The position numbers were made by a program, and so were the translations under genes. 64,000 bases of DNA from Cyanobacteriota bacterium (GTDB lineage: Bacteria > Cyanobacteriota > Cyanobacteriia > PCC-6307 > Cyanobiaceae), in assembly GCA_046052125.1 (NCBI GenBank), contig JBJOMY010000002.1, positions 288,001 through 352,000 of the forward strand. Reading direction: 5' to 3'. Positions 1 to 64,000 of the stretch are shown here, piece by piece. The notes beneath the pieces are model-generated. The model was not told the origin of the DNA. It searched no databases and saw only the letters and a program-made list of their open reading frames with translations. Every line of letters begins with the position of its first letter. The first letter of the stretch is position 1.

Positions 1-17
1 CTTGTGCAGTTCTTCAT
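1..17 (-). CDS. 5' end of an unidentified gene running off the window (MKNCT...)
   Basis: Minus-strand ATG at 17 preceded by GAGGGGAG; only ~5 codons visible. Confidence 0.35.
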
Positions 18-127
18 GGAGTCTCCCCTCGACGGCCTGCGGGGCAACGGCGGCAACAGCGCGAGCAGCGGCGAGCGTCCAGCGAAACCCGCCCCGTAGA
101 TTCGCCAGTAGACCGTCCCTGCTGCCC

Positions 128-1237
128 GTGGCCCTGTTGTCCTCCCTTCGCCGGCGCCTGGGACACAACCGCCCGGCCATGCAGGACTGGCCGGGCCTGA
201 TCGAGGGCTACCGCAAGTGGTTACCGGTGAGCGACAAAACGCCGGTGATCACGCTGCGTGAAGGTGCCACCCCGCTGATCCCGGCGCCGGTGATCGCCGA
301 GCGGATCGGCAAGGGCGTGAAGGTATTCCTCAAATACGACGGCCTCAACCCCACCGGCTCCTTCAAGGACCGGGGCATGACCATGGCCATCTCCAAGGCC
401 AAGGAGGCCGGCTCGGAAGCGGTGATCTGCGCCAGCACCGGCAACACCTCGGCCGCCGCTGCCGCCTACGCACGCCGGGGTGGCATGAGGGCTTTTGTGC
501 TGATCCCCGATGGCTACGTGGCCCAGGGCAAGCTCGCCCAGGCGCTGCTCTACGGCGCTGAGGTGCTGGCGGTGAAGGGCAACTTCGACCGCGCCCTGGC
601 GATCGTGCAGGAGGTGGCGAACCAATACCCGATCACCCTGGTGAACTCGGTGAACCCCTACCGCCTGCAGGGCCAAAAAACAGCGGCCTTCGAGGTGGTG
701 GATGCCCTGGGCGAAGCCCCCGACTGGCTGTGCATCCCCGTGGGCAACGCCGGCAACATCAGTGCCTACTGGATGGGCTTCAACGAATACAAGGCCGCCG
801 GCCATAGCCGCCGCCTGCCGCGAATGATGGGCTTCCAGGCGGCCGGCTCGGCGCCCCTGGTGCTCGGCCACACCGTGGAGCAACCCGACACGATCGCCAC
901 CGCCATCCGCATCGGCAATCCGGTGAACAAGGAGCGGGCCCTCAAGGCCCGCGCGGAGAGCAACGGCGATTTCATGGCGGTGACCGACGCCGAGATCATC
1001 GAGGCGTACAAGCTGCTCGGCGCCGGAGAAGGCGTGTTCTGCGAGCCCGCCAGTGCAGCATCCGTGGCCGGCCTACTCAAGCGCCGCGAAGAGGTGCCTG
1101 CCGGCGCCATCGTGGTGTGCGTGCTCACCGGCAACGGCCTCAAAGACCCCACCACCGCGATCGAGCACAACGATTCCAAGTTCCACACGGGCCTGGAGCC
1201 GGACACGAGCATCGTTGCGAAGGTGATGGGGTTCTGA
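128..1237 (+). CDS. thrC: Threonine synthase
   Basis: NPTGSFKDRG PLP-lysine motif, ASTGNTS, PVGNAGN; start could instead be ATG 179. Confidence 0.95.
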   Translation: MALLSSLRRRLGHNRPAMQDWPGLIEGYRKWLPVSDKTPVITLREGATPLIPAPVIAERIGKGVKVFLKYDGLNPTGSFKDRGMTMAISKAKEAGSEAVICASTGNTSAAAAAYARRGGMRAFVLIPDGYVAQGKLAQALLYGAEVLAVKGNFDRALAIVQEVANQYPITLVNSVNPYRLQGQKTAAFEVVDALGEAPDWLCIPVGNAGNISAYWMGFNEYKAAGHSRRLPRMMGFQAAGSAPLVLGHTVEQPDTIATAIRIGNPVNKERALKARAESNGDFMAVTDAEIIEAYKLLGAGEGVFCEPASAASVAGLLKRREEVPAGAIVVCVLTGNGLKDPTTAIEHNDSKFHTGLEPDTSIVAKVMGF

Positions 1238-1271
1238 ACCCACCGACCTGAACGAACGAGGGTTTGCGCCC

Positions 1272-1311
1272 GCAAAAAGCCCCGCCGAGGAAACCCGGCG
1301 GGGCTTTTTGC
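1272..1311. terminator. Bidirectional intrinsic terminator
   Basis: GCAAAAAGCCCCGCCG-AGGAAACC-CGGCGGGGCTTTTTGC perfect stem with A/T tracts, just after the thrC stop. Confidence 0.9.
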
Positions 1312-1329
1312 TGCCAGACAACCACCAAA

Positions 1330-1670
1330 GCGTCTGTTCACAGGCTGAGGAAAACCTGCCAGGCCACCCAGGTAAAACTCAGGGTGCCCGACACAGCCTA
1401 AACCCGTGACTTTTCCGCAATCCCGGGAATCAGCGGAAAAGCTCATTTTCCGGATGCGCTCGCTAGGAAATTCACCAGGGTTGTGGAAATGAGATCAATT
1501 GCACTGCAGTGCTTAAGAGGGGTTTTGATCCGTTTCCCCATCCTCTACGGCTACGGATCTGGATTTTGATTTTTAAATCTTTTGATCCAATAGACGTGGT
1601 GTTGGGGAGAAGCGTGGAAACCGCTCGCTCAGCCCGTTGCGCTTCCGGCCCCGTTGTGGAAGCGTGGGGG
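1330..1670. other. oriC: Probable replication origin (oriC)
   Basis: Cluster of degenerate TTTTCCACA-type DnaA boxes (1346, 1411, 1432, 1482, 1532, 1613, 1655), AT-rich tract 1561-1592, directly upstream of dnaN. Confidence 0.75.
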
Positions 1671-1686
1671 CCGCTTTGCCGACACC

Positions 1687-2817
1687 ATGAAGCTGGTCTG
1701 CTCCCAGGCCGAACTCAATGCCAGCCTTCAGCTGGTGAGCCGGGCCGTGGCAGGCAGACCAACCCATCCGGTGCTGGCCAACGTGCTGCTCACCGCCGAT
1801 GCCGGCACCGGTCGCCTCAGCCTCACGGGATTCGACCTGAGCCTCGGCATCCAAACCAGCCTCAGCGCCTCGGTGCACACCAGTGGCGCGATCACCCTGC
1901 CGGCCCGTCTGTTTGGCGAGATTGTCTCCCGCATGCCGGCCGACAGCCCGATCAGCCTCAGCTGTGAGGAGGGCGGCGAGCAGGTGGAGCTCACCAGCGC
2001 CTCAGGCAGCTATCAGATGCGGGGCATGCCCGCTGAAGACTTCCCGGAGCTCCCCCTCGCCCAGGCCGCCACGCCGATCAAGCTTGACCCTGAGGTGTTG
2101 GTGAAAGGCCTGCGGGCCACCCTGTTCGCCAGCAGCAGCGATGAAGCCAAACAGCTGCTCACCGGGGTGCACCTCGGCCTGGATGCCGAAGGGCTCGAGT
2201 GCGCCGCCACCGATGGTCACCGTTTAGCGGTGTTGCGCCTGCAGAACAGCGCCGAGGCGGAGGCCCAGCTCGACGTGACGGTTCCGGCCCGCTCCCTGCG
2301 GGAGTTGGAGCGGTTGCTCTCCAGCCGGGGCGGCGGTGATCCCGTGAGCCTGTTCTGTGATCGCGGCCAGGTGGTGTTCCAGTGGGCCGATCAGGTGCTC
2401 ACCAGCCGCAGCCTGGATGGCACCTATCCCAACTACCGCCAGTTGATCCCGGAAAGCTTCGGCCGCAGCCTCAGGCTGGATCGCAAGGGGTTGCTCAGCG
2501 CCCTGGAACGGGTGGCGGTGCTGGCCGATCAGCACAACAACGTGGTGAAGATCAGCAGCGATCCCGCCGCCGGTCAGCTGGCCATCAGTGCCGACGCCCA
2601 GGACGTGGGCAGCGGTTCCGAATCAATCGCCGCCGACGTAAGCGGTGAGGCGATTCAAATCGCCTTCAACGTGCGCTACGTGCTCGAGGGCTTGAAGGCG
2701 ATGAGCGCCGAGCGGGTGGAGGTGCGCTGCAACGCCCCCACCACGCCGGTGGTGCTGGCGCCGGAGGATGAATCAGCCTTCACCTATCTGGTGATGCCGG
2801 TGCAGATCCGCCAGTGA
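1687..2817 (+). CDS. dnaN: DNA polymerase III beta clamp
   Basis: MKLVCSQAELN start, ATDGHRL, YPNYRQLIP, YLVMPV C-terminus. Confidence 0.97.
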   Translation: MKLVCSQAELNASLQLVSRAVAGRPTHPVLANVLLTADAGTGRLSLTGFDLSLGIQTSLSASVHTSGAITLPARLFGEIVSRMPADSPISLSCEEGGEQVELTSASGSYQMRGMPAEDFPELPLAQAATPIKLDPEVLVKGLRATLFASSSDEAKQLLTGVHLGLDAEGLECAATDGHRLAVLRLQNSAEAEAQLDVTVPARSLRELERLLSSRGGGDPVSLFCDRGQVVFQWADQVLTSRSLDGTYPNYRQLIPESFGRSLRLDRKGLLSALERVAVLADQHNNVVKISSDPAAGQLAISADAQDVGSGSESIAADVSGEAIQIAFNVRYVLEGLKAMSAERVEVRCNAPTTPVVLAPEDESAFTYLVMPVQIRQ

Positions 2818-3605
2818 GCCTGCCGGAGCAACTGCTGCTCAGCGACCTGCTGCGCCGCCGCGTGCGCTGCGATCAGGGCATCGACCATGGCCCGGGAGCC
2901 GTTGCCTGGATGCATCCGCCGGTGCATCGGCTGCTGGGCTGGATCAGCAAACCGTCAACCTTTGGCGATCGTCGCCAGGCCTGGCGGCTCGATCAGTTGC
3001 GCGGGCTGGGTGAGTTGGAGGCCCTGGTGCAGGGCGATCCCGCCGACACCGACCTCCCCACCGTCGACCGCCTGCCCACTCTGATCGAGGCAGCGGTGCT
3101 CGATCGCCGCGGTGAACCGATCGGCACCGTGGCCGATGCCGCCGTGGAGCTCGGCACCGGCCAGATCCTCCACTACCTGGTGTCCCGCAGCGACCCGCGT
3201 CTGCCCGGCAGCAGCCGCTGGCGCCTCAGCCCTGAGCGCATCAGCGATCAGCAGCCCGGCCAGGTGTTCACAGGCCTGAGCGGGCTCGATGATCTGCCGT
3301 TGGCCCGCGCCAGCGTGCGCCAGGAGTTTCTGCGCCGTGGCCGCCGCTGGCGCGATCAGCTGCAGGAGGAAACCGAGCGATTGCGCGACCAGTTCCAACA
3401 GGCCGGCGATCGCTTCGAGGAGCGCTTGGAGGGCTGGATCGAGGAGGAACCGGTCTGGGAGCGGCAGCCCGACCAGCCTCAGCGCCCTCGACGGCCAGTT
3501 GAAGCTTGGGATGATTGGGATGACGACCGGGATTCCTACGACGCACCGCCCGCCCGGTCACGCCCCCAGCGGCCGGGCGGGCAAGACGATGATCCCTGGC
3601 TCTGA
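2814..3605 (+). CDS. PRC-barrel-like conserved picocyanobacterial protein
   Basis: Overlaps dnaN stop; WMHPPVHRLLGW motif; acidic tail ending DDPW, as in the gene that usually follows dnaN in this group. Confidence 0.75.
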   Translation: MSLPEQLLLSDLLRRRVRCDQGIDHGPGAVAWMHPPVHRLLGWISKPSTFGDRRQAWRLDQLRGLGELEALVQGDPADTDLPTVDRLPTLIEAAVLDRRGEPIGTVADAAVELGTGQILHYLVSRSDPRLPGSSRWRLSPERISDQQPGQVFTGLSGLDDLPLARASVRQEFLRRGRRWRDQLQEETERLRDQFQQAGDRFEERLEGWIEEEPVWERQPDQPQRPRRPVEAWDDWDDDRDSYDAPPARSRPQRPGGQDDDPWL

Positions 3606-3615
3606 GGGCTGAACC

Positions 3616-4818
3616 ATGTGTTACGGCTGCTTCCAGCGATCCGGTGATGCGGCTCAGGTGGGTTTGTCCCACGGGCTGGGTTCGGCCACCGAGTTGCGCA
3701 GCATCCATCCTGAGCTGCTGATCGCGCCCGACTTCCGCGACTTCACCACCCAGCTGGTGGTTCCCCCCGATGGAGTGCTGGATCTCTACCTGCATCGCCC
3801 CGCCGGAGCGGCCTGGGTGCAGGGCGGAGATTTTGGGGCCCAGTGGATCAACACCATGGCCATGGACGATGGCCTGCATGGATTTCTGCAGACTGCCCTC
3901 GGCCAGCTCGACGATCTGATCCAGCTCGACTTTCGCTTCACCGATCAGGTGGATCAAGCCGATCTGCGGCTGTATCTCGACACGGAGATCAATCTGGGTG
4001 ACGACGGCGTCGCCCTCGGGATCGCCCTCTCCAACAGCGTGGCGGATCGCCACTTCTGGGAGCTGTTCATCAACACCCCCGCCTTTGCGGATCAGGAGCT
4101 CTATCTGCGTTACGCGCTCCTGCACGAGATCGGCCACGCCCTCGGCCTCGAACACCCCTTTGATCGTTCCGATGGCGATGTGTTCGTGAGTGGGGTGCCG
4201 GCCTGGAGCGCTTTCCCCGAGGAAACGCTGATGGCCTACCGCGATCCTCTACTGGGGGAGTGGCCCACCTGGTTTTCCAGCAACGACATTCGGGCGCTGC
4301 AGCGCATCTGGGGGATGGAGACGGATGTGGATCCCTTGGCGCAGCGCTGGCCGCAACGCCTGATCGGCAGCAACGAGCCCGATCGCCTCACCGGCGGTCT
4401 GGCCGGCGATCTGCTCCTCGGCCATGGCGGCCACGACATCCTGATCGGCGGCGCTGGCGCCGATGAACTGTGGGGTGGGCGCGGCAGCAATCGCTTCAGC
4501 AGTGCGCCCGATGGGGCCGTGGATTGGCTGTTGATCACGCCTGATGGCTCCGCCAAACGCCGGGTGGCCGGTCGCAGCATTGACGTGATTGAGGTGCTCG
4601 GCAGCGAAGATCGTGTGGCGGTGCTGGGGGCCAGCACCCAGGAGCTGCGGGTGCGGCGGATCAAGCTCAACAGCACAGAACACGGCAGCCTGAGCGGCCT
4701 CGGAATCAGCATCGGCAAGCAGCTCGAGGCCATCTACACCGGCGATCTGTTGCAACGCCGGCAGCTGCAGGCCTGTCTGCTGGGGGTGCCGGAAGGCTTC
4801 GCGGGCAGCTGGGGATGA
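3616..4818 (+). CDS. Metzincin (M10/serralysin-like) zinc metalloprotease with RTX-like Ca-binding repeats
   Basis: [11 protein letters not shown] zinc motif, Met-turn TLMAY, repeats GGLAGD/GHGGHD/GGAGAD. Confidence 0.8.
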
Positions 4819-4855
4819 CGCTCGGCGACACTGGAACGATCTGCATGCACGTGTT

Positions 4856-7234
4856 GTGGTGGCCGCTGCTGAGTCGAACTACTCCGTGCCCGAGGCGCTG
4901 AAGAAGGAGAACCTCAGCCAGGCGGATTACGACGAGATCTGTCGCCGCCTCGGCCGCGCCCCCAACCGCGCTGAGCTGGGCATGTTCGGGGTGATGTGGT
5001 CGGAGCACTGCTGCTATCGCAACTCGCGGCCGCTGCTCCAGGGCTTCCCCACCACCGGCCCCCGCATCCTGGTGGGCCCCGGCGAGAACGCCGGCGTTGT
5101 GGATCTGGGTGAAGGCCAGCGCCTGGCGTTCAAGATCGAGAGCCACAACCACCCCTCGGCGGTGGAGCCGTTCCAGGGCGCCGCCACCGGCGTGGGCGGC
5201 ATCCTGCGCGACATTTTCACCATGGGCGCCCGGCCGATCGCCCTGCTCAATGCCCTGCGCTTCGGGCCCCTGGAGGATGAGCGCAATGTGGGCCTGATGG
5301 AGGGCGTGGTGGCCGGCATCGCCCACTACGGCAACTGCGTGGGCGTGCCCACCGTGGGCGGTGAGGTGGCCTTCGACCCCAGCTATTCCGGCAACCCGCT
5401 GGTGAATGCCATGGCCCTCGGGCTCATGGAAACCGACGACATCGTCTGCTCCGGCGCCGAGGGCGTGGGCTATCCGGTGGTTTACGTGGGCAGCACCACC
5501 GGCCGCGATGGCATGGGCGGCGCCAGCTTCGCCTCGGCCGAACTCACCGAGGCCTCCCTCGACGATCGCCCGGCCGTGCAGGTGGGTGACCCCTTCCTGG
5601 AGAAGGGTCTGATCGAGGCCTGCCTTGAGGCCTTCCAGACCGGTGATGTGGTGGCGGCGCAGGACATGGGCGCCGCCGGCCTCACCTGCAGCTGCTCGGA
5701 GATGGCCGCCAAGGGGGGCCTGGGCATCGAGCTGGATCTCGATCGGGTGCCCGCCCGTGAGGCCGGCATGACCCCCTACGAGTTTCTGCTCAGTGAATCC
5801 CAGGAGCGGATGTTGTTTGTGGTGAAGCCCGGGCGCGAGCAGGCCCTGATGCAGAGCTTCACCCGCTGGGGCTTGCAGGCTGCGGTGGTGGGCCGCGTGC
5901 TCGAAGACAACATCGTGCGCGTGCTCCAGAACGGTGAGGTGGCCGCTGAAGTGCCCGCCAGCGCCCTGGCCGACGACACCCCGATCAACCGCCACGCGCT
6001 GATCAGCGAACCCCCGGCGGAGATCCAGGCCCACTGGCGCTGGAGCGAAGCCCAGCTGCCCGCCGCCAGCGTGAACGGCATCACCCCCGCCGGCGCCACG
6101 GCGCTCAGCTGGAACGACGCCCTGCTGCAGCTGCTCGACGACCCCACCATCGCCTCCAAGCGCTGGGTGTATCGCCAATACGACCACCAGGTGCAGGCCA
6201 ACACCGTGATCCCCCCCGGTGGTGCCGATGCCGCGGTGGTGCGGCTGCGTCCCCAGGCCAGCAGCGCTGCGGCCAACCGCGGTGTGGCCGCCGTGGTGGA
6301 TTGCCCCAACCGCTGGGTGGCCCTCGATCCCGAGCGCGGCGGCATGGCCGCGGTGGCCGAGGCGGCCCGCAACCTCAGCTGCGTGGGCGCCGAGCCCCTG
6401 GCTGTCACGGACAACCTCAACTTCCCCTCACCGGAAACGCCCACCGGCTACTGGCAGCTGGCCCTGGCCTGCCGCGGCCTCTCGGCCGCCTGCTCGGCCC
6501 TCGATACCCCCGTCACCGGTGGCAACGTCTCCCTCTACAACGAAACGCGCCTGCCGGATGGGCGCATGCAGCCGATCCACCCCACGCCAGTGGTGGGCAT
6601 GGTGGGTCTGGTGCACGACCTCGCTCAGGTGCGCGGCCAGGCCTGGCGCGAAGTGGGCGATGCGATCTGGTTGCTCGGCGTGCCGTTGGAAGCGGGGGAG
6701 ACTCCCGCCGACCCCCGCTTGAGCCTGGCCGGCAGCAGCTATCTGGAGCGGGTGCATGGAGCCGTCACGGGGCGCCCGCCCGAAATTGATCTGGATCTGG
6801 AGCGCTCGGTGCAGGGTTTCCTGCGCCAGGCGATCGCCGCCGGCCTGGTGCGCTCCGCCCACGACCTCAGCGATGGCGGCCTCGCTGTGGCTGCCGCGGA
6901 AGCCTCGATCGCCAGCGGTCTCGGCGCCCATCTGGAGATCCCTGCCAGCGTTACCCGTGTGGATCGCCTGCTCTTCGCGGAAGGCGGCGCCCGCATCCTG
7001 GTGAGCGTGGCTCCGGCGCAGACCGTCGCTTGGCAGGAGGCATTGGATGCTGCGAACGCCACCAACGCCGGCTCCGTTCCCGCCCAGTGCATTGGCGTGG
7101 TGGCAGCCGAAACGGAGCTGCAGATCCAACAGGCCGGCCAGGCGCTGCTGCGTTTGCCGGTGGCCCAGATGGCGTCTCAGTTCGAGCAGGCCATCCCCCG
7201 CCGCATGGGCGTTGATCTGCCTCCCACAGCGTGA
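4856..7234 (+). CDS. purL: Phosphoribosylformylglycinamidine synthase subunit PurL
   Basis: [31 protein letters not shown]. Confidence 0.97.
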
Positions 7235-8871
7235 GCCTGGGTCCCGGCACGAGCACACCCCTGATGCACAATGCTGAAACAAACCCGATGGTGGGAACTG
7301 CGGTGACCGACGTGCACTCCGGCTCACTCCCCACCACCGAGTTCGGCACTCACGCGGCTCCCCAAGAGCAAGCCTGCGAACGACCCGACAAGCCGGAAGA
7401 GGCCTGCGGCGTGTTTGCGGTGCTCGCCGCCGATCAGCCGGTGGCCAACCTCACCTATTTCGGCCTCTACGCCCTGCAGCACCGCGGTCAGGAGTCGGCT
7501 GGCATTGCGGTGTTTGACGCTGCATCAGCCGGGGATCAGGCGGCTTCCGGTGCGACCTCCGGCCCCAAGGTGCGCATGCACAAGGACATGGGCCTGGTGA
7601 GCCAGGTGTTCGATCAAGGCGTGCTTGAGCGCCTGCCTGGTCAGCTGGCGATCGGCCACAACCGCTATTCCACCACCGGCAGCAGCAAGGCCTGCAATGC
7701 CCAGCCGGTGTTGCTCAACACCCGTCTCGGCCCGCTCGCCTTCGCCCACAACGGCAACCTGGTGAATGCCGGCGAACTGCGCGAAGCGATCTCCGCCGAC
7801 ATCCCGGAAGTGGAGTTCACCTCCACCACCGATTCCGAGCTGATTGCCTTCGCGATTCAGCATGCGGTGAATCAGGGCCTGGGCTGGGATGCGGCGATCC
7901 GCGAGGCCGCCGGTCGCTGCCGCGGCGCCTTCAGCTTGGTGATTGGCACCCCTGAGGGTTTGTATGCCCTGCGCGATGGCCACGGCATCCGGCCGCTGGT
8001 GTTCGGCCACATGGGCGAGCTCAGCGAGGCCCAGTGGGTGGTGAGCAGCGAAACCTGCGGGCTCGACATCATCGGCGCAAGCTTCGATGGCGATGTGGAG
8101 CCTGGTGAGATCATGCATTTCCGCTTGGGTGATCCCGAACCCACGCGCAGCCGCTGGACCACGGAGCCCGCCAAGCTCTGTGTGTTCGAGATGATCTATT
8201 TCGCCCGGCCCGACAGCCGCTTCTTTGGCGAATCGCTCTACAGCTACCGGGTGCGCATCGGCGAAGTCCTGGCCCGTGAAACCCCCGTGGCGGCCGACAT
8301 CGTGATCGGCGTGCCCGACTCGGGGATCCCGGCAGCGATCGGCTATTCGCAGTTCAGCGGCATCCCCTTCGGCGACGGCCTGATCAAGAACCGCTACGTG
8401 GGCCGCACCTTCATCCAACCCACCCAGGCGATGCGCGAAGCCGGTATCCGCGTGAAGCTCAACCCCTTGCCTGATGTGCTTGCTGGCAAGCGCGTGGTGG
8501 TGATCGACGACTCGATCGTGCGCGGCACCACCAGCCGCAAGCTCGTGGCTGCCATTCGGGATGCCGGTGCCACCGAGGTGCACATGCGCATCAGCTCACC
8601 TCCAGTGACGCACCCCTGCTTCTACGGGATCGACACCGACACCCAGGACCAGCTGATCGCCGCCCGCCTCACCCTTGAGGAGATTGCCGCTCATCTGGGC
8701 GTGGATTCGCTGGCTTACCTCACCAAGGAAGGCATGGTGGAAGCGGCCCAGGCCAATGCCTCACACTTCTGCACCGCCTGCTTCGACGGCGCCTACCCGA
8801 TCGAGATGGATGAAAGCGTGAGCGGTAGCAAGCTGATGCTGGAGCCGAAGGGGATTGCGGCAACGCTGTAA
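7231..8871 (+). CDS. purF: Amidophosphoribosyltransferase
   Basis: [25 protein letters not shown]; true start may be ATG 7264 or 7288. Confidence 0.95.
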
Positions 8872-8901
8872 TCAACACCCTTCTGAATCAACGGTGCGTC
8901 T

Positions 8902-10230
8902 CTAGCGACCAGCCGCCTTGAGCACGATTTTGATCGTTTTGAGCAGGATTAGAAGATCGAGCCAAATCGATGCATTGCGTAGGTAGAAGAGGTCGTAGCT
9001 GAGTTTGATCTCAGAATCGTCAATGCTTGAGGCGTAGGACATATTCACTTGGGCCCAACCGCTTAATCCAGGACGCATCCAGTGGCGCAGCTTGTAGTTG
9101 GGGATCTGTTGCTCGAGGATGTGCTCCAGTTCTGGACGCTCCGGCCGAGGACCGATCAAGCTCATTTCGCCGCGCAACACATTGATCAGCTGAGGTAGTT
9201 CATCGAGGCGCGTACGCCGTAACCAGTAACCAATAGGTGTTATTCGTTGATCACTTTTTGTTGCCCACTGGGCGCCATTGGATTCTGAATCAACGCTCAT
9301 CGTGCGGATCTTGAGCACGTTGAATGGCTGACCCAGTAGGCCTGAGCGTTGCTGGCGGTAGATCACGGGACCCCCGTCCTGTAATTTCACCAGCGTCAGT
9401 GCCAATAGCGCCAGTGGTGCGCTCAGTAGGAGCAGCATCACGCTCACCACAACATCGGCATAGCGCTTGAGCTGTTTTTGCAAACTCGTGCGTTGCCCAT
9501 CAATGCTGGCTGAGAACAGCAGCCATTGGCTCTCAATCCACCGGGTCGGAATGCGCTGTAGTTCTTGTTCAGCGAGTTCAACCAGTGAAAAGACGGGCTG
9601 TCCGCGGTTGACGGCTTCCTGGCAGAACCCCTGAAGCGAAGGATCGTTGATTACGCCAGCGCTGAGAGCTAATGCTTCTCCATCCAGAAGATTGGCCTTG
9701 GTTGTTCCTGGGATGAGCTCTGTGATGTCTGGTATCAAGCCAGCGGATCCCATGTTTTGACGCCATTCTCGAACCAGGGTGGGAATTTCTTGTGGCAAGG
9801 CCAAGATGTGCCAGCGACCTTGATGTGCGTCCGGCCGGCTCAGCCGTCGGAGTAACACACGGACCAATGCGCTCCACAGGCTCAACAGCACAAACAATGG
9901 GATCAGGCTGCTGCGGAAGAACAGATCGCTAGTGATCTGAAGCCTGAAGAGGTAGCTGAATACGGCGGCTGTGGCGATGCTGGCTAAGGCCGTGATTCCC
10001 AACCTGGCCAAGATCTGTGTCCAGGTGAACCTCCTAAGTTTTAAGAGTGTGTACGAGCCGAACAGCCAGCCGAGGCTGCAGTAGATCAGCGCTAGTGCTA
10101 ATAGCGGCGCACTTTGTGTGAAGACCGTCCGTACGTTGACGGTCCCGATCACAATCGCCATGACCCAAAGCCCCACCCCATCCAGGAGAGCGGCCGCCAG
10201 GAGCGGAATTCGGTGTCTGGCCCAGGGCAT
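8902..10230 (-). CDS. Polyprenyl-phosphate sugar-1-phosphate transferase (WcaJ/WbaP-like)
   Basis: N-terminal TM segments; KRYADVV, KIRTM, RLDELPQL, GEMSLIGPRPE, RPGLSGWAQV. Confidence 0.9.
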   Translation of the reverse strand: MPWARHRIPLLAAALLDGVGLWVMAIVIGTVNVRTVFTQSAPLLALALIYCSLGWLFGSYTLLKLRRFTWTQILARLGITALASIATAAVFSYLFRLQITSDLFFRSSLIPLFVLLSLWSALVRVLLRRLSRPDAHQGRWHILALPQEIPTLVREWRQNMGSAGLIPDITELIPGTTKANLLDGEALALSAGVINDPSLQGFCQEAVNRGQPVFSLVELAEQELQRIPTRWIESQWLLFSASIDGQRTSLQKQLKRYADVVVSVMLLLLSAPLALLALTLVKLQDGGPVIYRQQRSGLLGQPFNVLKIRTMSVDSESNGAQWATKSDQRITPIGYWLRRTRLDELPQLINVLRGEMSLIGPRPERPELEHILEQQIPNYKLRHWMRPGLSGWAQVNMSYASSIDDSEIKLSYDLFYLRNASIWLDLLILLKTIKIVLKAAGR

Positions 10231-10237
10231 TGCTATT

Positions 10238-12094
10238 TCATGACACAGGTGCCTCGGTGCCCTGGGCCTGATGTTGCACCGCACCGCCCAGCCCGAAGGC
10301 CGCATGCACCACCTGCAGCGCATTCACGCCCTCGGCTTCCGGCACCACGCAGCTGGTGCGGATCTCGCTGGTGGCGATCATTTCGATGTTCACTCCCGCA
10401 TCCGCCAGAGAGCGGAACATGCGTGCTGCTGTGCCTGTGGTGCAGGGCATGCCGGCACCCACGGCGCTGATGCGGGCGATGGCCATGCCTTCTTCGAAGC
10501 TGGCGCCGGGCCACTGGTTGAGCAGTGGCTGCAGGGTGGTGCGAGCCCGCTCCAGGTCGTCGCGCTTCAGGCAGAAACCCATGTCGCGGCTCTGGTGATC
10601 GCCGTTGCCGTGGCTGCGTTCCGATTGCACGATGGCGTCGAGGCTGATGCCCGCATCGGCGAGCACACGGCAGACGGCCGCGGCTGTGCCGGGTTTGTCG
10701 GGAATGCGGCGTACGGCCACCTGGGCCTGGTCGCGATCGAGGGCCACGCCGCGCACTTCCGGTTCGCCGGCGCCGGAGGGAGGCGGGTTCAGATGCAGCT
10801 GGCGCTCGTTGAGCTCAAAGCACTGGGCCGCGGCCTGCAGCGCCTTGCTGCCCTGGTGGCCGGCCACCAGGCAACTCACTTTCACTTCGCTGGTGGCGAT
10901 CAGGCGCAGGTTGATGCCGCCCTTGGCGAGGGTGTCGAACAGGCGGGCGGCCACGCCAGGGCGGCCCATGATTCCTGCGCCGGCGATGCTCAGCTTGGCC
11001 ATGCCCCCCTCGGCGCTGATCGTTGCGCTCTCGGCGCCCGGGCCCATGGCTGCCAACACTTCACGGCACACAAGCTGGGCCCGATCCAGCTGCGACTCGG
11101 CCACGGTGAAGGCGATGTCGTTGGTGAAGCCACAGTGGTCACCGCTGCAGTGCGTGTCGGCCTCGTGGGTGGACTGCACGATCAGATCCACGTTCAGTCC
11201 TGCGGCTGAGAGCGCTTCAAACAGCTGAGCCGCCACGCCGGGGCGATCGGGCACATGGGCCAGGGCCAGGACGGCCTGGTCGGTGTCGAGCTCGGCGCCA
11301 TCCACCGGCTTGCCCAGCTCCAGGCCTTCACCGTTGCCGCGGCGGCTGGTGGCATCGCTGGTGAGCAGGGTGCCGGGCTGATCGCTCCAGCTGGAGCGCA
11401 CCACCAGCGGCACGCCGTAGTTGCGGGCGATCTCCACGGCCCGGGGATGCAGTACGGCGGCGCCGAGACTCGCCAGCTCGAGCATCTCGTTGCAGGTGAT
11501 CGTGTCCATTAGCTGGGCATCGGGCACCTTGCGGGGGTCGGTGGTGAGCACCCCCGGCACATCGGTGTAGATCTCGCAGGCATCGGCGCCAAGGGCCGCC
11601 GCTAGGGCCACAGCCGAGGTGTCGGAGCCGCCGCGGCCGAGGGTGGTGATCTCGGGCAGGCCGCTCAGGCCGCTGCTGGTGCCCTGGAAGCCCGCCACCA
11701 CCACCACATTGCCGTCGCCGAGAAGGCGCTGCAGCCGGTCGGTGCGCACTTCGAGGATGCGGGCGCGGCCGTGGGCGGATTCGGTGAGGATGCCCACCTG
11801 GGGGCCGGTCATCGACACGGCCGGCACGCCCAGGGCGTTCAGCGCCATTGCCAGCAGCGCGATCGACACCTGCTCGCCGGTGGCCAGCAGCATGTCCATC
11901 TCCCGCTGGGGCGGGTTGCTGCTGATGGCGCGGGCCAGTCCTGTGAGCTCGTCGGTGGTGTGGCCCATGGCCGACACCACGATCACCAGATCGTTCCCCG
12001 CTTGACGGCTGGCCGCGATCCGCTGAGCCACGGCCTGGATCCGCTCCACATCGGCCACGGAGGTGCCGCCGAACTTCTGGACCAGCAGGGCCAT
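10238..12094 (-). CDS. lysC: Aspartate kinase (cyanobacterial four-ACT type)
   Basis: VQKFGGTSV, TTLGRGGSDTSA, repeated ACT domains (ATSEVKVS/ATSEIRTS). Confidence 0.96.
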   Translation of the reverse strand: MALLVQKFGGTSVADVERIQAVAQRIAASRQAGNDLVIVVSAMGHTTDELTGLARAISSNPPQREMDMLLATGEQVSIALLAMALNALGVPAVSMTGPQVGILTESAHGRARILEVRTDRLQRLLGDGNVVVVAGFQGTSSGLSGLPEITTLGRGGSDTSAVALAAALGADACEIYTDVPGVLTTDPRKVPDAQLMDTITCNEMLELASLGAAVLHPRAVEIARNYGVPLVVRSSWSDQPGTLLTSDATSRRGNGEGLELGKPVDGAELDTDQAVLALAHVPDRPGVAAQLFEALSAAGLNVDLIVQSTHEADTHCSGDHCGFTNDIAFTVAESQLDRAQLVCREVLAAMGPGAESATISAEGGMAKLSIAGAGIMGRPGVAARLFDTLAKGGINLRLIATSEVKVSCLVAGHQGSKALQAAAQCFELNERQLHLNPPPSGAGEPEVRGVALDRDQAQVAVRRIPDKPGTAAAVCRVLADAGISLDAIVQSERSHGNGDHQSRDMGFCLKRDDLERARTTLQPLLNQWPGASFEEGMAIARISAVGAGMPCTTGTAARMFRSLADAGVNIEMIATSEIRTSCVVPEAEGVNALQVVHAAFGLGGAVQHQAQGTEAPVS

Positions 12095-12139
12095 GGCGAG
12101 GGCGCGTGCAGCGTTAACCCGTGATTGTCCTACGTGGCC

Positions 12140-13156
12140 TTAAGGCGCCAACAGGAAGCCGTCGCGGAAGGCATCCCCCGGATCGCTGCCGCGTTTGAGC
12201 GCCGCTTCCACCTCCAGCAGCTGACGCAACAGAGCCAGGAAGCGGGCTGGTTTGCGGCCACGGATCTGCTTGCGCATCACGTAGACGCGTTTGGGGTTGC
12301 CGATGCCGGCGGCCTTGGCGATCGCATTCACATCGTTCTCGCCCTGTTGATCGAGCAGGCTCACCCACAACCAGCCGCGGATCTGCCCGCAGAGGGTGGC
12401 CACGATCCGCAGGGCTGGCTCGTTGGCCACCAGCAGTGCATCCACCAGCGCCACCGCTTCAGCGGGCTTTCCGGCCAGCAGTGCGTCGCCCACCTGCAGT
12501 GCATTGGTGGCCTGGCTGCCCACCAGGGCCTCCACGGCGGCGGCAGTGATGGGGGGTTGCTTGCTTGTTCCGAGCTGTTGCAAAGCGCCCGGCTGGGCCC
12601 CCACATAGAGCGCCAGCTTCTCCAGCTCGCTCGCCAAGCGGGCACTGTCGCTGCCAATGGCTTCGCTCAGGGCCTCTGCGGCGGCGTGTTCGAGCGTGAG
12701 TCCCAGCTCCCGGGCCGTGCGCTGCACTAGCTCGATTTGGCCGGCTCCGTCCCAGATCGCCGGCAGCTGGAAGCTCTGCTCCCGCGCCTCACCGGCCTTC
12801 ACCAGCTTCTGCAGGGCCTTGGTGGTTCGCAGGCGTGCATCAGGTTTGCCGGCGTTCACCAGCAGCAGATGGCAGTTGCTGGGGATCAGGGGGAGGGTGG
12901 CCTCCAGTTGCTCCGCCAGTTCCGCCGGGCATTGGTTGCAGAACGGACTGCGCTGCAGCACCACCACCCGATCACCGTCACCGAAGGGCGGCGTCCGCGC
13001 TTCCTCCAGAGCTTGGGCCGCCTGGCTGGTGTCGCTGCCATCGAGGCGGGACAGGTTGATGCTCTGCCAAGCCGGATCGGTGAGCTGGCTGATCAGGGTG
13101 TCCACCGCCCGGCTGCGGGCAGCTTCGTCGTCGCCCCAGAGCAGGTGGATCGGCAT
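12140..13156 (-). CDS. holA: DNA polymerase III delta subunit
   Basis: MPIHLLWGDD start, TPPFG, ELEKLALY, GNPKRVY. Confidence 0.92.
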   Translation of the reverse strand: MPIHLLWGDDEAARSRAVDTLISQLTDPAWQSINLSRLDGSDTSQAAQALEEARTPPFGDGDRVVVLQRSPFCNQCPAELAEQLEATLPLIPSNCHLLLVNAGKPDARLRTTKALQKLVKAGEAREQSFQLPAIWDGAGQIELVQRTARELGLTLEHAAAEALSEAIGSDSARLASELEKLALYVGAQPGALQQLGTSKQPPITAAAVEALVGSQATNALQVGDALLAGKPAEAVALVDALLVANEPALRIVATLCGQIRGWLWVSLLDQQGENDVNAIAKAAGIGNPKRVYVMRKQIRGRKPARFLALLRQLLEVEAALKRGSDPGDAFRDGFLLAP

Positions 13157-13887
13157 CAGATCCTCAGGGCGCTGAGCACCGGGTGTTGGCCAGTCTGGGC
13201 GAGGGCGGGGTGATCGGTTACTAGCACGGTTGCCTCGGTGGCAATCGCCGTGGCTAGCTCGATCGCTCGGGTGTCGTCGAGTTGGGGTTCCTGCCGCTGC
13301 AGCCGCGTGGCCGCGAGCACCAGGGCGCCATCGGCAGGCACCTGCAACCAATGCTCCGGATTGGCGAAGGCATTGGCGTAGCGGTGGGCCAGCACTTCGT
13401 CTCCCCGGGCCAGGGGCCCTTCCAGAACCCGCGCCAAGCTCACACTGCTGATCACCCCCTGCCAGGTGCCCTGGGCAATGCCCTGCATCAGCGGTGTGAG
13501 GTACTTGCCAGTGCCTTTGGCATCAGCCAGGAAGGCCACCAGGGCGGAGCCATCCAGCGCAATGCGGCTGCCGTGCTTCAGATGACTGGGACTAAACGGT
13601 TCCGTTCCGATCGGCTGCACCAACGCCGGAGTGGCTGGTGCTGGGCGGGCGGGATGGCGCTGGTTGGGATCCCAGCAATTGCGGCCACTGCCCTGCAGGG
13701 TCATCAGGCTTTGAATCTGCCGCTGGCGTTTGTGCGGATCGCTGGAAGGCTGGCCCCCAATGGGCACCAGAGCCGCCATGGGCTTTTTGTGCCGTTGAAT
13801 CACGAACGCTTCACCAGCTGCGGCCCGCTCCATTAGTTCCGGGAGCCTGCGACGCGCTTCCTCAACGCCGAGAGGTGGTGTCGACAT
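13156..13887 (-). CDS. Phd/YefM antitoxin domain fused to a degenerate PIN (VapC-like) domain
   Basis: N-term EARRRLPELMERAAAGEAFVIQRHKKPMAALVP is Phd-type; C-term IALDGS...ISSVSLARV...TRAIELATA...LVTDH is PIN-like; TGA overlaps the holA ATG. Confidence 0.8.
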   Translation of the reverse strand: MSTPPLGVEEARRRLPELMERAAAGEAFVIQRHKKPMAALVPIGGQPSSDPHKRQRQIQSLMTLQGSGRNCWDPNQRHPARPAPATPALVQPIGTEPFSPSHLKHGSRIALDGSALVAFLADAKGTGKYLTPLMQGIAQGTWQGVISSVSLARVLEGPLARGDEVLAHRYANAFANPEHWLQVPADGALVLAATRLQRQEPQLDDTRAIELATAIATEATVLVTDHPALAQTGQHPVLSALRI

Positions 13888-13899
13888 GGTGCGCGAGCG

Positions 13900-13940
13900 G
13901 TGTCCGCTTTTCTGTACGGAGTGTACGGAAGTTTGGACAC
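13900..13940. repeat. 41-bp dyad element, copy 1
   Basis: GTGTCCGCT TTTCTGTAC GGAGT GTACGGAAG TTTGGACAC; 12-bp gap to the Phd-PIN ATG. Confidence 0.85.
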
Positions 13941-14116
13941 TCCGAAAAACGAGTCGATGAGGCCGCTTGAGGGGCTTCTGGTGAGACTGCTCCGCAGCGC
14001 ATTCGCAACAGCTGAACGCACAACAGCCACCGCTGTGAACGCACCACAACCAATGACCTGTCACCCCTTCCGCCTGGATGACGCCCTGGGCTTCAAGCTG
14101 CTGATGTGTCCTCTGA

Positions 14117-14821
14117 GTGCCCGGCGTGGCTGATGCCCCTCCCGGTTTCGATCACCCGATCTTCAGCGAGAGCATTCGCCTGATTCGCGCTGCGCTGGCA
14201 GAGCAGCCACCACAACTGGGGTTTGATCTCTTCAGCCTCGCGCCCCCCGAGCAGGACGTGTTGCTGCGTTTGATCCACAGCAGCGGCGATCTCAGCGTGG
14301 CGGCCGATCTGCGCTTCTCGCCGGATGCCTGCAGTGTTGGCCTCGAGGCTCTGGCGCACGGTGCTCCGATCCTCACCGACACCGCTATGGCCGCGGCTGC
14401 CGTAGCACCGATGGCGCGCCGCACCTTCGGCAACAGCGTGCACAGCGTGTTGAGCTGGGCGCCCGCTCAGGCCCCGGCCGGAAGCACACGAGCGGCGGCG
14501 GGGACGGAGCGAGCCCTGCAGGAGCATCCCGGTGCGGTGGTGTTGATCGGAAGTGCGCCGACCGCTCTTGAGTTGCTTCTCGAGCAGGTGGCCGTCGGCC
14601 AAGCCGCGGCGCCGGCCCTGGTGATCGGGATGCCGGTGGGGTTTGTGGGGGTGGCGGAGAGCAAGCGCCACCTGGCCGAGAGCGGGCTAGCGCAGATCCG
14701 CCTGGAGGGCAGTCGAGGTGGCGCCGGCTTAGTGGGAGCGGCGGCCAACGCCCTGCTGCGTCGGGCTTGGCTGGATCAGGCCGCGGCTCGGGTTTCTGCC
14801 GCCGGGCCCACCGCCACGTGA
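14117..14821 (+). CDS. cobH: Precorrin-8X methylmutase
   Basis: [35 protein letters not shown]; start may be GTG 14126. Confidence 0.9.
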
Positions 14822-17577
14822 CTGTTGGCCTCGATCCGGCCCAATACCTGGCGCGCCCGAACCACCACCGCTGCTGGAACGCCGGCGAGGCGGGCAGCCT
14901 CGATGCCGTAGCTGCGGTTGGCGCCGCCGCTTACCACCCGGTGCAGGAAGCGCAACTCGCTGCCCGTGTCTTCCACCAGCACCTGGGCGTTGGTCACGTT
15001 GGGCAGCTGATCGGCGAGTTCGTTGAGCTCGTGGTAGTGGGTGGCGAACACGCTGCGGGATCCAATCGTGTCGGCCAGGTATTCGGCTACAGCCCAGGCG
15101 ATGGAGAGGCCATCAAAGGTGGCGGTGCCGCGGCCGATCTCATCGAGCAGCACCAGGGAGCGATCGGTGGCGTGGTGAAGGATGTTGGCCGTTTCGGCCA
15201 TCTCCACCATGAAGGTGGATTGGCCAGCCGCCAGGTCGTCGCCGGCACCCACCCGCGTGAAGATCCGATCCGTGATGCCCATCCTGGCGCTCTTCGCTGG
15301 AATCCAGCTACCGATCTGGGCCATCAGCTGCAGCAGTCCCGTTTGGCGCAAATAGCAGCTCTTGCCGCTGGCATTGGGACCGGTGAGCACCACTAAGTCG
15401 GGCTTGTTGTTTTCCTCGTTCGGCACCTCAGAGCCCCAAAAGCCCAGCGTGATGTCGTTCGGCGTGAAGGGCTCGTCCACCAGCAGTTGTTCCACCACCG
15501 GGTGGCGGCCGGCCTCGATCTGCAGCAGGCGGGCTTCGGGCCCTTCGGGATCGGTGAGTTCTGGTTTGCAGTAGCCGCTGGTGGCGGCTACCTCAGCCAG
15601 GGAGGCGATGGCATCCAGCTCGGCCACCAGGCGGGCGGCGGCGCGGATTGGGGCGGCCTGCTCCCCTACTCGGCTGCGGAGCTGGCAGAACAACTCATAT
15701 TCCCGCTGGGCGGCCCGGGCCTTGAGTTGGAGGATGCGCCCCTCACGAGCCTTGAGCTCGGGGGTGATGAACCGCTCTTCGTTGGCCAGGGTTTGCCGGC
15801 GGATCCAGTGCTCCGGCACTGACGCTGCCTTGGCCTTGCTCACCGCCAGGAAGTAGCCAAAGGTGCGGTGATATTGCAGTTTGAGCGTGTTGATGCCGCT
15901 GGCGGCGCGTTCGGCTGTCTCCTGTTGGGTCAGCCAGGCCTCCTGGTCATCGAGCTGGTTGCGCAGTCCATCCAGCTCGGCATCCACGCCGTCGTGAATC
16001 AGGCCGCCTTCGCTCAGGCTCAGGGGCGGTGTGTCGAGCAGGGTGTGGCGCAGGTCCGCGGCCAGTGCCTCCAGCTCTGGCCAGGGGCGCGCCAGGGCCA
16101 GCAGTGGAGGGCTACTTGCACCCGTAAGCAGCGCCGCGAGTTGCGGGAGCCGCTCCAGCCCATCGGCCAGGGCCACCAGGTCGCGGGCTGAGGCCGTGCC
16201 GGCACCGGCGCGGCCCGCCAGCCGCTCGAGATCCCCCATCGGACGCAGCAGTTTGCGCAGGTTGATCCGTAGCCGTCGGCCGCTCACCAGCTCGCTCACT
16301 CCATCCTGACGGGCCTGAATCGCCGCCCGCTCCACCAACGGCGCCTCGATCCAGCGGCGAAGGCAGCGGCCGCCCATGGCCGTGTGGGTGCGGTCGAGGG
16401 CCCAGAGCAGCGAGCCGTGCAATCCGCCGCCCATCTGGGTGCGGGTGAGCTCCAGGTTGCGGCGGGTGGCGGCATCGAGCACCAGCTGATCGCCGGCCTG
16501 CCAGGTGGTGGGCAGCTCCAGCGGTACGCGGGTGCCGGGCTGGGTGTCGTCGAGGTAGCGCAACAGTCCGCCGGCGGCCCGCAGGCCCAGGGGCATCTCG
16601 CCCAGGCCGAGGCCATCCAGGCTGGCCAACTGGAAGCGTTGCAGCAGAAGGGCCCGCGCTTCAGGGGCGCTGAAGGGCGTGCGCGGCAGAGCTGTGAGCC
16701 GCAGGGCGTCTGGGCACCAGGCGGGCTCGCTGTCGTCCCCGGGCCAGAGCACCTCTGCGGCTTCCACCTGCAGCAGCTCCTGGTGCAGCAGATCACTGCC
16801 CTCGCGCTCGGTCACGCGGAACTCGCCGGTGCTCACATCAGCCACCGCCAGGCCCCAACGGGATTGCTCGCACACCACTGCACAGAGCCAGTTGTTGCGG
16901 CGGGCGCTCAGCAGCCCATCCTCGAGCACGGTGCCCGGGGTGAGCACGCGGGTGATCTCGCGTTTGAGCAGGGCCCCTTTGGCGGGATTGCGCGCTGAGG
17001 CCTCCTCCACTTGGTCGCACAGGGCCACGCTCAGGCCGCGGCCCACCAGCTCGGCGCAGTAGCGCTCGGCGGCGTGATGGGGAATGCCCGCCATGGGCAC
17101 CCGGCCGATCGCTTTGCCCCCCTCCTTGCCGGTGAGTGTGAGCTCCAGCAGGCGTGAGAGCTGGATCGCGTCTTCAAAAAAGCACTCGAAGAAGTCGCCC
17201 AGGCGGTAAAGCAGCACCCGCTCCGGGTGGGCGGCCTTGAGTTCCACGTAGTGGCGCAGCATCGGCGTGAGCTGCTCCGCGTCCACCAGGCTGTGGTGGT
17301 GCCAGGGGGGGAGGTCGCTGTCGCTGTGCTCGGCAGTGGCGTCAACGTCGCTTGCCTCGTCCGCCGGCGTGGGGGTCAGGTTTGACTTCTGTTTCCGCTT
17401 GCGGGGACGACGATTCGCATCGTCTGCAAGGGCCTCCTCGTTGAGCATCCCGCCGTTGAGCGACTCGCCAGCGGATGGCAGGGAGCGCTCTGCCTCAGCA
17501 GCTTCCACCGCTGGCTCCAGGCCAAACAGCGATCCCTGCAGGGCCAGCTCCGGCTGCTGCGGGGATGACGCGGTCAA
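14776..17577 (-). CDS. mutS: DNA mismatch repair protein MutS
   Basis: [44 protein letters not shown] start approximate. Confidence 0.96.
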
Positions 17578-17648
17578 GGCCTGGGTGCGGGTGCTCGATC
17601 GTAGGTCGATCGCCAAGACAGCCTTCTGGAGAGCAACGCTGCTGCGAG

Positions 17649-17689
17649 CCCTCCCTAATTCCGTGCAGACTGTACAAAAAAGAGGACGG
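17649..17689. repeat. 41-bp dyad element, copy 2
   Basis: CCCTCCCTA ATTCCGTGC AGACT GTACAAAAA AGAGGACGG; mutS/psbZ divergent region. Confidence 0.7.
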
Positions 17690-17840
17690 TCCTGAGTGCT
17701 TGCTTTCAGCCCCCGTCCCGCCTCGAGTCCCGCCCCGCCTTGCCGCCACAACTTGTGAAGGAACCCGCCAGCACTCACCAGGCCCGTGGAACCTGCGTGG
17801 GAGAATCCATCAACTGCTCGGCCGGCGCCGCCGCTGTTCC

Positions 17841-18029
17841 ATGACGATCCTCAACACCCTCACCGTTCTGGCTCTGGTGGTGATGTCGTTCGCCCTGATC
17901 GTCGCTGTGCCAGTGCTTTATGCCAGCGACGACACCAGCGGTCGTTCCAACCGCCTGATCCTCTTGGGTGGCCTGGCTTGGGTGGCTCTGGTGCTGGTGA
18001 ACTGGGGCATGAGCTACTTCGTAGCCTGA
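17841..18029 (+). CDS. psbZ: Photosystem II protein PsbZ
   Basis: 62 aa, two TM helices, [14 protein letters not shown]. Confidence 0.92.
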
Positions 18030-18050
18030 GCGCACTGAAGCGCAGCCAGC

Positions 18051-18530
18051 GTGACCGTTTTTGAAGGCCAGTTCGTCGGAGCGCAGTCGCTGCGCGTTGC
18101 CATCGTGGTGGCCCGCTTCAACGACCTGGTTACGTCCAAATTGCTGAGCGGCTGTCTCGACTGCCTATCGCGCCACGGCATCGACACCTCGTCCACCAGC
18201 ACACAGCTCGATACCGCCTGGGTGCCCGGCAGCTTTGAGATTCCTCTGGTGGCTCAGCGCCTCGCTGCCAGTGGTCGCTACCAAGTGGTGATCACCCTCG
18301 GCGCCGTCATCCGCGGCGATACCCCGCACTTCGATGTGGTGGTGGCCGAAGTGAGCAAGGGTGTGGCTGCCGTGAGCCGCGACACCGGCGTGCCCGTGAT
18401 CTTCGGGGTGCTCACCACCGACACGATGCAGCAAGCCCTGGAGCGCGCTGGCATCAAGAGCAACCTGGGCTGGAGCTATGGCCTTCAGGCTCTCGAGATG
18501 GGCAGCCTGATGGAGGCACTGCCTAGCTGA
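18051..18530 (+). CDS. ribH: 6,7-dimethyl-8-ribityllumazine synthase
   Basis: [26 protein letters not shown]. Confidence 0.96.
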
Positions 18531-18912
18531 GCTGCTTCGCCACGCTCAGCGGCAGATTCGGATTCTCGGGATTCACACTGAGGCGCTGCAGCTGAGGTTG
18601 CAGCACCAAATCCATGTCTTCCATCGGGATCGCTCCCAGCAGCACCTCATCGCCGAGCACCATGGCGCCGGTGAAGCAACGGCGGTTGGCGAAGCGCACC
18701 TCCACCGGTCCCATGTAGGGAACGCTTTGCCTGCGTCCATCGGCCAATACCACTTCGCGCCGCTCTAGTTCCCGGAGCTGCAGCTGCAGGGCCACATGCT
18801 CGGGGATGCAGAGGTGAACAGCGCCCGAATCGGCCAAGGCCTTCACCTCAAGGCCTTGCACCTCGGGATTGCTGGGGTTCAGCAGCTGCAGGCTGGCGTG
18901 AATCAATCCCAT
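18523..18912 (-). CDS. Clan AA (retropepsin-like) aspartic protease
   Basis: ALADSGA catalytic motif, [17 protein letters not shown]. Confidence 0.8.
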
Positions 18913-18984
18913 GGGGTGCTGGTGCTGGAAAAGTAGGTGGTCTTGGCGCGGTTGAAGCCGCAACCTTTGAATGCCACCGCTGTT

Positions 18985-19449
18985 TCAGTTGTTGCTCTGA
19001 TCGCGCCGCAACAGCTGCTGGCCGTTGACGCGGGCAAAGCCCAGCTGTTCATAGAAGCCGGCGCTGTTGGTGGTCATCAGATACACACGCTCCACCCCTG
19101 CCAACGCTGGTGAGGCCAGCAGCGCCTCCACCAGTTGGCGGCCCAGGCCTTGGCCCTGGAGATCTTCCGGGATCACCACATCCCAGAGCACGGCGCGGAA
19201 GACCCCATCGCTGCTGGCCCGGGCGAAGCCCACGAGGCGTTTGCCGCGCCATAGGCTCGCCACGGCGGCACTGCCCGCCAGCATGCGGCGCAGCTGCCCG
19301 AGCGATCGACCCTGGGCCCAGAAGGTGTGTTGATCCAGCAGCCGTTGCAGCTTCCAGAGGCCGCGGCTGGGACGCAGCCCCGGACCCAGCCCCAGCCAAC
19401 GCAGGCCTGGTGCACCCGGGGCGTGGATCAGCAGGCGAACGGCGTCCAT
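18985..19449 (-). CDS. GNAT acetyltransferase (Ycf52-like)
   Basis: LVGFARA, WDVVI, QGQGLGRQL acetyl-CoA motif, FYEQLGF. Confidence 0.85.
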   Translation of the reverse strand: MDAVRLLIHAPGAPGLRWLGLGPGLRPSRGLWKLQRLLDQHTFWAQGRSLGQLRRMLAGSAAVASLWRGKRLVGFARASSDGVFRAVLWDVVIPEDLQGQGLGRQLVEALLASPALAGVERVYLMTTNSAGFYEQLGFARVNGQQLLRRDQSNN

Positions 19450-19502
19450 GGGCTGATTGTCGTGCAGCAGCTGAACAAGGCCTGGTTGTGATCTGCGGGG
19501 GA

Positions 19503-19543
19503 TTGTCGGGACTTCTGTGCAGTCTGTACAGAACTCTGAATGA
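19503..19543. repeat. 41-bp dyad element, copy 3
   Basis: TTGTCGGGA CTTCTGTGC AGTCT GTACAGAAC TCTGAATGA, plus an extra TGTACA at 19553; GNAT/rmlA divergent region. Confidence 0.8.
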
Positions 19544-19625
19544 TCACCGATTTGTACAGCAGTGATATGAGCTCCCAGGAGTTCACCATTCACCCCAAGA
19601 CCACGGGTCATAACCTGGCGGCGCG

Positions 19626-20519
19626 ATGAATCAGCCGATGCGCAAGGGAATCATCCTGGCGGGGGGCAGTGGCACCAGGCTGCATCCGATCACCCAGGCG
19701 GTGAGCAAGCAGCTGCTGCCGGTGTACGACAAGCCGATGATCTATTACCCGCTCAGCACGCTGATGCTGGCGGGGATCCGTGAGGTGTTGATCATCAGCA
19801 CGCCCCACGATCAGCCGGCTTTCCAGCGGCTCCTGGGGGATGGTTCCGCCTGGGGAATGAGCATTCGCTACGCGATTCAGCCCAGCCCGGATGGCCTCGC
19901 TCAGGCCTTTCTGATCGGCGCCGATTTTCTGGCGGGCTCACCGGCGGCGCTGGTGCTGGGCGACAACCTCTTCCACGGTCACGACCTGGCGCCACAGCTG
20001 TTGAGCAGCAACGGCAGCCAGGCCGGCGCCACGGTGTTTGCCTATCAGGTGCGTGATCCTGAGCGCTACGGCGTGGTGGAGTTTGCGGCCGACGGCCGCG
20101 TGCTCAGCCTGGAGGAGAAGCCGGTCAAACCCAAGAGCCGCTATGCCGTGACCGGCCTCTACTTCTACGACCACACGGTGGTGGAGCGGGCCCGTCGGGT
20201 GGTGCCCTCGCAGCGGGGAGAACTCGAGATCACCGATCTCAACCGTCAATACCTGGAGGAAGGTTTGCTGCGGGTGGAACTGATGGGCCGGGGCATGGCC
20301 TGGCTGGATACGGGCACCTGCGATTCGCTTCATCAGGCCGCCAGCTTCATTCGCACCCTGGAGCACCGTCAGGGTCTGAAGGTGGGCTGCCCCGAGGAGG
20401 TGGCCTGGCGCCTGGGCTGGATCAGCACCGAGCAGCTCGAGGCCCTGGCGGCTCCGCTGCGCAAGAGTGGCTACGGCGACTATCTGCTCCAGGTTTTGGA
20501 GGAATCCCATGCAGGCTGA
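19626..20519 (+). CDS. rfbA: Glucose-1-phosphate thymidylyltransferase
   Basis: [30 protein letters not shown]. Confidence 0.96.
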
Positions 20520-21108
20520 ACGGCTGATCAGCCCCAAGGGCAGCCAGCTGGAGGGGCCGTTGTTGATCACCCCCCGGGTGTTCGGTGATGCCCGCGGGTT
20601 CTTCTTCGAGAGCTGGAACGCCGGCGCCTTTGCCCAGGCGCTGGAGGCCGACGGCCAGCCGGTGCCTGGCTTTGTGCAAGACAACCACTCCTGCTCGAGC
20701 CGCGGGGTGTTGCGGGGTTTGCACTATCAGCTGCCGCCCCATCCCCAGGGGAAGCTGGTGCGCTGTGTGGTGGGTGAGATCTTTGATGTGGCGGTGGATC
20801 TCCGCCGGGGTTCCCCCAGTTTTGGGCAATGGGTGGGGGCGGTGCTCAGTGCTGCGAACCATCAGCAGCTGTGGGTGCCGGCTGGTTTCGCCCACGGCTT
20901 CCTCACGCTGAGTGAGCAGGCCGAGGTGCTCTACAAAACCACCGACGTGTGGAGCCGCGAATGCGAGCGCGCCATCCGCTGGGACGACCCGCAGCTGGCG
21001 ATCCAGTGGCCGCTGGATCGCTTGGTCGGGGTTCAGCCGCTGCTGTCGGAGAAGGATGCCGCTGCGCCACTGCTCGCTGAGGTCAACGATCTCGACCTGT
21101 TCAGCTAG
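20509..21108 (+). CDS. rfbC: dTDP-4-dehydrorhamnose 3,5-epimerase
   Basis: [28 protein letters not shown]. Confidence 0.96.
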
Positions 21109-21529
21109 AGCAGCAGATCGCACCAGCCCAGCCGGCCTTTGCTTGTCACCGTGAGACTGGTTGTGGTCAACACGGTTCACCCTCAGTCCCGTAGAGAATG
21201 TAAGGCTTTTCTGCCTCACTCGCCCGGTCGGGCGGCGCCGGCACTAGCTCACCGCGTTGCCAGCATGAGCGCAACAAGCTGGGCCTCCCCTCAGCACACA
21301 ACAGGGCTCAACCCCAATTCACGGCATCGGCTACATCTGCTTCGCTCATCCCGAGTTCGAATAAGTTGGCTCGCACGGCTGATGCATCGCCGGCCTGCCC
21401 CGTCATTCCACCCCGGCCTTGGGAGGGGTCAGCTGGTTTTTGGTGGTGCGCTTGTCAATCACCATGCTTCCTTGCTGCGATCTGCATCCACTCACCATCC
21501 CTAGCCTGGGCTAAGCGCTGTCTTTCACC

Positions 21530-21955
21530 ATGGCTGCCTCGGATGTGCGCTGGCTGCAGCGGCTGGAGAATTACGGGCGGGCGCTGGCCACGTTGCAACG
21601 GGCACTCCAGACGGCACGGGAACGAGCGCTCAGCGAGCTGGAGGAGCAGGGCCTGATTCAGGCCTTTGAGTTCACCCATGAACTGAGTTGGCTCCTTCTC
21701 AAAGACTTCCTGGTGGATCAGGGGGTGAGCGGCATCAGTGGTTCCCGCGATGCCGTGCGTGAGGCGGTGGTGCGGGAGTTGTTGCCCGCTGGCCGTGAGG
21801 ACACCTGGATGGCGATGATCCGCAGTCGCAATCTCACCAGCCACACCTACAACCCTGAATTGGCCCATGAGATCGCAGCGTTGATCGTGCAGCGCTATGC
21901 GCCTGCCTTGGTTGAGCTCCAGGGGGTGTTGCTCGAGCGAGCTCAGGGGCGATGA
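21530..21955 (+). CDS. HEPN toxin / nucleotidyltransferase substrate-binding protein (HI0074-like)
   Basis: RWLQRLENY, GLIQAFEFTHEL, RNLTSH (Rx4H). Confidence 0.85.
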   Translation: MAASDVRWLQRLENYGRALATLQRALQTARERALSELEEQGLIQAFEFTHELSWLLLKDFLVDQGVSGISGSRDAVREAVVRELLPAGREDTWMAMIRSRNLTSHTYNPELAHEIAALIVQRYAPALVELQGVLLERAQGR

Positions 21956-22311
21956 CCGGGATCGAACCCAAGGCCCCACCTACTCCCACCATTGCAGGGC
22001 TGCCTCAGGACGCTACGGCGAGGATCATGGAACGTGTCACGGAGCGGCCCGCCATCCAACGGGTTGTGTTGTATGGCTCCAGGGCCCTGGGGCGGCAGCG
22101 CTCCGGCTCCGACATTGACCTCTGCCTCGATGCGCCGGACATGGATCTGGCGGAGCTGATGGTGCTGGGCGCCCAGCTTGACGACCTGCTGCTGCCTTGG
22201 CGGATTGATGTGCAGCTGCGTCACCTGATTCGCCACCCTGGCTTGTTGGAGCACATCGACCGGGTGGGGATCACACTGCATCCTTTGCAGTCTTTCGATG
22301 GTGCTGAGTGA
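21952..22311 (+). CDS. Minimal nucleotidyltransferase (MNT) antitoxin
   Basis: LYGSRALG...SDIDL (GSx10DxD); 4-nt overlap with the HEPN gene. Confidence 0.85.
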   Translation: MTGIEPKAPPTPTIAGLPQDATARIMERVTERPAIQRVVLYGSRALGRQRSGSDIDLCLDAPDMDLAELMVLGAQLDDLLLPWRIDVQLRHLIRHPGLLEHIDRVGITLHPLQSFDGAE

Positions 22312-22329
22312 TTCAGCCCCTGCTGATCG

Positions 22330-22791
22330 TCAGGCCTCCAGGATCAACGTGAGGGCCGACTCACCCTCAACCACTGATGTTGTTTGCAGCCGCCTGTCCA
22401 GGGTGACCAGATGCCCCTTGTGATGGATGGCCAGTGCCAGCAGGTAGGTGTCGGTGATCTGGCTGTGGTTGAGCAGTTGAGCGGCATTCAAGTGGTTGCT
22501 GCCGATCAGGCTGATCGCATCGGGCCAGAAGCAGTGATCGCGATGGCCCAGCCAAGGACCCAGTAATTCAGCCACTACTCGGGGATCGCCGGGGCTGTTG
22601 GGGTAACGGGGATGGCCAAGAATTCTCAGAACGGCGTTCTGAGTTAGAGGGCAACTGGCCCAGCCGTTGTGCAGGTTCTGGTTGAACCACTGGTGCGCGA
22701 TCGCGTGGTGAACGTGCCAAGGATCCAAAAGCGCAATCCACACATTCACGTCGAGCAGTGCTCGGCGGCTTTGGCGTTGCTCAGTCATCAC
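22330..22791 (-). CDS. VapC PIN-domain toxin
   Basis: LLDVNVWIAL, QITDTYLLALA, LVTLDRR. Confidence 0.85.
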   Translation of the reverse strand: MMTEQRQSRRALLDVNVWIALLDPWHVHHAIAHQWFNQNLHNGWASCPLTQNAVLRILGHPRYPNSPGDPRVVAELLGPWLGHRDHCFWPDAISLIGSNHLNAAQLLNHSQITDTYLLALAIHHKGHLVTLDRRLQTTSVVEGESALTLILEA

Positions 22792-23014
22792 GGAGTTGGT
22801 TCACGAGCTCGAGATCCACGGGCCCGCCCTGGGCATGGCGTGGGAGAACGGGCAACCCGCCGTCCACCGGAATCGAAGCAGCGGCTGGCCGACGCTCAGC
22901 CAGGGCTTGTCTGGCCAGATCGCTGATCACGGCACCGATGCTGCTGTTGCGATGCCGTGCCAGCACCTTGGCGGCATCCAGCACATCGTTGTCGATCGAC
23001 AGAGTTGTGCGCAT
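22781..23014 (-). CDS. VapB-type ribbon-helix-helix antitoxin
   Basis: MRTTLSIDNDVL...SIGAVISDLAR; overlaps vapC start. Confidence 0.85.
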   Translation of the reverse strand: MRTTLSIDNDVLDAAKVLARHRNSSIGAVISDLARQALAERRPAAASIPVDGGLPVLPRHAQGGPVDLELVNQLRDD

Positions 23015-23040
23015 CTGATGAGGAACATCAAGCATCAATC
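23011..23040. promoter_or_regulatory. Putative vapBC operator
   Basis: TGATG-AGGAA-CATCA dyad at 23016-23030 plus extra CATC units right at the antitoxin start. Confidence 0.5.
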
Positions 23041-23085
23041 TAGGTTGGACTCCACAATGGCGTAACGGTTTCTGCTCCCCCAGCC

Positions 23086-23952
23086 ATGAAGGTGCTGCTC
23101 ACCGGTGCTGCGGGCCAGCTGGGCCAGGCGCTGATCGCCTCAACGCCGCCTGGGGTGGAGCTCGTCGCCTGCAGTCGCGCTGAGCTCGATCTGGCCAACC
23201 CTGCTGCCTGTCGGGTTGCCGTGCAGGCGCAACGCCCGGATTGGGTGATCAACGCTGGCGCCTACACGGCGGTTGATCAGAGCGAAAGCGAGCCGGAGCT
23301 GGCGCAGGCCGTGAATGCGGGTGCCCCCGGCGCCTTCGCCGCAGCCCTGGCCGAAACCGGCGGCCGTCTGCTGCAGGTGAGCACCGATTTCGTGTTCAAC
23401 GGCGCCCAAGGTTCGCCCTATCGCCCTGATCAGCCGGTGCATCCGCTGGGGGTGTACGGCGCCAGTAAGGCAGCTGGCGAAGCGGCGGCGGCAGAGGTGC
23501 TGGAGGCCGGGCGTCTCTGCATCCTGCGCACCAGCTGGGTGTATGGACCGCTGGGCAAGAACTTTCTGCTCACCATGCTGCGGCTGATGAGGGAACGCGA
23601 GCAGCTGGGGGTGGTGGCCGATCAGGTGGGTTGCCCCACGGCCACGGCCGGCTTGGCGCAGGCCTGTTGGGCCGTACTGGAGCACGATGTGGCCGGGGTG
23701 CACCATTGGAGTGATGCCGGCGCCGCCAGTTGGTACGACTTCGCCGTGGCGATCTCGGAGCTGGGCCAGGCCACTGGCTTGTTGGAGAACCCAGTTCTGA
23801 TTAAGCCGATCACCACGGCTGATTACCCCACGCCGGCGCAGCGGCCCAGCTACTCGCTGCTGGATTGCACGGGTACCCGTCAGGCGTTGCAGCGTTCTCC
23901 CCTGCACTGGCGCGAGGCTCTGCGGCAGGTGATGGGCGATCTCGTGGCGTAA
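23086..23952 (+). CDS. rfbD: dTDP-4-dehydrorhamnose reductase
   Basis: TGAAGQLG, AYTAVD, STDFVF, YGASK, RTSWVY. Confidence 0.95.
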   Translation: MKVLLTGAAGQLGQALIASTPPGVELVACSRAELDLANPAACRVAVQAQRPDWVINAGAYTAVDQSESEPELAQAVNAGAPGAFAAALAETGGRLLQVSTDFVFNGAQGSPYRPDQPVHPLGVYGASKAAGEAAAAEVLEAGRLCILRTSWVYGPLGKNFLLTMLRLMREREQLGVVADQVGCPTATAGLAQACWAVLEHDVAGVHHWSDAGAASWYDFAVAISELGQATGLLENPVLIKPITTADYPTPAQRPSYSLLDCTGTRQALQRSPLHWREALRQVMGDLVA

Positions 23953-24702
23953 CCCTCGCCGGATCCTGCTGGCGTGCGCTGGGCTCGACCTGGCGGGTTT
24001 TTGATCGGCCTGGCTGTGCTGATCTGCCTGTTCAAGCCTGTGCCGTCGTTCCCGCAGTTGGGATGGTTGCTCTTCACCGCACTGGCTTATCTGGGGCTGG
24101 GCTGGCTGTTTGGCAGCTACACGGTGCTGCGCTGGCGGCGCTTGCCGCTGGCCGCGGTGCTGCAGCGGGTGTTGATCACGGGGGTGGTCACCCTCGTGCT
24201 GGCGGCGCTGTTGATCTGGCTGGAAGATCGCGGACCTGTGTTCTATGTGCAGCAGCGAAGTGGTTGGTTGGGCCGAACGTTTCAGGTGTTCAACCTGCGC
24301 ACGATGCAGGTGGCGCCGCCCGATGCACCCGCCGTTTGGACGGTGCCCGGCGATCAACGCATCACCCGGGTGGGCCTCTGGCTGCGGCGCCTGCGCCTCG
24401 ATGAGCTGCCACAGCTGCTCAACGTGCTCAGCGGCGACATGAGCCTGATCGGTCGCCCCCCGGAGCGACCCGAATTCGAGCACGAGCTGGAGGCACGCAT
24501 CCCCCACTACCGCAAGCGCCACTGGATGCGGCCTGGGCTGAGCGGCTGGGCCCAGGTGTGTGCTCCCTACGCCGCCAGCGTGGAGGATTCAGAGTTGAAG
24601 CTCTCTTACGACCTCTACTACCTCAAACACTTCAGCACCTGGATGGATCTGATCATCTTGTTTCGCACGATCAAAACGGTGCTCAAGGCTGGGGGGCGTT
24701 GA
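23935..24702 (+). pseudogene. Degenerate sugar transferase (internal deletion, 5' frameshift)
   Basis: Paralog of 8902-10230 lacking ~190 central aa; N-terminus ISWRNPRRILLACAGLDLAG is in another frame; NLRTM and GRPPE in place of KIRTM and GPRPE. Confidence 0.65.
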
Positions 24703-26230
24703 CTACATCGCAGAGGTAGACGTGCCAGCGCTTGATTACACGTTTGTCTTTGATCTTGCATCTTGCGCCTAAAACTGTTGGATCAAGAGCTGTTTTGCTC
24801 ACCACAGCACCCAGGGGAAGTCCTCCAAGCCGTTGATCAACATCCTGAATCACCCTTGTTTCGCTGCTGTCAAGGTTGGGCCAATCAGGCTTGGTGTAGG
24901 TGCGCCTTTGGCTGTGATAGGCGAAGGCTGAGCTCCAGTCGTCACCGAAGACAAGAATGCCTGAGTGGGTTGGGGTGTGGTTCTGAATCAGTTTGCCGAT
25001 GGCTATTTTGTCGCTGCTTTTGCGTTGAATGCGAGGCCAATCATTGCTGAAGAAGCTGTTCAGATTGGCGATGATCACAACGGTCAGCGCCATGATCACG
25101 ATGCCCTTCTGAACCCGTTGCTGCTGGGCTTGATCGAGGAGTGAGGCACCGGAGGCGGCCACGGCCATCAGGAGAAAGATCTGATTGCTGGCTTGGTAAT
25201 AGCTATGTACGATGTGCAGGTTGGTGAAGATCAACAGGGGTGCGACGCTCAGGAACAGGCAGGCCAGCAGGAAGGTTTTCACTGGTTTGCTGCTGATCCA
25301 AAGGCCACCGATCAGGAGTGCTGTGATAGGTAGGGCCGCCAGCGGTGTGAGCATCCGCTGTAGCACAACGTCGTGCCAGAGCTCAGGTTGCAGCCGCTGG
25401 CTCGCCTGGCCGAAGTTCCAGGCTCTCAGGGCTGTGGAGGTGAGCTGCGACCCGATCGGGTTGAGTTGTTTCAGGGCATCAGCGTGATGGGTCCAGCCAT
25501 AGAGCAGGGCAAAAGCCACGGCCATCGCGCTGCCCACAAGCAGCTGTTGGACTCTCCCCTGCCGGTTCGCGAGGACTGTTCTGCTCTGCCAGATCCAGTC
25601 GCCCCCCATTAGCATCAGTGCCGGGAGTGCGGTGGTGGCTTTCACCAGCAGCCCCAGGCTCAGGCTGATGCCCAAGGCGATGCTGAGCAGGCCGAATGGC
25701 TGTGCCGTATCAGCCTGTGTTGCAGTATCTGGCCGTAGTTGGCTGTACAGATCCAGGCTCACCAATGTGAAGAACAGCGCCGTGCTCTCCATCAGGAATG
25801 CCCGGTTCCAGAAGAGATAGATCGAGGAAGTGCAGTACAGCGCGATGAACAGGCCGATGGCTGTGAAGCTCAGTCCAAAACGCCGCATCAGGCGCGTCGC
25901 TGGCGAGAGGCAGCCCAGGCCGAATAGCACGCTGATCAGTCGGCCACTGCTGCTCAGGTTCAGGCCCGAGAGATGCGCTAGTTGATGGGTGATCCACTGA
26001 AACAGTGGGAATTCAAACGGAATGCTCCAGGGCGCACCAACCACGGGTGTTTGATAGTTCAACAGCCCTTCAAGGCCGGGCTGCATGAACAGGGCGCTCA
26101 GGGCCGTCTGGGTCTGACGGAATTCGTGGCGGTCGATCAATGGCTGATCCAGCCTGCCGAACCAGAACACCCCGGCGAACACAACGGCCGCTGTGATCAG
26201 CAGCCAGATCCAACGGGGCCTTGGGGGCAT
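24683..26230 (-). CDS. Polytopic GT-C-like (ArnT/PMT-like) glycosyltransferase
   Basis: Many TM helices; DRHEFRQTQT and PFEFPLFQ in the first loop; last gene of the pentofuranose cassette. Confidence 0.6.
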   Translation of the reverse strand: MPPRPRWIWLLITAAVVFAGVFWFGRLDQPLIDRHEFRQTQTALSALFMQPGLEGLLNYQTPVVGAPWSIPFEFPLFQWITHQLAHLSGLNLSSSGRLISVLFGLGCLSPATRLMRRFGLSFTAIGLFIALYCTSSIYLFWNRAFLMESTALFFTLVSLDLYSQLRPDTATQADTAQPFGLLSIALGISLSLGLLVKATTALPALMLMGGDWIWQSRTVLANRQGRVQQLLVGSAMAVAFALLYGWTHHADALKQLNPIGSQLTSTALRAWNFGQASQRLQPELWHDVVLQRMLTPLAALPITALLIGGLWISSKPVKTFLLACLFLSVAPLLIFTNLHIVHSYYQASNQIFLLMAVAASGASLLDQAQQQRVQKGIVIMALTVVIIANLNSFFSNDWPRIQRKSSDKIAIGKLIQNHTPTHSGILVFGDDWSSAFAYHSQRRTYTKPDWPNLDSSETRVIQDVDQRLGGLPLGAVVSKTALDPTVLGARCKIKDKRVIKRWHVYLCDVVNAPQP

Positions 26231-26235
26231 TCGCT

Positions 26236-27786
26236 TCAGGCGCGGCGGCGCACCAAGCTTGCAGCAGCCGCGAGAGCCGTGATCATCCACACGCTGCAGA
26301 GACGGCGCAGGATGGCGATGCTCAAGGCCAGGGAGCTGGGGATGCCGGCCTGGTGCAGCAGCAGCGTGGTGGCGGCTTCATTCACGCCGAGCCCGCCAGG
26401 CAGCAGCGATGCCATGCCGGCTGTGCCCGAGAGCAGGTAAACGCTGATGGCCTGGCCGGCGTTCACTGTGGCGGCCGGACTGATCGCCTGCACCAGCAGC
26501 CAGAGAATCATCGCTTCCAGGCCCCAGATCCCCAGGCTCACGCCGCTGGCGGGCAGGCAGGCGCAGGCGAGACGGCCGCTGGGCAGGTGTTGCCGCCAGT
26601 GGGAGCGACGACTCCAGAGCCAACGGCCAAGGGCCAGGGCCAGCAGGGCGGCGAGGCCAATTAAGGCCACGGCCGTGGAGGTCAGCGGCCCGAGCCGCTG
26701 TTGCAGTTGTCCGGGCACGAGTAGGGCCAACCAGATCACCACCGCGGCTGCATCGCAGAGGCGCTCCGCCAAGAAGGCATGCAATAGCGGTGAGCGGGGG
26801 TAGCCCAGCTGCTGATGCAGCTGCTGCACCCGTGAAAGTTCGCCCAGCTTGCCGGGGGTGGCGGTGAGCGCGAAGCCCTGGAACCACACCACGGCTTCGC
26901 GGCGGCTGCGGCGGCCGATGCCTTCGGCGTTCAGCAGCAACCTGAAGCGCCAGTAGCGGCCCGCGTAGCTCAGGGCCAGAACGGCAGCGATGGCGGGCAG
27001 CCAGCCCGGAAGCCGCATCACGCCACTGATCAGGTTGGTCTGGGCGGTGGGATCCAGCCGCAACAGGCCGGCCAGCGCTGAGAGCAGCAGCACCGCCGCG
27101 AGGGGCGTGAACCAACGCGTCAGCCCTGGCGCGGTCGGGTAAGGACGAGCTGCTGCCTGGAAACTGCGCCAGTGCGGCTCTGCAGCACGTTGCAGCAGTT
27201 CCCGATCGCCGCGGCTGTCGCCGTAGGCATGCAGCTCCACGCTGTGAAGCGGGCCTTGCAGCCACTGACTGAGCCGCTGGATCTTCTCCGGCCCTTTGCA
27301 GTTGGGTGAGCGCAGTTCGATCGGGGCGCCACTGCAGGGATCGCTGGTTTCCGTGGCGATCAGTTCCACCTCCAGCCGCTCGGCGATCGGCTGCAGCAAG
27401 CAGCGGGGCGAGGCCGACACGATTACCAGCCGGTGGCCCTGTTGGCGATGCCACTCCAGGCGGGCTAGAGCTTCCGGCCGCAGCCGCTGCCAGAGCGCAT
27501 CGGCGAGTCTGTGTTGCAACAGGCGTTGCCGCTGCGGCGCCGAGCGCGCTTGCATCGCCGGCGTGAGCAGCACCCGCAGGAACACCTGCTTGAACCAGGC
27601 GGTGCTGCGCAGCCTGCTCTTCCAGAGCAGCAGTGCTGGCAGGAGCAGCAGTCCATCCCGCAGCCGCCCCAGCGGTGAGCGCATCAAGCTGTGCAGGATC
27701 AGCAGGCAGTCGCCATCGAGCAGGGTGCCATCGAAATCGAAGGCGGCGACCGGGCGCGCCGCGGCTGCTGTGGGCGATCCGCTCAT
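26236..27786 (-). CDS. HAD-IB phosphatase fused to an LPG-synthase-TM/flippase-like membrane domain
   Basis: FDFDGTL, VSASP, NCKGPEK, YGDSRGD; C-term TPGKLGE, LPGGLGVNE. Confidence 0.8.
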   Translation of the reverse strand: MSGSPTAAAARPVAAFDFDGTLLDGDCLLILHSLMRSPLGRLRDGLLLLPALLLWKSRLRSTAWFKQVFLRVLLTPAMQARSAPQRQRLLQHRLADALWQRLRPEALARLEWHRQQGHRLVIVSASPRCLLQPIAERLEVELIATETSDPCSGAPIELRSPNCKGPEKIQRLSQWLQGPLHSVELHAYGDSRGDRELLQRAAEPHWRSFQAAARPYPTAPGLTRWFTPLAAVLLLSALAGLLRLDPTAQTNLISGVMRLPGWLPAIAAVLALSYAGRYWRFRLLLNAEGIGRRSRREAVVWFQGFALTATPGKLGELSRVQQLHQQLGYPRSPLLHAFLAERLCDAAAVVIWLALLVPGQLQQRLGPLTSTAVALIGLAALLALALGRWLWSRRSHWRQHLPSGRLACACLPASGVSLGIWGLEAMILWLLVQAISPAATVNAGQAISVYLLSGTAGMASLLPGGLGVNEAATTLLLHQAGIPSSLALSIAILRRLCSVWMITALAAAASLVRRRA

Positions 27787-28226
27787 GGGCGTTGGCGGAA
27801 CGAAATGTGTTTGTGGCCGAAGTAGCTGCTCAGCACCGGCACTGCCACGCCGATGCCGTGGGCGATCAGATCGCGCAGCACCACGATGCCGAGTAGGGGC
27901 AGGAGCCAGTTGCGCAGGCCCACGCTCACCAGCCACGTTTGCAACACGGCAAACAGGTTCACCAGAGCGAAGGCAGCGAAGGAGCGACGCACGCTGGTGC
28001 GGCTCTGTAGAAACACGAATTTCCGTGCCAGCACATAGGCGGTGAGCATGCCCACGCCGTAGGCCAGCAACACCGCCAGCTCAAAGCGCAGCAGCTGTGA
28101 AAACCCCACCCGGCTCAGCACGTTCACCAGGGCGGCTACCCCTCCGGTGATCAGAAACAGCAGAAATTCACGCCGGGGGGAAAGGGGTGGTGGCGTCTCT
28201 GGCTTGGGCCCTGTTGTAGCCGTCAT
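27783..28226 (-). CDS. GtrA-family flippase
   Basis: Small 4-TM protein, FLITGGVAALVN, ARKFVF. Confidence 0.85.
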   Translation of the reverse strand: MTATTGPKPETPPPLSPRREFLLFLITGGVAALVNVLSRVGFSQLLRFELAVLLAYGVGMLTAYVLARKFVFLQSRTSVRRSFAAFALVNLFAVLQTWLVSVGLRNWLLPLLGIVVLRDLIAHGIGVAVPVLSSYFGHKHISFRQRP

Positions 28227-29533
28227 CGCCGGGCGGCCTGCAGCTCCCGGCACACCTTCCGCGCCAGCTCGCGCCCATAGCCCACGCTTTCAGCGATGCC
28301 GCGATCTTCCGGGTAGTACACGGTGGTGTCCACCGTGGTGATGCCGGGCAGGGGGTTCAGCGGCGGCAGGCTCTGCTGGAAGTGGGTGCCGCACACCGGT
28401 TGGGCATAGCGGTAGCGGCTGCAGTGGGCGGCCAGCACATCGCCATCAGCCAGATCGGGGTTGATCGCTTTCAGGCAGGCGATCGAATCGGCGATGAAGG
28501 CCTGATCGGGGCGCTGATAGTCCGGATGGCTGGCGGGCATGTAATAGGGCACATAGGTGATGTGCCCCTGCACCGGCCTCAGATTCGAAAATTCGATGAT
28601 GCCGGGGATGCCGAAGCGCGCGTCGTTGATGTTGGTCCAGAAGTTGCCTGTGATCGGCTGGCGGGTTTGGAGCACCACGCAGGCGCAGGCCACTGAGATC
28701 TGGTTGGCGTAGCGCTCTACCAGGGGGGCATCGGCTCCCCCGGCTTCCAGCATCGGCGCTACCAGGGGCAGTGGCACCGTGGAGATCACGGCATCGAAGT
28801 GGCGCTCGCCGGCGGGAGTGCGCACCACCGCACCCTGCCCAGGGCCGTTGGAGCGGATTGCCTGCACCGGGCTGGAGAGCTGGATCTCGCAGCCCAGCTC
28901 CCGCAGCCGTTGCTCGAGCGCATCGATCCAGCGTTGCGAGCCGCCCTCCAGATAGCCGAGGGTTTCCTTCAGCCAGCGGCGCGATTGCCCGAGGCGGCGG
29001 ATGCGGCTCCAGATCCAGGCGGCTGAAAGGCTGTCGCTGTGCTCGTAGAACTTGTAGGCAAACAGCTTCTGCCAGAGCAGGGCATAGCCCTTCTCGCCCA
29101 GCCAGGTTTTGAGCCAGTCGGTGGCGCGGAGGCCATCGAGGTGCTGCCAGCGGTGCAGGCTGAGGCAGCGGGCGGCATGGAGCAGATAGCGCAGGCGCGT
29201 GAGCAGGGGCAGGCGGCGGAAGCTGAGCACCGAACCAGCGCTGCCCCAGGGGTAGAGGCGTCCATCCACGAAGAAGCCCATGGAGGTTTGCTTCCAGCGC
29301 AGCTGATCTGCCAGGCCGAGTTCGTCAAGTAGCTGGAAGAACGCCCCATCGCTGAGGCAATGGAAGTGGTAGTAGCGCTCGAGGGTTTGTCCGGCGAAGG
29401 CGAAGCTCGCCGCCATGCCGCCGAGGCGATCATCCGCTTCCAGTAGCACCGGTTTGGCGCCCTCAAGCGCCAACTGATAGGCCACCGCCAGGCCCATGGG
29501 GCCGCCGCCCACCACCGCAATCATTGGCGCCAT
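28223..29533 (-). CDS. FAD-dependent oxidoreductase (amine oxidase/HemY-like fold)
   Basis: VVGGGPMGL, LGGMA, ERYYHF, YYPEDRG. Confidence 0.8.
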   Translation of the reverse strand: MAPMIAVVGGGPMGLAVAYQLALEGAKPVLLEADDRLGGMAASFAFAGQTLERYYHFHCLSDGAFFQLLDELGLADQLRWKQTSMGFFVDGRLYPWGSAGSVLSFRRLPLLTRLRYLLHAARCLSLHRWQHLDGLRATDWLKTWLGEKGYALLWQKLFAYKFYEHSDSLSAAWIWSRIRRLGQSRRWLKETLGYLEGGSQRWIDALEQRLRELGCEIQLSSPVQAIRSNGPGQGAVVRTPAGERHFDAVISTVPLPLVAPMLEAGGADAPLVERYANQISVACACVVLQTRQPITGNFWTNINDARFGIPGIIEFSNLRPVQGHITYVPYYMPASHPDYQRPDQAFIADSIACLKAINPDLADGDVLAAHCSRYRYAQPVCGTHFQQSLPPLNPLPGITTVDTTVYYPEDRGIAESVGYGRELARKVCRELQAARR

Positions 29534-30471
29534 CAGAAGGGAAGGACCACCTGGGAATAGCGGGGATCCTGGTAGGTGATCCGCAGTGCATCGGCCAGAG
29601 AGGTGGGCTGCACCGAGAAGATGCCGGGCCAATCGATCACTTCGAATTCATCGCCGGCGGTGAGGGCGGTGAGTTGGGAGCGGGTGAAGGCGGGCTGGCG
29701 GCTGATCAGAGCCCAGAGCTGCAGCAACCAGCCGAACAGCGGAATCGGCAGGTGGATGATCCAGGGGCGAGCGTTCACGGCCTGGCGCAATTGGCGCATC
29801 AGGCTGATGTAGCTCACCTGTTCGAGCCCAGTGATGTCGTAGGTGCCGCTCAGGCCCGGCTGCTCGAGGCAGCTCTGGATCACCTGGCAGAAATCGCCCA
29901 CGTAGAGCGGCTGGCGGATGAAGCGGCCGCTGCCGGGGATTGGGAACACGGGCAGCTTCTGCATGAGGCGGGCCAGCCAGCCCAGGTGTTTGCGATCAAA
30001 CCAGCCGAACATCAAGGTGGGCCGCAGGATCACCACCCCAGGCCAGCTGCGCTGCACCAGCTCTTCTTGGGCGCGCTTTGTGGTGGTGTAGAGGTCTGTG
30101 GCCACAGAGTTCACCACCGAGCTGCTGATGTGCACCAGCCGGGGGATGGCCTGACGCTTGAGCTGCTCGAGCACCACTTCAGTGGTGCGGATGTTGTTGC
30201 GCTCGAATTGCGTGGGATCGGTGTTGCCGATCTCGGCTTGGAGCATCACGCAGGCGTTGGAGCCTGCCAGGCGCTCGGGCCACTGCACGCCTTCTGTGCT
30301 GGTGAGGTCTTCGCAGAGGAACTCCACGGCGGGGAAGAGCTTCCGGCCGGCTTCCACCGCCTCGCGCTTTTTGTCCACGACCAGCAGCTGCCACTCGGGA
30401 TGGTGCTGCTGAAGCAGGGCAATCAGGTTGAGCCCCACCAGGCCGGCACCGCCGGGAAGAAACACCTTCAT
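29533..30471 (-). CDS. NAD-dependent epimerase/dehydratase-family reductase
   Basis: GGAGLVG, HISSS, YTTTK, LRPTLMFG. Confidence 0.8.
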   Translation of the reverse strand: MKVFLPGGAGLVGLNLIALLQQHHPEWQLLVVDKKREAVEAGRKLFPAVEFLCEDLTSTEGVQWPERLAGSNACVMLQAEIGNTDPTQFERNNIRTTEVVLEQLKRQAIPRLVHISSSVVNSVATDLYTTTKRAQEELVQRSWPGVVILRPTLMFGWFDRKHLGWLARLMQKLPVFPIPGSGRFIRQPLYVGDFCQVIQSCLEQPGLSGTYDITGLEQVSYISLMRQLRQAVNARPWIIHLPIPLFGWLLQLWALISRQPAFTRSQLTALTAGDEFEVIDWPGIFSVQPTSLADALRITYQDPRYSQVVLPF

Positions 30472-31823
30472 CAGAGCTTCACGCGACGGGCCAGATCAGA
30501 GCTGAACACACCCCGTGGATCGAGCAGAGCCCGCTGCTGGCGCCAGGCATCGAGGCGTGGATAGCTGCGCTCGAGCATGGTTGCAGATTGGCGCGAGTCC
30601 TTCGCCAGGTAGAGCCGCCCGCCGGCTCCCGCCACCTGCTCATCCAGCTGATCGAGCAGCTCGAACAGGCCGGGCACGGCGGCAGACACATCGGCCGCCA
30701 GTGTCCAGCCCGGCATAGGGAAGGAGAGGGGGCCCGGGTTGCCCGGCCCGAAGCGTTTGAGCACCGTGAGGAAGCTGGGGGCGCCGATGCGGCGCAGGGC
30801 CTCCAGGGTGGTGCGCACCAGATGGGCCGCGGCGTCGGGCACGGCGAACTGGTATTGCAGGAAGCCGGCCGGACCGTAGATGCGGTTCCAGTTGCTCACC
30901 CCATCGAGGGGGTGGAAATAGGGGCTAATGGCTTGCAGTTCGCCCTCGCGCTGCTTGGGCGCCTTGCGATACCAGGCTTCGTTGAAGGCCCGCACCGTCC
31001 AGGTGTTGAGCAGGCCTCCGGGCAGCAAGGAGGGCGCACCGGCCAGGGCTTTGGGGTCGTAGTGGAGGGGGTCGGCCTCGCTGACCTGCTCGCGGCTGGC
31101 GTGATCGCCGCAGGTGAGCACACCGCGGCCGGCCGGGTTGAGACTGTCCACCCAGGCCACGCTGTAGCGGTAGCGGGCATCGGCCTCCACCATCGCCGCC
31201 ATCAGGGCATCGAGCTCGCGGAAGCGGGTGGTGTCCACGCTGATCAGCGAGCTGCTGATCGGGATCAGGCGGAAGCAGGCCTCCACGATCACGCCGGTGA
31301 GGCCCATGCCGCCGGCGGTGGCCCAGAAGGCTTCCGCAGTGGCCGGGTCGCTGGGGCTGAGCTGGCGCAGCTGGCCGCTGCCATCCACCAGCTTGAGCCA
31401 ATGCACGTGGTTGGCAAAGCTGCCTTCACCGTGGTGGTTCTTGCCGTGCACATCGGCGGCGATCGCCCCGCCGATTGTCACATTGCGGGTGCCGGGGGTG
31501 ACGGGCAGAAAGAAGCCCGCCGGCACGATCACCCGCAGCACGGCATCGAGGCTGGCGCCGGCACCGCAGGTGGCGTAGCCGCTGGCGGCATCGAGCTGGA
31601 TGTGATCGAGCCCGGTGAGCTCCAGCACCGTGCCACCGGCGCACTGGGCCGGGTTGCCATAGGCGCGGCCGAGGCCGCGGGCGATCAGGCTGGCGGGGCT
31701 GGCGGCCGCCACAACGGTCTGAATCTGCTCAACGGCCGTGGGCTGGCAGAGCTCGGCGGTGCTGGGATCGGTACGGCCCCAGCCGGTGAGAGTGGTGCTG
31801 TTGCCGCTGAGGGTCGTCGTCAT
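30471..31823 (-). CDS. DprE1-like polyprenyl-phosphoribose 2'-oxidase
   Basis: GWGRT, RGLGRAYG, PVTPGT, DVHGKNHH, GFLQYQF, RLYLAKDSR. Confidence 0.88.
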   Translation of the reverse strand: MTTTLSGNSTTLTGWGRTDPSTAELCQPTAVEQIQTVVAAASPASLIARGLGRAYGNPAQCAGGTVLELTGLDHIQLDAASGYATCGAGASLDAVLRVIVPAGFFLPVTPGTRNVTIGGAIAADVHGKNHHGEGSFANHVHWLKLVDGSGQLRQLSPSDPATAEAFWATAGGMGLTGVIVEACFRLIPISSSLISVDTTRFRELDALMAAMVEADARYRYSVAWVDSLNPAGRGVLTCGDHASREQVSEADPLHYDPKALAGAPSLLPGGLLNTWTVRAFNEAWYRKAPKQREGELQAISPYFHPLDGVSNWNRIYGPAGFLQYQFAVPDAAAHLVRTTLEALRRIGAPSFLTVLKRFGPGNPGPLSFPMPGWTLAADVSAAVPGLFELLDQLDEQVAGAGGRLYLAKDSRQSATMLERSYPRLDAWRQQRALLDPRGVFSSDLARRVKL

Positions 31824-31827
31824 GGCG

Positions 31828-32565
31828 TCAGAGCTTGGCGGCAAGACGGGCCGGCAGGCGTCGCACCACCGCCATCAGCGGCCGCCACCACCAGGGGATC
31901 GTTTCGATGCCGCGGCGGAAGGGTTTGCGCAGGAGATCGCGGGCGATCTGTTCGGGTTGGGCACAGAGCAGGGGCGGCGCCTTGCCATCGGTCATCGGGC
32001 TGGCAATGAAGCCCGCCTTAAGGATGCGCACGGCGAAGGGGGTGCCGTGGCAGCGCAGCAGCAGTCCCTCGCAGAAGCGCAGTAGGCCCGCTTTGGCGGC
32101 GCCGTAGTGATAGTTGGAGGGGCGGCCGCGATCGGCTGCCACGGAAGAGAACACCCAGAGGGCGCCCGGCTGCTGAATTCGTTCGGGTGACACGATCGCC
32201 GTGAGCCAGGGGATCAGGCCGGTGAAGTTGGCCTGGGTAATCGCCTGGGCTTCAGCGGCATCGTTGCGGGCTAGCTCAGCATCGCCGAGGCTGCCGGCGG
32301 CCACCAAGTAAAGGTCGAAGACCTCGCTAAAATGGGGATGTCGGGGTTGTGGTGCGAGCAGATCCACGGCTGCGCAGCTCACCTCTGCGCCGAAGCGCTC
32401 GCGCAGCTCACTCACTAGAGCCAGGTTGCGCTCGAGATTTCGGGCCAGAAGGTGGAAGCGGCGGCAGCCGCGCTCGGCCAGGCCGCGGCAGATGGCGATG
32501 GCCACTGTGCTGGTGCTGCCGAGCACCCAGGCGGAGCGGATGGTTGGGCCTGTTGTTTTTGTCAT
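31828..32565 (-). CDS. DprE2-like short-chain reductase
   Basis: LGSTSTVA, SSVAADRGRPSNYHYGAAKAG; adjacent to the DprE1-like gene. Confidence 0.82.
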   Translation of the reverse strand: MTKTTGPTIRSAWVLGSTSTVAIAICRGLAERGCRRFHLLARNLERNLALVSELRERFGAEVSCAAVDLLAPQPRHPHFSEVFDLYLVAAGSLGDAELARNDAAEAQAITQANFTGLIPWLTAIVSPERIQQPGALWVFSSVAADRGRPSNYHYGAAKAGLLRFCEGLLLRCHGTPFAVRILKAGFIASPMTDGKAPPLLCAQPEQIARDLLRKPFRRGIETIPWWWRPLMAVVRRLPARLAAKL

Positions 32566-33497
32566 GCCAGCCATCCCATGCGGTGGCCCATGCCTACCAT
32601 GATTGCGGTAGTGAGCCAGCCCAGCAGGGTGAGTTGAATTCCGCGGTCGCCCAGGAGGATCTCCTCCGGTTTCTCGCAGTTGCGATCGGGGTAGCGGGTG
32701 GAACGGCGCTCGGTTTCTTCTGGATCGCTGAGCAGCTGGTAGCGGAAGATCCCCACGATCACGAAGGGCACAGTTAGCAGCATCCAGCTGGTGGAGGCGC
32801 CGCGCAGGGTTGGCCCAGCGCTCCAGAGGGCGTAGGCCATGAAGGCACTGCTGGCCACCAGCGATTCCAGCCGCTGCAGCAGCGGTAGTGAGTAGCGCAG
32901 CAGCACCTGGCGGGTGACCACGCCCCGATCCAGGGAGATGCGCAGCTCAGCTTTGCGTTTCTCCACCGCCAGGAACAGCGCCAGCAGGCCGATGGTGAGC
33001 AGAAACCAGGGAGAGGCCCCCAGCCCTGTGGCCACAAGGCCAGCCAGGGCCCGCAGCAGAAAGCCGGAGGCGATGCAGAACAGATCCAGTAGGGGCTGGC
33101 GCTTGAGCCCCAGGCAGTAGGCGATCTGAATCACGGCGTAGCCGGCGATTACGGCTGCAAGGCCGGGGGTCACGGCCGCGGCAATCAGCAGGCTGATGAT
33201 CGTGATCAGTGCTGCGGCCTCCAGAGCGATAGGCACCCGCAGGGCTCCGGAGGCGATCGGGCGGCGGCATTTGCTCGGGTGGGCGCGATCGGCCTCGCGA
33301 TCGATCACGTCGTTGAGCAGATAAACCGCGCTGGAGATCAGGCAGAAGGCAACTAAAGCTTTAGTGGAGCTCCACCAGATCTGCGGTGTGAGCTGGAAGG
33401 AAAACAAGGCCGAGGCATACACCAGCAGGTTCTTGGTCCACTGGCGGGGCCGGCAGGCGGCGATCAGGGCTTGGATCAAAGCGTTGTGATCAACCAT
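32562..33497 (-). CDS. Polyprenyl-phosphate phosphoribosyltransferase (UbiA family, DPPR synthase-like)
   Basis: RPRQWTKNLL, YLLNDVIDREADRAHPSKCRRPIASG, KRKAEL, EKPEEILL. Confidence 0.88.
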   Translation of the reverse strand: MVDHNALIQALIAACRPRQWTKNLLVYASALFSFQLTPQIWWSSTKALVAFCLISSAVYLLNDVIDREADRAHPSKCRRPIASGALRVPIALEAAALITIISLLIAAAVTPGLAAVIAGYAVIQIAYCLGLKRQPLLDLFCIASGFLLRALAGLVATGLGASPWFLLTIGLLALFLAVEKRKAELRISLDRGVVTRQVLLRYSLPLLQRLESLVASSAFMAYALWSAGPTLRGASTSWMLLTVPFVIVGIFRYQLLSDPEETERRSTRYPDRNCEKPEEILLGDRGIQLTLLGWLTTAIMVGMGHRMGWLA

Positions 33498-35157
33498 TGG
33501 AGGGCCGATTTTCCCATATGTCCACCGACCGAAACGGTGTGCCAATCCGCACGTTTTGAAGTGGTCTTCCCTCCAGGGCGAGGGGGAATGAAGCGTCGAA
33601 ACCTAAGCTTACCCTTTTTAATTTGTAGGCATGCATTACATCTGATCTGTTTTTGTTGACTGGTGAAGCGAGTTGCGGAGAAATCCCATAGTTGGCTATT
33701 ATGTAGAGCCGCTCTCTGGGGTTGCTTTGCTCGAAAGCCCACCCGCGAAGCCTCAGGGAATTAGAGCCTAGTGTTTCATCGTCGATTACATGAAGGATTG
33801 CGCCCGCTCCTCGTGGTTCTTTTGAGGTTTGTAATTCGTGATGCCATCCAATAGGTTTAACGTCTAAAGCACCCTTGAAATATTGATCAACGTAGTTCTT
33901 GTTTGGAAAGATCTTCTGGCAATGTTCGATAAGACGAATTTCCTTCTGCTTAAGTAAGTTCTGTTGGGCATTGCAGGCAAAACTTTCTCGGTGCTGCTCA
34001 GCGAAGTCCTGAGCTTCAGCCCAAGCCCCCGAATAACTCAGGCTACCAGACTGAAAAGCCTGCGGGAAGGATCCCAAAGTGGCTAATAAAACGAGGAACC
34101 CACCTAGTAAGGGTGCATTCCTTCTTCGGATCTGGTCATCAATCAATGCTAGAGCCAGCAAAGCTGAAAGCCCCAGCATCAAGCTGTGGCTTACATATCG
34201 CGACGAGTTTGCTTGCTCTAGCCCGAATCCCGCTCGCGAGAGGGTGATCATCCCAGCGAAGAGAAGGCTGAACAGGCCGGGCATCAGCACCGATGGCCAG
34301 TGCTCTCTGGCGATGGTTTGACGACGGCCAAGCAGCACAGCTGCGATTACCACACACAGCACGGCGAGCCCTTGCCAGGGCCCCCCTAAGCTGGCTTTCA
34401 GGAAGTAGCCGAGCTGGAAGGTCAGTTCCGGATGTTGCGAAGGTTTGGCGTAGTGCAATAACCCATAGAACGTGATACCTGCCAACCCAGTGGAGATGCT
34501 CACCAAGATCCCGAGGCGGCGGCTGTGCAGCCAGCTGCAGCCTGCAAATGCTAGTGATACAGCTAATCCTTGCCCGGAGCTGCTCAGAGCGATCCAGGGC
34601 AGCAGCAGGGCACAAACGTTTTGGAGCCTGGTGGCTGTCGAGGCGCGCCCTGAGGATTGAACATTCAGAAGTAAGGCGCAGGCAAGCACTAAGGCATTAA
34701 TCAGAAACCAGGGCGTTTGGAATTCCCAGCTCAGGTTTTCGTATTGCCAGGGATTGAGTAGAATCAGCCAGCCAGCCAGGGCGGTGATCAGCCGTAGATC
34801 GAGTCGATGTAGTAGGCGATGACATAGCCAGCACCACAAACCGGCGCAGCCCAGGATCAGAGCCAGGTTCTGAAACAGGGCGCTCTGGCCTGGCGGGATC
34901 TTCAGCACTTCGGTTTCAACCATGCTGGCCGCCTTGGCCCACACGATGCGGTGTTCGTTGTGTTGGGCTGTGAGCCAACCCAGCAAACCCTGCGCACCAT
35001 CGCGTTGCACGAAGGCGAAGCTGTCGCCATAGAGATGTGGCTCCTGCCATTGGGCGAGGGCCAGGTTGAAGATTGCCAGCGAACCATGCAGGATTCCTGC
35101 AAGTAGCAGCCCAGCTATAATTAGGGTAGCTGGTTGTTGAGCAAGTTGTCTTCTCAA
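33490..35157 (-). CDS. Polytopic membrane protein, probable second GT-C glycosyltransferase
   Basis: Many TMs; QHNEHRI, WQYENLSWEFQ, SSRY; soluble lower-GC C-terminal domain; heads the cassette. Confidence 0.55.
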   Translation of the reverse strand: MRRQLAQQPATLIIAGLLLAGILHGSLAIFNLALAQWQEPHLYGDSFAFVQRDGAQGLLGWLTAQHNEHRIVWAKAASMVETEVLKIPPGQSALFQNLALILGCAGLWCWLCHRLLHRLDLRLITALAGWLILLNPWQYENLSWEFQTPWFLINALVLACALLLNVQSSGRASTATRLQNVCALLLPWIALSSSGQGLAVSLAFAGCSWLHSRRLGILVSISTGLAGITFYGLLHYAKPSQHPELTFQLGYFLKASLGGPWQGLAVLCVVIAAVLLGRRQTIAREHWPSVLMPGLFSLLFAGMITLSRAGFGLEQANSSRYVSHSLMLGLSALLALALIDDQIRRRNAPLLGGFLVLLATLGSFPQAFQSGSLSYSGAWAEAQDFAEQHRESFACNAQQNLLKQKEIRLIEHCQKIFPNKNYVDQYFKGALDVKPIGWHHELQTSKEPRGAGAILHVIDDETLGSNSLRLRGWAFEQSNPRERLYIIANYGISPQLASPVNKNRSDVMHAYKLKRVSLGFDASFPLALEGRPLQNVRIGTPFRSVDIWENRPSNG

Positions 35158-35344
35158 GTTTGCACGAAAGCGATGGAACGATTTGGGAGTCGGGCGCTTC
35201 GGTGGAAACTATTGCCTCGGGAAGCGCTGGGACCCTTGTGTCCTCCAGATATCTTTGTAGTGAGTGCACACATGAATGGTGCGGTTGCTTGATCGGACTG
35301 CGCGGAAGCACCGATTAAGCTAAACACACATGGGGGGCTTGGCC

Positions 35345-36445
35345 ATGCAGGATCTCTTGCCACGTGGCACCGCTCGAGTATTGGTTACTGGCGGTGCCGG
35401 CTTCATCGGTGGAGCGGTGGTACGCCGCCTTCTGGCCGACTCTTCGGCACGGGTGTTCAACCTCGACAAGCTTGGCTACGCCAGCGATCTCACCAGTCTT
35501 GGTGAGCATCCCCGCCACACCTTCCTACAGGTGGATCTGGCCGATCCCCGCACCACAGCAGCGGCGGTAGCGAAGGCCGATCCCGATCTCGTGATGCACC
35601 TCGCAGCCGAGAGCCACGTGGATCGCTCTATTGATGGGCCTGGCGCCTTCATTGAGAGCAATGTGAGCGGCACCTTCAACCTGCTGCAGGCGGTGCGCTC
35701 CCACTGGGAGCAGCTGCCGGCCGAGCGGCGCGAGCGCTTCCGCTTCCATCACATCAGCACCGATGAGGTGTTCGGCTCCCTGGGTCCTTCTGGGCGGTTC
35801 TCGGAAACCACCCCATACGACCCTCGCTCGCCCTATTCGGCCAGCAAGGCAGCAAGTGACCATTTGGTGAGCGCCTGGCACCACACCTATGGCCTGCCGG
35901 TGGTGCTCACCAACTGCTCCAACAACTACGGCCCCTGGCAGTTCCCCGAGAAGCTGATCCCGGTGGTGATCCTCAAGGCCGTGGCCGGCGAGCCGATCCC
36001 GCTCTACGGCGATGGCGCCAACGTGCGCGACTGGCTCTACGTGGAAGACCATGTGGAGGCCCTGCTGCTGGCGGCCACTCGCGGGCGTCTGGGCGAGAGC
36101 TACTGCGTGGGTGGCGCCGGTGATCACGGCAGCCCCAGCGAGCGCACCAACCGTGATGTTGTGGAAACGATTTGTGCCCTGATGGATCAGTTACGGCCCG
36201 AGGGTGCTCCCCATATCCGCCTGATCACTCGTGTGAGCGATCGGCCTGGTCACGATCGTCGTTATGCAATCGACGCTTCAAAAATCACCACTGAGTTGGG
36301 CTGGAAGCCGCGCCACAGCTTTGAGCAGGGTCTGGAGGCCACGGTGCGCTGGTATCTCGACCATCTCGAATGGTGTGAGGCGGTGCGTGATCGGGCCGGC
36401 TACCGCGGTGATCGGATTGGCTTGACTAGTCCCTCTGCCGCTTGA
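35345..36445 (+). CDS. rfbB: dTDP-glucose 4,6-dehydratase
   Basis: TGGAGFIG, AAESHVDRS, STDEV, YSASK, RPGHDRRY. Confidence 0.96.
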   Translation: MQDLLPRGTARVLVTGGAGFIGGAVVRRLLADSSARVFNLDKLGYASDLTSLGEHPRHTFLQVDLADPRTTAAAVAKADPDLVMHLAAESHVDRSIDGPGAFIESNVSGTFNLLQAVRSHWEQLPAERRERFRFHHISTDEVFGSLGPSGRFSETTPYDPRSPYSASKAASDHLVSAWHHTYGLPVVLTNCSNNYGPWQFPEKLIPVVILKAVAGEPIPLYGDGANVRDWLYVEDHVEALLLAATRGRLGESYCVGGAGDHGSPSERTNRDVVETICALMDQLRPEGAPHIRLITRVSDRPGHDRRYAIDASKITTELGWKPRHSFEQGLEATVRWYLDHLEWCEAVRDRAGYRGDRIGLTSPSAA

Positions 36446-37311
36446 GCTTGAATACACACGCTGTTGTGATACCTCTCTATGGAGAGGCGCCCCGTGATCT
36501 GGAGGATTGGGTGCAGGCCCTGCAACATGCGGGATTGAAAGTGGTGCTGGTACAGAACAATTCCGGCCATCTGTCGGCCTTGCCTGCCGCGCTGCAGCGA
36601 CCCAACCAGCGACTGCGCCTCATCGACAACCAAAATGTTGGCGGCGTGGCCGGCGGCTTCAACCGCGGCGTTGATGCGGCCATTGCTGGCGGCGCTGAAT
36701 GGATCACGCTGCTCGACCAGGACAGCCGGCTTCTTCCAGAGGATTTGCATAGGCTGCGGGAGCCATGGGTCGGGTTGACTCAGCCGGCCTTGCTGGTGGG
36801 GCCGCTGATCTGGGATGGCCTGCGAGAGCGCCTCCACGCCATGGTGAGTGCTATCAAACTGCAGGGCTATCTGCACACGCGCTTGCTGATCAGTTCCGGC
36901 ACCACCTTCCGCGCGGCCGACTGGCCCCGGCTGGGACCGATGGCTGAATGGTTGGTTGTGGATTTCGTGGACTACATCTGGTGTTTCCGCGCTCAGGCCA
37001 GGCAAGGCTTCCGCCTGATGCAGCACCCGGAGGTGCGGCTGGTGCAGCGATTTGGGCGCTCGCACCCCAACCGTCTGTGCCGTTGGTTGGGGATGGAGCT
37101 CTACACGCCAAGCCGGCACTTCTACCAGTTGCGCAACCTGCGTTGGCTGCTGGAGCAAGCCGAGGTGCCGCTGAATTTGCGCTGTAAGGAACTGCTCAAG
37201 ATGCTGCTCAAACCTTGGCTTTGGTTACTCTGTGAGCCCAGGCGCCGCGAAAATTTTGCCGCGATCCTGGCGGCTTTGCGTGCTCCGTTACCAGGTGTCG
37301 GCTCCTTCTGA
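36442..37311 (+). CDS. GT2 glycosyltransferase (rhamnosyltransferase-like)
   Basis: NVGGVAGGFNRG, LLDQDS, LISSG, YQLRN. Confidence 0.8.
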   Translation: MSLNTHAVVIPLYGEAPRDLEDWVQALQHAGLKVVLVQNNSGHLSALPAALQRPNQRLRLIDNQNVGGVAGGFNRGVDAAIAGGAEWITLLDQDSRLLPEDLHRLREPWVGLTQPALLVGPLIWDGLRERLHAMVSAIKLQGYLHTRLLISSGTTFRAADWPRLGPMAEWLVVDFVDYIWCFRAQARQGFRLMQHPEVRLVQRFGRSHPNRLCRWLGMELYTPSRHFYQLRNLRWLLEQAEVPLNLRCKELLKMLLKPWLWLLCEPRRRENFAAILAALRAPLPGVGSF

Positions 37312-38159
37312 TGGTTCAGAATTCGCCATATTCAGCTTTGATGCCGCTGGCGCCTTGGGAAGCGCCTGCGATCGTGGCAGAAGCGCTTGAGAGCCTGCGG
37401 CAACAGACGCTTTCTCCGCAGCAGGTGGTGGTGAGTTGTGATGGCACCCCGCCTCCGCCACTGCGCTGCTGCCTCGAGGCCTCTGGCTTGCCGATTGAGG
37501 TGTTGTTAGGGCCGGGCTCTGAAGGTGTGGGTCCTGTGCTCGCCCGGGGTTTACTGCACTGCCGCGAGGAGCTGGTTCTGCGTGTTGATGCTGATGACCT
37601 TTCTCTTCCGGAGCGGGCGGCCCGACAGGTGAGCTGGATGGAGAAGCACCCGGAGGTGCTGGTTATGAGCACAGCGATAAGCGAATTCAGGAATAGACTT
37701 GACCAGCCCCTGCTCCAACGGTGGGTGCCATTAGGTCCGGAGGAGGTCCGCCGGGTGGCGCGGTGGCGCAATCCTCTCAATCACCCATCAGTGGTTTTGC
37801 GTCGAAGTGCCGTGCTTGGTGTAGGTAATTACCGCTCAATTCCCGGCTTTGAAGACTATGAGCTCTGGCTGCGACTGCTTCGTGATCATGGCCCTAGTGC
37901 GCTGGCTAATCTTCCCGAGGCTTTGGTGCTCGCTCGGGTAGGTGCGGCTCACTTGGGCCGCCGCCATGGGTGGCGCTATGCCCTCGCTGAGGTTCGCTTC
38001 TTGCTGCATTGCGGGCGCAGCGGATTATTGCCGGCCTGGAGTGTGATTCGCTCGTTGCTGGTGCGGGTTCCTTTGCGGCTTCTGCCGCAGAGTATTCTGA
38101 TGCGAGTCATGGAATCAGCTACGCGCTCCGCAGGTTCTCAGTCCAGAGGGAGCGTCTAA
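37311..38159 (+). CDS. GT2 glycosyltransferase (AmsE-like)
   Basis: RVDADD, NPLNHPSV, FEDYELW. Confidence 0.8.
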   Translation: MVQNSPYSALMPLAPWEAPAIVAEALESLRQQTLSPQQVVVSCDGTPPPPLRCCLEASGLPIEVLLGPGSEGVGPVLARGLLHCREELVLRVDADDLSLPERAARQVSWMEKHPEVLVMSTAISEFRNRLDQPLLQRWVPLGPEEVRRVARWRNPLNHPSVVLRRSAVLGVGNYRSIPGFEDYELWLRLLRDHGPSALANLPEALVLARVGAAHLGRRHGWRYALAEVRFLLHCGRSGLLPAWSVIRSLLVRVPLRLLPQSILMRVMESATRSAGSQSRGSV

Positions 38160-38181
38160 AGTTTCATATGGACTTTCGCTT

Positions 38182-40089
38182 ATGAGATTTACAACCTTAC
38201 TTCAACGTGTGAGCGTCTTTGTTGATGCGCTGAGTAGGAATCCTCGGAAATTGATGCTCGTGCCGAGGTACGTGCAGCGCATGTTGCGTGAGGGTCCGGA
38301 CGAAACGCTGCGGCGGCTTCGGCGGATCACCGATCCCAGGCGCTTCTCTGTGGATTATGAGGCGTGGCGAGCGGAGTTTGGCACCACCGCCGCTGAAAAA
38401 GCCGCCATGGCTGACTGGGCGCAGGCATTAGTAGATCCGCCAATCATTGCGGTGCTGATGCCGGTTTTCAACCCCAGGCCCGAATGGCTGCAGGCGGCGA
38501 TCGAATCGGTGCGCGCCCAGCTTTATCCCCATTGGCAGCTCTGCATCGCGGATGACTGCTCAACCGATCCGCGTATTCGTCCGCTGCTGGAGGCGGCCAT
38601 GGCCGCTGATTCGGGCATCCAGGTCGTGTTCCGCGAGCGCAACGGGCATATCTGCGCCAGTTCGAACAGCGCTCTGGAGCTGGTGCAGGCTCCCTGGTTG
38701 GCATTGCTCGATCACGACGATCTGCTGCCGGATGAAGCCCTCATCTGGGTCGCCAAGGCAATCACCGATCACCCAAAGGCAAAGCTCTTCTATTCAGACG
38801 AAGACAAGCTCAGCCCAGCCGGTGAGCTGTTTGATCCCTACTTCAAGGGCGATTGGAACCCCGTGCTAATGGAAGGCCAGAACACTTTCTCGCATCTGGG
38901 TGTGTACGCCACTGATCTGGTGCGCCAGGTGGGTGGGTTTCGCGAGGGCTTCGAGGGATCCCAGGATCATGATCTAGTGCTGCGCTGCAGCGAACAGCTC
39001 CGGCGCGAGCAGATCGTTCATATTCCGCGTGTTCTGTATCACTGGCGGGTGCACCCTGACAGCACCGCCGCTGGCACAAAGGCCAAGCCTTACACCCTAA
39101 AGGCTTCGATGCGCGCAATCGCGGAACATTTGCACCGCCGTCGATTCTGTCTGCAGCAGCCACCGAGTTGGAGCCCAGTGGGTTTCAAGGCCCAGCTTGA
39201 CTTGCCTGATCCGGCGCCCCGGGTAAGCGTGATCATTCCAACCCGCAACGGGCTGGAGGTGCTCAAGCCCTGTCTTACAAGCTTGCTGGGGATCACGCGC
39301 TATCCAGCACTGGAGGTGTTGGTGGTGGATAACGGCTCTGATGATTCCGCCACGTTGCAGTTCCTCACGGACCTGGAGGGGAAAGGCAAGATCCTGGTGT
39401 TGCACGATCCAAGCCCGTTCAACTACTCAGCCCTGAACAACCGGGCTGTTGAGCAGGCCACAGGTGAGTTGATCTGTTTGCTCAATAACGACATCGAGGT
39501 GATTGATGCCGGCTGGTTGGAGGAGATGGTGGTACAAGCCATGCGGCCTGGCGTGGGTGCCGTGGGTGCGCGACTGCTCTATCCCAATTCCACTATTCAG
39601 CATGGTGGCGTTCTCCTCGGTGTCGGCGGTGTGGCTAATCATGCCCATCTCGGCTTGCCAGGTGAACATCCGGGATACTTTGGACGCGCACAGCTCACCC
39701 AGGAGATGGCAGCCGTCACGGGTGCGTGCCTACTTGTGAGCCGAAGTAACTATTTTGCCGTGGGCGGACTCGATGCCGAAAATCTGAAGGTGGCCTTCAA
39801 TGATGTGGATTTCTGCCTGAAGCTGCGTGAGCAGGGTCTGCAGAACGTGTACGCACCTGCAGCCAAACTGATCCATCACGAGTCGGTGAGCCGCGGTCAG
39901 GATCTGAGCCCTCAGAAGGCGGCACGTTTTGCTGCTGAAGTGGCCTGGATGCAGCAACGTTGGGGTGAGCAGTTGCTCCATGATCCGGCTTACAATCCAA
40001 ATCTAAGTGTGGACAATCCTAACTTTTGCCTTGCATGGCCGCCGCGGCTGGAGCGATGGCAGCTTATTGAGTCAGCATGTGCAAGCTGA
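38182..40089 (+). CDS. Two-domain GT2 glycosyltransferase, likely O-polysaccharide polymerase
   Basis: Two GT2 modules: LDHDD/GSQDHDL and LNNDIE/AVTGACL/FNDVD; DPAYNPNL. Confidence 0.85.
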   Translation: MRFTTLLQRVSVFVDALSRNPRKLMLVPRYVQRMLREGPDETLRRLRRITDPRRFSVDYEAWRAEFGTTAAEKAAMADWAQALVDPPIIAVLMPVFNPRPEWLQAAIESVRAQLYPHWQLCIADDCSTDPRIRPLLEAAMAADSGIQVVFRERNGHICASSNSALELVQAPWLALLDHDDLLPDEALIWVAKAITDHPKAKLFYSDEDKLSPAGELFDPYFKGDWNPVLMEGQNTFSHLGVYATDLVRQVGGFREGFEGSQDHDLVLRCSEQLRREQIVHIPRVLYHWRVHPDSTAAGTKAKPYTLKASMRAIAEHLHRRRFCLQQPPSWSPVGFKAQLDLPDPAPRVSVIIPTRNGLEVLKPCLTSLLGITRYPALEVLVVDNGSDDSATLQFLTDLEGKGKILVLHDPSPFNYSALNNRAVEQATGELICLLNNDIEVIDAGWLEEMVVQAMRPGVGAVGARLLYPNSTIQHGGVLLGVGGVANHAHLGLPGEHPGYFGRAQLTQEMAAVTGACLLVSRSNYFAVGGLDAENLKVAFNDVDFCLKLREQGLQNVYAPAAKLIHHESVSRGQDLSPQKAARFAAEVAWMQQRWGEQLLHDPAYNPNLSVDNPNFCLAWPPRLERWQLIESACAS

Positions 40090-40724
40090 TGCTCTTACCC
40101 CACCACACAAGGAATAGCCTAACGCTAGTTGTTGTCTTTCACCACGTTGTTCAGTAGCCAATGAGGTGTGAGGTCGCTACCGGTTAACGGGGCACCGCCC
40201 AACACAGAGCTCATGCCCCATGCATACACATGCCCGTCTGAGGCAGTAGATCACCATATTATTTGACTGTCCCATCTTAGACCCTGCTGGTGGAGTGGGC
40301 GTATTCGATAACCTTTGAGACCTCAAACGAGCTACACAACTGGCTACCGAGTTACTAGGAATCTATAATGGTCGCTGTGTCATATGGCTCTCGATGGCTG
40401 TACCCCTATGCAGCTCCGTGGACTGTTGCGGATTTCTGAATGACTTGGTGAGAAAACACACTTAATCCATAGAAGGTCGCAACGTGATGATCGGGCATGC
40501 CTTCAACCGAGCCCCCGGATTTGCAGATGTTGTCTTTGGTGCGATCTTTCGGGTGCTCTGCTCAATGCCATCGAGAAACTCTTCGAGGCCGACTGTATTC
40601 TTTGTGCCCTCCACTCTGATCCGAAATCCTGATCGGGTGATCATTATCTGGGAGTAGAGCCCGCGGACTGATTGATGTGCGAACATGGGCTCTAAAGGCC
40701 ATGCATCAGTCATTGCTCGACTCG

Positions 40725-41774
40725 TCAGTTCATTGAGATATAGGAGTTTAGCTTATGTACAAGCCCTGAGATGAGTCTTTTGGAGGCTCTAATTGGTCTT
40801 GTTAGTCTCCATGACAAGCTCCCGGTTAGTTGATTAAGCATGGAGCGAAACATGTCTAGTTCAGTTCTTGCTCTGTCTAATTCAGTCTTAACTGTTTCTA
40901 GTTCATGATTAGATAAACTGAGTTCGCTTGATAAACGGTCCAACTCGCAGACTGCATCGAATAGGCTTCTCGGCCTATTGCTTGCCTGAGGAAAGGCTGG
41001 CATTGAATGACCTAGGCTCTTAATTCCTTCTGCCACTTGCTCCTTATACCCTCCCATTGTTCTTTCCTTGATGCGAGAAAGGGAGCCTGATGATGCTTTC
41101 CTGATAACGCACATAGAGTCGTAAAACTCTATAGATAAAATATTCTGCAAAAACTCCTGACTTACTAAGCAGCCATGGATACTGGTTATACTGTTAATGT
41201 ATTCATGAACCTGAATATCCTGTCTGTACCAATGACCAGAGTTTATGCAGTCACATAGAGCTTTAAAAAATTCCATTCCAGAGTCTGGGCGGCACAGCCC
41301 GCCTCCCCATTCGCTCCAGTAACAGCAGTGAAGGTCCTCGGCAATATAAATGCCGCCGGGCCTTAGTTTTGGAAAAAACTCTACAAATGATCGAACTATG
41401 TCGCGGGAGGTATGAGATCCGTCTTCAATAACTATGTCTAGACTGTCCGTGACTGCCTCGATCTTCTGAACGGTAGTGGAATCCGTGGCGTCCCCAATGA
41501 TGACATGAATACGAGGATCATCAAACGTAAGGCGAGCGCATTCCTTATCGATGTCGCAGCCTATCAAGTTACGTGCACTTGAAAAATACTGCGCCCAAGT
41601 CTCAAGAGAACCTCCATTTTGAACCCCTATTTCAAGTAGACTAATGGGTTGTTCTCGCCACTTGGAAAGCAATCGATTGTAGACTTCAAGATACAGGTCC
41701 CATTTGTCTGATAGCTTTCCATTGGATCTGCAGTGAATCTCTGCCAAGTCCGGGCGGTGATTTAGCATGATCAC
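40725..41774 (-). CDS. SAM-dependent methyltransferase with C-terminal coiled coil (chain terminator-like)
   Basis: LLEIGVQNGGS, IEDGSH, GGIYIAED; heptads ELDRLSS/ELETVKT/ELDRART; SWRLTRPIR. Confidence 0.75.
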   Translation of the reverse strand: MIMLNHRPDLAEIHCRSNGKLSDKWDLYLEVYNRLLSKWREQPISLLEIGVQNGGSLETWAQYFSSARNLIGCDIDKECARLTFDDPRIHVIIGDATDSTTVQKIEAVTDSLDIVIEDGSHTSRDIVRSFVEFFPKLRPGGIYIAEDLHCCYWSEWGGGLCRPDSGMEFFKALCDCINSGHWYRQDIQVHEYINSITSIHGCLVSQEFLQNILSIEFYDSMCVIRKASSGSLSRIKERTMGGYKEQVAEGIKSLGHSMPAFPQASNRPRSLFDAVCELDRLSSELSLSNHELETVKTELDRARTELDMFRSMLNQLTGSLSWRLTRPIRASKRLISGLVHKLNSYISMN

Positions 41775-43162
41775 ACTCCGTTGGAGATAGTTTGAAAATC
41801 AATTGCATCAATGCAGGCACCTGCTAGGCCGTAGCGAACTCTGCTTGACAGAACTTTTAGGATAACCGCGTCTTCAACCCAATGGTGTTGAATATTTTCA
41901 TTAAGATCTCCATCTGCTACAGACGCCATTAGTGTGTATTCTCCAGCTGGTAGCGCTGGCATCCGTAAGCTAAAGGAAGCGATGAGTTCGTCGCCTGGCG
42001 CAGCCGGGTGAATCGAATCAGGATTCTCTGCAAATAATGTATTTTCTCCAAATAAGTCTTGGCCTAGTCTGTCTTTGACTATAAAACCGAGGATTGGCTT
42101 GCTTATTGTTTTGTTGGCTAATGCATGAACAATAATCTTGACTTGCTCCCCTCCGCAAAAAATATTAGAAGGCAATCCACTGGTGTCTTGTTCTATTCTT
42201 ACCCCAACTAGGTCAGCATCGCCTGTCTTCCATCCCTTGGCTTCACTCAAATTGTCTTCCCATTGACATGTTGTCGAGTAGTCGATGCAACCATGGGTCT
42301 TCCTGCTCCAATCTTGCGGATTATCTACGGCTGCCAAAGTATTGGCGTCTTCGTCTACATTATTCTTGCCCAAAGCATAAAGCTTCACTTCTTCTCCATA
42401 ACTTGTCGCTTGGCAAAAACGGAGATAGTCAAGAACTACCTCCTTGCAGTTTCCAGTTCCGAGGGCTTGTCCTCTGGATAGCCATAGGGCATGACTGCAA
42501 AGGCTTTTGACTGCTTCAGAGTCATGGCTGACAAACAGGAGGCAGCGCTCTTCGCGCATTTTGCGTATAAAACGCATACACCGCTGAACAAATACTGCAT
42601 CTCCAACAGCTAACGCTTCATCTACAACCAGTATGTCTGCATTAACGTGGGCGATGACGGCAAAAGCCAACCTGACTGCCATGCCGCTTGAGTATGCTTT
42701 AACGGGCTGACGAATGAAGTCGCCAATATCTGCGAAGGAAAGAATATCATCCAGCCTTGCATCTGTTTCTTGTTTGCTCAACCCCAGCATCGAAGCATTC
42801 AAGTATACATTCTCGATGCCCGTGAATTCCGGGTTGAAACCGCTGCCCAGCTCCAGCAGGGCAGCGATGCGTCCATTGGTTTGGATGCTTCCTTCCGTGG
42901 GGGTTAGGGTGCCGCAGATCAATTGCAGCAGAGTGCTTTTGCCGCTGCCGTTTCTGCCGATGATGCCCAGGCTTTCGCCCCTTTTTACTTCAAAATCTAC
43001 ATTCCGCAGAGCCCAGAATTCGCTGAAATATTGCCGGCGCCCCCGCCATAATGCCTGTTTCAGCCGAGCATTTGGATTGTCATAAATCCGGTAGCATTTA
43101 CCTAGGTCGTGGCACTGTATTACAGGATCGAGATTGTTTGCCATGGCTGCTTCAGAGAACAT
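41771..43162 (-). CDS. wzt: Polysaccharide ABC exporter ATPase with C-terminal carbohydrate-binding domain
   Basis: GRNGSGKST, YSSGM, DEALAVGD, ~200-aa C-terminal extension. Confidence 0.92.
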   Translation of the reverse strand: MFSEAAMANNLDPVIQCHDLGKCYRIYDNPNARLKQALWRGRRQYFSEFWALRNVDFEVKRGESLGIIGRNGSGKSTLLQLICGTLTPTEGSIQTNGRIAALLELGSGFNPEFTGIENVYLNASMLGLSKQETDARLDDILSFADIGDFIRQPVKAYSSGMAVRLAFAVIAHVNADILVVDEALAVGDAVFVQRCMRFIRKMREERCLLFVSHDSEAVKSLCSHALWLSRGQALGTGNCKEVVLDYLRFCQATSYGEEVKLYALGKNNVDEDANTLAAVDNPQDWSRKTHGCIDYSTTCQWEDNLSEAKGWKTGDADLVGVRIEQDTSGLPSNIFCGGEQVKIIVHALANKTISKPILGFIVKDRLGQDLFGENTLFAENPDSIHPAAPGDELIASFSLRMPALPAGEYTLMASVADGDLNENIQHHWVEDAVILKVLSSRVRYGLAGACIDAIDFQTISNGV

Positions 43163-43964
43163 CGGCGAAGGCTCGCTTCGACCGCCGGAACAGGCGGAAA
43201 GTCAGCTCGCAGGCAACGACGCTGATCAATAGCCCCAGGATTACATAGGCGGGTTGCGGGCTCAGACCCTGCACGCTCACGCGGCGGGTCTGTTCGATCA
43301 CCTGGGCGATCGGATTCAGGCCCAGTAGCGGCTGCCAGCGCGCTGGCAGAGCGGATGTTGGAAAAAAAATCGGGCTCATAAACATCAGCATGTTCAAGCC
43401 CACACTGATCAACTGGCCGATATCGCGGACGAACACACCAGCGGCTGAAAGAAGCCAGGTGCAGGCGAGGGAGCCCAGAAGCAACGGCATCCAAACCAGT
43501 GGCAGCCACAGCAGCGTGATCGGTAAACCACGGAAAGCAATTAGCTCGAAAACCAAGAGTATCAACACACTGGTGAATGCATGAAAGCTGGCACTGCCTA
43601 CCGCCACGCACCCCAGAACCTCCAGTGGAAAGACAACTTTCTTCACGTAGTTTGGATTACTCACCACCAAGTCTGGCGCTCGGCTCACACATTCGCCGAA
43701 CAGATTGAAGACAATCAGGCCAGCAAACAGATTCACCGCAAATCCGAATGGCCCAGCTTGTTCGAGGCCGCCCCAGCGCGCTTTGAATACCTGTGAAAAT
43801 ACGAAGGTGTACACCGCCAGCATCGCCAGCGGAGTGATGAAGCTCCAACCAATTCCCAGCGCTGAGCCCCGGTAGCGCCCCAGTACTTCGCGCTCTGTGA
43901 GCCGCCACCACAACTCACGGTGCTGCCAGAGGCTGTGGGGAAAGCGCAAGACGTGATGCATCAC
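43152..43964 (-). CDS. wzm: Polysaccharide ABC exporter permease
   Basis: RYRGSALGIGW, NYVKKVVFP, FVRD, NPI, FADVL. Confidence 0.92.
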   Translation of the reverse strand: MMHHVLRFPHSLWQHRELWWRLTEREVLGRYRGSALGIGWSFITPLAMLAVYTFVFSQVFKARWGGLEQAGPFGFAVNLFAGLIVFNLFGECVSRAPDLVVSNPNYVKKVVFPLEVLGCVAVGSASFHAFTSVLILLVFELIAFRGLPITLLWLPLVWMPLLLGSLACTWLLSAAGVFVRDIGQLISVGLNMLMFMSPIFFPTSALPARWQPLLGLNPIAQVIEQTRRVSVQGLSPQPAYVILGLLISVVACELTFRLFRRSKRAFADVL

Positions 43965-43970
43965 TTGTGA

Positions 43971-46841
43971 TCAAGCCGACTGAGCTGCCGCTGCCGGTTG
44001 GAACATAAACATCGAATAAATAACATTCCTGCGCATCTGCGTCATCATCTCCAGAAACATGTCGTACCCCTCATTCTTGTATTCGATCAGCGGATCCTTC
44101 TGCCCGTATCCGCGTAGGCCAACCGATTCGCGCAGGGCATCCATCGCCTGCAGATGCTCGCGCCAGAGGGTATCGATCTGCTGCAGGATGAAGAAGCGTT
44201 CGGCTTCCCGCATCAAGCCTGGGCGTTGCTGCTCGATCTGTCCCTCCTTGATGTCGTAGGCGTTGCGCAGCTGCTCCTGAAGGAAGGCCTTGAGCTCCTC
44301 CACCGACAGGCCACGCAGCTGCTCCGGCTTGAGATCTTCCAGCAGATAGACAAATTCCTGCACTTTGCTCACCAGACGACCCAGATCCCACTCTTCGGGC
44401 GGCAGATCAGGATTCACATAGGCCTCCACGATGTCGTCCATCGTGCGCTCGCCGTAGCCCACCACCTGTTGCTTGAGCTCTCTGCCTTCAAGTACACGCC
44501 GGCGCTCGGCATACACGGCCTTGCGCTGGTTGTTCATCACTTCGTCGTACTCGAACACCTGCTTGCGGATGTCGTAGTAATAGGTTTCCACCTTCTTCTG
44601 GGCGCCTTCGAGTGAGCGGGTGAGCATGCCTGATTCGATCGGCATGTCTTCCTCCACGCGGAAAGCATTCATCAGACCGGCCACGCGGTCGCCGCCGAAG
44701 ATGCGCAGCAGGTTGTCTTCCAGGGAGAGGAAGAAGCGGGTGGAGCCGGGGTCGCCCTGGCGTCCGGCGCGTCCGCGCAGCTGGTTGTCAACGCGGCGGG
44801 ATTCATGGCGTTCAGTACCGATCACGTGCAGCCCGCCGGCCTCGCGTACCTTTTGATCTTCGGTTTGGGTGACTGCTTCGTATTCGGTTTTGACTCGTGC
44901 GATTAGGTTGCGCAGGGCTTGCACCTGCGGGTCGCTTGTGGGTGCCTTCTCAGCCGCCTGAGCGATCCGATCCTCCAGCTCCAGCACCGTGAGTTGGCGG
45001 TCACCCCAGGCCTTCACCAGATCATGGGCCAACTCCGACAGCGACTGTTCGGTGGCGTCGCTGAGCGCGCAGGGGTAGAGCGCACCGATTGCTCGTGCTT
45101 CCGACGGGGCTTTGGTTGCTGCTTGTGACGAGGCTGCTCCGAAGCCGGGAGCGGCTTCCGGTGCTCGCTGCAACGGCACCGGTGGTTTGTGACCCTCTTC
45201 CGGCCGAACCAGGCGCGGCAGCAGCACCTCCCGCAGCTTGAGGCGGGCCATGTAATCGGCGTTGCCGCCCAGGATGATGTCGGTTCCGCGGCCGGCCATG
45301 TTGGTCGCGATGGTCACGGCGCCGGCTCGGCCCGCCTGGGCCACAATCTCGGCTTCCCGCTCCACGTTTTCCGGCTTGGCGTTGAGCAGGTTGTGGGGGA
45401 TCTGCTGCTCGGCGAGGAGCGCGCTCAGCAGTTCGGATTTCTCCACGCTGGTGGTGCCCACCAGCACCGGCCGGCCGGTTTTGTGCACTTCAGCCGTTTC
45501 CAGGGCCACGGCGCGCCACTTCGCCGCTTCGTTTTTGTACACCTGATCGGTCCAGTCGGCGCGGGAGCGCACGCGGTTGGTGGGAACGATCGTGACCTCG
45601 AGCTTGTAGGTCTTCTCGAATTCCACCTCTTCCGTTTTGGCGGTACCGGTCATCCCCGCCAGGCGCGGATAGAGCAGGAAGAAGTTTTGGTAGGTGATCG
45701 AGGCCAGCGTTTGCGTTTCGGGCTGGATCGGCAGGCCCTCTTTGGCCTCGATCGCCTGGTGCTGGCCATCGCTCCAGCGCCGGCCCGGCATCACCCGGCC
45801 GGTGAACTCATCCACGATCACCGCATCGCCACCACGCACGATGTAGTTCACGTCCTTGATGAACAGCTCCTTGGCCTTCAGGGCGTTGTTGATGTAGTGC
45901 GCCCAGGGGTCGGCCGGATCGAACAGGTCGCTCACGCCCAGGAGTTGTTCGGCCTTGGCGTAGCCCTCATCAGTGAGGGTGCAGTTGCGCTGCTTCTCAT
46001 CCACCTCGTAGTCGCCCTCGGGGTCGATGCCGTCCTTGCCGAGCTCAGCGGCGCGCACCAGCGCATTGGCCACCTCGGCGGCCTTCTGATACTTCTCCTG
46101 CGGGCGTTCCACCTGGCCGGAGATGATCAGCGGTGTGCGGGCCTCGTCGATCAGGATCGAATCCACCTCATCGATCACGCAGTAGTGGAAGTCGCGCTGC
46201 ACCACCTCGGCGATGTCCGCCGCCATGTTGTCGCGCAGGTAATCGAAACCCAGCTCTGAGTTGGTGGCATAGGTGATGTCGCAGCCATAGTTCTGGCGGC
46301 GGGTGGCGGGATCCATGTCTTGCTGGATCAGGCCCACCGACAGCCCCAGGAAGCGATGCACCTGACCCATCCACTCGGCATCGCGCCGGGCGAGATAGTC
46401 GTTCACCGTGACCACGTGCACCCCCCGGCCGGTGAGGGCATTGAGGTAGGCGGGCAGGGTGGCCACCAGTGTTTTGCCCTCGCCGGTTTTCATCTCGGCG
46501 ATCTGGCCGTCGTGCAGCACCATGCCGCCGATCAGCTGTACATCGAAGTGGCGCATCCCCAGCACACGCTTGCCGGCTTCGCGCACCACGGCGAAGGCCT
46601 GGGGTAGCAGCTCATCGAGCAGCTTTCGCTCCCGCTCGAGCGTGGTTTCGATGCTCAGGCCACGGTTTTTGCATTCCAGCTGCAGAGCGGCGAGCTTGCC
46701 CTGGAATTCCGCCGTTAGGCCCCGCAGCTCCTCGTCTGAGAGGGGAGCCACCTCCTCTTCGAGCAGGTTGATATCGGAAACGATCGGCTGGTAGCGCTTC
46801 AGCTTGCGGGCATTGGGGTCACCCAGCAGCAGCTTGAGCAT
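43971..46841 (-). CDS. secA: Preprotein translocase SecA
   Basis: [37 protein letters not shown]. Confidence 0.97.
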
Positions 46842-46906
46842 CGAAGCAGGCGGGCCAGCACTCAAGGCAGCTTACCGGTTGCCTCGGGTGGACTGAGCGA
46901 GCCTAC

Positions 46907-47665
46907 TCAGCTTGTGATGCCGGGGTTGTCGCCGAGAAATTCGAGGATCTCCCGGTCTTTCAGGTTTTGTGCCTCGCCCCGGCAGGGCTCCAGTAGTGGG
47001 CGGCCAGCCGCCAGCTCCCGCAGGCACGTCTGGGTGCGGGCCAGTTCGCCCTCGAGGCTGTCGATCCGCTCCATCAGGTTGCGGATCACCCGCGCTTCCG
47101 CATCCGGCAGGGCTGAGTGGGCCAGGGGATCCACGCGCACGCCGCTCTGGTGCACCACGCGGCCGGGCACCCCCACCACCGTGCTGTCGGCCTCCACATC
47201 ACGCAGCACCACCGAGCCCGCTCCGATGCGGGTGTTGGCCCCCACCGTGATCGCGCCGAGCACCTTGGCGCCGGCCCCCACCACCACGTTTTCCTCCAGC
47301 GTGGGGTGACGCTTGCCGTGGGCCTTACCCGTACCCCCCAGGGTGACGCCTTGGTAGAGCAGGCAGTGGTTGCCGATCACGGCCGTTTCGCCCACAACCA
47401 TGCCCATGCCGTGGTCGATGAATACCCCGTGGCCGATACGGGCACCGGGATGGATCTCGATGCCGGTGAGCCAGCGCCCCAGCTGACTGAGCAGCCGTGC
47501 CAGCAGTGGTGCCAGCGGACCCTGCAGCCGCCAGAGCCCGTGGCTGATCCGATGCAGGCTGAGCGCATGCAGGCCCGGATAGCAGAGCAGGATTTCCAGC
47601 GTGCCCCGGGCCGCCGGATCGCGCTCCTTGATGATCGCCAGATCGGCGCGCAGGGCTTTCAGCAT
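46907..47665 (-). CDS. cysE: Serine O-acetyltransferase
   Basis: RDPAAR, IEIHPGA, FIDHG, KRHPT, hexapeptide repeats. Confidence 0.95.
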
Positions 47666-47755
47666 CCGCCCATCCTGCCGAAGCTGCCCATCGTTTGACC
47701 GAGGGGCACCCGATCGTGCATGATCGTTCGGTCGGCGGCTGAAGCCACGACGCCT

Positions 47756-47827
47756 GCGGATGTAGCTCAGTGGTAGAGCATCTCCTTGCCAAGGAGAGGG
47801 TCGAGAGTTCGAATCTCTTCATCCGCT
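47756..47827 (+). tRNA. tRNA-Gly(GCC)
   Basis: GCGGATG acceptor stem, TAGCTCAGTGGTAGAGC D-arm, TTGCCAA anticodon loop, GTTCGAATC T-loop; CCA not encoded. Confidence 0.97.
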
Positions 47828-47875
47828 TGTGAAATCTTCAACCTGAATTGGACGAGGTAACTTTGTTCTTGTCCC

Positions 47876-48862
47876 TCAGGCCTCCAGCCCGATCTCTTTG
47901 CGTAGCAAATTGATGGTGCTCGTCCCTAAGTAGCTCTGGGCGCAGTGAACCTGCGGCATCCGCATCAGCTGGGTGCGGTTCTGACGCAGGCATTGTTCGA
48001 TCAGCGGTAGGCTGGGGCGATCGCAGAGCACGTGGCTGGCGGCCCGCAGCAGTGCCAGCAGTCGACTGTTCAAGTCCGGTGTGGCGGTCATCAACAGCAG
48101 TTCGCTGCCGCGCATGCTGTGCAGAATCACCTCAGCCGCCCGCAGGATGCCAGGGCTGATGCTCACCAGGCCCACGCAGCTGCCTGCCTTGAGGTCTTTG
48201 AGTAGGTCGAGCTCGTGGCGGAAGTCGTTGAGGTCCACCGGCACGGCGCGCACGCTGTGGCGTTTGGCAATCTCTTCCACCGGCTGGAGGAAGTAGCGGC
48301 TGGTGACCACCGTGCCGTTGTTGGAGGTTTCCAGTACCGCCTCCAGCTCTTCCATCGGCACCACCTCCACTGGTACCTGCAAGTGCGGTGCCAGCTCCTC
48401 AGAGATCAGCATCGAGGCGCCGATGTCTTCTCTCGGGGTGCTCACGAGCACGCGGGCGCCGCAACGCAGGCGCCAGTCGATTTCGCGGGTGAGCAGATCG
48501 CGGGCCTGTTGCAGCGTGCAGCCGGCATTGAGAAGTCCATCGACGCTCTGACGCACTTCCCGGTCGATGTCCGGCAGGTGCCGGCCGCGTGGGCCTGGCG
48601 GCGGTTTGATCTCCCGGGGGTTCTGCTGGTCGCGCACGTAGATGCCGGAGCCGGCCATGGCTTCCACCACGCCGTCGTTTTCCAGCTGGCGATACACCTT
48701 GCTGATCGTGTTGCGGTGCAGTCCCGTCTGCATCGCCAGTTGCCGCGTGCTCGGCAGCCTGTGCCCGGGCGGGTAATGCCGCGCTGCGATGGCAAACACG
48801 ATCTGGTTGTACAGCTGGCTCGACGCCGGGATGTCGCTGTCCTGCTGAATGTGGAACCGCAA
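47876..48862 (-). CDS. plmA: Cyanobacterial GntR-family regulator PlmA
   Basis: RFHIQQDSDIPASSQLYNQ, RLPSTRQLAMQTGLHRNTISKVY; 328 aa from a TTG start. Confidence 0.8.
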   Translation of the reverse strand: MRFHIQQDSDIPASSQLYNQIVFAIAARHYPPGHRLPSTRQLAMQTGLHRNTISKVYRQLENDGVVEAMAGSGIYVRDQQNPREIKPPPGPRGRHLPDIDREVRQSVDGLLNAGCTLQQARDLLTREIDWRLRCGARVLVSTPREDIGASMLISEELAPHLQVPVEVVPMEELEAVLETSNNGTVVTSRYFLQPVEEIAKRHSVRAVPVDLNDFRHELDLLKDLKAGSCVGLVSISPGILRAAEVILHSMRGSELLLMTATPDLNSRLLALLRAASHVLCDRPSLPLIEQCLRQNRTQLMRMPQVHCAQSYLGTSTINLLRKEIGLEA

Positions 48863-49098
48863 ACCGGATTGGCACAACGCTGCGGGGCCACCATACGGAG
48901 CTTTGGCCCCGGTGACAATTGCCATCCCGGCATAAGTGCTTGTGCCAGTGGTTCGTGCGGGGCTGAGGGCCGGGAGTGGCGAATCCCGAGGCCCTGATCA
49001 GACCCGTCCAACGTCCTGCTTTGTCCCTTGCTCGCGCCTGCCATCGAGCTGCGTTCTGGATTGCGGGCTCTTGGGGCAGCTTGGGTGGACGTTTCGCG

Positions 49099-49139
49099 CT
49101 GTCCAGAGTCCTGTACAAACCGTACGGATCTCTGAATGC
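49099..49139. repeat. 41-bp dyad element, copy 4
   Basis: CTGTCCAGA GTCCTGTAC AAACC GTACGGATC TCTGAATGC; plmA/hydrolase divergent region. Confidence 0.85.
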
Positions 49140-49232
49140 TTCGGCAAGGCTTGTCCCACGCCCATGGGTCACCCCGGCCTGATCACTCGGTAGGGGCTGT
49201 CAGGCTGGTGGAACGGAGTTGGCAGCTGCGAT

Positions 49233-49970
49233 TTGACAATCCAGGCCGAATGGGTGCAGGTGCGTACGCCCGAGGGTGTGATGCCTGCCTGGTGGGCGCG
49301 GCCGGCTGCGCCGCGAGCGGCTGTGCTGTTGCTGCCGGAAGTGTTTGGGGTGAATCCCTGGGTGCGCAGCGTGGCAGATCGATTGGCGCAGGAGGGCTAT
49401 GCCGCCCTCGCCATCAGCACCTTTTGGCGCACGGCGCCCCAGCTGGAGGCCGCCTACGACGAAGCCGGTCTGGCCTTAGGCCGTGAGCACCGCGATCAGG
49501 TTCGGGCCGATCAACTGCTAACCGATGTGACAGCTGCTGCCGCATGGATGCAGCAACACCACAGCGTTAATGGCCTGGGCTCAAAGCCGCTCGGTTGCGT
49601 GGGCTTTTGCTTCGGTGGCCAACTGGCGATGCTCGCCGCCACCCTGCCGCTGATCGCCGCAACCTGTGATTTCTACGGCGCTCGCGTGTCCACCGATCGC
49701 CCCGGTGGTGGTCCACCCACCCTGGCGGATGTGCCGCAGATTCCCGGCAGGTTGTTGTGCTTTTGCGGAGATCAGGATCCGCTGATGCCGCCTGAGGAGC
49801 TCAGTGCCATTGAGCGAGCTCTAGCCGCCGTGCCGGGTGGGCGCCATCGTTTCCTGAAGGCTCCAGGGGCAGGCCACGGCTACATGTGCGAAGCCCGCGC
49901 CGATTTCAGCCCTGAAGCGTCAGCCGCCGGTTGGGCGGCGATGTTGGGGTTGTTCGGCGAAGCGCTTTGA
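49233..49970 (+). CDS. Dienelactone hydrolase family protein
   Basis: PEVFGVN, GFCFGG, FYG, AGHGY. Confidence 0.88.
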   Translation: MTIQAEWVQVRTPEGVMPAWWARPAAPRAAVLLLPEVFGVNPWVRSVADRLAQEGYAALAISTFWRTAPQLEAAYDEAGLALGREHRDQVRADQLLTDVTAAAAWMQQHHSVNGLGSKPLGCVGFCFGGQLAMLAATLPLIAATCDFYGARVSTDRPGGGPPTLADVPQIPGRLLCFCGDQDPLMPPEELSAIERALAAVPGGRHRFLKAPGAGHGYMCEARADFSPEASAAGWAAMLGLFGEAL

Positions 49971-49995
49971 AGGTGGCGACGCCACCCAGCGGCCC

Positions 49996-50643
49996 TTAGC
50001 CCTCGCCCGCAGCGGCAGCAGCCTGTTGGCGAGGAGTTTCGATCGTGCGCACGGCCTTGCTGGCGGCGGCTTCGGCTTCCTTTTCCTTGGCCAGCGGCGT
50101 TTTACGCGGCGTGAGGAACATGATCATGTTGCGGCCCTCGCGCTTGGGATCCTGCTGGATCTCGGCCTTTTCCTCGAGGTCCTTAGCCATGCGCTTGAGC
50201 AGCTGTTCGGCCAGGGCAGTGTGCTGGATCTCGCGGCCGCGAAAGATCACGGTGCACTTCACCTTGTCGCCAGCCTTGAGGAAGCGGGAAGCCTGGCCGA
50301 TGCGGACATCGTAATCGTGCTGGTCAATTTTGTAGCGCATCTTCACCTCTTTGACTTCGGTTTGATGCGACTTTTTCTTGGCTTCTTTGGCCTTCTTTTC
50401 CTGCTCGAATTTGAACTTGCCGTAGTCCATGATCCGGCACACCGGCGGATCAGCCTTCTCGCTCACCAGCACGAGGTCGAGCTCGCGGTCTTTCGCTACC
50501 TCGAGGGCCGCCTCCCGCGTAATCACCCCCAGCTGACTGCCGTCTGCATCCACCACCCGGAGCTGGGGGTAAGCGATGCGGTCGTTGATGTTGGGGAGCT
50601 CCCGTACGGGAGCGCGGCGGTCAAAACGGGGACGGGGTGGCAT
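49996..50643 (-). CDS. infC: Translation initiation factor IF-3
   Basis: [22 protein letters not shown]. Confidence 0.96.
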
Positions 50644-50688
50644 TCAGGCGGGCGAGAGGACGAAAAGAAAACAGTGACTGTTCATCCT

Positions 50689-53782
<3,094 letters not shown>

Positions 53783-53783
<1 letters not shown>

Positions 53784-54115
53784 TGAGCGGTGTTCACGCA
53801 CCCTCAGCGATGCCGCGCGTGGCGGCCTGGCGTTGGGGCGCTCTGTTGGCCTTTGCCCTGTTCGCCCCTGTGAGCCTGCCGGCGGGTGGCCCCGATCGCC
53901 GCGCCCTGGAGTTGCGCCGCCGCAGCGCTGGTGATCCGCTCCTGAGTACCGGCGGATTAGCTCTGCAGTGTTCCCCTGAGCAGCAGGCTCCGGTGCTGGC
54001 TGAATTAGGTGCCGATCAGCCCCTGCGGGTGTTGCGTAGCTGGCGCACTGGCGGTGGCGAGCAGTGGCTGCAGGTTGAAACCGCTGAACGGCGGGGTTGG
54101 CTGGCGGTGGCCTGA
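53783..54115 (+). CDS. Small SH3-like domain protein with N-terminal hydrophobic segment
   Basis: LRVLRSW...WLQVE...RGWL bacterial SH3-like pattern. Confidence 0.6.
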
Positions 54116-54119
54116 ACCG

Positions 54120-54482
54120 ATGCGCGATGTGTTGTTGGTGTCGATCGGGGCCATCCCTGGCGCCTGGTTGCGCTTTCGCCTGGTGAACCACTTCGAGCCG
54201 CTGGTGCCCCGCAAGCACTGGGCCACGTTCGGCGTGAACATCACGGCCTGTTTCGCTCTCGGGTTGATCGCGGCCCTGGCTGGCCGTTGCGGCCCCGACC
54301 ATCAGATCAGTTTGCTGCTGGCCACAGGCTTCCTGGGCAGCCTCAGCACCTTCTCCACCTTCATCGTGGAGCTGCTTCAGTCCTGGATGGCTGGCCTGCG
54401 CCGCCAGACCGTGTGGCTGATGCTGGGCTCCGTGCTCACAGGCTTACTTGCTGTCGTGGCGGGGATGGTGATCGGTGGCTGA
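54120..54482 (+). CDS. crcB: Fluoride channel Fluc/CrcB
   Basis: GAIPGAWLR, VNITAC, GFLGSLSTFSTF. Confidence 0.9.
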   Translation: MRDVLLVSIGAIPGAWLRFRLVNHFEPLVPRKHWATFGVNITACFALGLIAALAGRCGPDHQISLLLATGFLGSLSTFSTFIVELLQSWMAGLRRQTVWLMLGSVLTGLLAVVAGMVIGG

Positions 54483-54891
54483 TCCACTTCAGGGGCGCCG
54501 CCTGAGCTTTGAGCTGCGGGAACTGTTGTTGGTTGCCATCGGTGCCGTGCCCGGTGCACTGCTGCGCTGGCAGAGCGGCGTGCAGCTGGGCCCTCACCTG
54601 GGAGGCAGCGCCGGCGCCGATCTGTTGGTGAATCTGGTGGGCTCCTTTCTGCTGGGCTTTCTGGCCGGGCCGATCCCCCGCCGCACGGGTTTGGTGCTCC
54701 TGCTGGGGATTGGCTTCTGCGGCTGCCTCACCACCTTCAGCAGTTGGATGCTTGATGTGGTGAAGCTGATTCAGGCTGGCCGCCCGCTCTGGGGCCTGTT
54801 GCTGATCGTGGGCAGCCTGGTGCTTGGTTTGTTCAGTGCTGCTGGCGGCTTGGGACTGAGCCGGTTGGTGTTCCGCCGCGAGCCTGCCTAA
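54475..54891 (+). CDS. crcB: Fluoride channel Fluc/CrcB, second copy
   Basis: GAVPGALLR, VNLVGS, GFCGCLTTFSSW. Confidence 0.9.
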   Translation: MADPLQGRRLSFELRELLLVAIGAVPGALLRWQSGVQLGPHLGGSAGADLLVNLVGSFLLGFLAGPIPRRTGLVLLLGIGFCGCLTTFSSWMLDVVKLIQAGRPLWGLLLIVGSLVLGLFSAAGGLGLSRLVFRREPA

Positions 54892-54962
54892 ACGGGCACC
54901 ACTGCTTGCCGCCTGTGCGGCTGCTTGTGACTTGTCCTGGGTATTGAGTGCCTTAGATCGGA

Positions 54963-55003
54963 CTGTCCAGAATTTCGTACAGACCGTACGTAACTCTGGA
55001 CAG
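54963..55003. repeat. 41-bp dyad element, copy 5
   Basis: CTGTCCAGA ATTTCGTAC AGACC GTACGTAAC TCTGGACAG; between convergent crcB and gpx. Confidence 0.85.
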
Positions 55004-55015
55004 CGACCAAACGAC

Positions 55016-55486
55016 TTATGCGGCCAGTGCAGCTTCGATCGCGCCCTTCAGCTCCGCCGATTCCGGTTCAACGCCGCTCTTGAAGCGGGCGATCACGGTG
55101 CCGTCTTTGCCCACCAGGAACTTTTCGAAGTTCCAAGCCACTGGGCCGGCCGGTGCGCTCTGGACCAGGGTGTCGAAGGGAGCGGCGCTGATCGCCACCT
55201 TGGCGTAGATCGGGAAGTTGACGCCATAGGTGGTGGAGCAGAACTGCTGAACCTCTTCCACAGTGCCGGGCTCCTGAGCGCCGAAGTCGTTGCAGGGGAA
55301 GGCCAGCACCGAGAAGCCCTGACTGCCGTAGGCCTCCTGTAGCGCCTGCAGGCCGGTGTACTGGCGGGTGAAGCCGCAGCGGCTGGCCACGTTCACGATC
55401 AGGCGTACCTGGCCGTCGAGTTCACCGAGGCGCTGTTGGTCGCCGGTTGCGGTGCTCACCACCACATCGCTCACGCTGACAGACAT
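55016..55486 (-). CDS. gpx: Glutathione peroxidase family protein
   Basis: NVASRCGFT, FPCNDFG, WNFEKFL. Confidence 0.93.
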   Translation of the reverse strand: MSVSVSDVVVSTATGDQQRLGELDGQVRLIVNVASRCGFTRQYTGLQALQEAYGSQGFSVLAFPCNDFGAQEPGTVEEVQQFCSTTYGVNFPIYAKVAISAAPFDTLVQSAPAGPVAWNFEKFLVGKDGTVIARFKSGVEPESAELKGAIEAALAA

Positions 55487-55557
55487 TGCTCGTGTTCGAG
55501 AAGGCGGGACCATAGCGACATCAGCCCATACACTCGGGTTGCCGCAGCCCCGGGGCC

Positions 55558-56967
55558 ATGAGCGAGGCGTCTGCAGCTGCCGCAGTTCCACCCAACAGCG
55601 GTGCGGCACTGGCTGAGGTGCTTACCCAACAGCTGAAGGTGCTGTTGGAGGCCGGCAACTACGACGGCGTGAAGCTGCTGCTGCAGCCCGTGCAGGAGGT
55701 GGATATCGCCGAGGCGATCGGTGGTTTGCCGCGCACGTTGCAGGCGCTGGCGTTTCGTCTGCTGCCCAAGGACGAGGCGATCGCTGTTTACGAATACCTC
55801 GAGCCGAGCGTGCAGCAGACGCTGCTCGATCGCTTGCGCTCCAGTGAAGTGCTGGAGCTGGTGGAGGAGATGTCACCCGATGACCGGGTGGATCTGTTTG
55901 ATGAGCTGCCCGCGAAGGTGGTGCGCCGACTGTTAGCGGAGCTGAGTCCGGCGGAGCGGCGGGTCACCGCCCAGTTGCTCGGCTACGAGCCGGAAACCGC
56001 TGGCCGGTTGATGACCACGGAGTTCATCGACCTCAAGGAATTCCACAGCGTGGCCCAGGCGCTCACGATCGTCCGCCGCCGCGCCCGCGACACCGAAACG
56101 ATCTACGCGCTCTACGTCACCGACGCATCGCGCTATCTCACTGGCATCCTTTCCCTGCGGGATCTGGTGGTGGCCGATCCGGAGCAGCGGGTGGGCGATG
56201 TGATGACCCGCGAGGTGGTGAGCGTGGGCACCGATACCGATCAAGAGGAAGTGGCGCGGGTGATCCAGCGCTACGACTTCCTCGCCGTGCCGGTGGTGGA
56301 CCGGGAACAGCGCCTTGTGGGGATCGTGACCGTGGATGACGTGATCGACGTGATCCAGCAGGAGGCCACCCGCGACCTCTACGCCGCTGGCGCCGTGCAG
56401 GCCGGTGATGAAGACGACTACTTCCAGAGCAACCTGTTCAGCGTGGCCCGCCGCCGGGTGGTGTGGCTGTTGGTGCTCCTGCTGGCCAATAGCGGCACCG
56501 CCGCGGTGATCGCCTCGATGGATGGGGTGTTGAAACAGGTGGTGGTGCTCGCCGCCTTCATTCCGCTGCTGATTGGCACCGGCGGCAATGTGGGCGCCCA
56601 GAGCTCCACTGTGGTGATCCGTGGTCTGAGCACCCAGCGCATTCAGAGCCTCGGGCCCGCTCGCGCCATCGGCCGGGAGGCGATTGCCGGTGCGCTGCTT
56701 GGGGTGTTGATGATGCTGGTGGTGGTGCCCTGGTCGGGCTACGTGAGCGGTGGCAACTGGCTGGTGGCCACCGCGGCGGGTATCAGCTTGGTGGCGATCA
56801 CCACCCTCGCTGCCACGGCCGGTGCGGCGCTGCCTTTGCTGTTCAACCGCCTGGGGCTGGATCCGGCGCTGATGTCAGCCCCGTTCATTGCCACCGCCAC
56901 CGACGTGGCCGGCGTGTTCATCTACTTGCAGACCGCCAGTTGGTTGCTGAGCCGTTCGGGGGGCTGA
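55558..56967 (+). CDS. mgtE: Magnesium transporter MgtE
   Basis: TAGRLMT, CBS pair, GGNVGAQ, DPALMSAPF. Confidence 0.95.
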   Translation: MSEASAAAAVPPNSGAALAEVLTQQLKVLLEAGNYDGVKLLLQPVQEVDIAEAIGGLPRTLQALAFRLLPKDEAIAVYEYLEPSVQQTLLDRLRSSEVLELVEEMSPDDRVDLFDELPAKVVRRLLAELSPAERRVTAQLLGYEPETAGRLMTTEFIDLKEFHSVAQALTIVRRRARDTETIYALYVTDASRYLTGILSLRDLVVADPEQRVGDVMTREVVSVGTDTDQEEVARVIQRYDFLAVPVVDREQRLVGIVTVDDVIDVIQQEATRDLYAAGAVQAGDEDDYFQSNLFSVARRRVVWLLVLLLANSGTAAVIASMDGVLKQVVVLAAFIPLLIGTGGNVGAQSSTVVIRGLSTQRIQSLGPARAIGREAIAGALLGVLMMLVVVPWSGYVSGGNWLVATAAGISLVAITTLAATAGAALPLLFNRLGLDPALMSAPFIATATDVAGVFIYLQTASWLLSRSGG

Positions 56968-57091
56968 CTGAAGCCGGCAGAAGCATGGGGCAGGAGCTGA
57001 TCCCCTGGCGTTTCCGATGGATCCGCGCGCTTTCTGAGAGATGCTTCACACTTCTTCAGGGTAAGCTTCACATCAGTTCACAGGCCTTGCC

Positions 57092-58081
57092 GTGGTCGTT
57101 GCTGTTGATGCCTCGGGGCTGAGCACCGATCTGGTGCGCTCCTACCTGCGCGACATTGGTCGCGTGCCTCTGCTCACCCATGAGCAGGAGATCACCCTGG
57201 GCCGCCAAGTGCAGGAGCTGGTGGCGCTCGAGGAGCTTGAGCAGGAGCTGGAAATGCGCTCCGGCGGCTCTAAGCCCGACCACGATCAGCTAGCCAAAGC
57301 CGCTCAGCTCACCCCCCAGCAACTGAAGAAGCGGTTGCGCAGCGGCCAACGCGCCAAGGAGCGGATGGTGGCGGCCAACCTGCGGCTGGTGGTGAGCGTG
57401 GCGAAGAAATACACCAAGCGGAACATGGAGCTCCTGGACCTGATCCAGGAGGGCACCATTGGCTTGGTGCGGGGCGTGGAGAAGTTCGATCCCACCCGCG
57501 GCTACAAGTTCTCCACCTATGCCTATTGGTGGATCCGCCAGGGCATTACCCGGGCGATTGCGGAGAAGAGCCGCACGATCCGGCTGCCGATCCACATCAC
57601 CGAAACGCTGAACAAGCTCAAGAAGGGCCAGCGGGAACTGAGCCAGGAATTGGGCCGCACCCCCACCGTCACGGAACTGGCCGAGTTTGTGGAGCTGCCG
57701 GAGGAGGAGGTGAAAGACCTGCTCTGCCGCGCCCGCCAACCGGTGAGCCTGGAAACCAAGGTGGGCGATGGCGACGACACTGAACTGCTCGATCTCCTCG
57801 CCGCCGAAGGCACCCAGCCCGAGGAGCTTGTGGATGGGGAGTGCCTGCGTAGCGACATGCAGTGCTTGCTCGAGCAGCTGCCGGACCTGCAGTGCCGGGT
57901 GCTCAAGATGCGCTACGGCATCCCCTGCGCCGATGTGCCTGAGCCCGATGAACCGATGAGCCTCACCGGCATCGGCCGCATCCTCGGCATGAGCCGCGAC
58001 CGTGTTCGCAACCTGGAGCGCGATGGCCTCGCCGGCCTGCGCCGCCTCAGCGAAAACGTTCAGGCTTACGTGGCCGTCTGA
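57092..58081 (+). CDS. Group 2 RpoD-like sigma factor
   Basis: YLRDIGRVPLL, ANLRLVVSVAKKY, DLIQEG, KFSTYAYWWIRQ; no region 1.1. Confidence 0.92.
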   Translation: MVVAVDASGLSTDLVRSYLRDIGRVPLLTHEQEITLGRQVQELVALEELEQELEMRSGGSKPDHDQLAKAAQLTPQQLKKRLRSGQRAKERMVAANLRLVVSVAKKYTKRNMELLDLIQEGTIGLVRGVEKFDPTRGYKFSTYAYWWIRQGITRAIAEKSRTIRLPIHITETLNKLKKGQRELSQELGRTPTVTELAEFVELPEEEVKDLLCRARQPVSLETKVGDGDDTELLDLLAAEGTQPEELVDGECLRSDMQCLLEQLPDLQCRVLKMRYGIPCADVPEPDEPMSLTGIGRILGMSRDRVRNLERDGLAGLRRLSENVQAYVAV

Positions 58082-58089
58082 ACTCAGGT

Positions 58090-59265
58090 TTGCCGGCTGA
58101 TCTGCCTCTCCACCAACCTCAGCAGTTGCGCGAAGCGCTGCTCCTTTGGTGGGACCGACATGGTCGCCACTCGATTCCTTGGAAACAAGCTCCAGGGGGT
58201 GAGCGTCCTTCGCCAGAGGAGCCGCTCGATCCCTACCCCATTTGGGTGGCCGAGGTGATGTTGCAGCAGACCCAGCTGCAGGTGGTGCTCCCCTTCTGGC
58301 AGCGCTGGATGGAGGTGTTGCCCACGCTGGCGGCATTGGCGGACGCAGAGGAGCACGATGTGTTGCTGCTCTGGCAGGGCCTGGGCTACTACTCGCGCGC
58401 GCGTCGCTTACTGGCGGGCGCGCGTGTGTTGCACGAGCAGATCACGGCAGCCGATGGAGTCGCAGGGGACTCCGGCGCCTGGCCCCAGGATCTCGACAGC
58501 TGGCTGGCGTTGCCGGGTATCGGGCCAAGCACGGCCGGCAGCATCCTCTCCTCGGCGTTCAATCTCCCCTTCGCGATCCTTGACGGCAACGTGAAGCGGG
58601 TCTTGGCCCGGTTGATGGCCTGTGAGCGGCCTCCAGCGCGGGAGCAGGCCGCGTTCTGGCGTTGGAGTGAGCAGCTGCTCGATCCCGAACGGCCCCGGGA
58701 TTTCAATCAGGCCTTGATGGATCTGGGGGCCGCCGTGTGCACGCCCCGCAATCCCCACTGCGAGCTATGCCCCTGGCGCAGCCAGTGCGCTGCTTACGCT
58801 GCCGGCACCCCCGCTGCCTACCCCGTGACGGAATCCCCCCGCGAGCTGCCGTTTCAGGTGATCGGGGTGGGGGTGGTGCTCAACGACGCCGGCCAGGTGC
58901 TGATTGATCAGCGCCTCAATGAGGGCTTGCTGGGAGGGCTCTGGGAATTCCCCGGTGGCAAGCAGGAACCGGGTGAGCCGATCGCCAGCACGATCGTGCG
59001 TGAACTGCAGGAGGAGCTGGCGATCGAAGCCGAGGTGGGAGAAGAGCTGATCACCCTTGAGCACGCCTACAGCCACAAGCGTTTGCGCTTCGTGGTGCAC
59101 CTCTGCCGTTGGCTCAGCGGTGAGCCCCAGCCCCTCGCCAGTCAGCAGGTGCGCTGGGTGGATCCGGCTCAGCTGGGTGAGTTCCCATTCCCGGCTGCGA
59201 ATGCGCGGATCATTGCCGCCCTGCACGAGCGTTTGCAAGCTGAGAGCAGTGCCGCCGCGGCCTGA
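58090..59265 (+). CDS. mutY: A/G-specific adenine glycosylase with C-terminal Nudix domain
   Basis: EVMLQQT, WQGLGYYSRAR, HhH LPGIG, CTPRNPHCELCP Fe-S motif, WEFPGG. Confidence 0.9.
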   Translation: MPADLPLHQPQQLREALLLWWDRHGRHSIPWKQAPGGERPSPEEPLDPYPIWVAEVMLQQTQLQVVLPFWQRWMEVLPTLAALADAEEHDVLLLWQGLGYYSRARRLLAGARVLHEQITAADGVAGDSGAWPQDLDSWLALPGIGPSTAGSILSSAFNLPFAILDGNVKRVLARLMACERPPAREQAAFWRWSEQLLDPERPRDFNQALMDLGAAVCTPRNPHCELCPWRSQCAAYAAGTPAAYPVTESPRELPFQVIGVGVVLNDAGQVLIDQRLNEGLLGGLWEFPGGKQEPGEPIASTIVRELQEELAIEAEVGEELITLEHAYSHKRLRFVVHLCRWLSGEPQPLASQQVRWVDPAQLGEFPFPAANARIIAALHERLQAESSAAAA

Positions 59266-59278
59266 GGCCGCCTGAGCC

Positions 59279-60283
59279 ATGGCCGCTGCGCCGCAGGTGA
59301 TCTGTCTGGGTGAAGCCCTGGTGGATCGCCTGGGTCCCCTGGGGGGCGACCCGGCCACGGCCCCGCCGGATCAGTGCGATGACCGCCTCGGCGGTGCTCC
59401 CGCCAATGTGGCCTGCGGTCTGGCGCGCTTGGGTGCCGCCTCAGCCTTTGTGGGGCGCTTGGGGCTCGATCCCATCGGAGAGGCCTTCACTCAGCTGCTC
59501 AGGCAGCGGGGTGTTGATCTCCGTGCCCTGCAGCACGACCCCATTTGTCCGAGTCGGATCGTGCTCGTGCGGCGTGACGCCGGCGGTGATCGCAGCTTCG
59601 GTGGCTTCGCCGGTGATCAGGGCGAGGGATTTGCTGATCAAGCTCTCGATGCCACGGCCTTGCAGGTGAACCTCCCCCCACTGCTGGCAGAGGCCCGCTG
59701 GCTGCAGGTGGGCACAATTCCTTTGGCCACAGCGGCTTCCGCTGAGGCGCTGCGGTTGGCGCTGGGGCTGGCGGCCGATGCGGGCGTGCCCCTGGCCCTG
59801 GATGTGAATTGGCGGCCCACCTTCTGGAGCCCGGATGCGGCACCGGATGCAGGCCCATCGGCTCAGGCCAAGGCAGCGATGCAACCCCTGCTGGAGCAGG
59901 CGGCGTTGCTCAAATTGGCGGCGGAAGAGGCGCAATGGTTGTTCGGCTCGCGCGATCCGGTGGTGATCCGCGCCGGCCTACCCCAGCATCCGGCCGTGGT
60001 GGTGACCGATGGCGGCGCTCAGCTGGCCTGGTGTTTCGGCTCCAGCAGTGGCGTGATACCTGCTTACACGGTGCCTGTGGTGGACAGCACCGGTGCGGGG
60101 GATGCCTTCCTGGCGGGGCTCTTGCATCAGCTCTGCCTCCACCCCGAGCAACTCGATGGCGGCTGCACGGAGGCGCTGCGCTTCGCCAGTGCTTGCGGTG
60201 CGCTGGTGTGCGGCGGTGCGGGGGCGATCGATCCCCAGCCGAGCCAGCCGCAGGTGGAGCGGTTTCTGGCTGAGCACTGCTAG
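59279..60283 (+). CDS. PfkB-family carbohydrate kinase
   Basis: GGAPANVA, DVNWRP, DSTGAGDAF. Confidence 0.9.
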   Translation: MAAAPQVICLGEALVDRLGPLGGDPATAPPDQCDDRLGGAPANVACGLARLGAASAFVGRLGLDPIGEAFTQLLRQRGVDLRALQHDPICPSRIVLVRRDAGGDRSFGGFAGDQGEGFADQALDATALQVNLPPLLAEARWLQVGTIPLATAASAEALRLALGLAADAGVPLALDVNWRPTFWSPDAAPDAGPSAQAKAAMQPLLEQAALLKLAAEEAQWLFGSRDPVVIRAGLPQHPAVVVTDGGAQLAWCFGSSSGVIPAYTVPVVDSTGAGDAFLAGLLHQLCLHPEQLDGGCTEALRFASACGALVCGGAGAIDPQPSQPQVERFLAEHC

Positions 60284-60291
60284 TGCTGGGT

Positions 60292-60765
60292 TCAAACCTG
60301 AAGCGTGGCGCGCCTCCCCGCCTCGGGCTGATCGGGTTGCACCAGTTCGAGCTGCACCAGCCAGGCACCCTCAGGCACGAAGCTCAACCGCTCACTCCAC
60401 TCCACCGCCATCAGGGCGCCAAGCTCCAGGGCTTCCTCTTCCTCCTGGGCGAACAGTTCATCGGCCGCGCTGGCCTGCTCGAGCCGGTAGAGATCGAGAT
60501 GCACCAGGGCGGTGCTGCGGCCAGTCACCTGGCCCCCGTAGTGCTGCGCCAACGCAAAGGTGGGGCTGGTGATCGCCTCATCGATGCCCAACCCGGATGC
60601 GATGCCCTGCACCAGGCAGGTTTTGCCCGCCCCGAGATCACCCTGCAGCAGCAGGATCGGTGGCTCTGCGCTGACGCTGCACTGCTGCAGCCAGTGCAGC
60701 GCCAGCTCACGGCCCAGGGCCGCGGTGGCGGCGGCATCCGTCAACAACACGCTGCGCGATTCCAT
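60292..60765 (-). CDS. tsaE: tRNA threonylcarbamoyladenosine biosynthesis ATPase
   Basis: GDLGAGKT, SPTF, HLDLYRL, VEW. Confidence 0.93.
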   Translation of the reverse strand: MESRSVLLTDAAATAALGRELALHWLQQCSVSAEPPILLLQGDLGAGKTCLVQGIASGLGIDEAITSPTFALAQHYGGQVTGRSTALVHLDLYRLEQASAADELFAQEEEEALELGALMAVEWSERLSFVPEGAWLVQLELVQPDQPEAGRRATLQV

Positions 60766-60911
60766 CCCGGTAGATTGCCCTCAAGCGAGCCCGAAGCCTC
60801 GGCGTCTCTGCAGATATTCCAAATCGATCACTCCAGCGGCCGTGCATGAACGCGATGCGTTGTGCGGTTGTGACGTCTGGATGGTCGTATCAACCCAATC
60901 GAAACAACTCC

Positions 60912-62339
<1,428 letters not shown>

Positions 62340-62423
62340 TCAAACGGCCTCACGTTTTGGTCGCGGCATTCCGGTTCTTCGGATCGGGATGCCGCACAAT
62401 CAGGCCACGTTGCGGCAAAGGCC

Positions 62424-63083
62424 ATGGGGATCAGCGAACTGGTGCAACAGCTGCCGGAGCTGATCGGGTCTGCGGTGGAAGCCAACCCCTGGCTGGGTTA
62501 CGGCGCCATCTTCGCGGCGATGTTTCTCGAAAACCTGTTTCCGCCGATCCCCTCAGAGCTGATCATGCCTCTGGGGGGTTTTTATGTGCACCAGGGTCAG
62601 CTGGCCCTGATTCCGGTGGTGCTGGCCGGCCTGATCGGCACGGTGCTCGGCGCCCTGCCCTGGTATGGCATCGGCCGCCTGATCAACGAAGAGCGCATCG
62701 AGCAGTGGCTGGAGCGCCACGGCCGCTGGATCGGCATCAGCGCCCAGGAATTCCACCGCAGCCGCACCTGGTTCAACCGCTACGGCAATGCCCTGGTCTT
62801 TTGGGGTCGCCTCGTCCCCGGCATCCGCACCCTGATCTCAGTCCCCGCCGGCATTGAACTGATGCCCTTCACCCCCTTCCTGCTCTGGACCACCGCCGGC
62901 AGCTTCATCTGGACCCTGCTCCTCACCCTCGCCGGCATGGCCCTAGGTGAGGGCTACGCCAACGTCGAACTCTGGATCGAACCGGTCGCCAAAGCCATCA
63001 AGGTGCTCCTAGTTCTGTCAGTCGCAGCCGTGGTTGTGTGGCTCGGCCTCCGCGCCTGGAACAAACGCAACTCCAGCCACTAA
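62424..63083 (+). CDS. DedA family membrane protein
   Basis: ENLFPPIPSE, GRLVPGIRTLISVPAG. Confidence 0.92.
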   Translation: MGISELVQQLPELIGSAVEANPWLGYGAIFAAMFLENLFPPIPSELIMPLGGFYVHQGQLALIPVVLAGLIGTVLGALPWYGIGRLINEERIEQWLERHGRWIGISAQEFHRSRTWFNRYGNALVFWGRLVPGIRTLISVPAGIELMPFTPFLLWTTAGSFIWTLLLTLAGMALGEGYANVELWIEPVAKAIKVLLVLSVAAVVVWLGLRAWNKRNSSH

Positions 63084-63154
63084 TCCACCTGGGCTCCTCG
63101 GTTTGGGTCTGAGCGGTTCTGCTGACAAGAAACCCGAACTCACTCCTGCCCGAT

Positions 63155-63220
63155 TCGTCCGGGAATGACGATCGGGCTGCTCGCCTTCGGAACATCAGCC
63201 CGATCGCCATCCCCGGACGA
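63155..63220. other. Long imperfect hairpin between convergent dedA and ssb
   Basis: TCGTCCGGG..ATG.CGATCGGGCTG pairs with CAGCCCGATCG.CAT.CCCGGACGA. Confidence 0.7.
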
Positions 63221-63238
63221 GGGGTCAAAGAGGAGGGT

Positions 63239-63628
63239 TCAGAAGGGAACCTCTTCGTCGGTGGGTTCGCCACCGAAGCCACCGCCACCACCAAAGCCGC
63301 CGCCCTCGGCATCGCGCTTCGAGCCCAGCAGCTCAAGCCGATCCACACGGATCACCGGTTTGCTGCGCTCTTCGCCGGTGGCGCGGTCGGTCCAACGGTC
63401 GAGTTTGAAGCTGCCGATGATGCCGAGCAGTGAGCCTTTGCGCACATAATCGGCGGCCACCTGGGCCTGCTTGCCCCAGATCTCCAGGTTGAACCAATCG
63501 GGTTCGTCGTTACTGGAGCGGCGGTTCACCGCCATGGTGAGGTTGGCCACCATGCTTCCTGATTCGAAGTAGCGAACCTCGGGATCGCGGCCAGCACGGC
63601 CGACGAGGGTGATCGAGTTGACGCCCAT
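63239..63628 (-). CDS. ssb: Single-stranded DNA-binding protein
   Basis: LVGRAGRDPE, WGKQA, Gly-rich linker, EEVPF tail. Confidence 0.95.
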   Translation of the reverse strand: MGVNSITLVGRAGRDPEVRYFESGSMVANLTMAVNRRSSNDEPDWFNLEIWGKQAQVAADYVRKGSLLGIIGSFKLDRWTDRATGEERSKPVIRVDRLELLGSKRDAEGGGFGGGGGFGGEPTDEEVPF

Positions 63629-63740
63629 GGCGTTCTCCTGTTGATGCGTTGAGTCAATGATGCAGTCCGCAATGGGGCTGCTTCATAGGGAGAGTTCCAC
63701 CCTTTGGCCCGGATGTTCCATCTGGGCATCCCACCTATGA

Positions 63741-64000
<260 letters not shown>

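Follow-up and report, generated by a model that had tools for sequence, protein, structure and literature searches.

Five 41-bp palindromic elements lie in the window, the stretch of 64,000 nucleotides analyzed here, and the question they raise is what reads them.

Anatomy of the window copies

All five 41-mers are present where the first-pass annotation had placed them (Table 1), and the GTRC-N5-GTAC core that it described is borne out by counting: eight strand matches occur at five places in the window against an expectation of 0.94, and at least eight matches were reached in 0 of 100 shuffles of the window (mean 0.94, sd 1.02, largest 4). The core of the family is CTGTACAG-N-CTGTACAG, a pair of TGTACA palindromes in which the hexamer centers of the two octamers are 9 bp apart, and weaker octamer-like outer arms, CTGTCCAG and CTGGACAG, lie 12 bp further out than the core octamers. 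The dyad likewise holds, with 74% of mirror cells pairing compared to 28–50% when the partner column is slid. It had been thought that no characterized motif fits; however, a pair of TGTACA palindromes is the hallmark of YefM-type antitoxin operators (Kedzierska et al. 2007; PMC1802561).

When folded and compared with shuffles, four of the five window copies form hairpins of -16 to -22 kcal/mol (z -3.9 to -5.6); the hairpin of copy 2 (z -1.4) is no better than shuffles. A scan found no T-run after copy 1, and none was read in the sequence after copies 2–5. Copy 5, the most perfect palindrome and the top PWM score at 53 bits, lies 12 bp past the gpx stop codon and so is not in a promoter position. 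The description of all copies as intergenic is correct, or probably so, for the five in the window, where copies 2 and 3 touch the mutS and GNAT frames only in 5′ extensions that are too long, but it fails for the family as a whole: in four genomes the copy at C2:41523 falls inside the reading frame of ylqF/rbgA, and that at C2:46998 lies within a dehydrogenase domain. The view of the neighbors as functionally unrelated overlooks the placement of copy 1, which ends only 12 bp from the start of a Phd-PIN gene; the first-pass annotation named this gene but counted it among the unrelated neighbors.

Table 1. Features discussed in the text, with positions in the window unless a genome is named (strand as given; a period marks elements without assigned strand).
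Feature	Position	Strand	Description and context	Orthologous copies
dnaN	1654..2817	+	Marker of the likely oriC region	
holA	12140..13153	-	DNA polymerase III delta subunit; TIGR01128 171 bits vs cut-off 80	
phdPIN	13156..13887	-	P0001, 243 aa; candidate binder of the sites	
Copy 1	13900..13940	.	41-bp palindrome; core GTAC-N5-GTAC at 13914-13926; end 12 bp upstream of phdPIN ATG (minus strand); divergent from cobH	G037, G041, G039
Copy 2	17649..17689	.	Core GTGC-N5-GTAC intact, outer arms degenerate; between mutS (minus, true start ~300 bp off) and a short ORF on the plus strand	G037, G041
Copy 3	19503..19543	.	Between divergent GNAT (minus) and rmlA (plus, ATG 19626)	G008 (tentative; left flank alone supports)
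Copy 4	49099..49139	.	Between divergent plmA (GntR family, minus) and dienelactone hydrolase gene (plus)	G037, G041; G061 (another genus)
Copy 5	54963..55003	.	Between convergent crcB (plus) and gpx (minus)	G036, G037, G041
Terminator-tip copies	G000 C1:108798-108842; G036 C4:51852; G032 2303206; G039 C13:14460			

The wider family and its tie to phdPIN

A PWM scan of the genome, as the first-pass annotation had proposed, found family members beyond the original five. With a PWM from nine seed sites and a threshold of 12 bits, the 2.64-Mb genome (G000) gave 16 matches, 14 on contig C2, one on C1 and a weak one on C4, and the family is larger than first described, with about 15 sites genome-wide. 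A covariance model of the 15 sites added no member except a core-carrying bidirectional terminator on C1 (E 4e-4). Approximately 25 of 40 sites in relatives lie at the same syntenic spots as sites of this genome, with flanks 70–93% identical; most sites in relatives are orthologous, not independent. Because copy 2 retains the core without a good hairpin, and because relatives hold copies at orthologous spots, sequence and not only structure is conserved. This supports the earlier suggestion that the elements are of a sequence-conserved, putatively protein-binding type, not merely a conserved hairpin.

Among genomes of the genus with a full-length homologue of P0001, a copy lies upstream of phdPIN in 17 of 17. 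The strict expression GTRC-N5-GTRC is found at most 160 bp from the gene in 14 of these, the exceptions being G017 and G038, which have one core mismatch, and G012, whose copy is about 200 bp upstream. A survey of 151 genomes of the family, all with a completeness of at least 95%, in which the motif was allowed at most one mismatch, identified a P0001 homologue in 33 (only 7 of 33 genera) and none in 118. The motif was present in 31 of the 33 genomes with the protein, at 1–13 places each, and in 8 of the 118 without a detected protein, at one place each, while the reversed control pattern was found in 0 of 151; the Fisher p of 2e-22 for this co-occurrence is overstated, as relatives are not independent. 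Within genera, too, the distribution is patchy yet matching: in g27, motif and protein are both found in the same 4 of 11 genomes. In three 2.4-Mb genomes (G033, G034, G040) the protein is kept with one or two core matches, one of them at its own promoter, and G014 has ten core matches but a gene reduced to a 28-aa fragment. The 17/17 adjacency and the co-occurrence over 151 genomes point to P0001 as the likely binder.

P0001 has a Phd/YefM-type antitoxin N-domain (residues ~6–45) and a VapC-type PIN domain (~108–239), separated by a conserved linker that carries the motif LQGSGRxCW. D112, E164 and E210 of the PIN domain are invariant, and D225 is nearly so. Pfam PF02604 is borderline on the protein (E 9e-7, 29.0 bits vs a cut-off of 29.8) and exceeds the cut-off in a six-frame search of the genome (30.6 bits); a profile match to VapB46 (chain 6jqy_A) has an E of 8e-5. 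The AF2 model has a mean pLDDT of 81.6, and Foldseek matched VapC and PIN-domain chains with a probability of 1.00. A homodimer model scored 0.64, against 0.04 for the best control, with a PIN-PIN interface at residues 148–209, runs sharing at least 85% of contacts, pLDDT of at least 72 and no confident Phd-Phd contacts. Of 30 proteins solved as one-chain pairs, 20 also reach the mark that it passed, compared with 1 of 23 single-chain structures; the pass may stem from likeness to solved VapC dimers. The phdPIN stop codon overlaps the holA start (TGATG), so the two genes are probably a single operon, which would lie under a copy-1 operator. phdPIN is directly upstream of holA in 8 of 8 loci examined, from six genera, and mutS and lysC are nearby wherever the retrieved stretch extended to them.

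P0001 as the candidate binder and the alternatives

It is likely, with a probability of roughly 0.65, that the 41-bp elements are P0001 binding sites, with copy 1 as an autoregulatory operator and the others as secondary sites; the case is built on adjacency to the gene, co-occurrence with it and likeness to a known protein family. P0001 is a conserved single-chain antitoxin-toxin-like protein, an antitoxin-nuclease fusion, in which a Phd/YefM DNA-binding N-domain is followed by a VapC-type PIN domain. By analogy with YefM, we infer that each TGTACA palindrome is read by one Phd-domain dimer. The DNA-binding units may be joined into a larger assembly through PIN-PIN contacts, like VapC dimers in the VapBC-DNA and FitAB-DNA complexes, and an assembly tied in this way would account both for the dyad symmetry and for a length that is constant at about 41 bp. 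At copy 1, which overlaps the phdPIN promoter region, P0001 could repress its own phdPIN-holA operon. The remaining 14 copies, several at orthologous places across species, would be secondary sites, and since these occupy promoter, convergent and even coding positions, they are not expected to form an ordinary promoter regulon. We favor the guess that these copies retain P0001 on the chromosome or titrate it there, that they serve as local roadblocks, or that they do both.

Some observations run against P0001 as the binder. The inner spacing is 9 bp, whereas that of yefM-yoeB is 12 bp; the N-domain scores only at the border of the Pfam cut-off; shared ancestry makes the co-occurrence counts non-independent; the motif occurs in eight genomes without a detected homologue as well as in G014; and the homodimer model lacks confident Phd-Phd contacts. 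A binder of double-stranded DNA leaves the mirror complementarity of the variable spacer and the terminator-tip copies unaccounted for, and an autoregulatory operator by itself leaves the clustering of the secondary sites unaccounted for.

Another explanation, which we consider unlikely, is that the palindromes are RNA or single-stranded DNA hairpins independent of P0001 (terminators, attenuators, mRNA stabilizers or REP-like elements) that spread or persist as such. In addition to the stable folding of four window copies, mirror complementarity in the variable spacer is in excess in G000 and G041 (shuffle counts 50/5000 and 14/5000), though not significant in G037 (400/5000) or G039 (974/5000), and the arms of the G041 copies differ in sequence but are fully compensated. 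In some cases the copy forms the tip of a true bidirectional terminator with an A-run and a T-run (Table 1), and three copies of this genome sit between convergent genes. However, a specific sequence is conserved, even in copy 2 with its core and no stable hairpin, and the family co-occurs strictly with one protein gene and has a copy at the promoter of that gene. The copies have no uniform orientation with respect to the transcription around them, 4 of 15 being antisense by our own reading; one copy is retained within an ORF, and all five window copies lack a T-run. No Y1/RAYT transposase gene was found, and there are just 15 copies, without genome-wide spread.

A further alternative is a role at the origin. 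The concentration near the origin reported earlier holds strongly in this genome: the dnaN contig carries 14 of the 15 sites (P = 3e-9), 11 fall -16 to +101 kb from dnaN, and the median distance is 50 kb vs 135 kb for random positions on the same contig (P = 0.003). Cumulative GC skew along this contig reaches its minimum 10–20 kb left of dnaN. The complete genomes G032 (11 sites, median 66 kb vs 699 kb) and G061 (P = 3e-4) also show clustering, whereas sites are dispersed in the complete genome G170 of genus g27 (P = 0.5) and clustering is weak in G122 (P = 0.07). Near-origin clustering holds in this genus and in a second one, but not in a complete genome from a third. P0001 at an array of sites around oriC could bridge or condense the origin through two dimerization modules, replacing ParB-parS in a MatP-matS-like manner. 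No ParB_N domain was found in the 99.96%-complete genome, coding and convergent positions are as for structural sites, phdPIN is coupled to holA, and PIN-PIN dimerization is modeled, though the model may reflect likeness to solved VapC dimers. We nevertheless regard such an organizer as quite unlikely. Clustering in relatives is largely inherited because the sites are orthologous, in genus g33 the cluster accompanies the phdPIN synteny block, which there lies 73 kb from dnaN, and a second group of sites is present 0.5–0.65 Mb from dnaN in G061 and G041. Moreover, G033, G034 and G040 retain the protein with hardly any sites, and it is missing from 118 of the 151 family genomes.

It is very improbable that the elements are operators of another regulator, namely LexA (SOS box), PlmA or NtcA. 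The cyanobacterial LexA box has GTAC half-sites, which those here resemble, and recN, ruvB and mutS each adjoin one copy, three copies in all; however, LexA-like boxes form a distinct class elsewhere in the genome, with 12 GTAC-N4-GTAC places flanked as AGTAC..GTACT on C1, C2, C3, C4 and C6, the single C2 place being about 208 kb from dnaN. GTAC spacings of N3 and N6 occur once each in the genome. GntR-family operators often include GT..AC, and copy 4 is upstream of plmA, but PlmA was rejected as the binder on its presence in 151 of 151 family genomes vs the motif in 39. NtcA requires GTA-N8-TAC and was rejected on the GTA-N7-TAC spacing read from the sequence here. The first-pass view that the elements are not those of NtcA, LexA or canonical parS is supported.

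Comparison with known systems

As candidate P0001 binding sites, the elements can be set beside several systems. REP/BIME elements, which are associated with RAYT transposases, are also imperfect palindromes of 35–45 bp, mostly intergenic and in some cases between convergent genes; the present family differs in its low copy number, its strongly conserved internal sequence, and its tie to a Phd-PIN gene, and no Y1/RAYT transposase gene was found. The parS-ParB and matS-MatP systems have short palindromes in 10–25 copies that are concentrated in one chromosomal domain and tolerated within genes, as here, and P0001 resembles their binders in being related to plasmid- or TA-type DNA-binding folds. 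The consensus is another one, however, ParB was not found, and clustering is not universal among carriers. MqsA and HipB are antitoxins with extra chromosomal targets, in which an antitoxin-type DNA-binding domain recognizes copies of the operator palindrome at other loci. P0001 would be similar, but with 5–18 long conserved copies, partly near oriC and some in non-promoter positions.

The VapBC and FitAB complexes on promoter DNA (3zvk for Rickettsia felis VapBC2, 2bsq for FitAB), together with M. tuberculosis VapB46 (6jqy), share with P0001 the PIN-domain fold and, through the VapB46 match, a Phd-type VapB N-domain; PIN dimers could similarly bridge a pair of DNA-binding units along an extended inverted repeat. 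In contrast, P0001 is one polypeptide rather than the product of two genes, its gene is inherited vertically at a constant position in front of holA in six genera, and there are many chromosomal sites rather than one operator.

The core resembles the E. coli yefM-yoeB operator, which consists of paired palindromes (L and S) with TGTACA cores 12 bp apart; TGTACA boxes paired in this manner are frequent ahead of yefM homologues in many genomes (Kedzierska et al. 2007; PMC1802561). A canonical Phd/YefM gene on C4 of this same genome has GCGTAC-N8-GTACGC 18 bp upstream, with the 12-bp center spacing. The features in common are two adjacent palindromes with TGTACA cores and palindromy past the hexamer, a location (copy 1) that closely precedes a Phd/YefM-family gene and overlaps the promoter region of that gene, and conservation of the paired boxes upstream of homologues in many genomes. 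The inner pair here, however, is 9 bp center to center, and just the outer-to-inner arm spacing is 12 bp. In addition, the element is a 41-bp four-part dyad with about 14 additional copies away from the gene, and P0001 is itself fused to its toxin-like domain, a PIN domain rather than YoeB.

A family of probable four-box elements

The five 41-mers listed in the first-pass annotation were all found at the window positions it had assigned to them, and their core, GTRC-N5-GTAC, occurs in the 64-kb window at five places (eight strand matches against 0.94 expected), a count equalled by none of 100 dinucleotide-preserving shuffles. Across the source genome, G000 (2.64 Mb in 10 contigs, 64-67% G+C, 99.96% complete), of which the window is C2:288001-352000, the core occurs at 48 places, most of them unrelated to the family. 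A symmetrised position weight matrix built from nine full-length copies and applied with a cut-off of 12 bits gave 16 matches, 14 on contig C2, one on C1 and a weak one on C4; a covariance model built from 15 copies recovered the same 15 in G000 and one further, terminator-type element on C1 (E 4e-4). The family has about 15 members in G000. The flanks of the copies cannot be aligned beyond about 45 bp, so the element is not part of a longer repeat, and this rules out a MITE or other long repeat. Filled and empty orthologous spacers were compared for an insertion signature, these spacers being too diverged to inform. A search of the window against Rfam at gathering thresholds returned nothing but a tRNA, and the element therefore belongs to no known RNA family.

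Coordinates of the elements and of the features discussed with them (single contig positions of family members are those of the core)
Feature	Genome	Contig	Contig position	Window position
Family member, in ylqF/rbgA	G000	C2	41523	
Family member, in dehydrogenase gene	G000	C2	46998	
Family member	G000	C2	109822	
Family member	G000	C2	273282	
Family member	G000	C2	276906	
Family member	G000	C2	285445	
Copy 1	G000	C2	301914	13900
Copy 2	G000	C2	305663	17649
Copy 3	G000	C2	307517	19503
Copy 4	G000	C2	337113	49099
Copy 5	G000	C2	342977	54963
Family member	G000	C2	359179	
Family member	G000	C2	365357	
Family member	G000	C2	390367	
Family member	G000	C1	749985	
Terminator-type element	G000	C1	108798-108842	
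Terminator-type copy (L016)	G036	C4	51852	
Terminator-type copy (L027)	G032		2303206	
Terminator-type copy (L049)	G039	C13	14460	
Four tandem octamers	G139 (g33)	C16	169133-169167	
dnaN	G000	C2	289654-290814	1654-2817
phdPIN start codon (ATG, minus strand)	G000	C2		13887
phdPIN stop/holA start overlap (TGATG, minus strand)	G000	C2		13151-13158
phdPIN stretch matched by metatranscriptome contigs	G000	C2		13156-13849
Tandem crcB genes and gpx	G000	C2		54009-55609
Low-GC stretch	G000	C2		40001-44000
GTAC-N4-GTAC place on C2	G000	C2	81608	
lexA	G000	C4	156837-157028	
Canonical Phd/YefM gene	G000	C4	163488-163727	

The centre of the consensus, refined with sites from relatives, consists of the palindromic octamers CTGTACAG-N-CTGTACAG, whose TGTACA hexamers lie 9 bp apart, centre to centre, in every copy; one of the two octamers is often degenerate in the G000 copies (GTGC, GCGC). 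The centre is asymmetric (RGTCT), so each copy has an orientation, which agreed with neither replichore nor flanking transcription. The outer arms, CTGTCCAG and CTGGACAG, each one base different from the core octamer, are centred 12 bp further out than the inner octamers. From this arrangement we infer that the 41-mer is composed of four octamer-like boxes spaced 12-9-12 bp. Elsewhere, a genome of genus g33 has three overlapping matches 9 bp apart, which point to four tandem CTGTACAG octamers at one place.

Mirror positions of the element pair in 74% of cells; sliding the partner column lowers this to 28-50%. Strong hairpins are predicted for copies 1 and 3-5 (folding energies of -16 to -22 kcal/mol; z from -3.9 to -5.6), while copy 2 has the core but no such hairpin (z -1.4). 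In the related genome G041, whose protein is 60% identical to that of G000, the outer arms are different (CCTCC...GGAGG) and the spacers are perfectly compensated. Mirror complementarity in the variable spacers was above the expectation from column composition in G000 and G041, where 50 and 14 of 5000 shuffles, respectively, reached the observed value, and was not significant in G037 (400 of 5000) or G039 (974 of 5000). Such complementarity is not required by a symmetric binder of double-stranded DNA and might arise from hairpin or cruciform formation or from templated correction of quasi-palindromes. Mismatches of the G-T/T-G and A-C/C-A types are about equally frequent (86 and 77), a comparison that is no real test of strand-specific RNA folding since the copies of the relatives are unoriented.

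A Phd-PIN fusion protein as candidate binder

Copy 1 ends 12 bp upstream of the start codon of phdPIN, whose 243-aa product, P0001, is the candidate binder of the elements. Its N-terminus matches the antitoxin family PhdYeFM_antitox (PF02604) with E 9e-7 and 29.0 bits in a protein search, against a cut-off of 29.8, and with 30.6 bits, above the cut-off, in a six-frame genome search; a profile of 47 homologues found the Phd-type antitoxin VapB46 (6jqy_A, E 8e-5). In an AlphaFold2 model (mean pLDDT 81.6, pTM 0.71), the C-terminal domain (residues ~108-239) was matched by Foldseek to VapC-type PIN domains (probability 1.00, target TM 0.6-0.8), among them those of VapBC2-DNA (3zvk) and FitAB-DNA (2bsq). 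Across the 47 sequences, D112, E164 and E210 do not vary and D225 hardly varies; the linker sequence LQGSGRxCW is conserved as well. Both PF02604 and PF01850 are present in some homologues from databases, which their sources name as Phd/YefM antitoxins of Cyanobium, Synechococcus and Vulcanococcus. Together, the domain matches and the fold identify P0001 as a single-chain VapB(Phd-type)-VapC-like protein. Homologues, sought among proteins of 133-426 residues, are near the length of the single 243-aa frame of G000.

A two-copy model of P0001 passed with a score of 0.64 (best control 0.04). Of 30 proteins solved as pairs of one chain, 20 reached the mark, as did one of 23 solved as single chains; the runs for P0001 agree on at least 85% of contacts, with pLDDT of at least 72. 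The modelled interface is symmetric and formed by the two PIN domains, with no confident Phd-Phd contacts reported; because VapC dimers have already been solved, the pass may show likeness to these and not independent support.

The stop codon of phdPIN and the first codon of holA (TIGR01128: 171 bits, cut-off 80) overlap, an arrangement implying that a toxin-antitoxin-like gene is translationally coupled to the one for the delta subunit of the clamp loader. In all eight loci examined, from six genera, phdPIN lies directly upstream of holA, and the order mutS/cobH/phdPIN-holA-lysC was present wherever the stretch reached those genes. Four metatranscriptome runs, from as many studies, contain contigs that match parts of the phdPIN frame with 90-100% identity (155 nt in X4, for instance, agree throughout), which indicates presence in RNA libraries and not transcription, strand or ends, DNA carry-over being possible.

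The motif and the protein occur together. Among 151 family genomes at least 95% complete, P0001 is present in 33; a 17-mer with at most one mismatch was found in 31 of these, at 1-13 places, and in eight of the 118 without the protein, at one place each, while a reversed control pattern was found in none of the 151. The Fisher p of 2e-22 is overstated, since related genomes are not independent. In genus g27 the protein and the motif are in the same four of 11 genomes, and in g33 the protein is in seven of 11 and the motif in eight. Within the genus of G000, 17 of the 22 genomes at least 90% complete, G000 included, have a full-length-like homologue. None was found in G010, G006, G016 or G007 (in the last of which dnaN was likewise not found), and G014 retains only a 28-aa fragment of phdPIN, yet has 10 core matches. 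All 17 genomes with the gene have the paired-GTAC motif upstream of it, 14 by a strict regular expression within 160 bp, two (G017, G038) with one core mismatch and one (G012) about 200 bp upstream. The covariance model found nothing in the small genomes G033, G034 and G040, where the core pattern occurs at one or two places per genome, one of them the copy in the promoter of phdPIN itself.

In Escherichia coli, the yefM-yoeB operator comprises two palindromes, one long and one short, whose TGTACA cores are spaced 12 bp, and paired TGTACA boxes are common within 80 bp of the start codon of yefM homologues (PMC1802561). G000 itself has a canonical Phd/YefM gene (60 bits) with GCGTAC-N8-GTACGC, at the classical 12-bp centre spacing, 18 bp upstream. 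The 41-bp elements are most likely a YefM-type operator, in a four-box variant with 9-bp spacing, for the conserved Phd-PIN fusion protein, and we infer that P0001 binds them. Copy 1 would then be an autoregulatory site for P0001 at the head of the phdPIN-holA operon, and the other copies would be secondary sites, which may titrate or anchor a potentially active nuclease, act as roadblocks, or organise the origin domain. A limited search of the literature for CTGTACAG in Synechococcus and for YefM/PIN-domain fusions in cyanobacteria, in the portions available, returned no description of the motif. A classification of the PIN superfamily recognises PIN groups confined to cyanobacteria and names antitoxins of the Phd fold as frequent partners of PIN domains; its available portion holds no description of the Phd-PIN fusion or its sites (PMC5499597).

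Placement of the copies and the replication origin

The distribution of sites in G000 is clearly non-uniform, with 14 of the 15 on C2, which makes up 20.5% of the genome (P = 3e-9). This contig carries dnaN, a marker of the likely oriC region (dnaA is on another contig), and its cumulative GC skew has a minimum at ~270-280 kb. Eleven sites lie within -16 to +101 kb of dnaN, and the median distance from it is 50 kb for the sites and 135 kb for random C2 positions (P = 0.003). Since phdPIN is always 9-18 kb from dnaN within the genus, the two are inseparable there as reference points; in complete G032 (g1), for instance, they are 11 kb apart and six of 11 sites lie within 65 kb of dnaN. Other genera have the two further apart. 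In g33, they are 74.5 kb apart in G148, where seven of the 10 sites on the same contig are found 0-56 kb past the gene with spacings like those of G000, and 73 kb apart in complete G061, with five sites within ~107 kb of dnaN and three in a 124-kb span 520-640 kb away, which maps to a contig with no G000 site and three G041 sites. The g33 cluster was apparently inherited as a synteny block. In the complete genome G170 (g27; 82 kb), the copy in the gene's own promoter is accompanied by four dispersed sites (P = 0.5), and in complete G122 (g45; 106 kb) clustering is weak (P = 0.07 for dnaN, 0.03 for the gene). The sites of this lineage do cluster close to the origin, as the first-pass annotation had noted, but this placement has mostly been passed on along with synteny and is not universal, the sites of G170 being dispersed.

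The secondary sites are themselves conserved. When 40 sites from six relatives were mapped by their flanks, about 25 occupied positions syntenic with those of G000 sites (flank identity 70-93%). Each window copy has at least one orthologue among the relatives, that of copy 3 being tentative, and copy 4 and the sites at C2:273282 and C2:359179 have one in another genus too. The origin-organising reading goes further. It supposes that, in freshwater and brackish picocyanobacteria without ParB, P0001 is a domesticated single-chain toxin-antitoxin protein (Phd/YefM plus PIN, co-translated with HolA) that acquired an array of high-affinity 41-bp palindromes around oriC and bridges them through its two dimerisation modules, so that a centromere-like structure or an origin macrodomain forms. 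We consider this improbable.

The gene contexts of the copies, taken from a GC3-based gene call with over-extended starts and from Pfam, are mixed. Copies lie between divergent genes (recN/ABC1 kinase, GNAT/rmlA, plmA/hydrolase, phdPIN/cobH), between tandem genes (queG-TPR, kinase-ruvB, rimM-manC, and upstream of gcvH), between convergent genes (crcB/gpx, ycf54/unknown) and within genes. One of the latter is in the variable linker of a ylqF/rbgA GTPase frame (TIGR03596, 280 bits), with the conserved C-terminal block after it, a placement retained in G000, G036, G041 and G039; the other, with one good arm only, is in the NAD-binding domain of a dehydrogenase. An ordinary promoter regulon would not be expected to show so mixed a placement. 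A scan of copy 1 found no sigma-70-like site, the consensus being a poor model for a genome of 65% G+C. Copy 5 occupies a 124-bp spacer where two tandem crcB genes converge on gpx; in G033, G034 and G040 (loci L051-L053), the crcB frame reaches the gpx match, with little or no spacer and the site absent. The window also has a stretch of low G+C content (0.47-0.52, ~0.65 elsewhere) adjoining secA, which may be a horizontally acquired segment.

Some members of the wider set are intrinsic terminators. The additional C1 element is a classic bidirectional terminator with the core at its tip, and bidirectional terminators (A-run, GC stem, T-run) with TTCTGTAC-N5-GTACAGAA at the apex also occur at L016, L027 and L049 in relatives; that of G032 (L027) is the orthologue of the non-terminator copy of G000 on C1. 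The window copies do not have the make-up of an intrinsic terminator, a GC-rich stem with a T-run after it: a scan found no terminator-like site at copy 1, and copies 2-5 have no T-run after the element, as read from the sequence.

Other candidate binders and comparison with known systems

The cyanobacterial LexA box has GTAC-N4-GTWC spacing (consensus RGTACNNNDGTWCB). LexA is rejected as the binder, since all copies have N5 spacing and a separate N4 class exists elsewhere in the genome: GTAC-N4-GTAC with AGTAC..GTACT flanks is found at 12 places on C1, C2 (one, ~208 kb from dnaN), C3, C4 and C6, and this class resembles the LexA-box set. The N3 and N6 spacings occur once each in G000, and lexA itself is on C4. 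PlmA is present in 151 of 151 family genomes and cannot explain a motif found in 39. NtcA is rejected too, as the spacing read from the sequence is one base short, and the earlier view that the spacing fits neither NtcA nor LexA holds. ParB is rejected, its ParB_N domain (PF02195) having no match in G000, and a REP/RAYT origin likewise, as the Y1 transposase domain (PF01797) has no match in G000 and just 15 copies exist, all but one on a single contig.

Concentration near oriC, which marks parS-ParB sites, is seen in G000, G032 and G061, is absent in G170 and is weak in G122; the parS-ParB system requires a gene encoding ParB, and none was found in G000. With the VapBC type II modules, P0001 shares an antitoxin DNA-binding domain and a PIN domain with acidic active-site residues, although these modules consist of two separate co-transcribed genes, with a labile antitoxin that neutralises the toxin, and P0001 is one reading frame. 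As in YefM/Phd operators, the elements have paired palindromes with TGTACA (GTAC) cores, but the hexamers are 12 bp apart in those operators and 9 bp apart in the inner pair here; the 12-bp spacing recurs only from arm to core, with arms that are merely octamer-like. Copy 1 is within the ~80 bp upstream of the antitoxin start that is typical of such operators, and the other 14 copies are not.

If P0001 binds the copies, this would be a clear natural example of a toxin-antitoxin module recruited to a genome-wide DNA-binding role, and, if the origin-macrodomain reading were true, a chromosome-organising system made from such a module; if it binds its own promoter only, the extra copies would still have to be explained. 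In the first case, one protein and one 41-mer would offer a tractable entry to origin organisation or regulation in ParB-less picocyanobacteria, a little-known question. Type II antitoxins are usually viewed as proteins that repress the small, mobile operons encoding them. Here, in contrast, at least six genera have a fused antitoxin-PIN protein encoded at the same fixed locus, its gene is translationally coupled to the replication gene holA, and an operator-type palindrome is present in 5-18 conserved chromosomal copies, many near the origin and some within genes.
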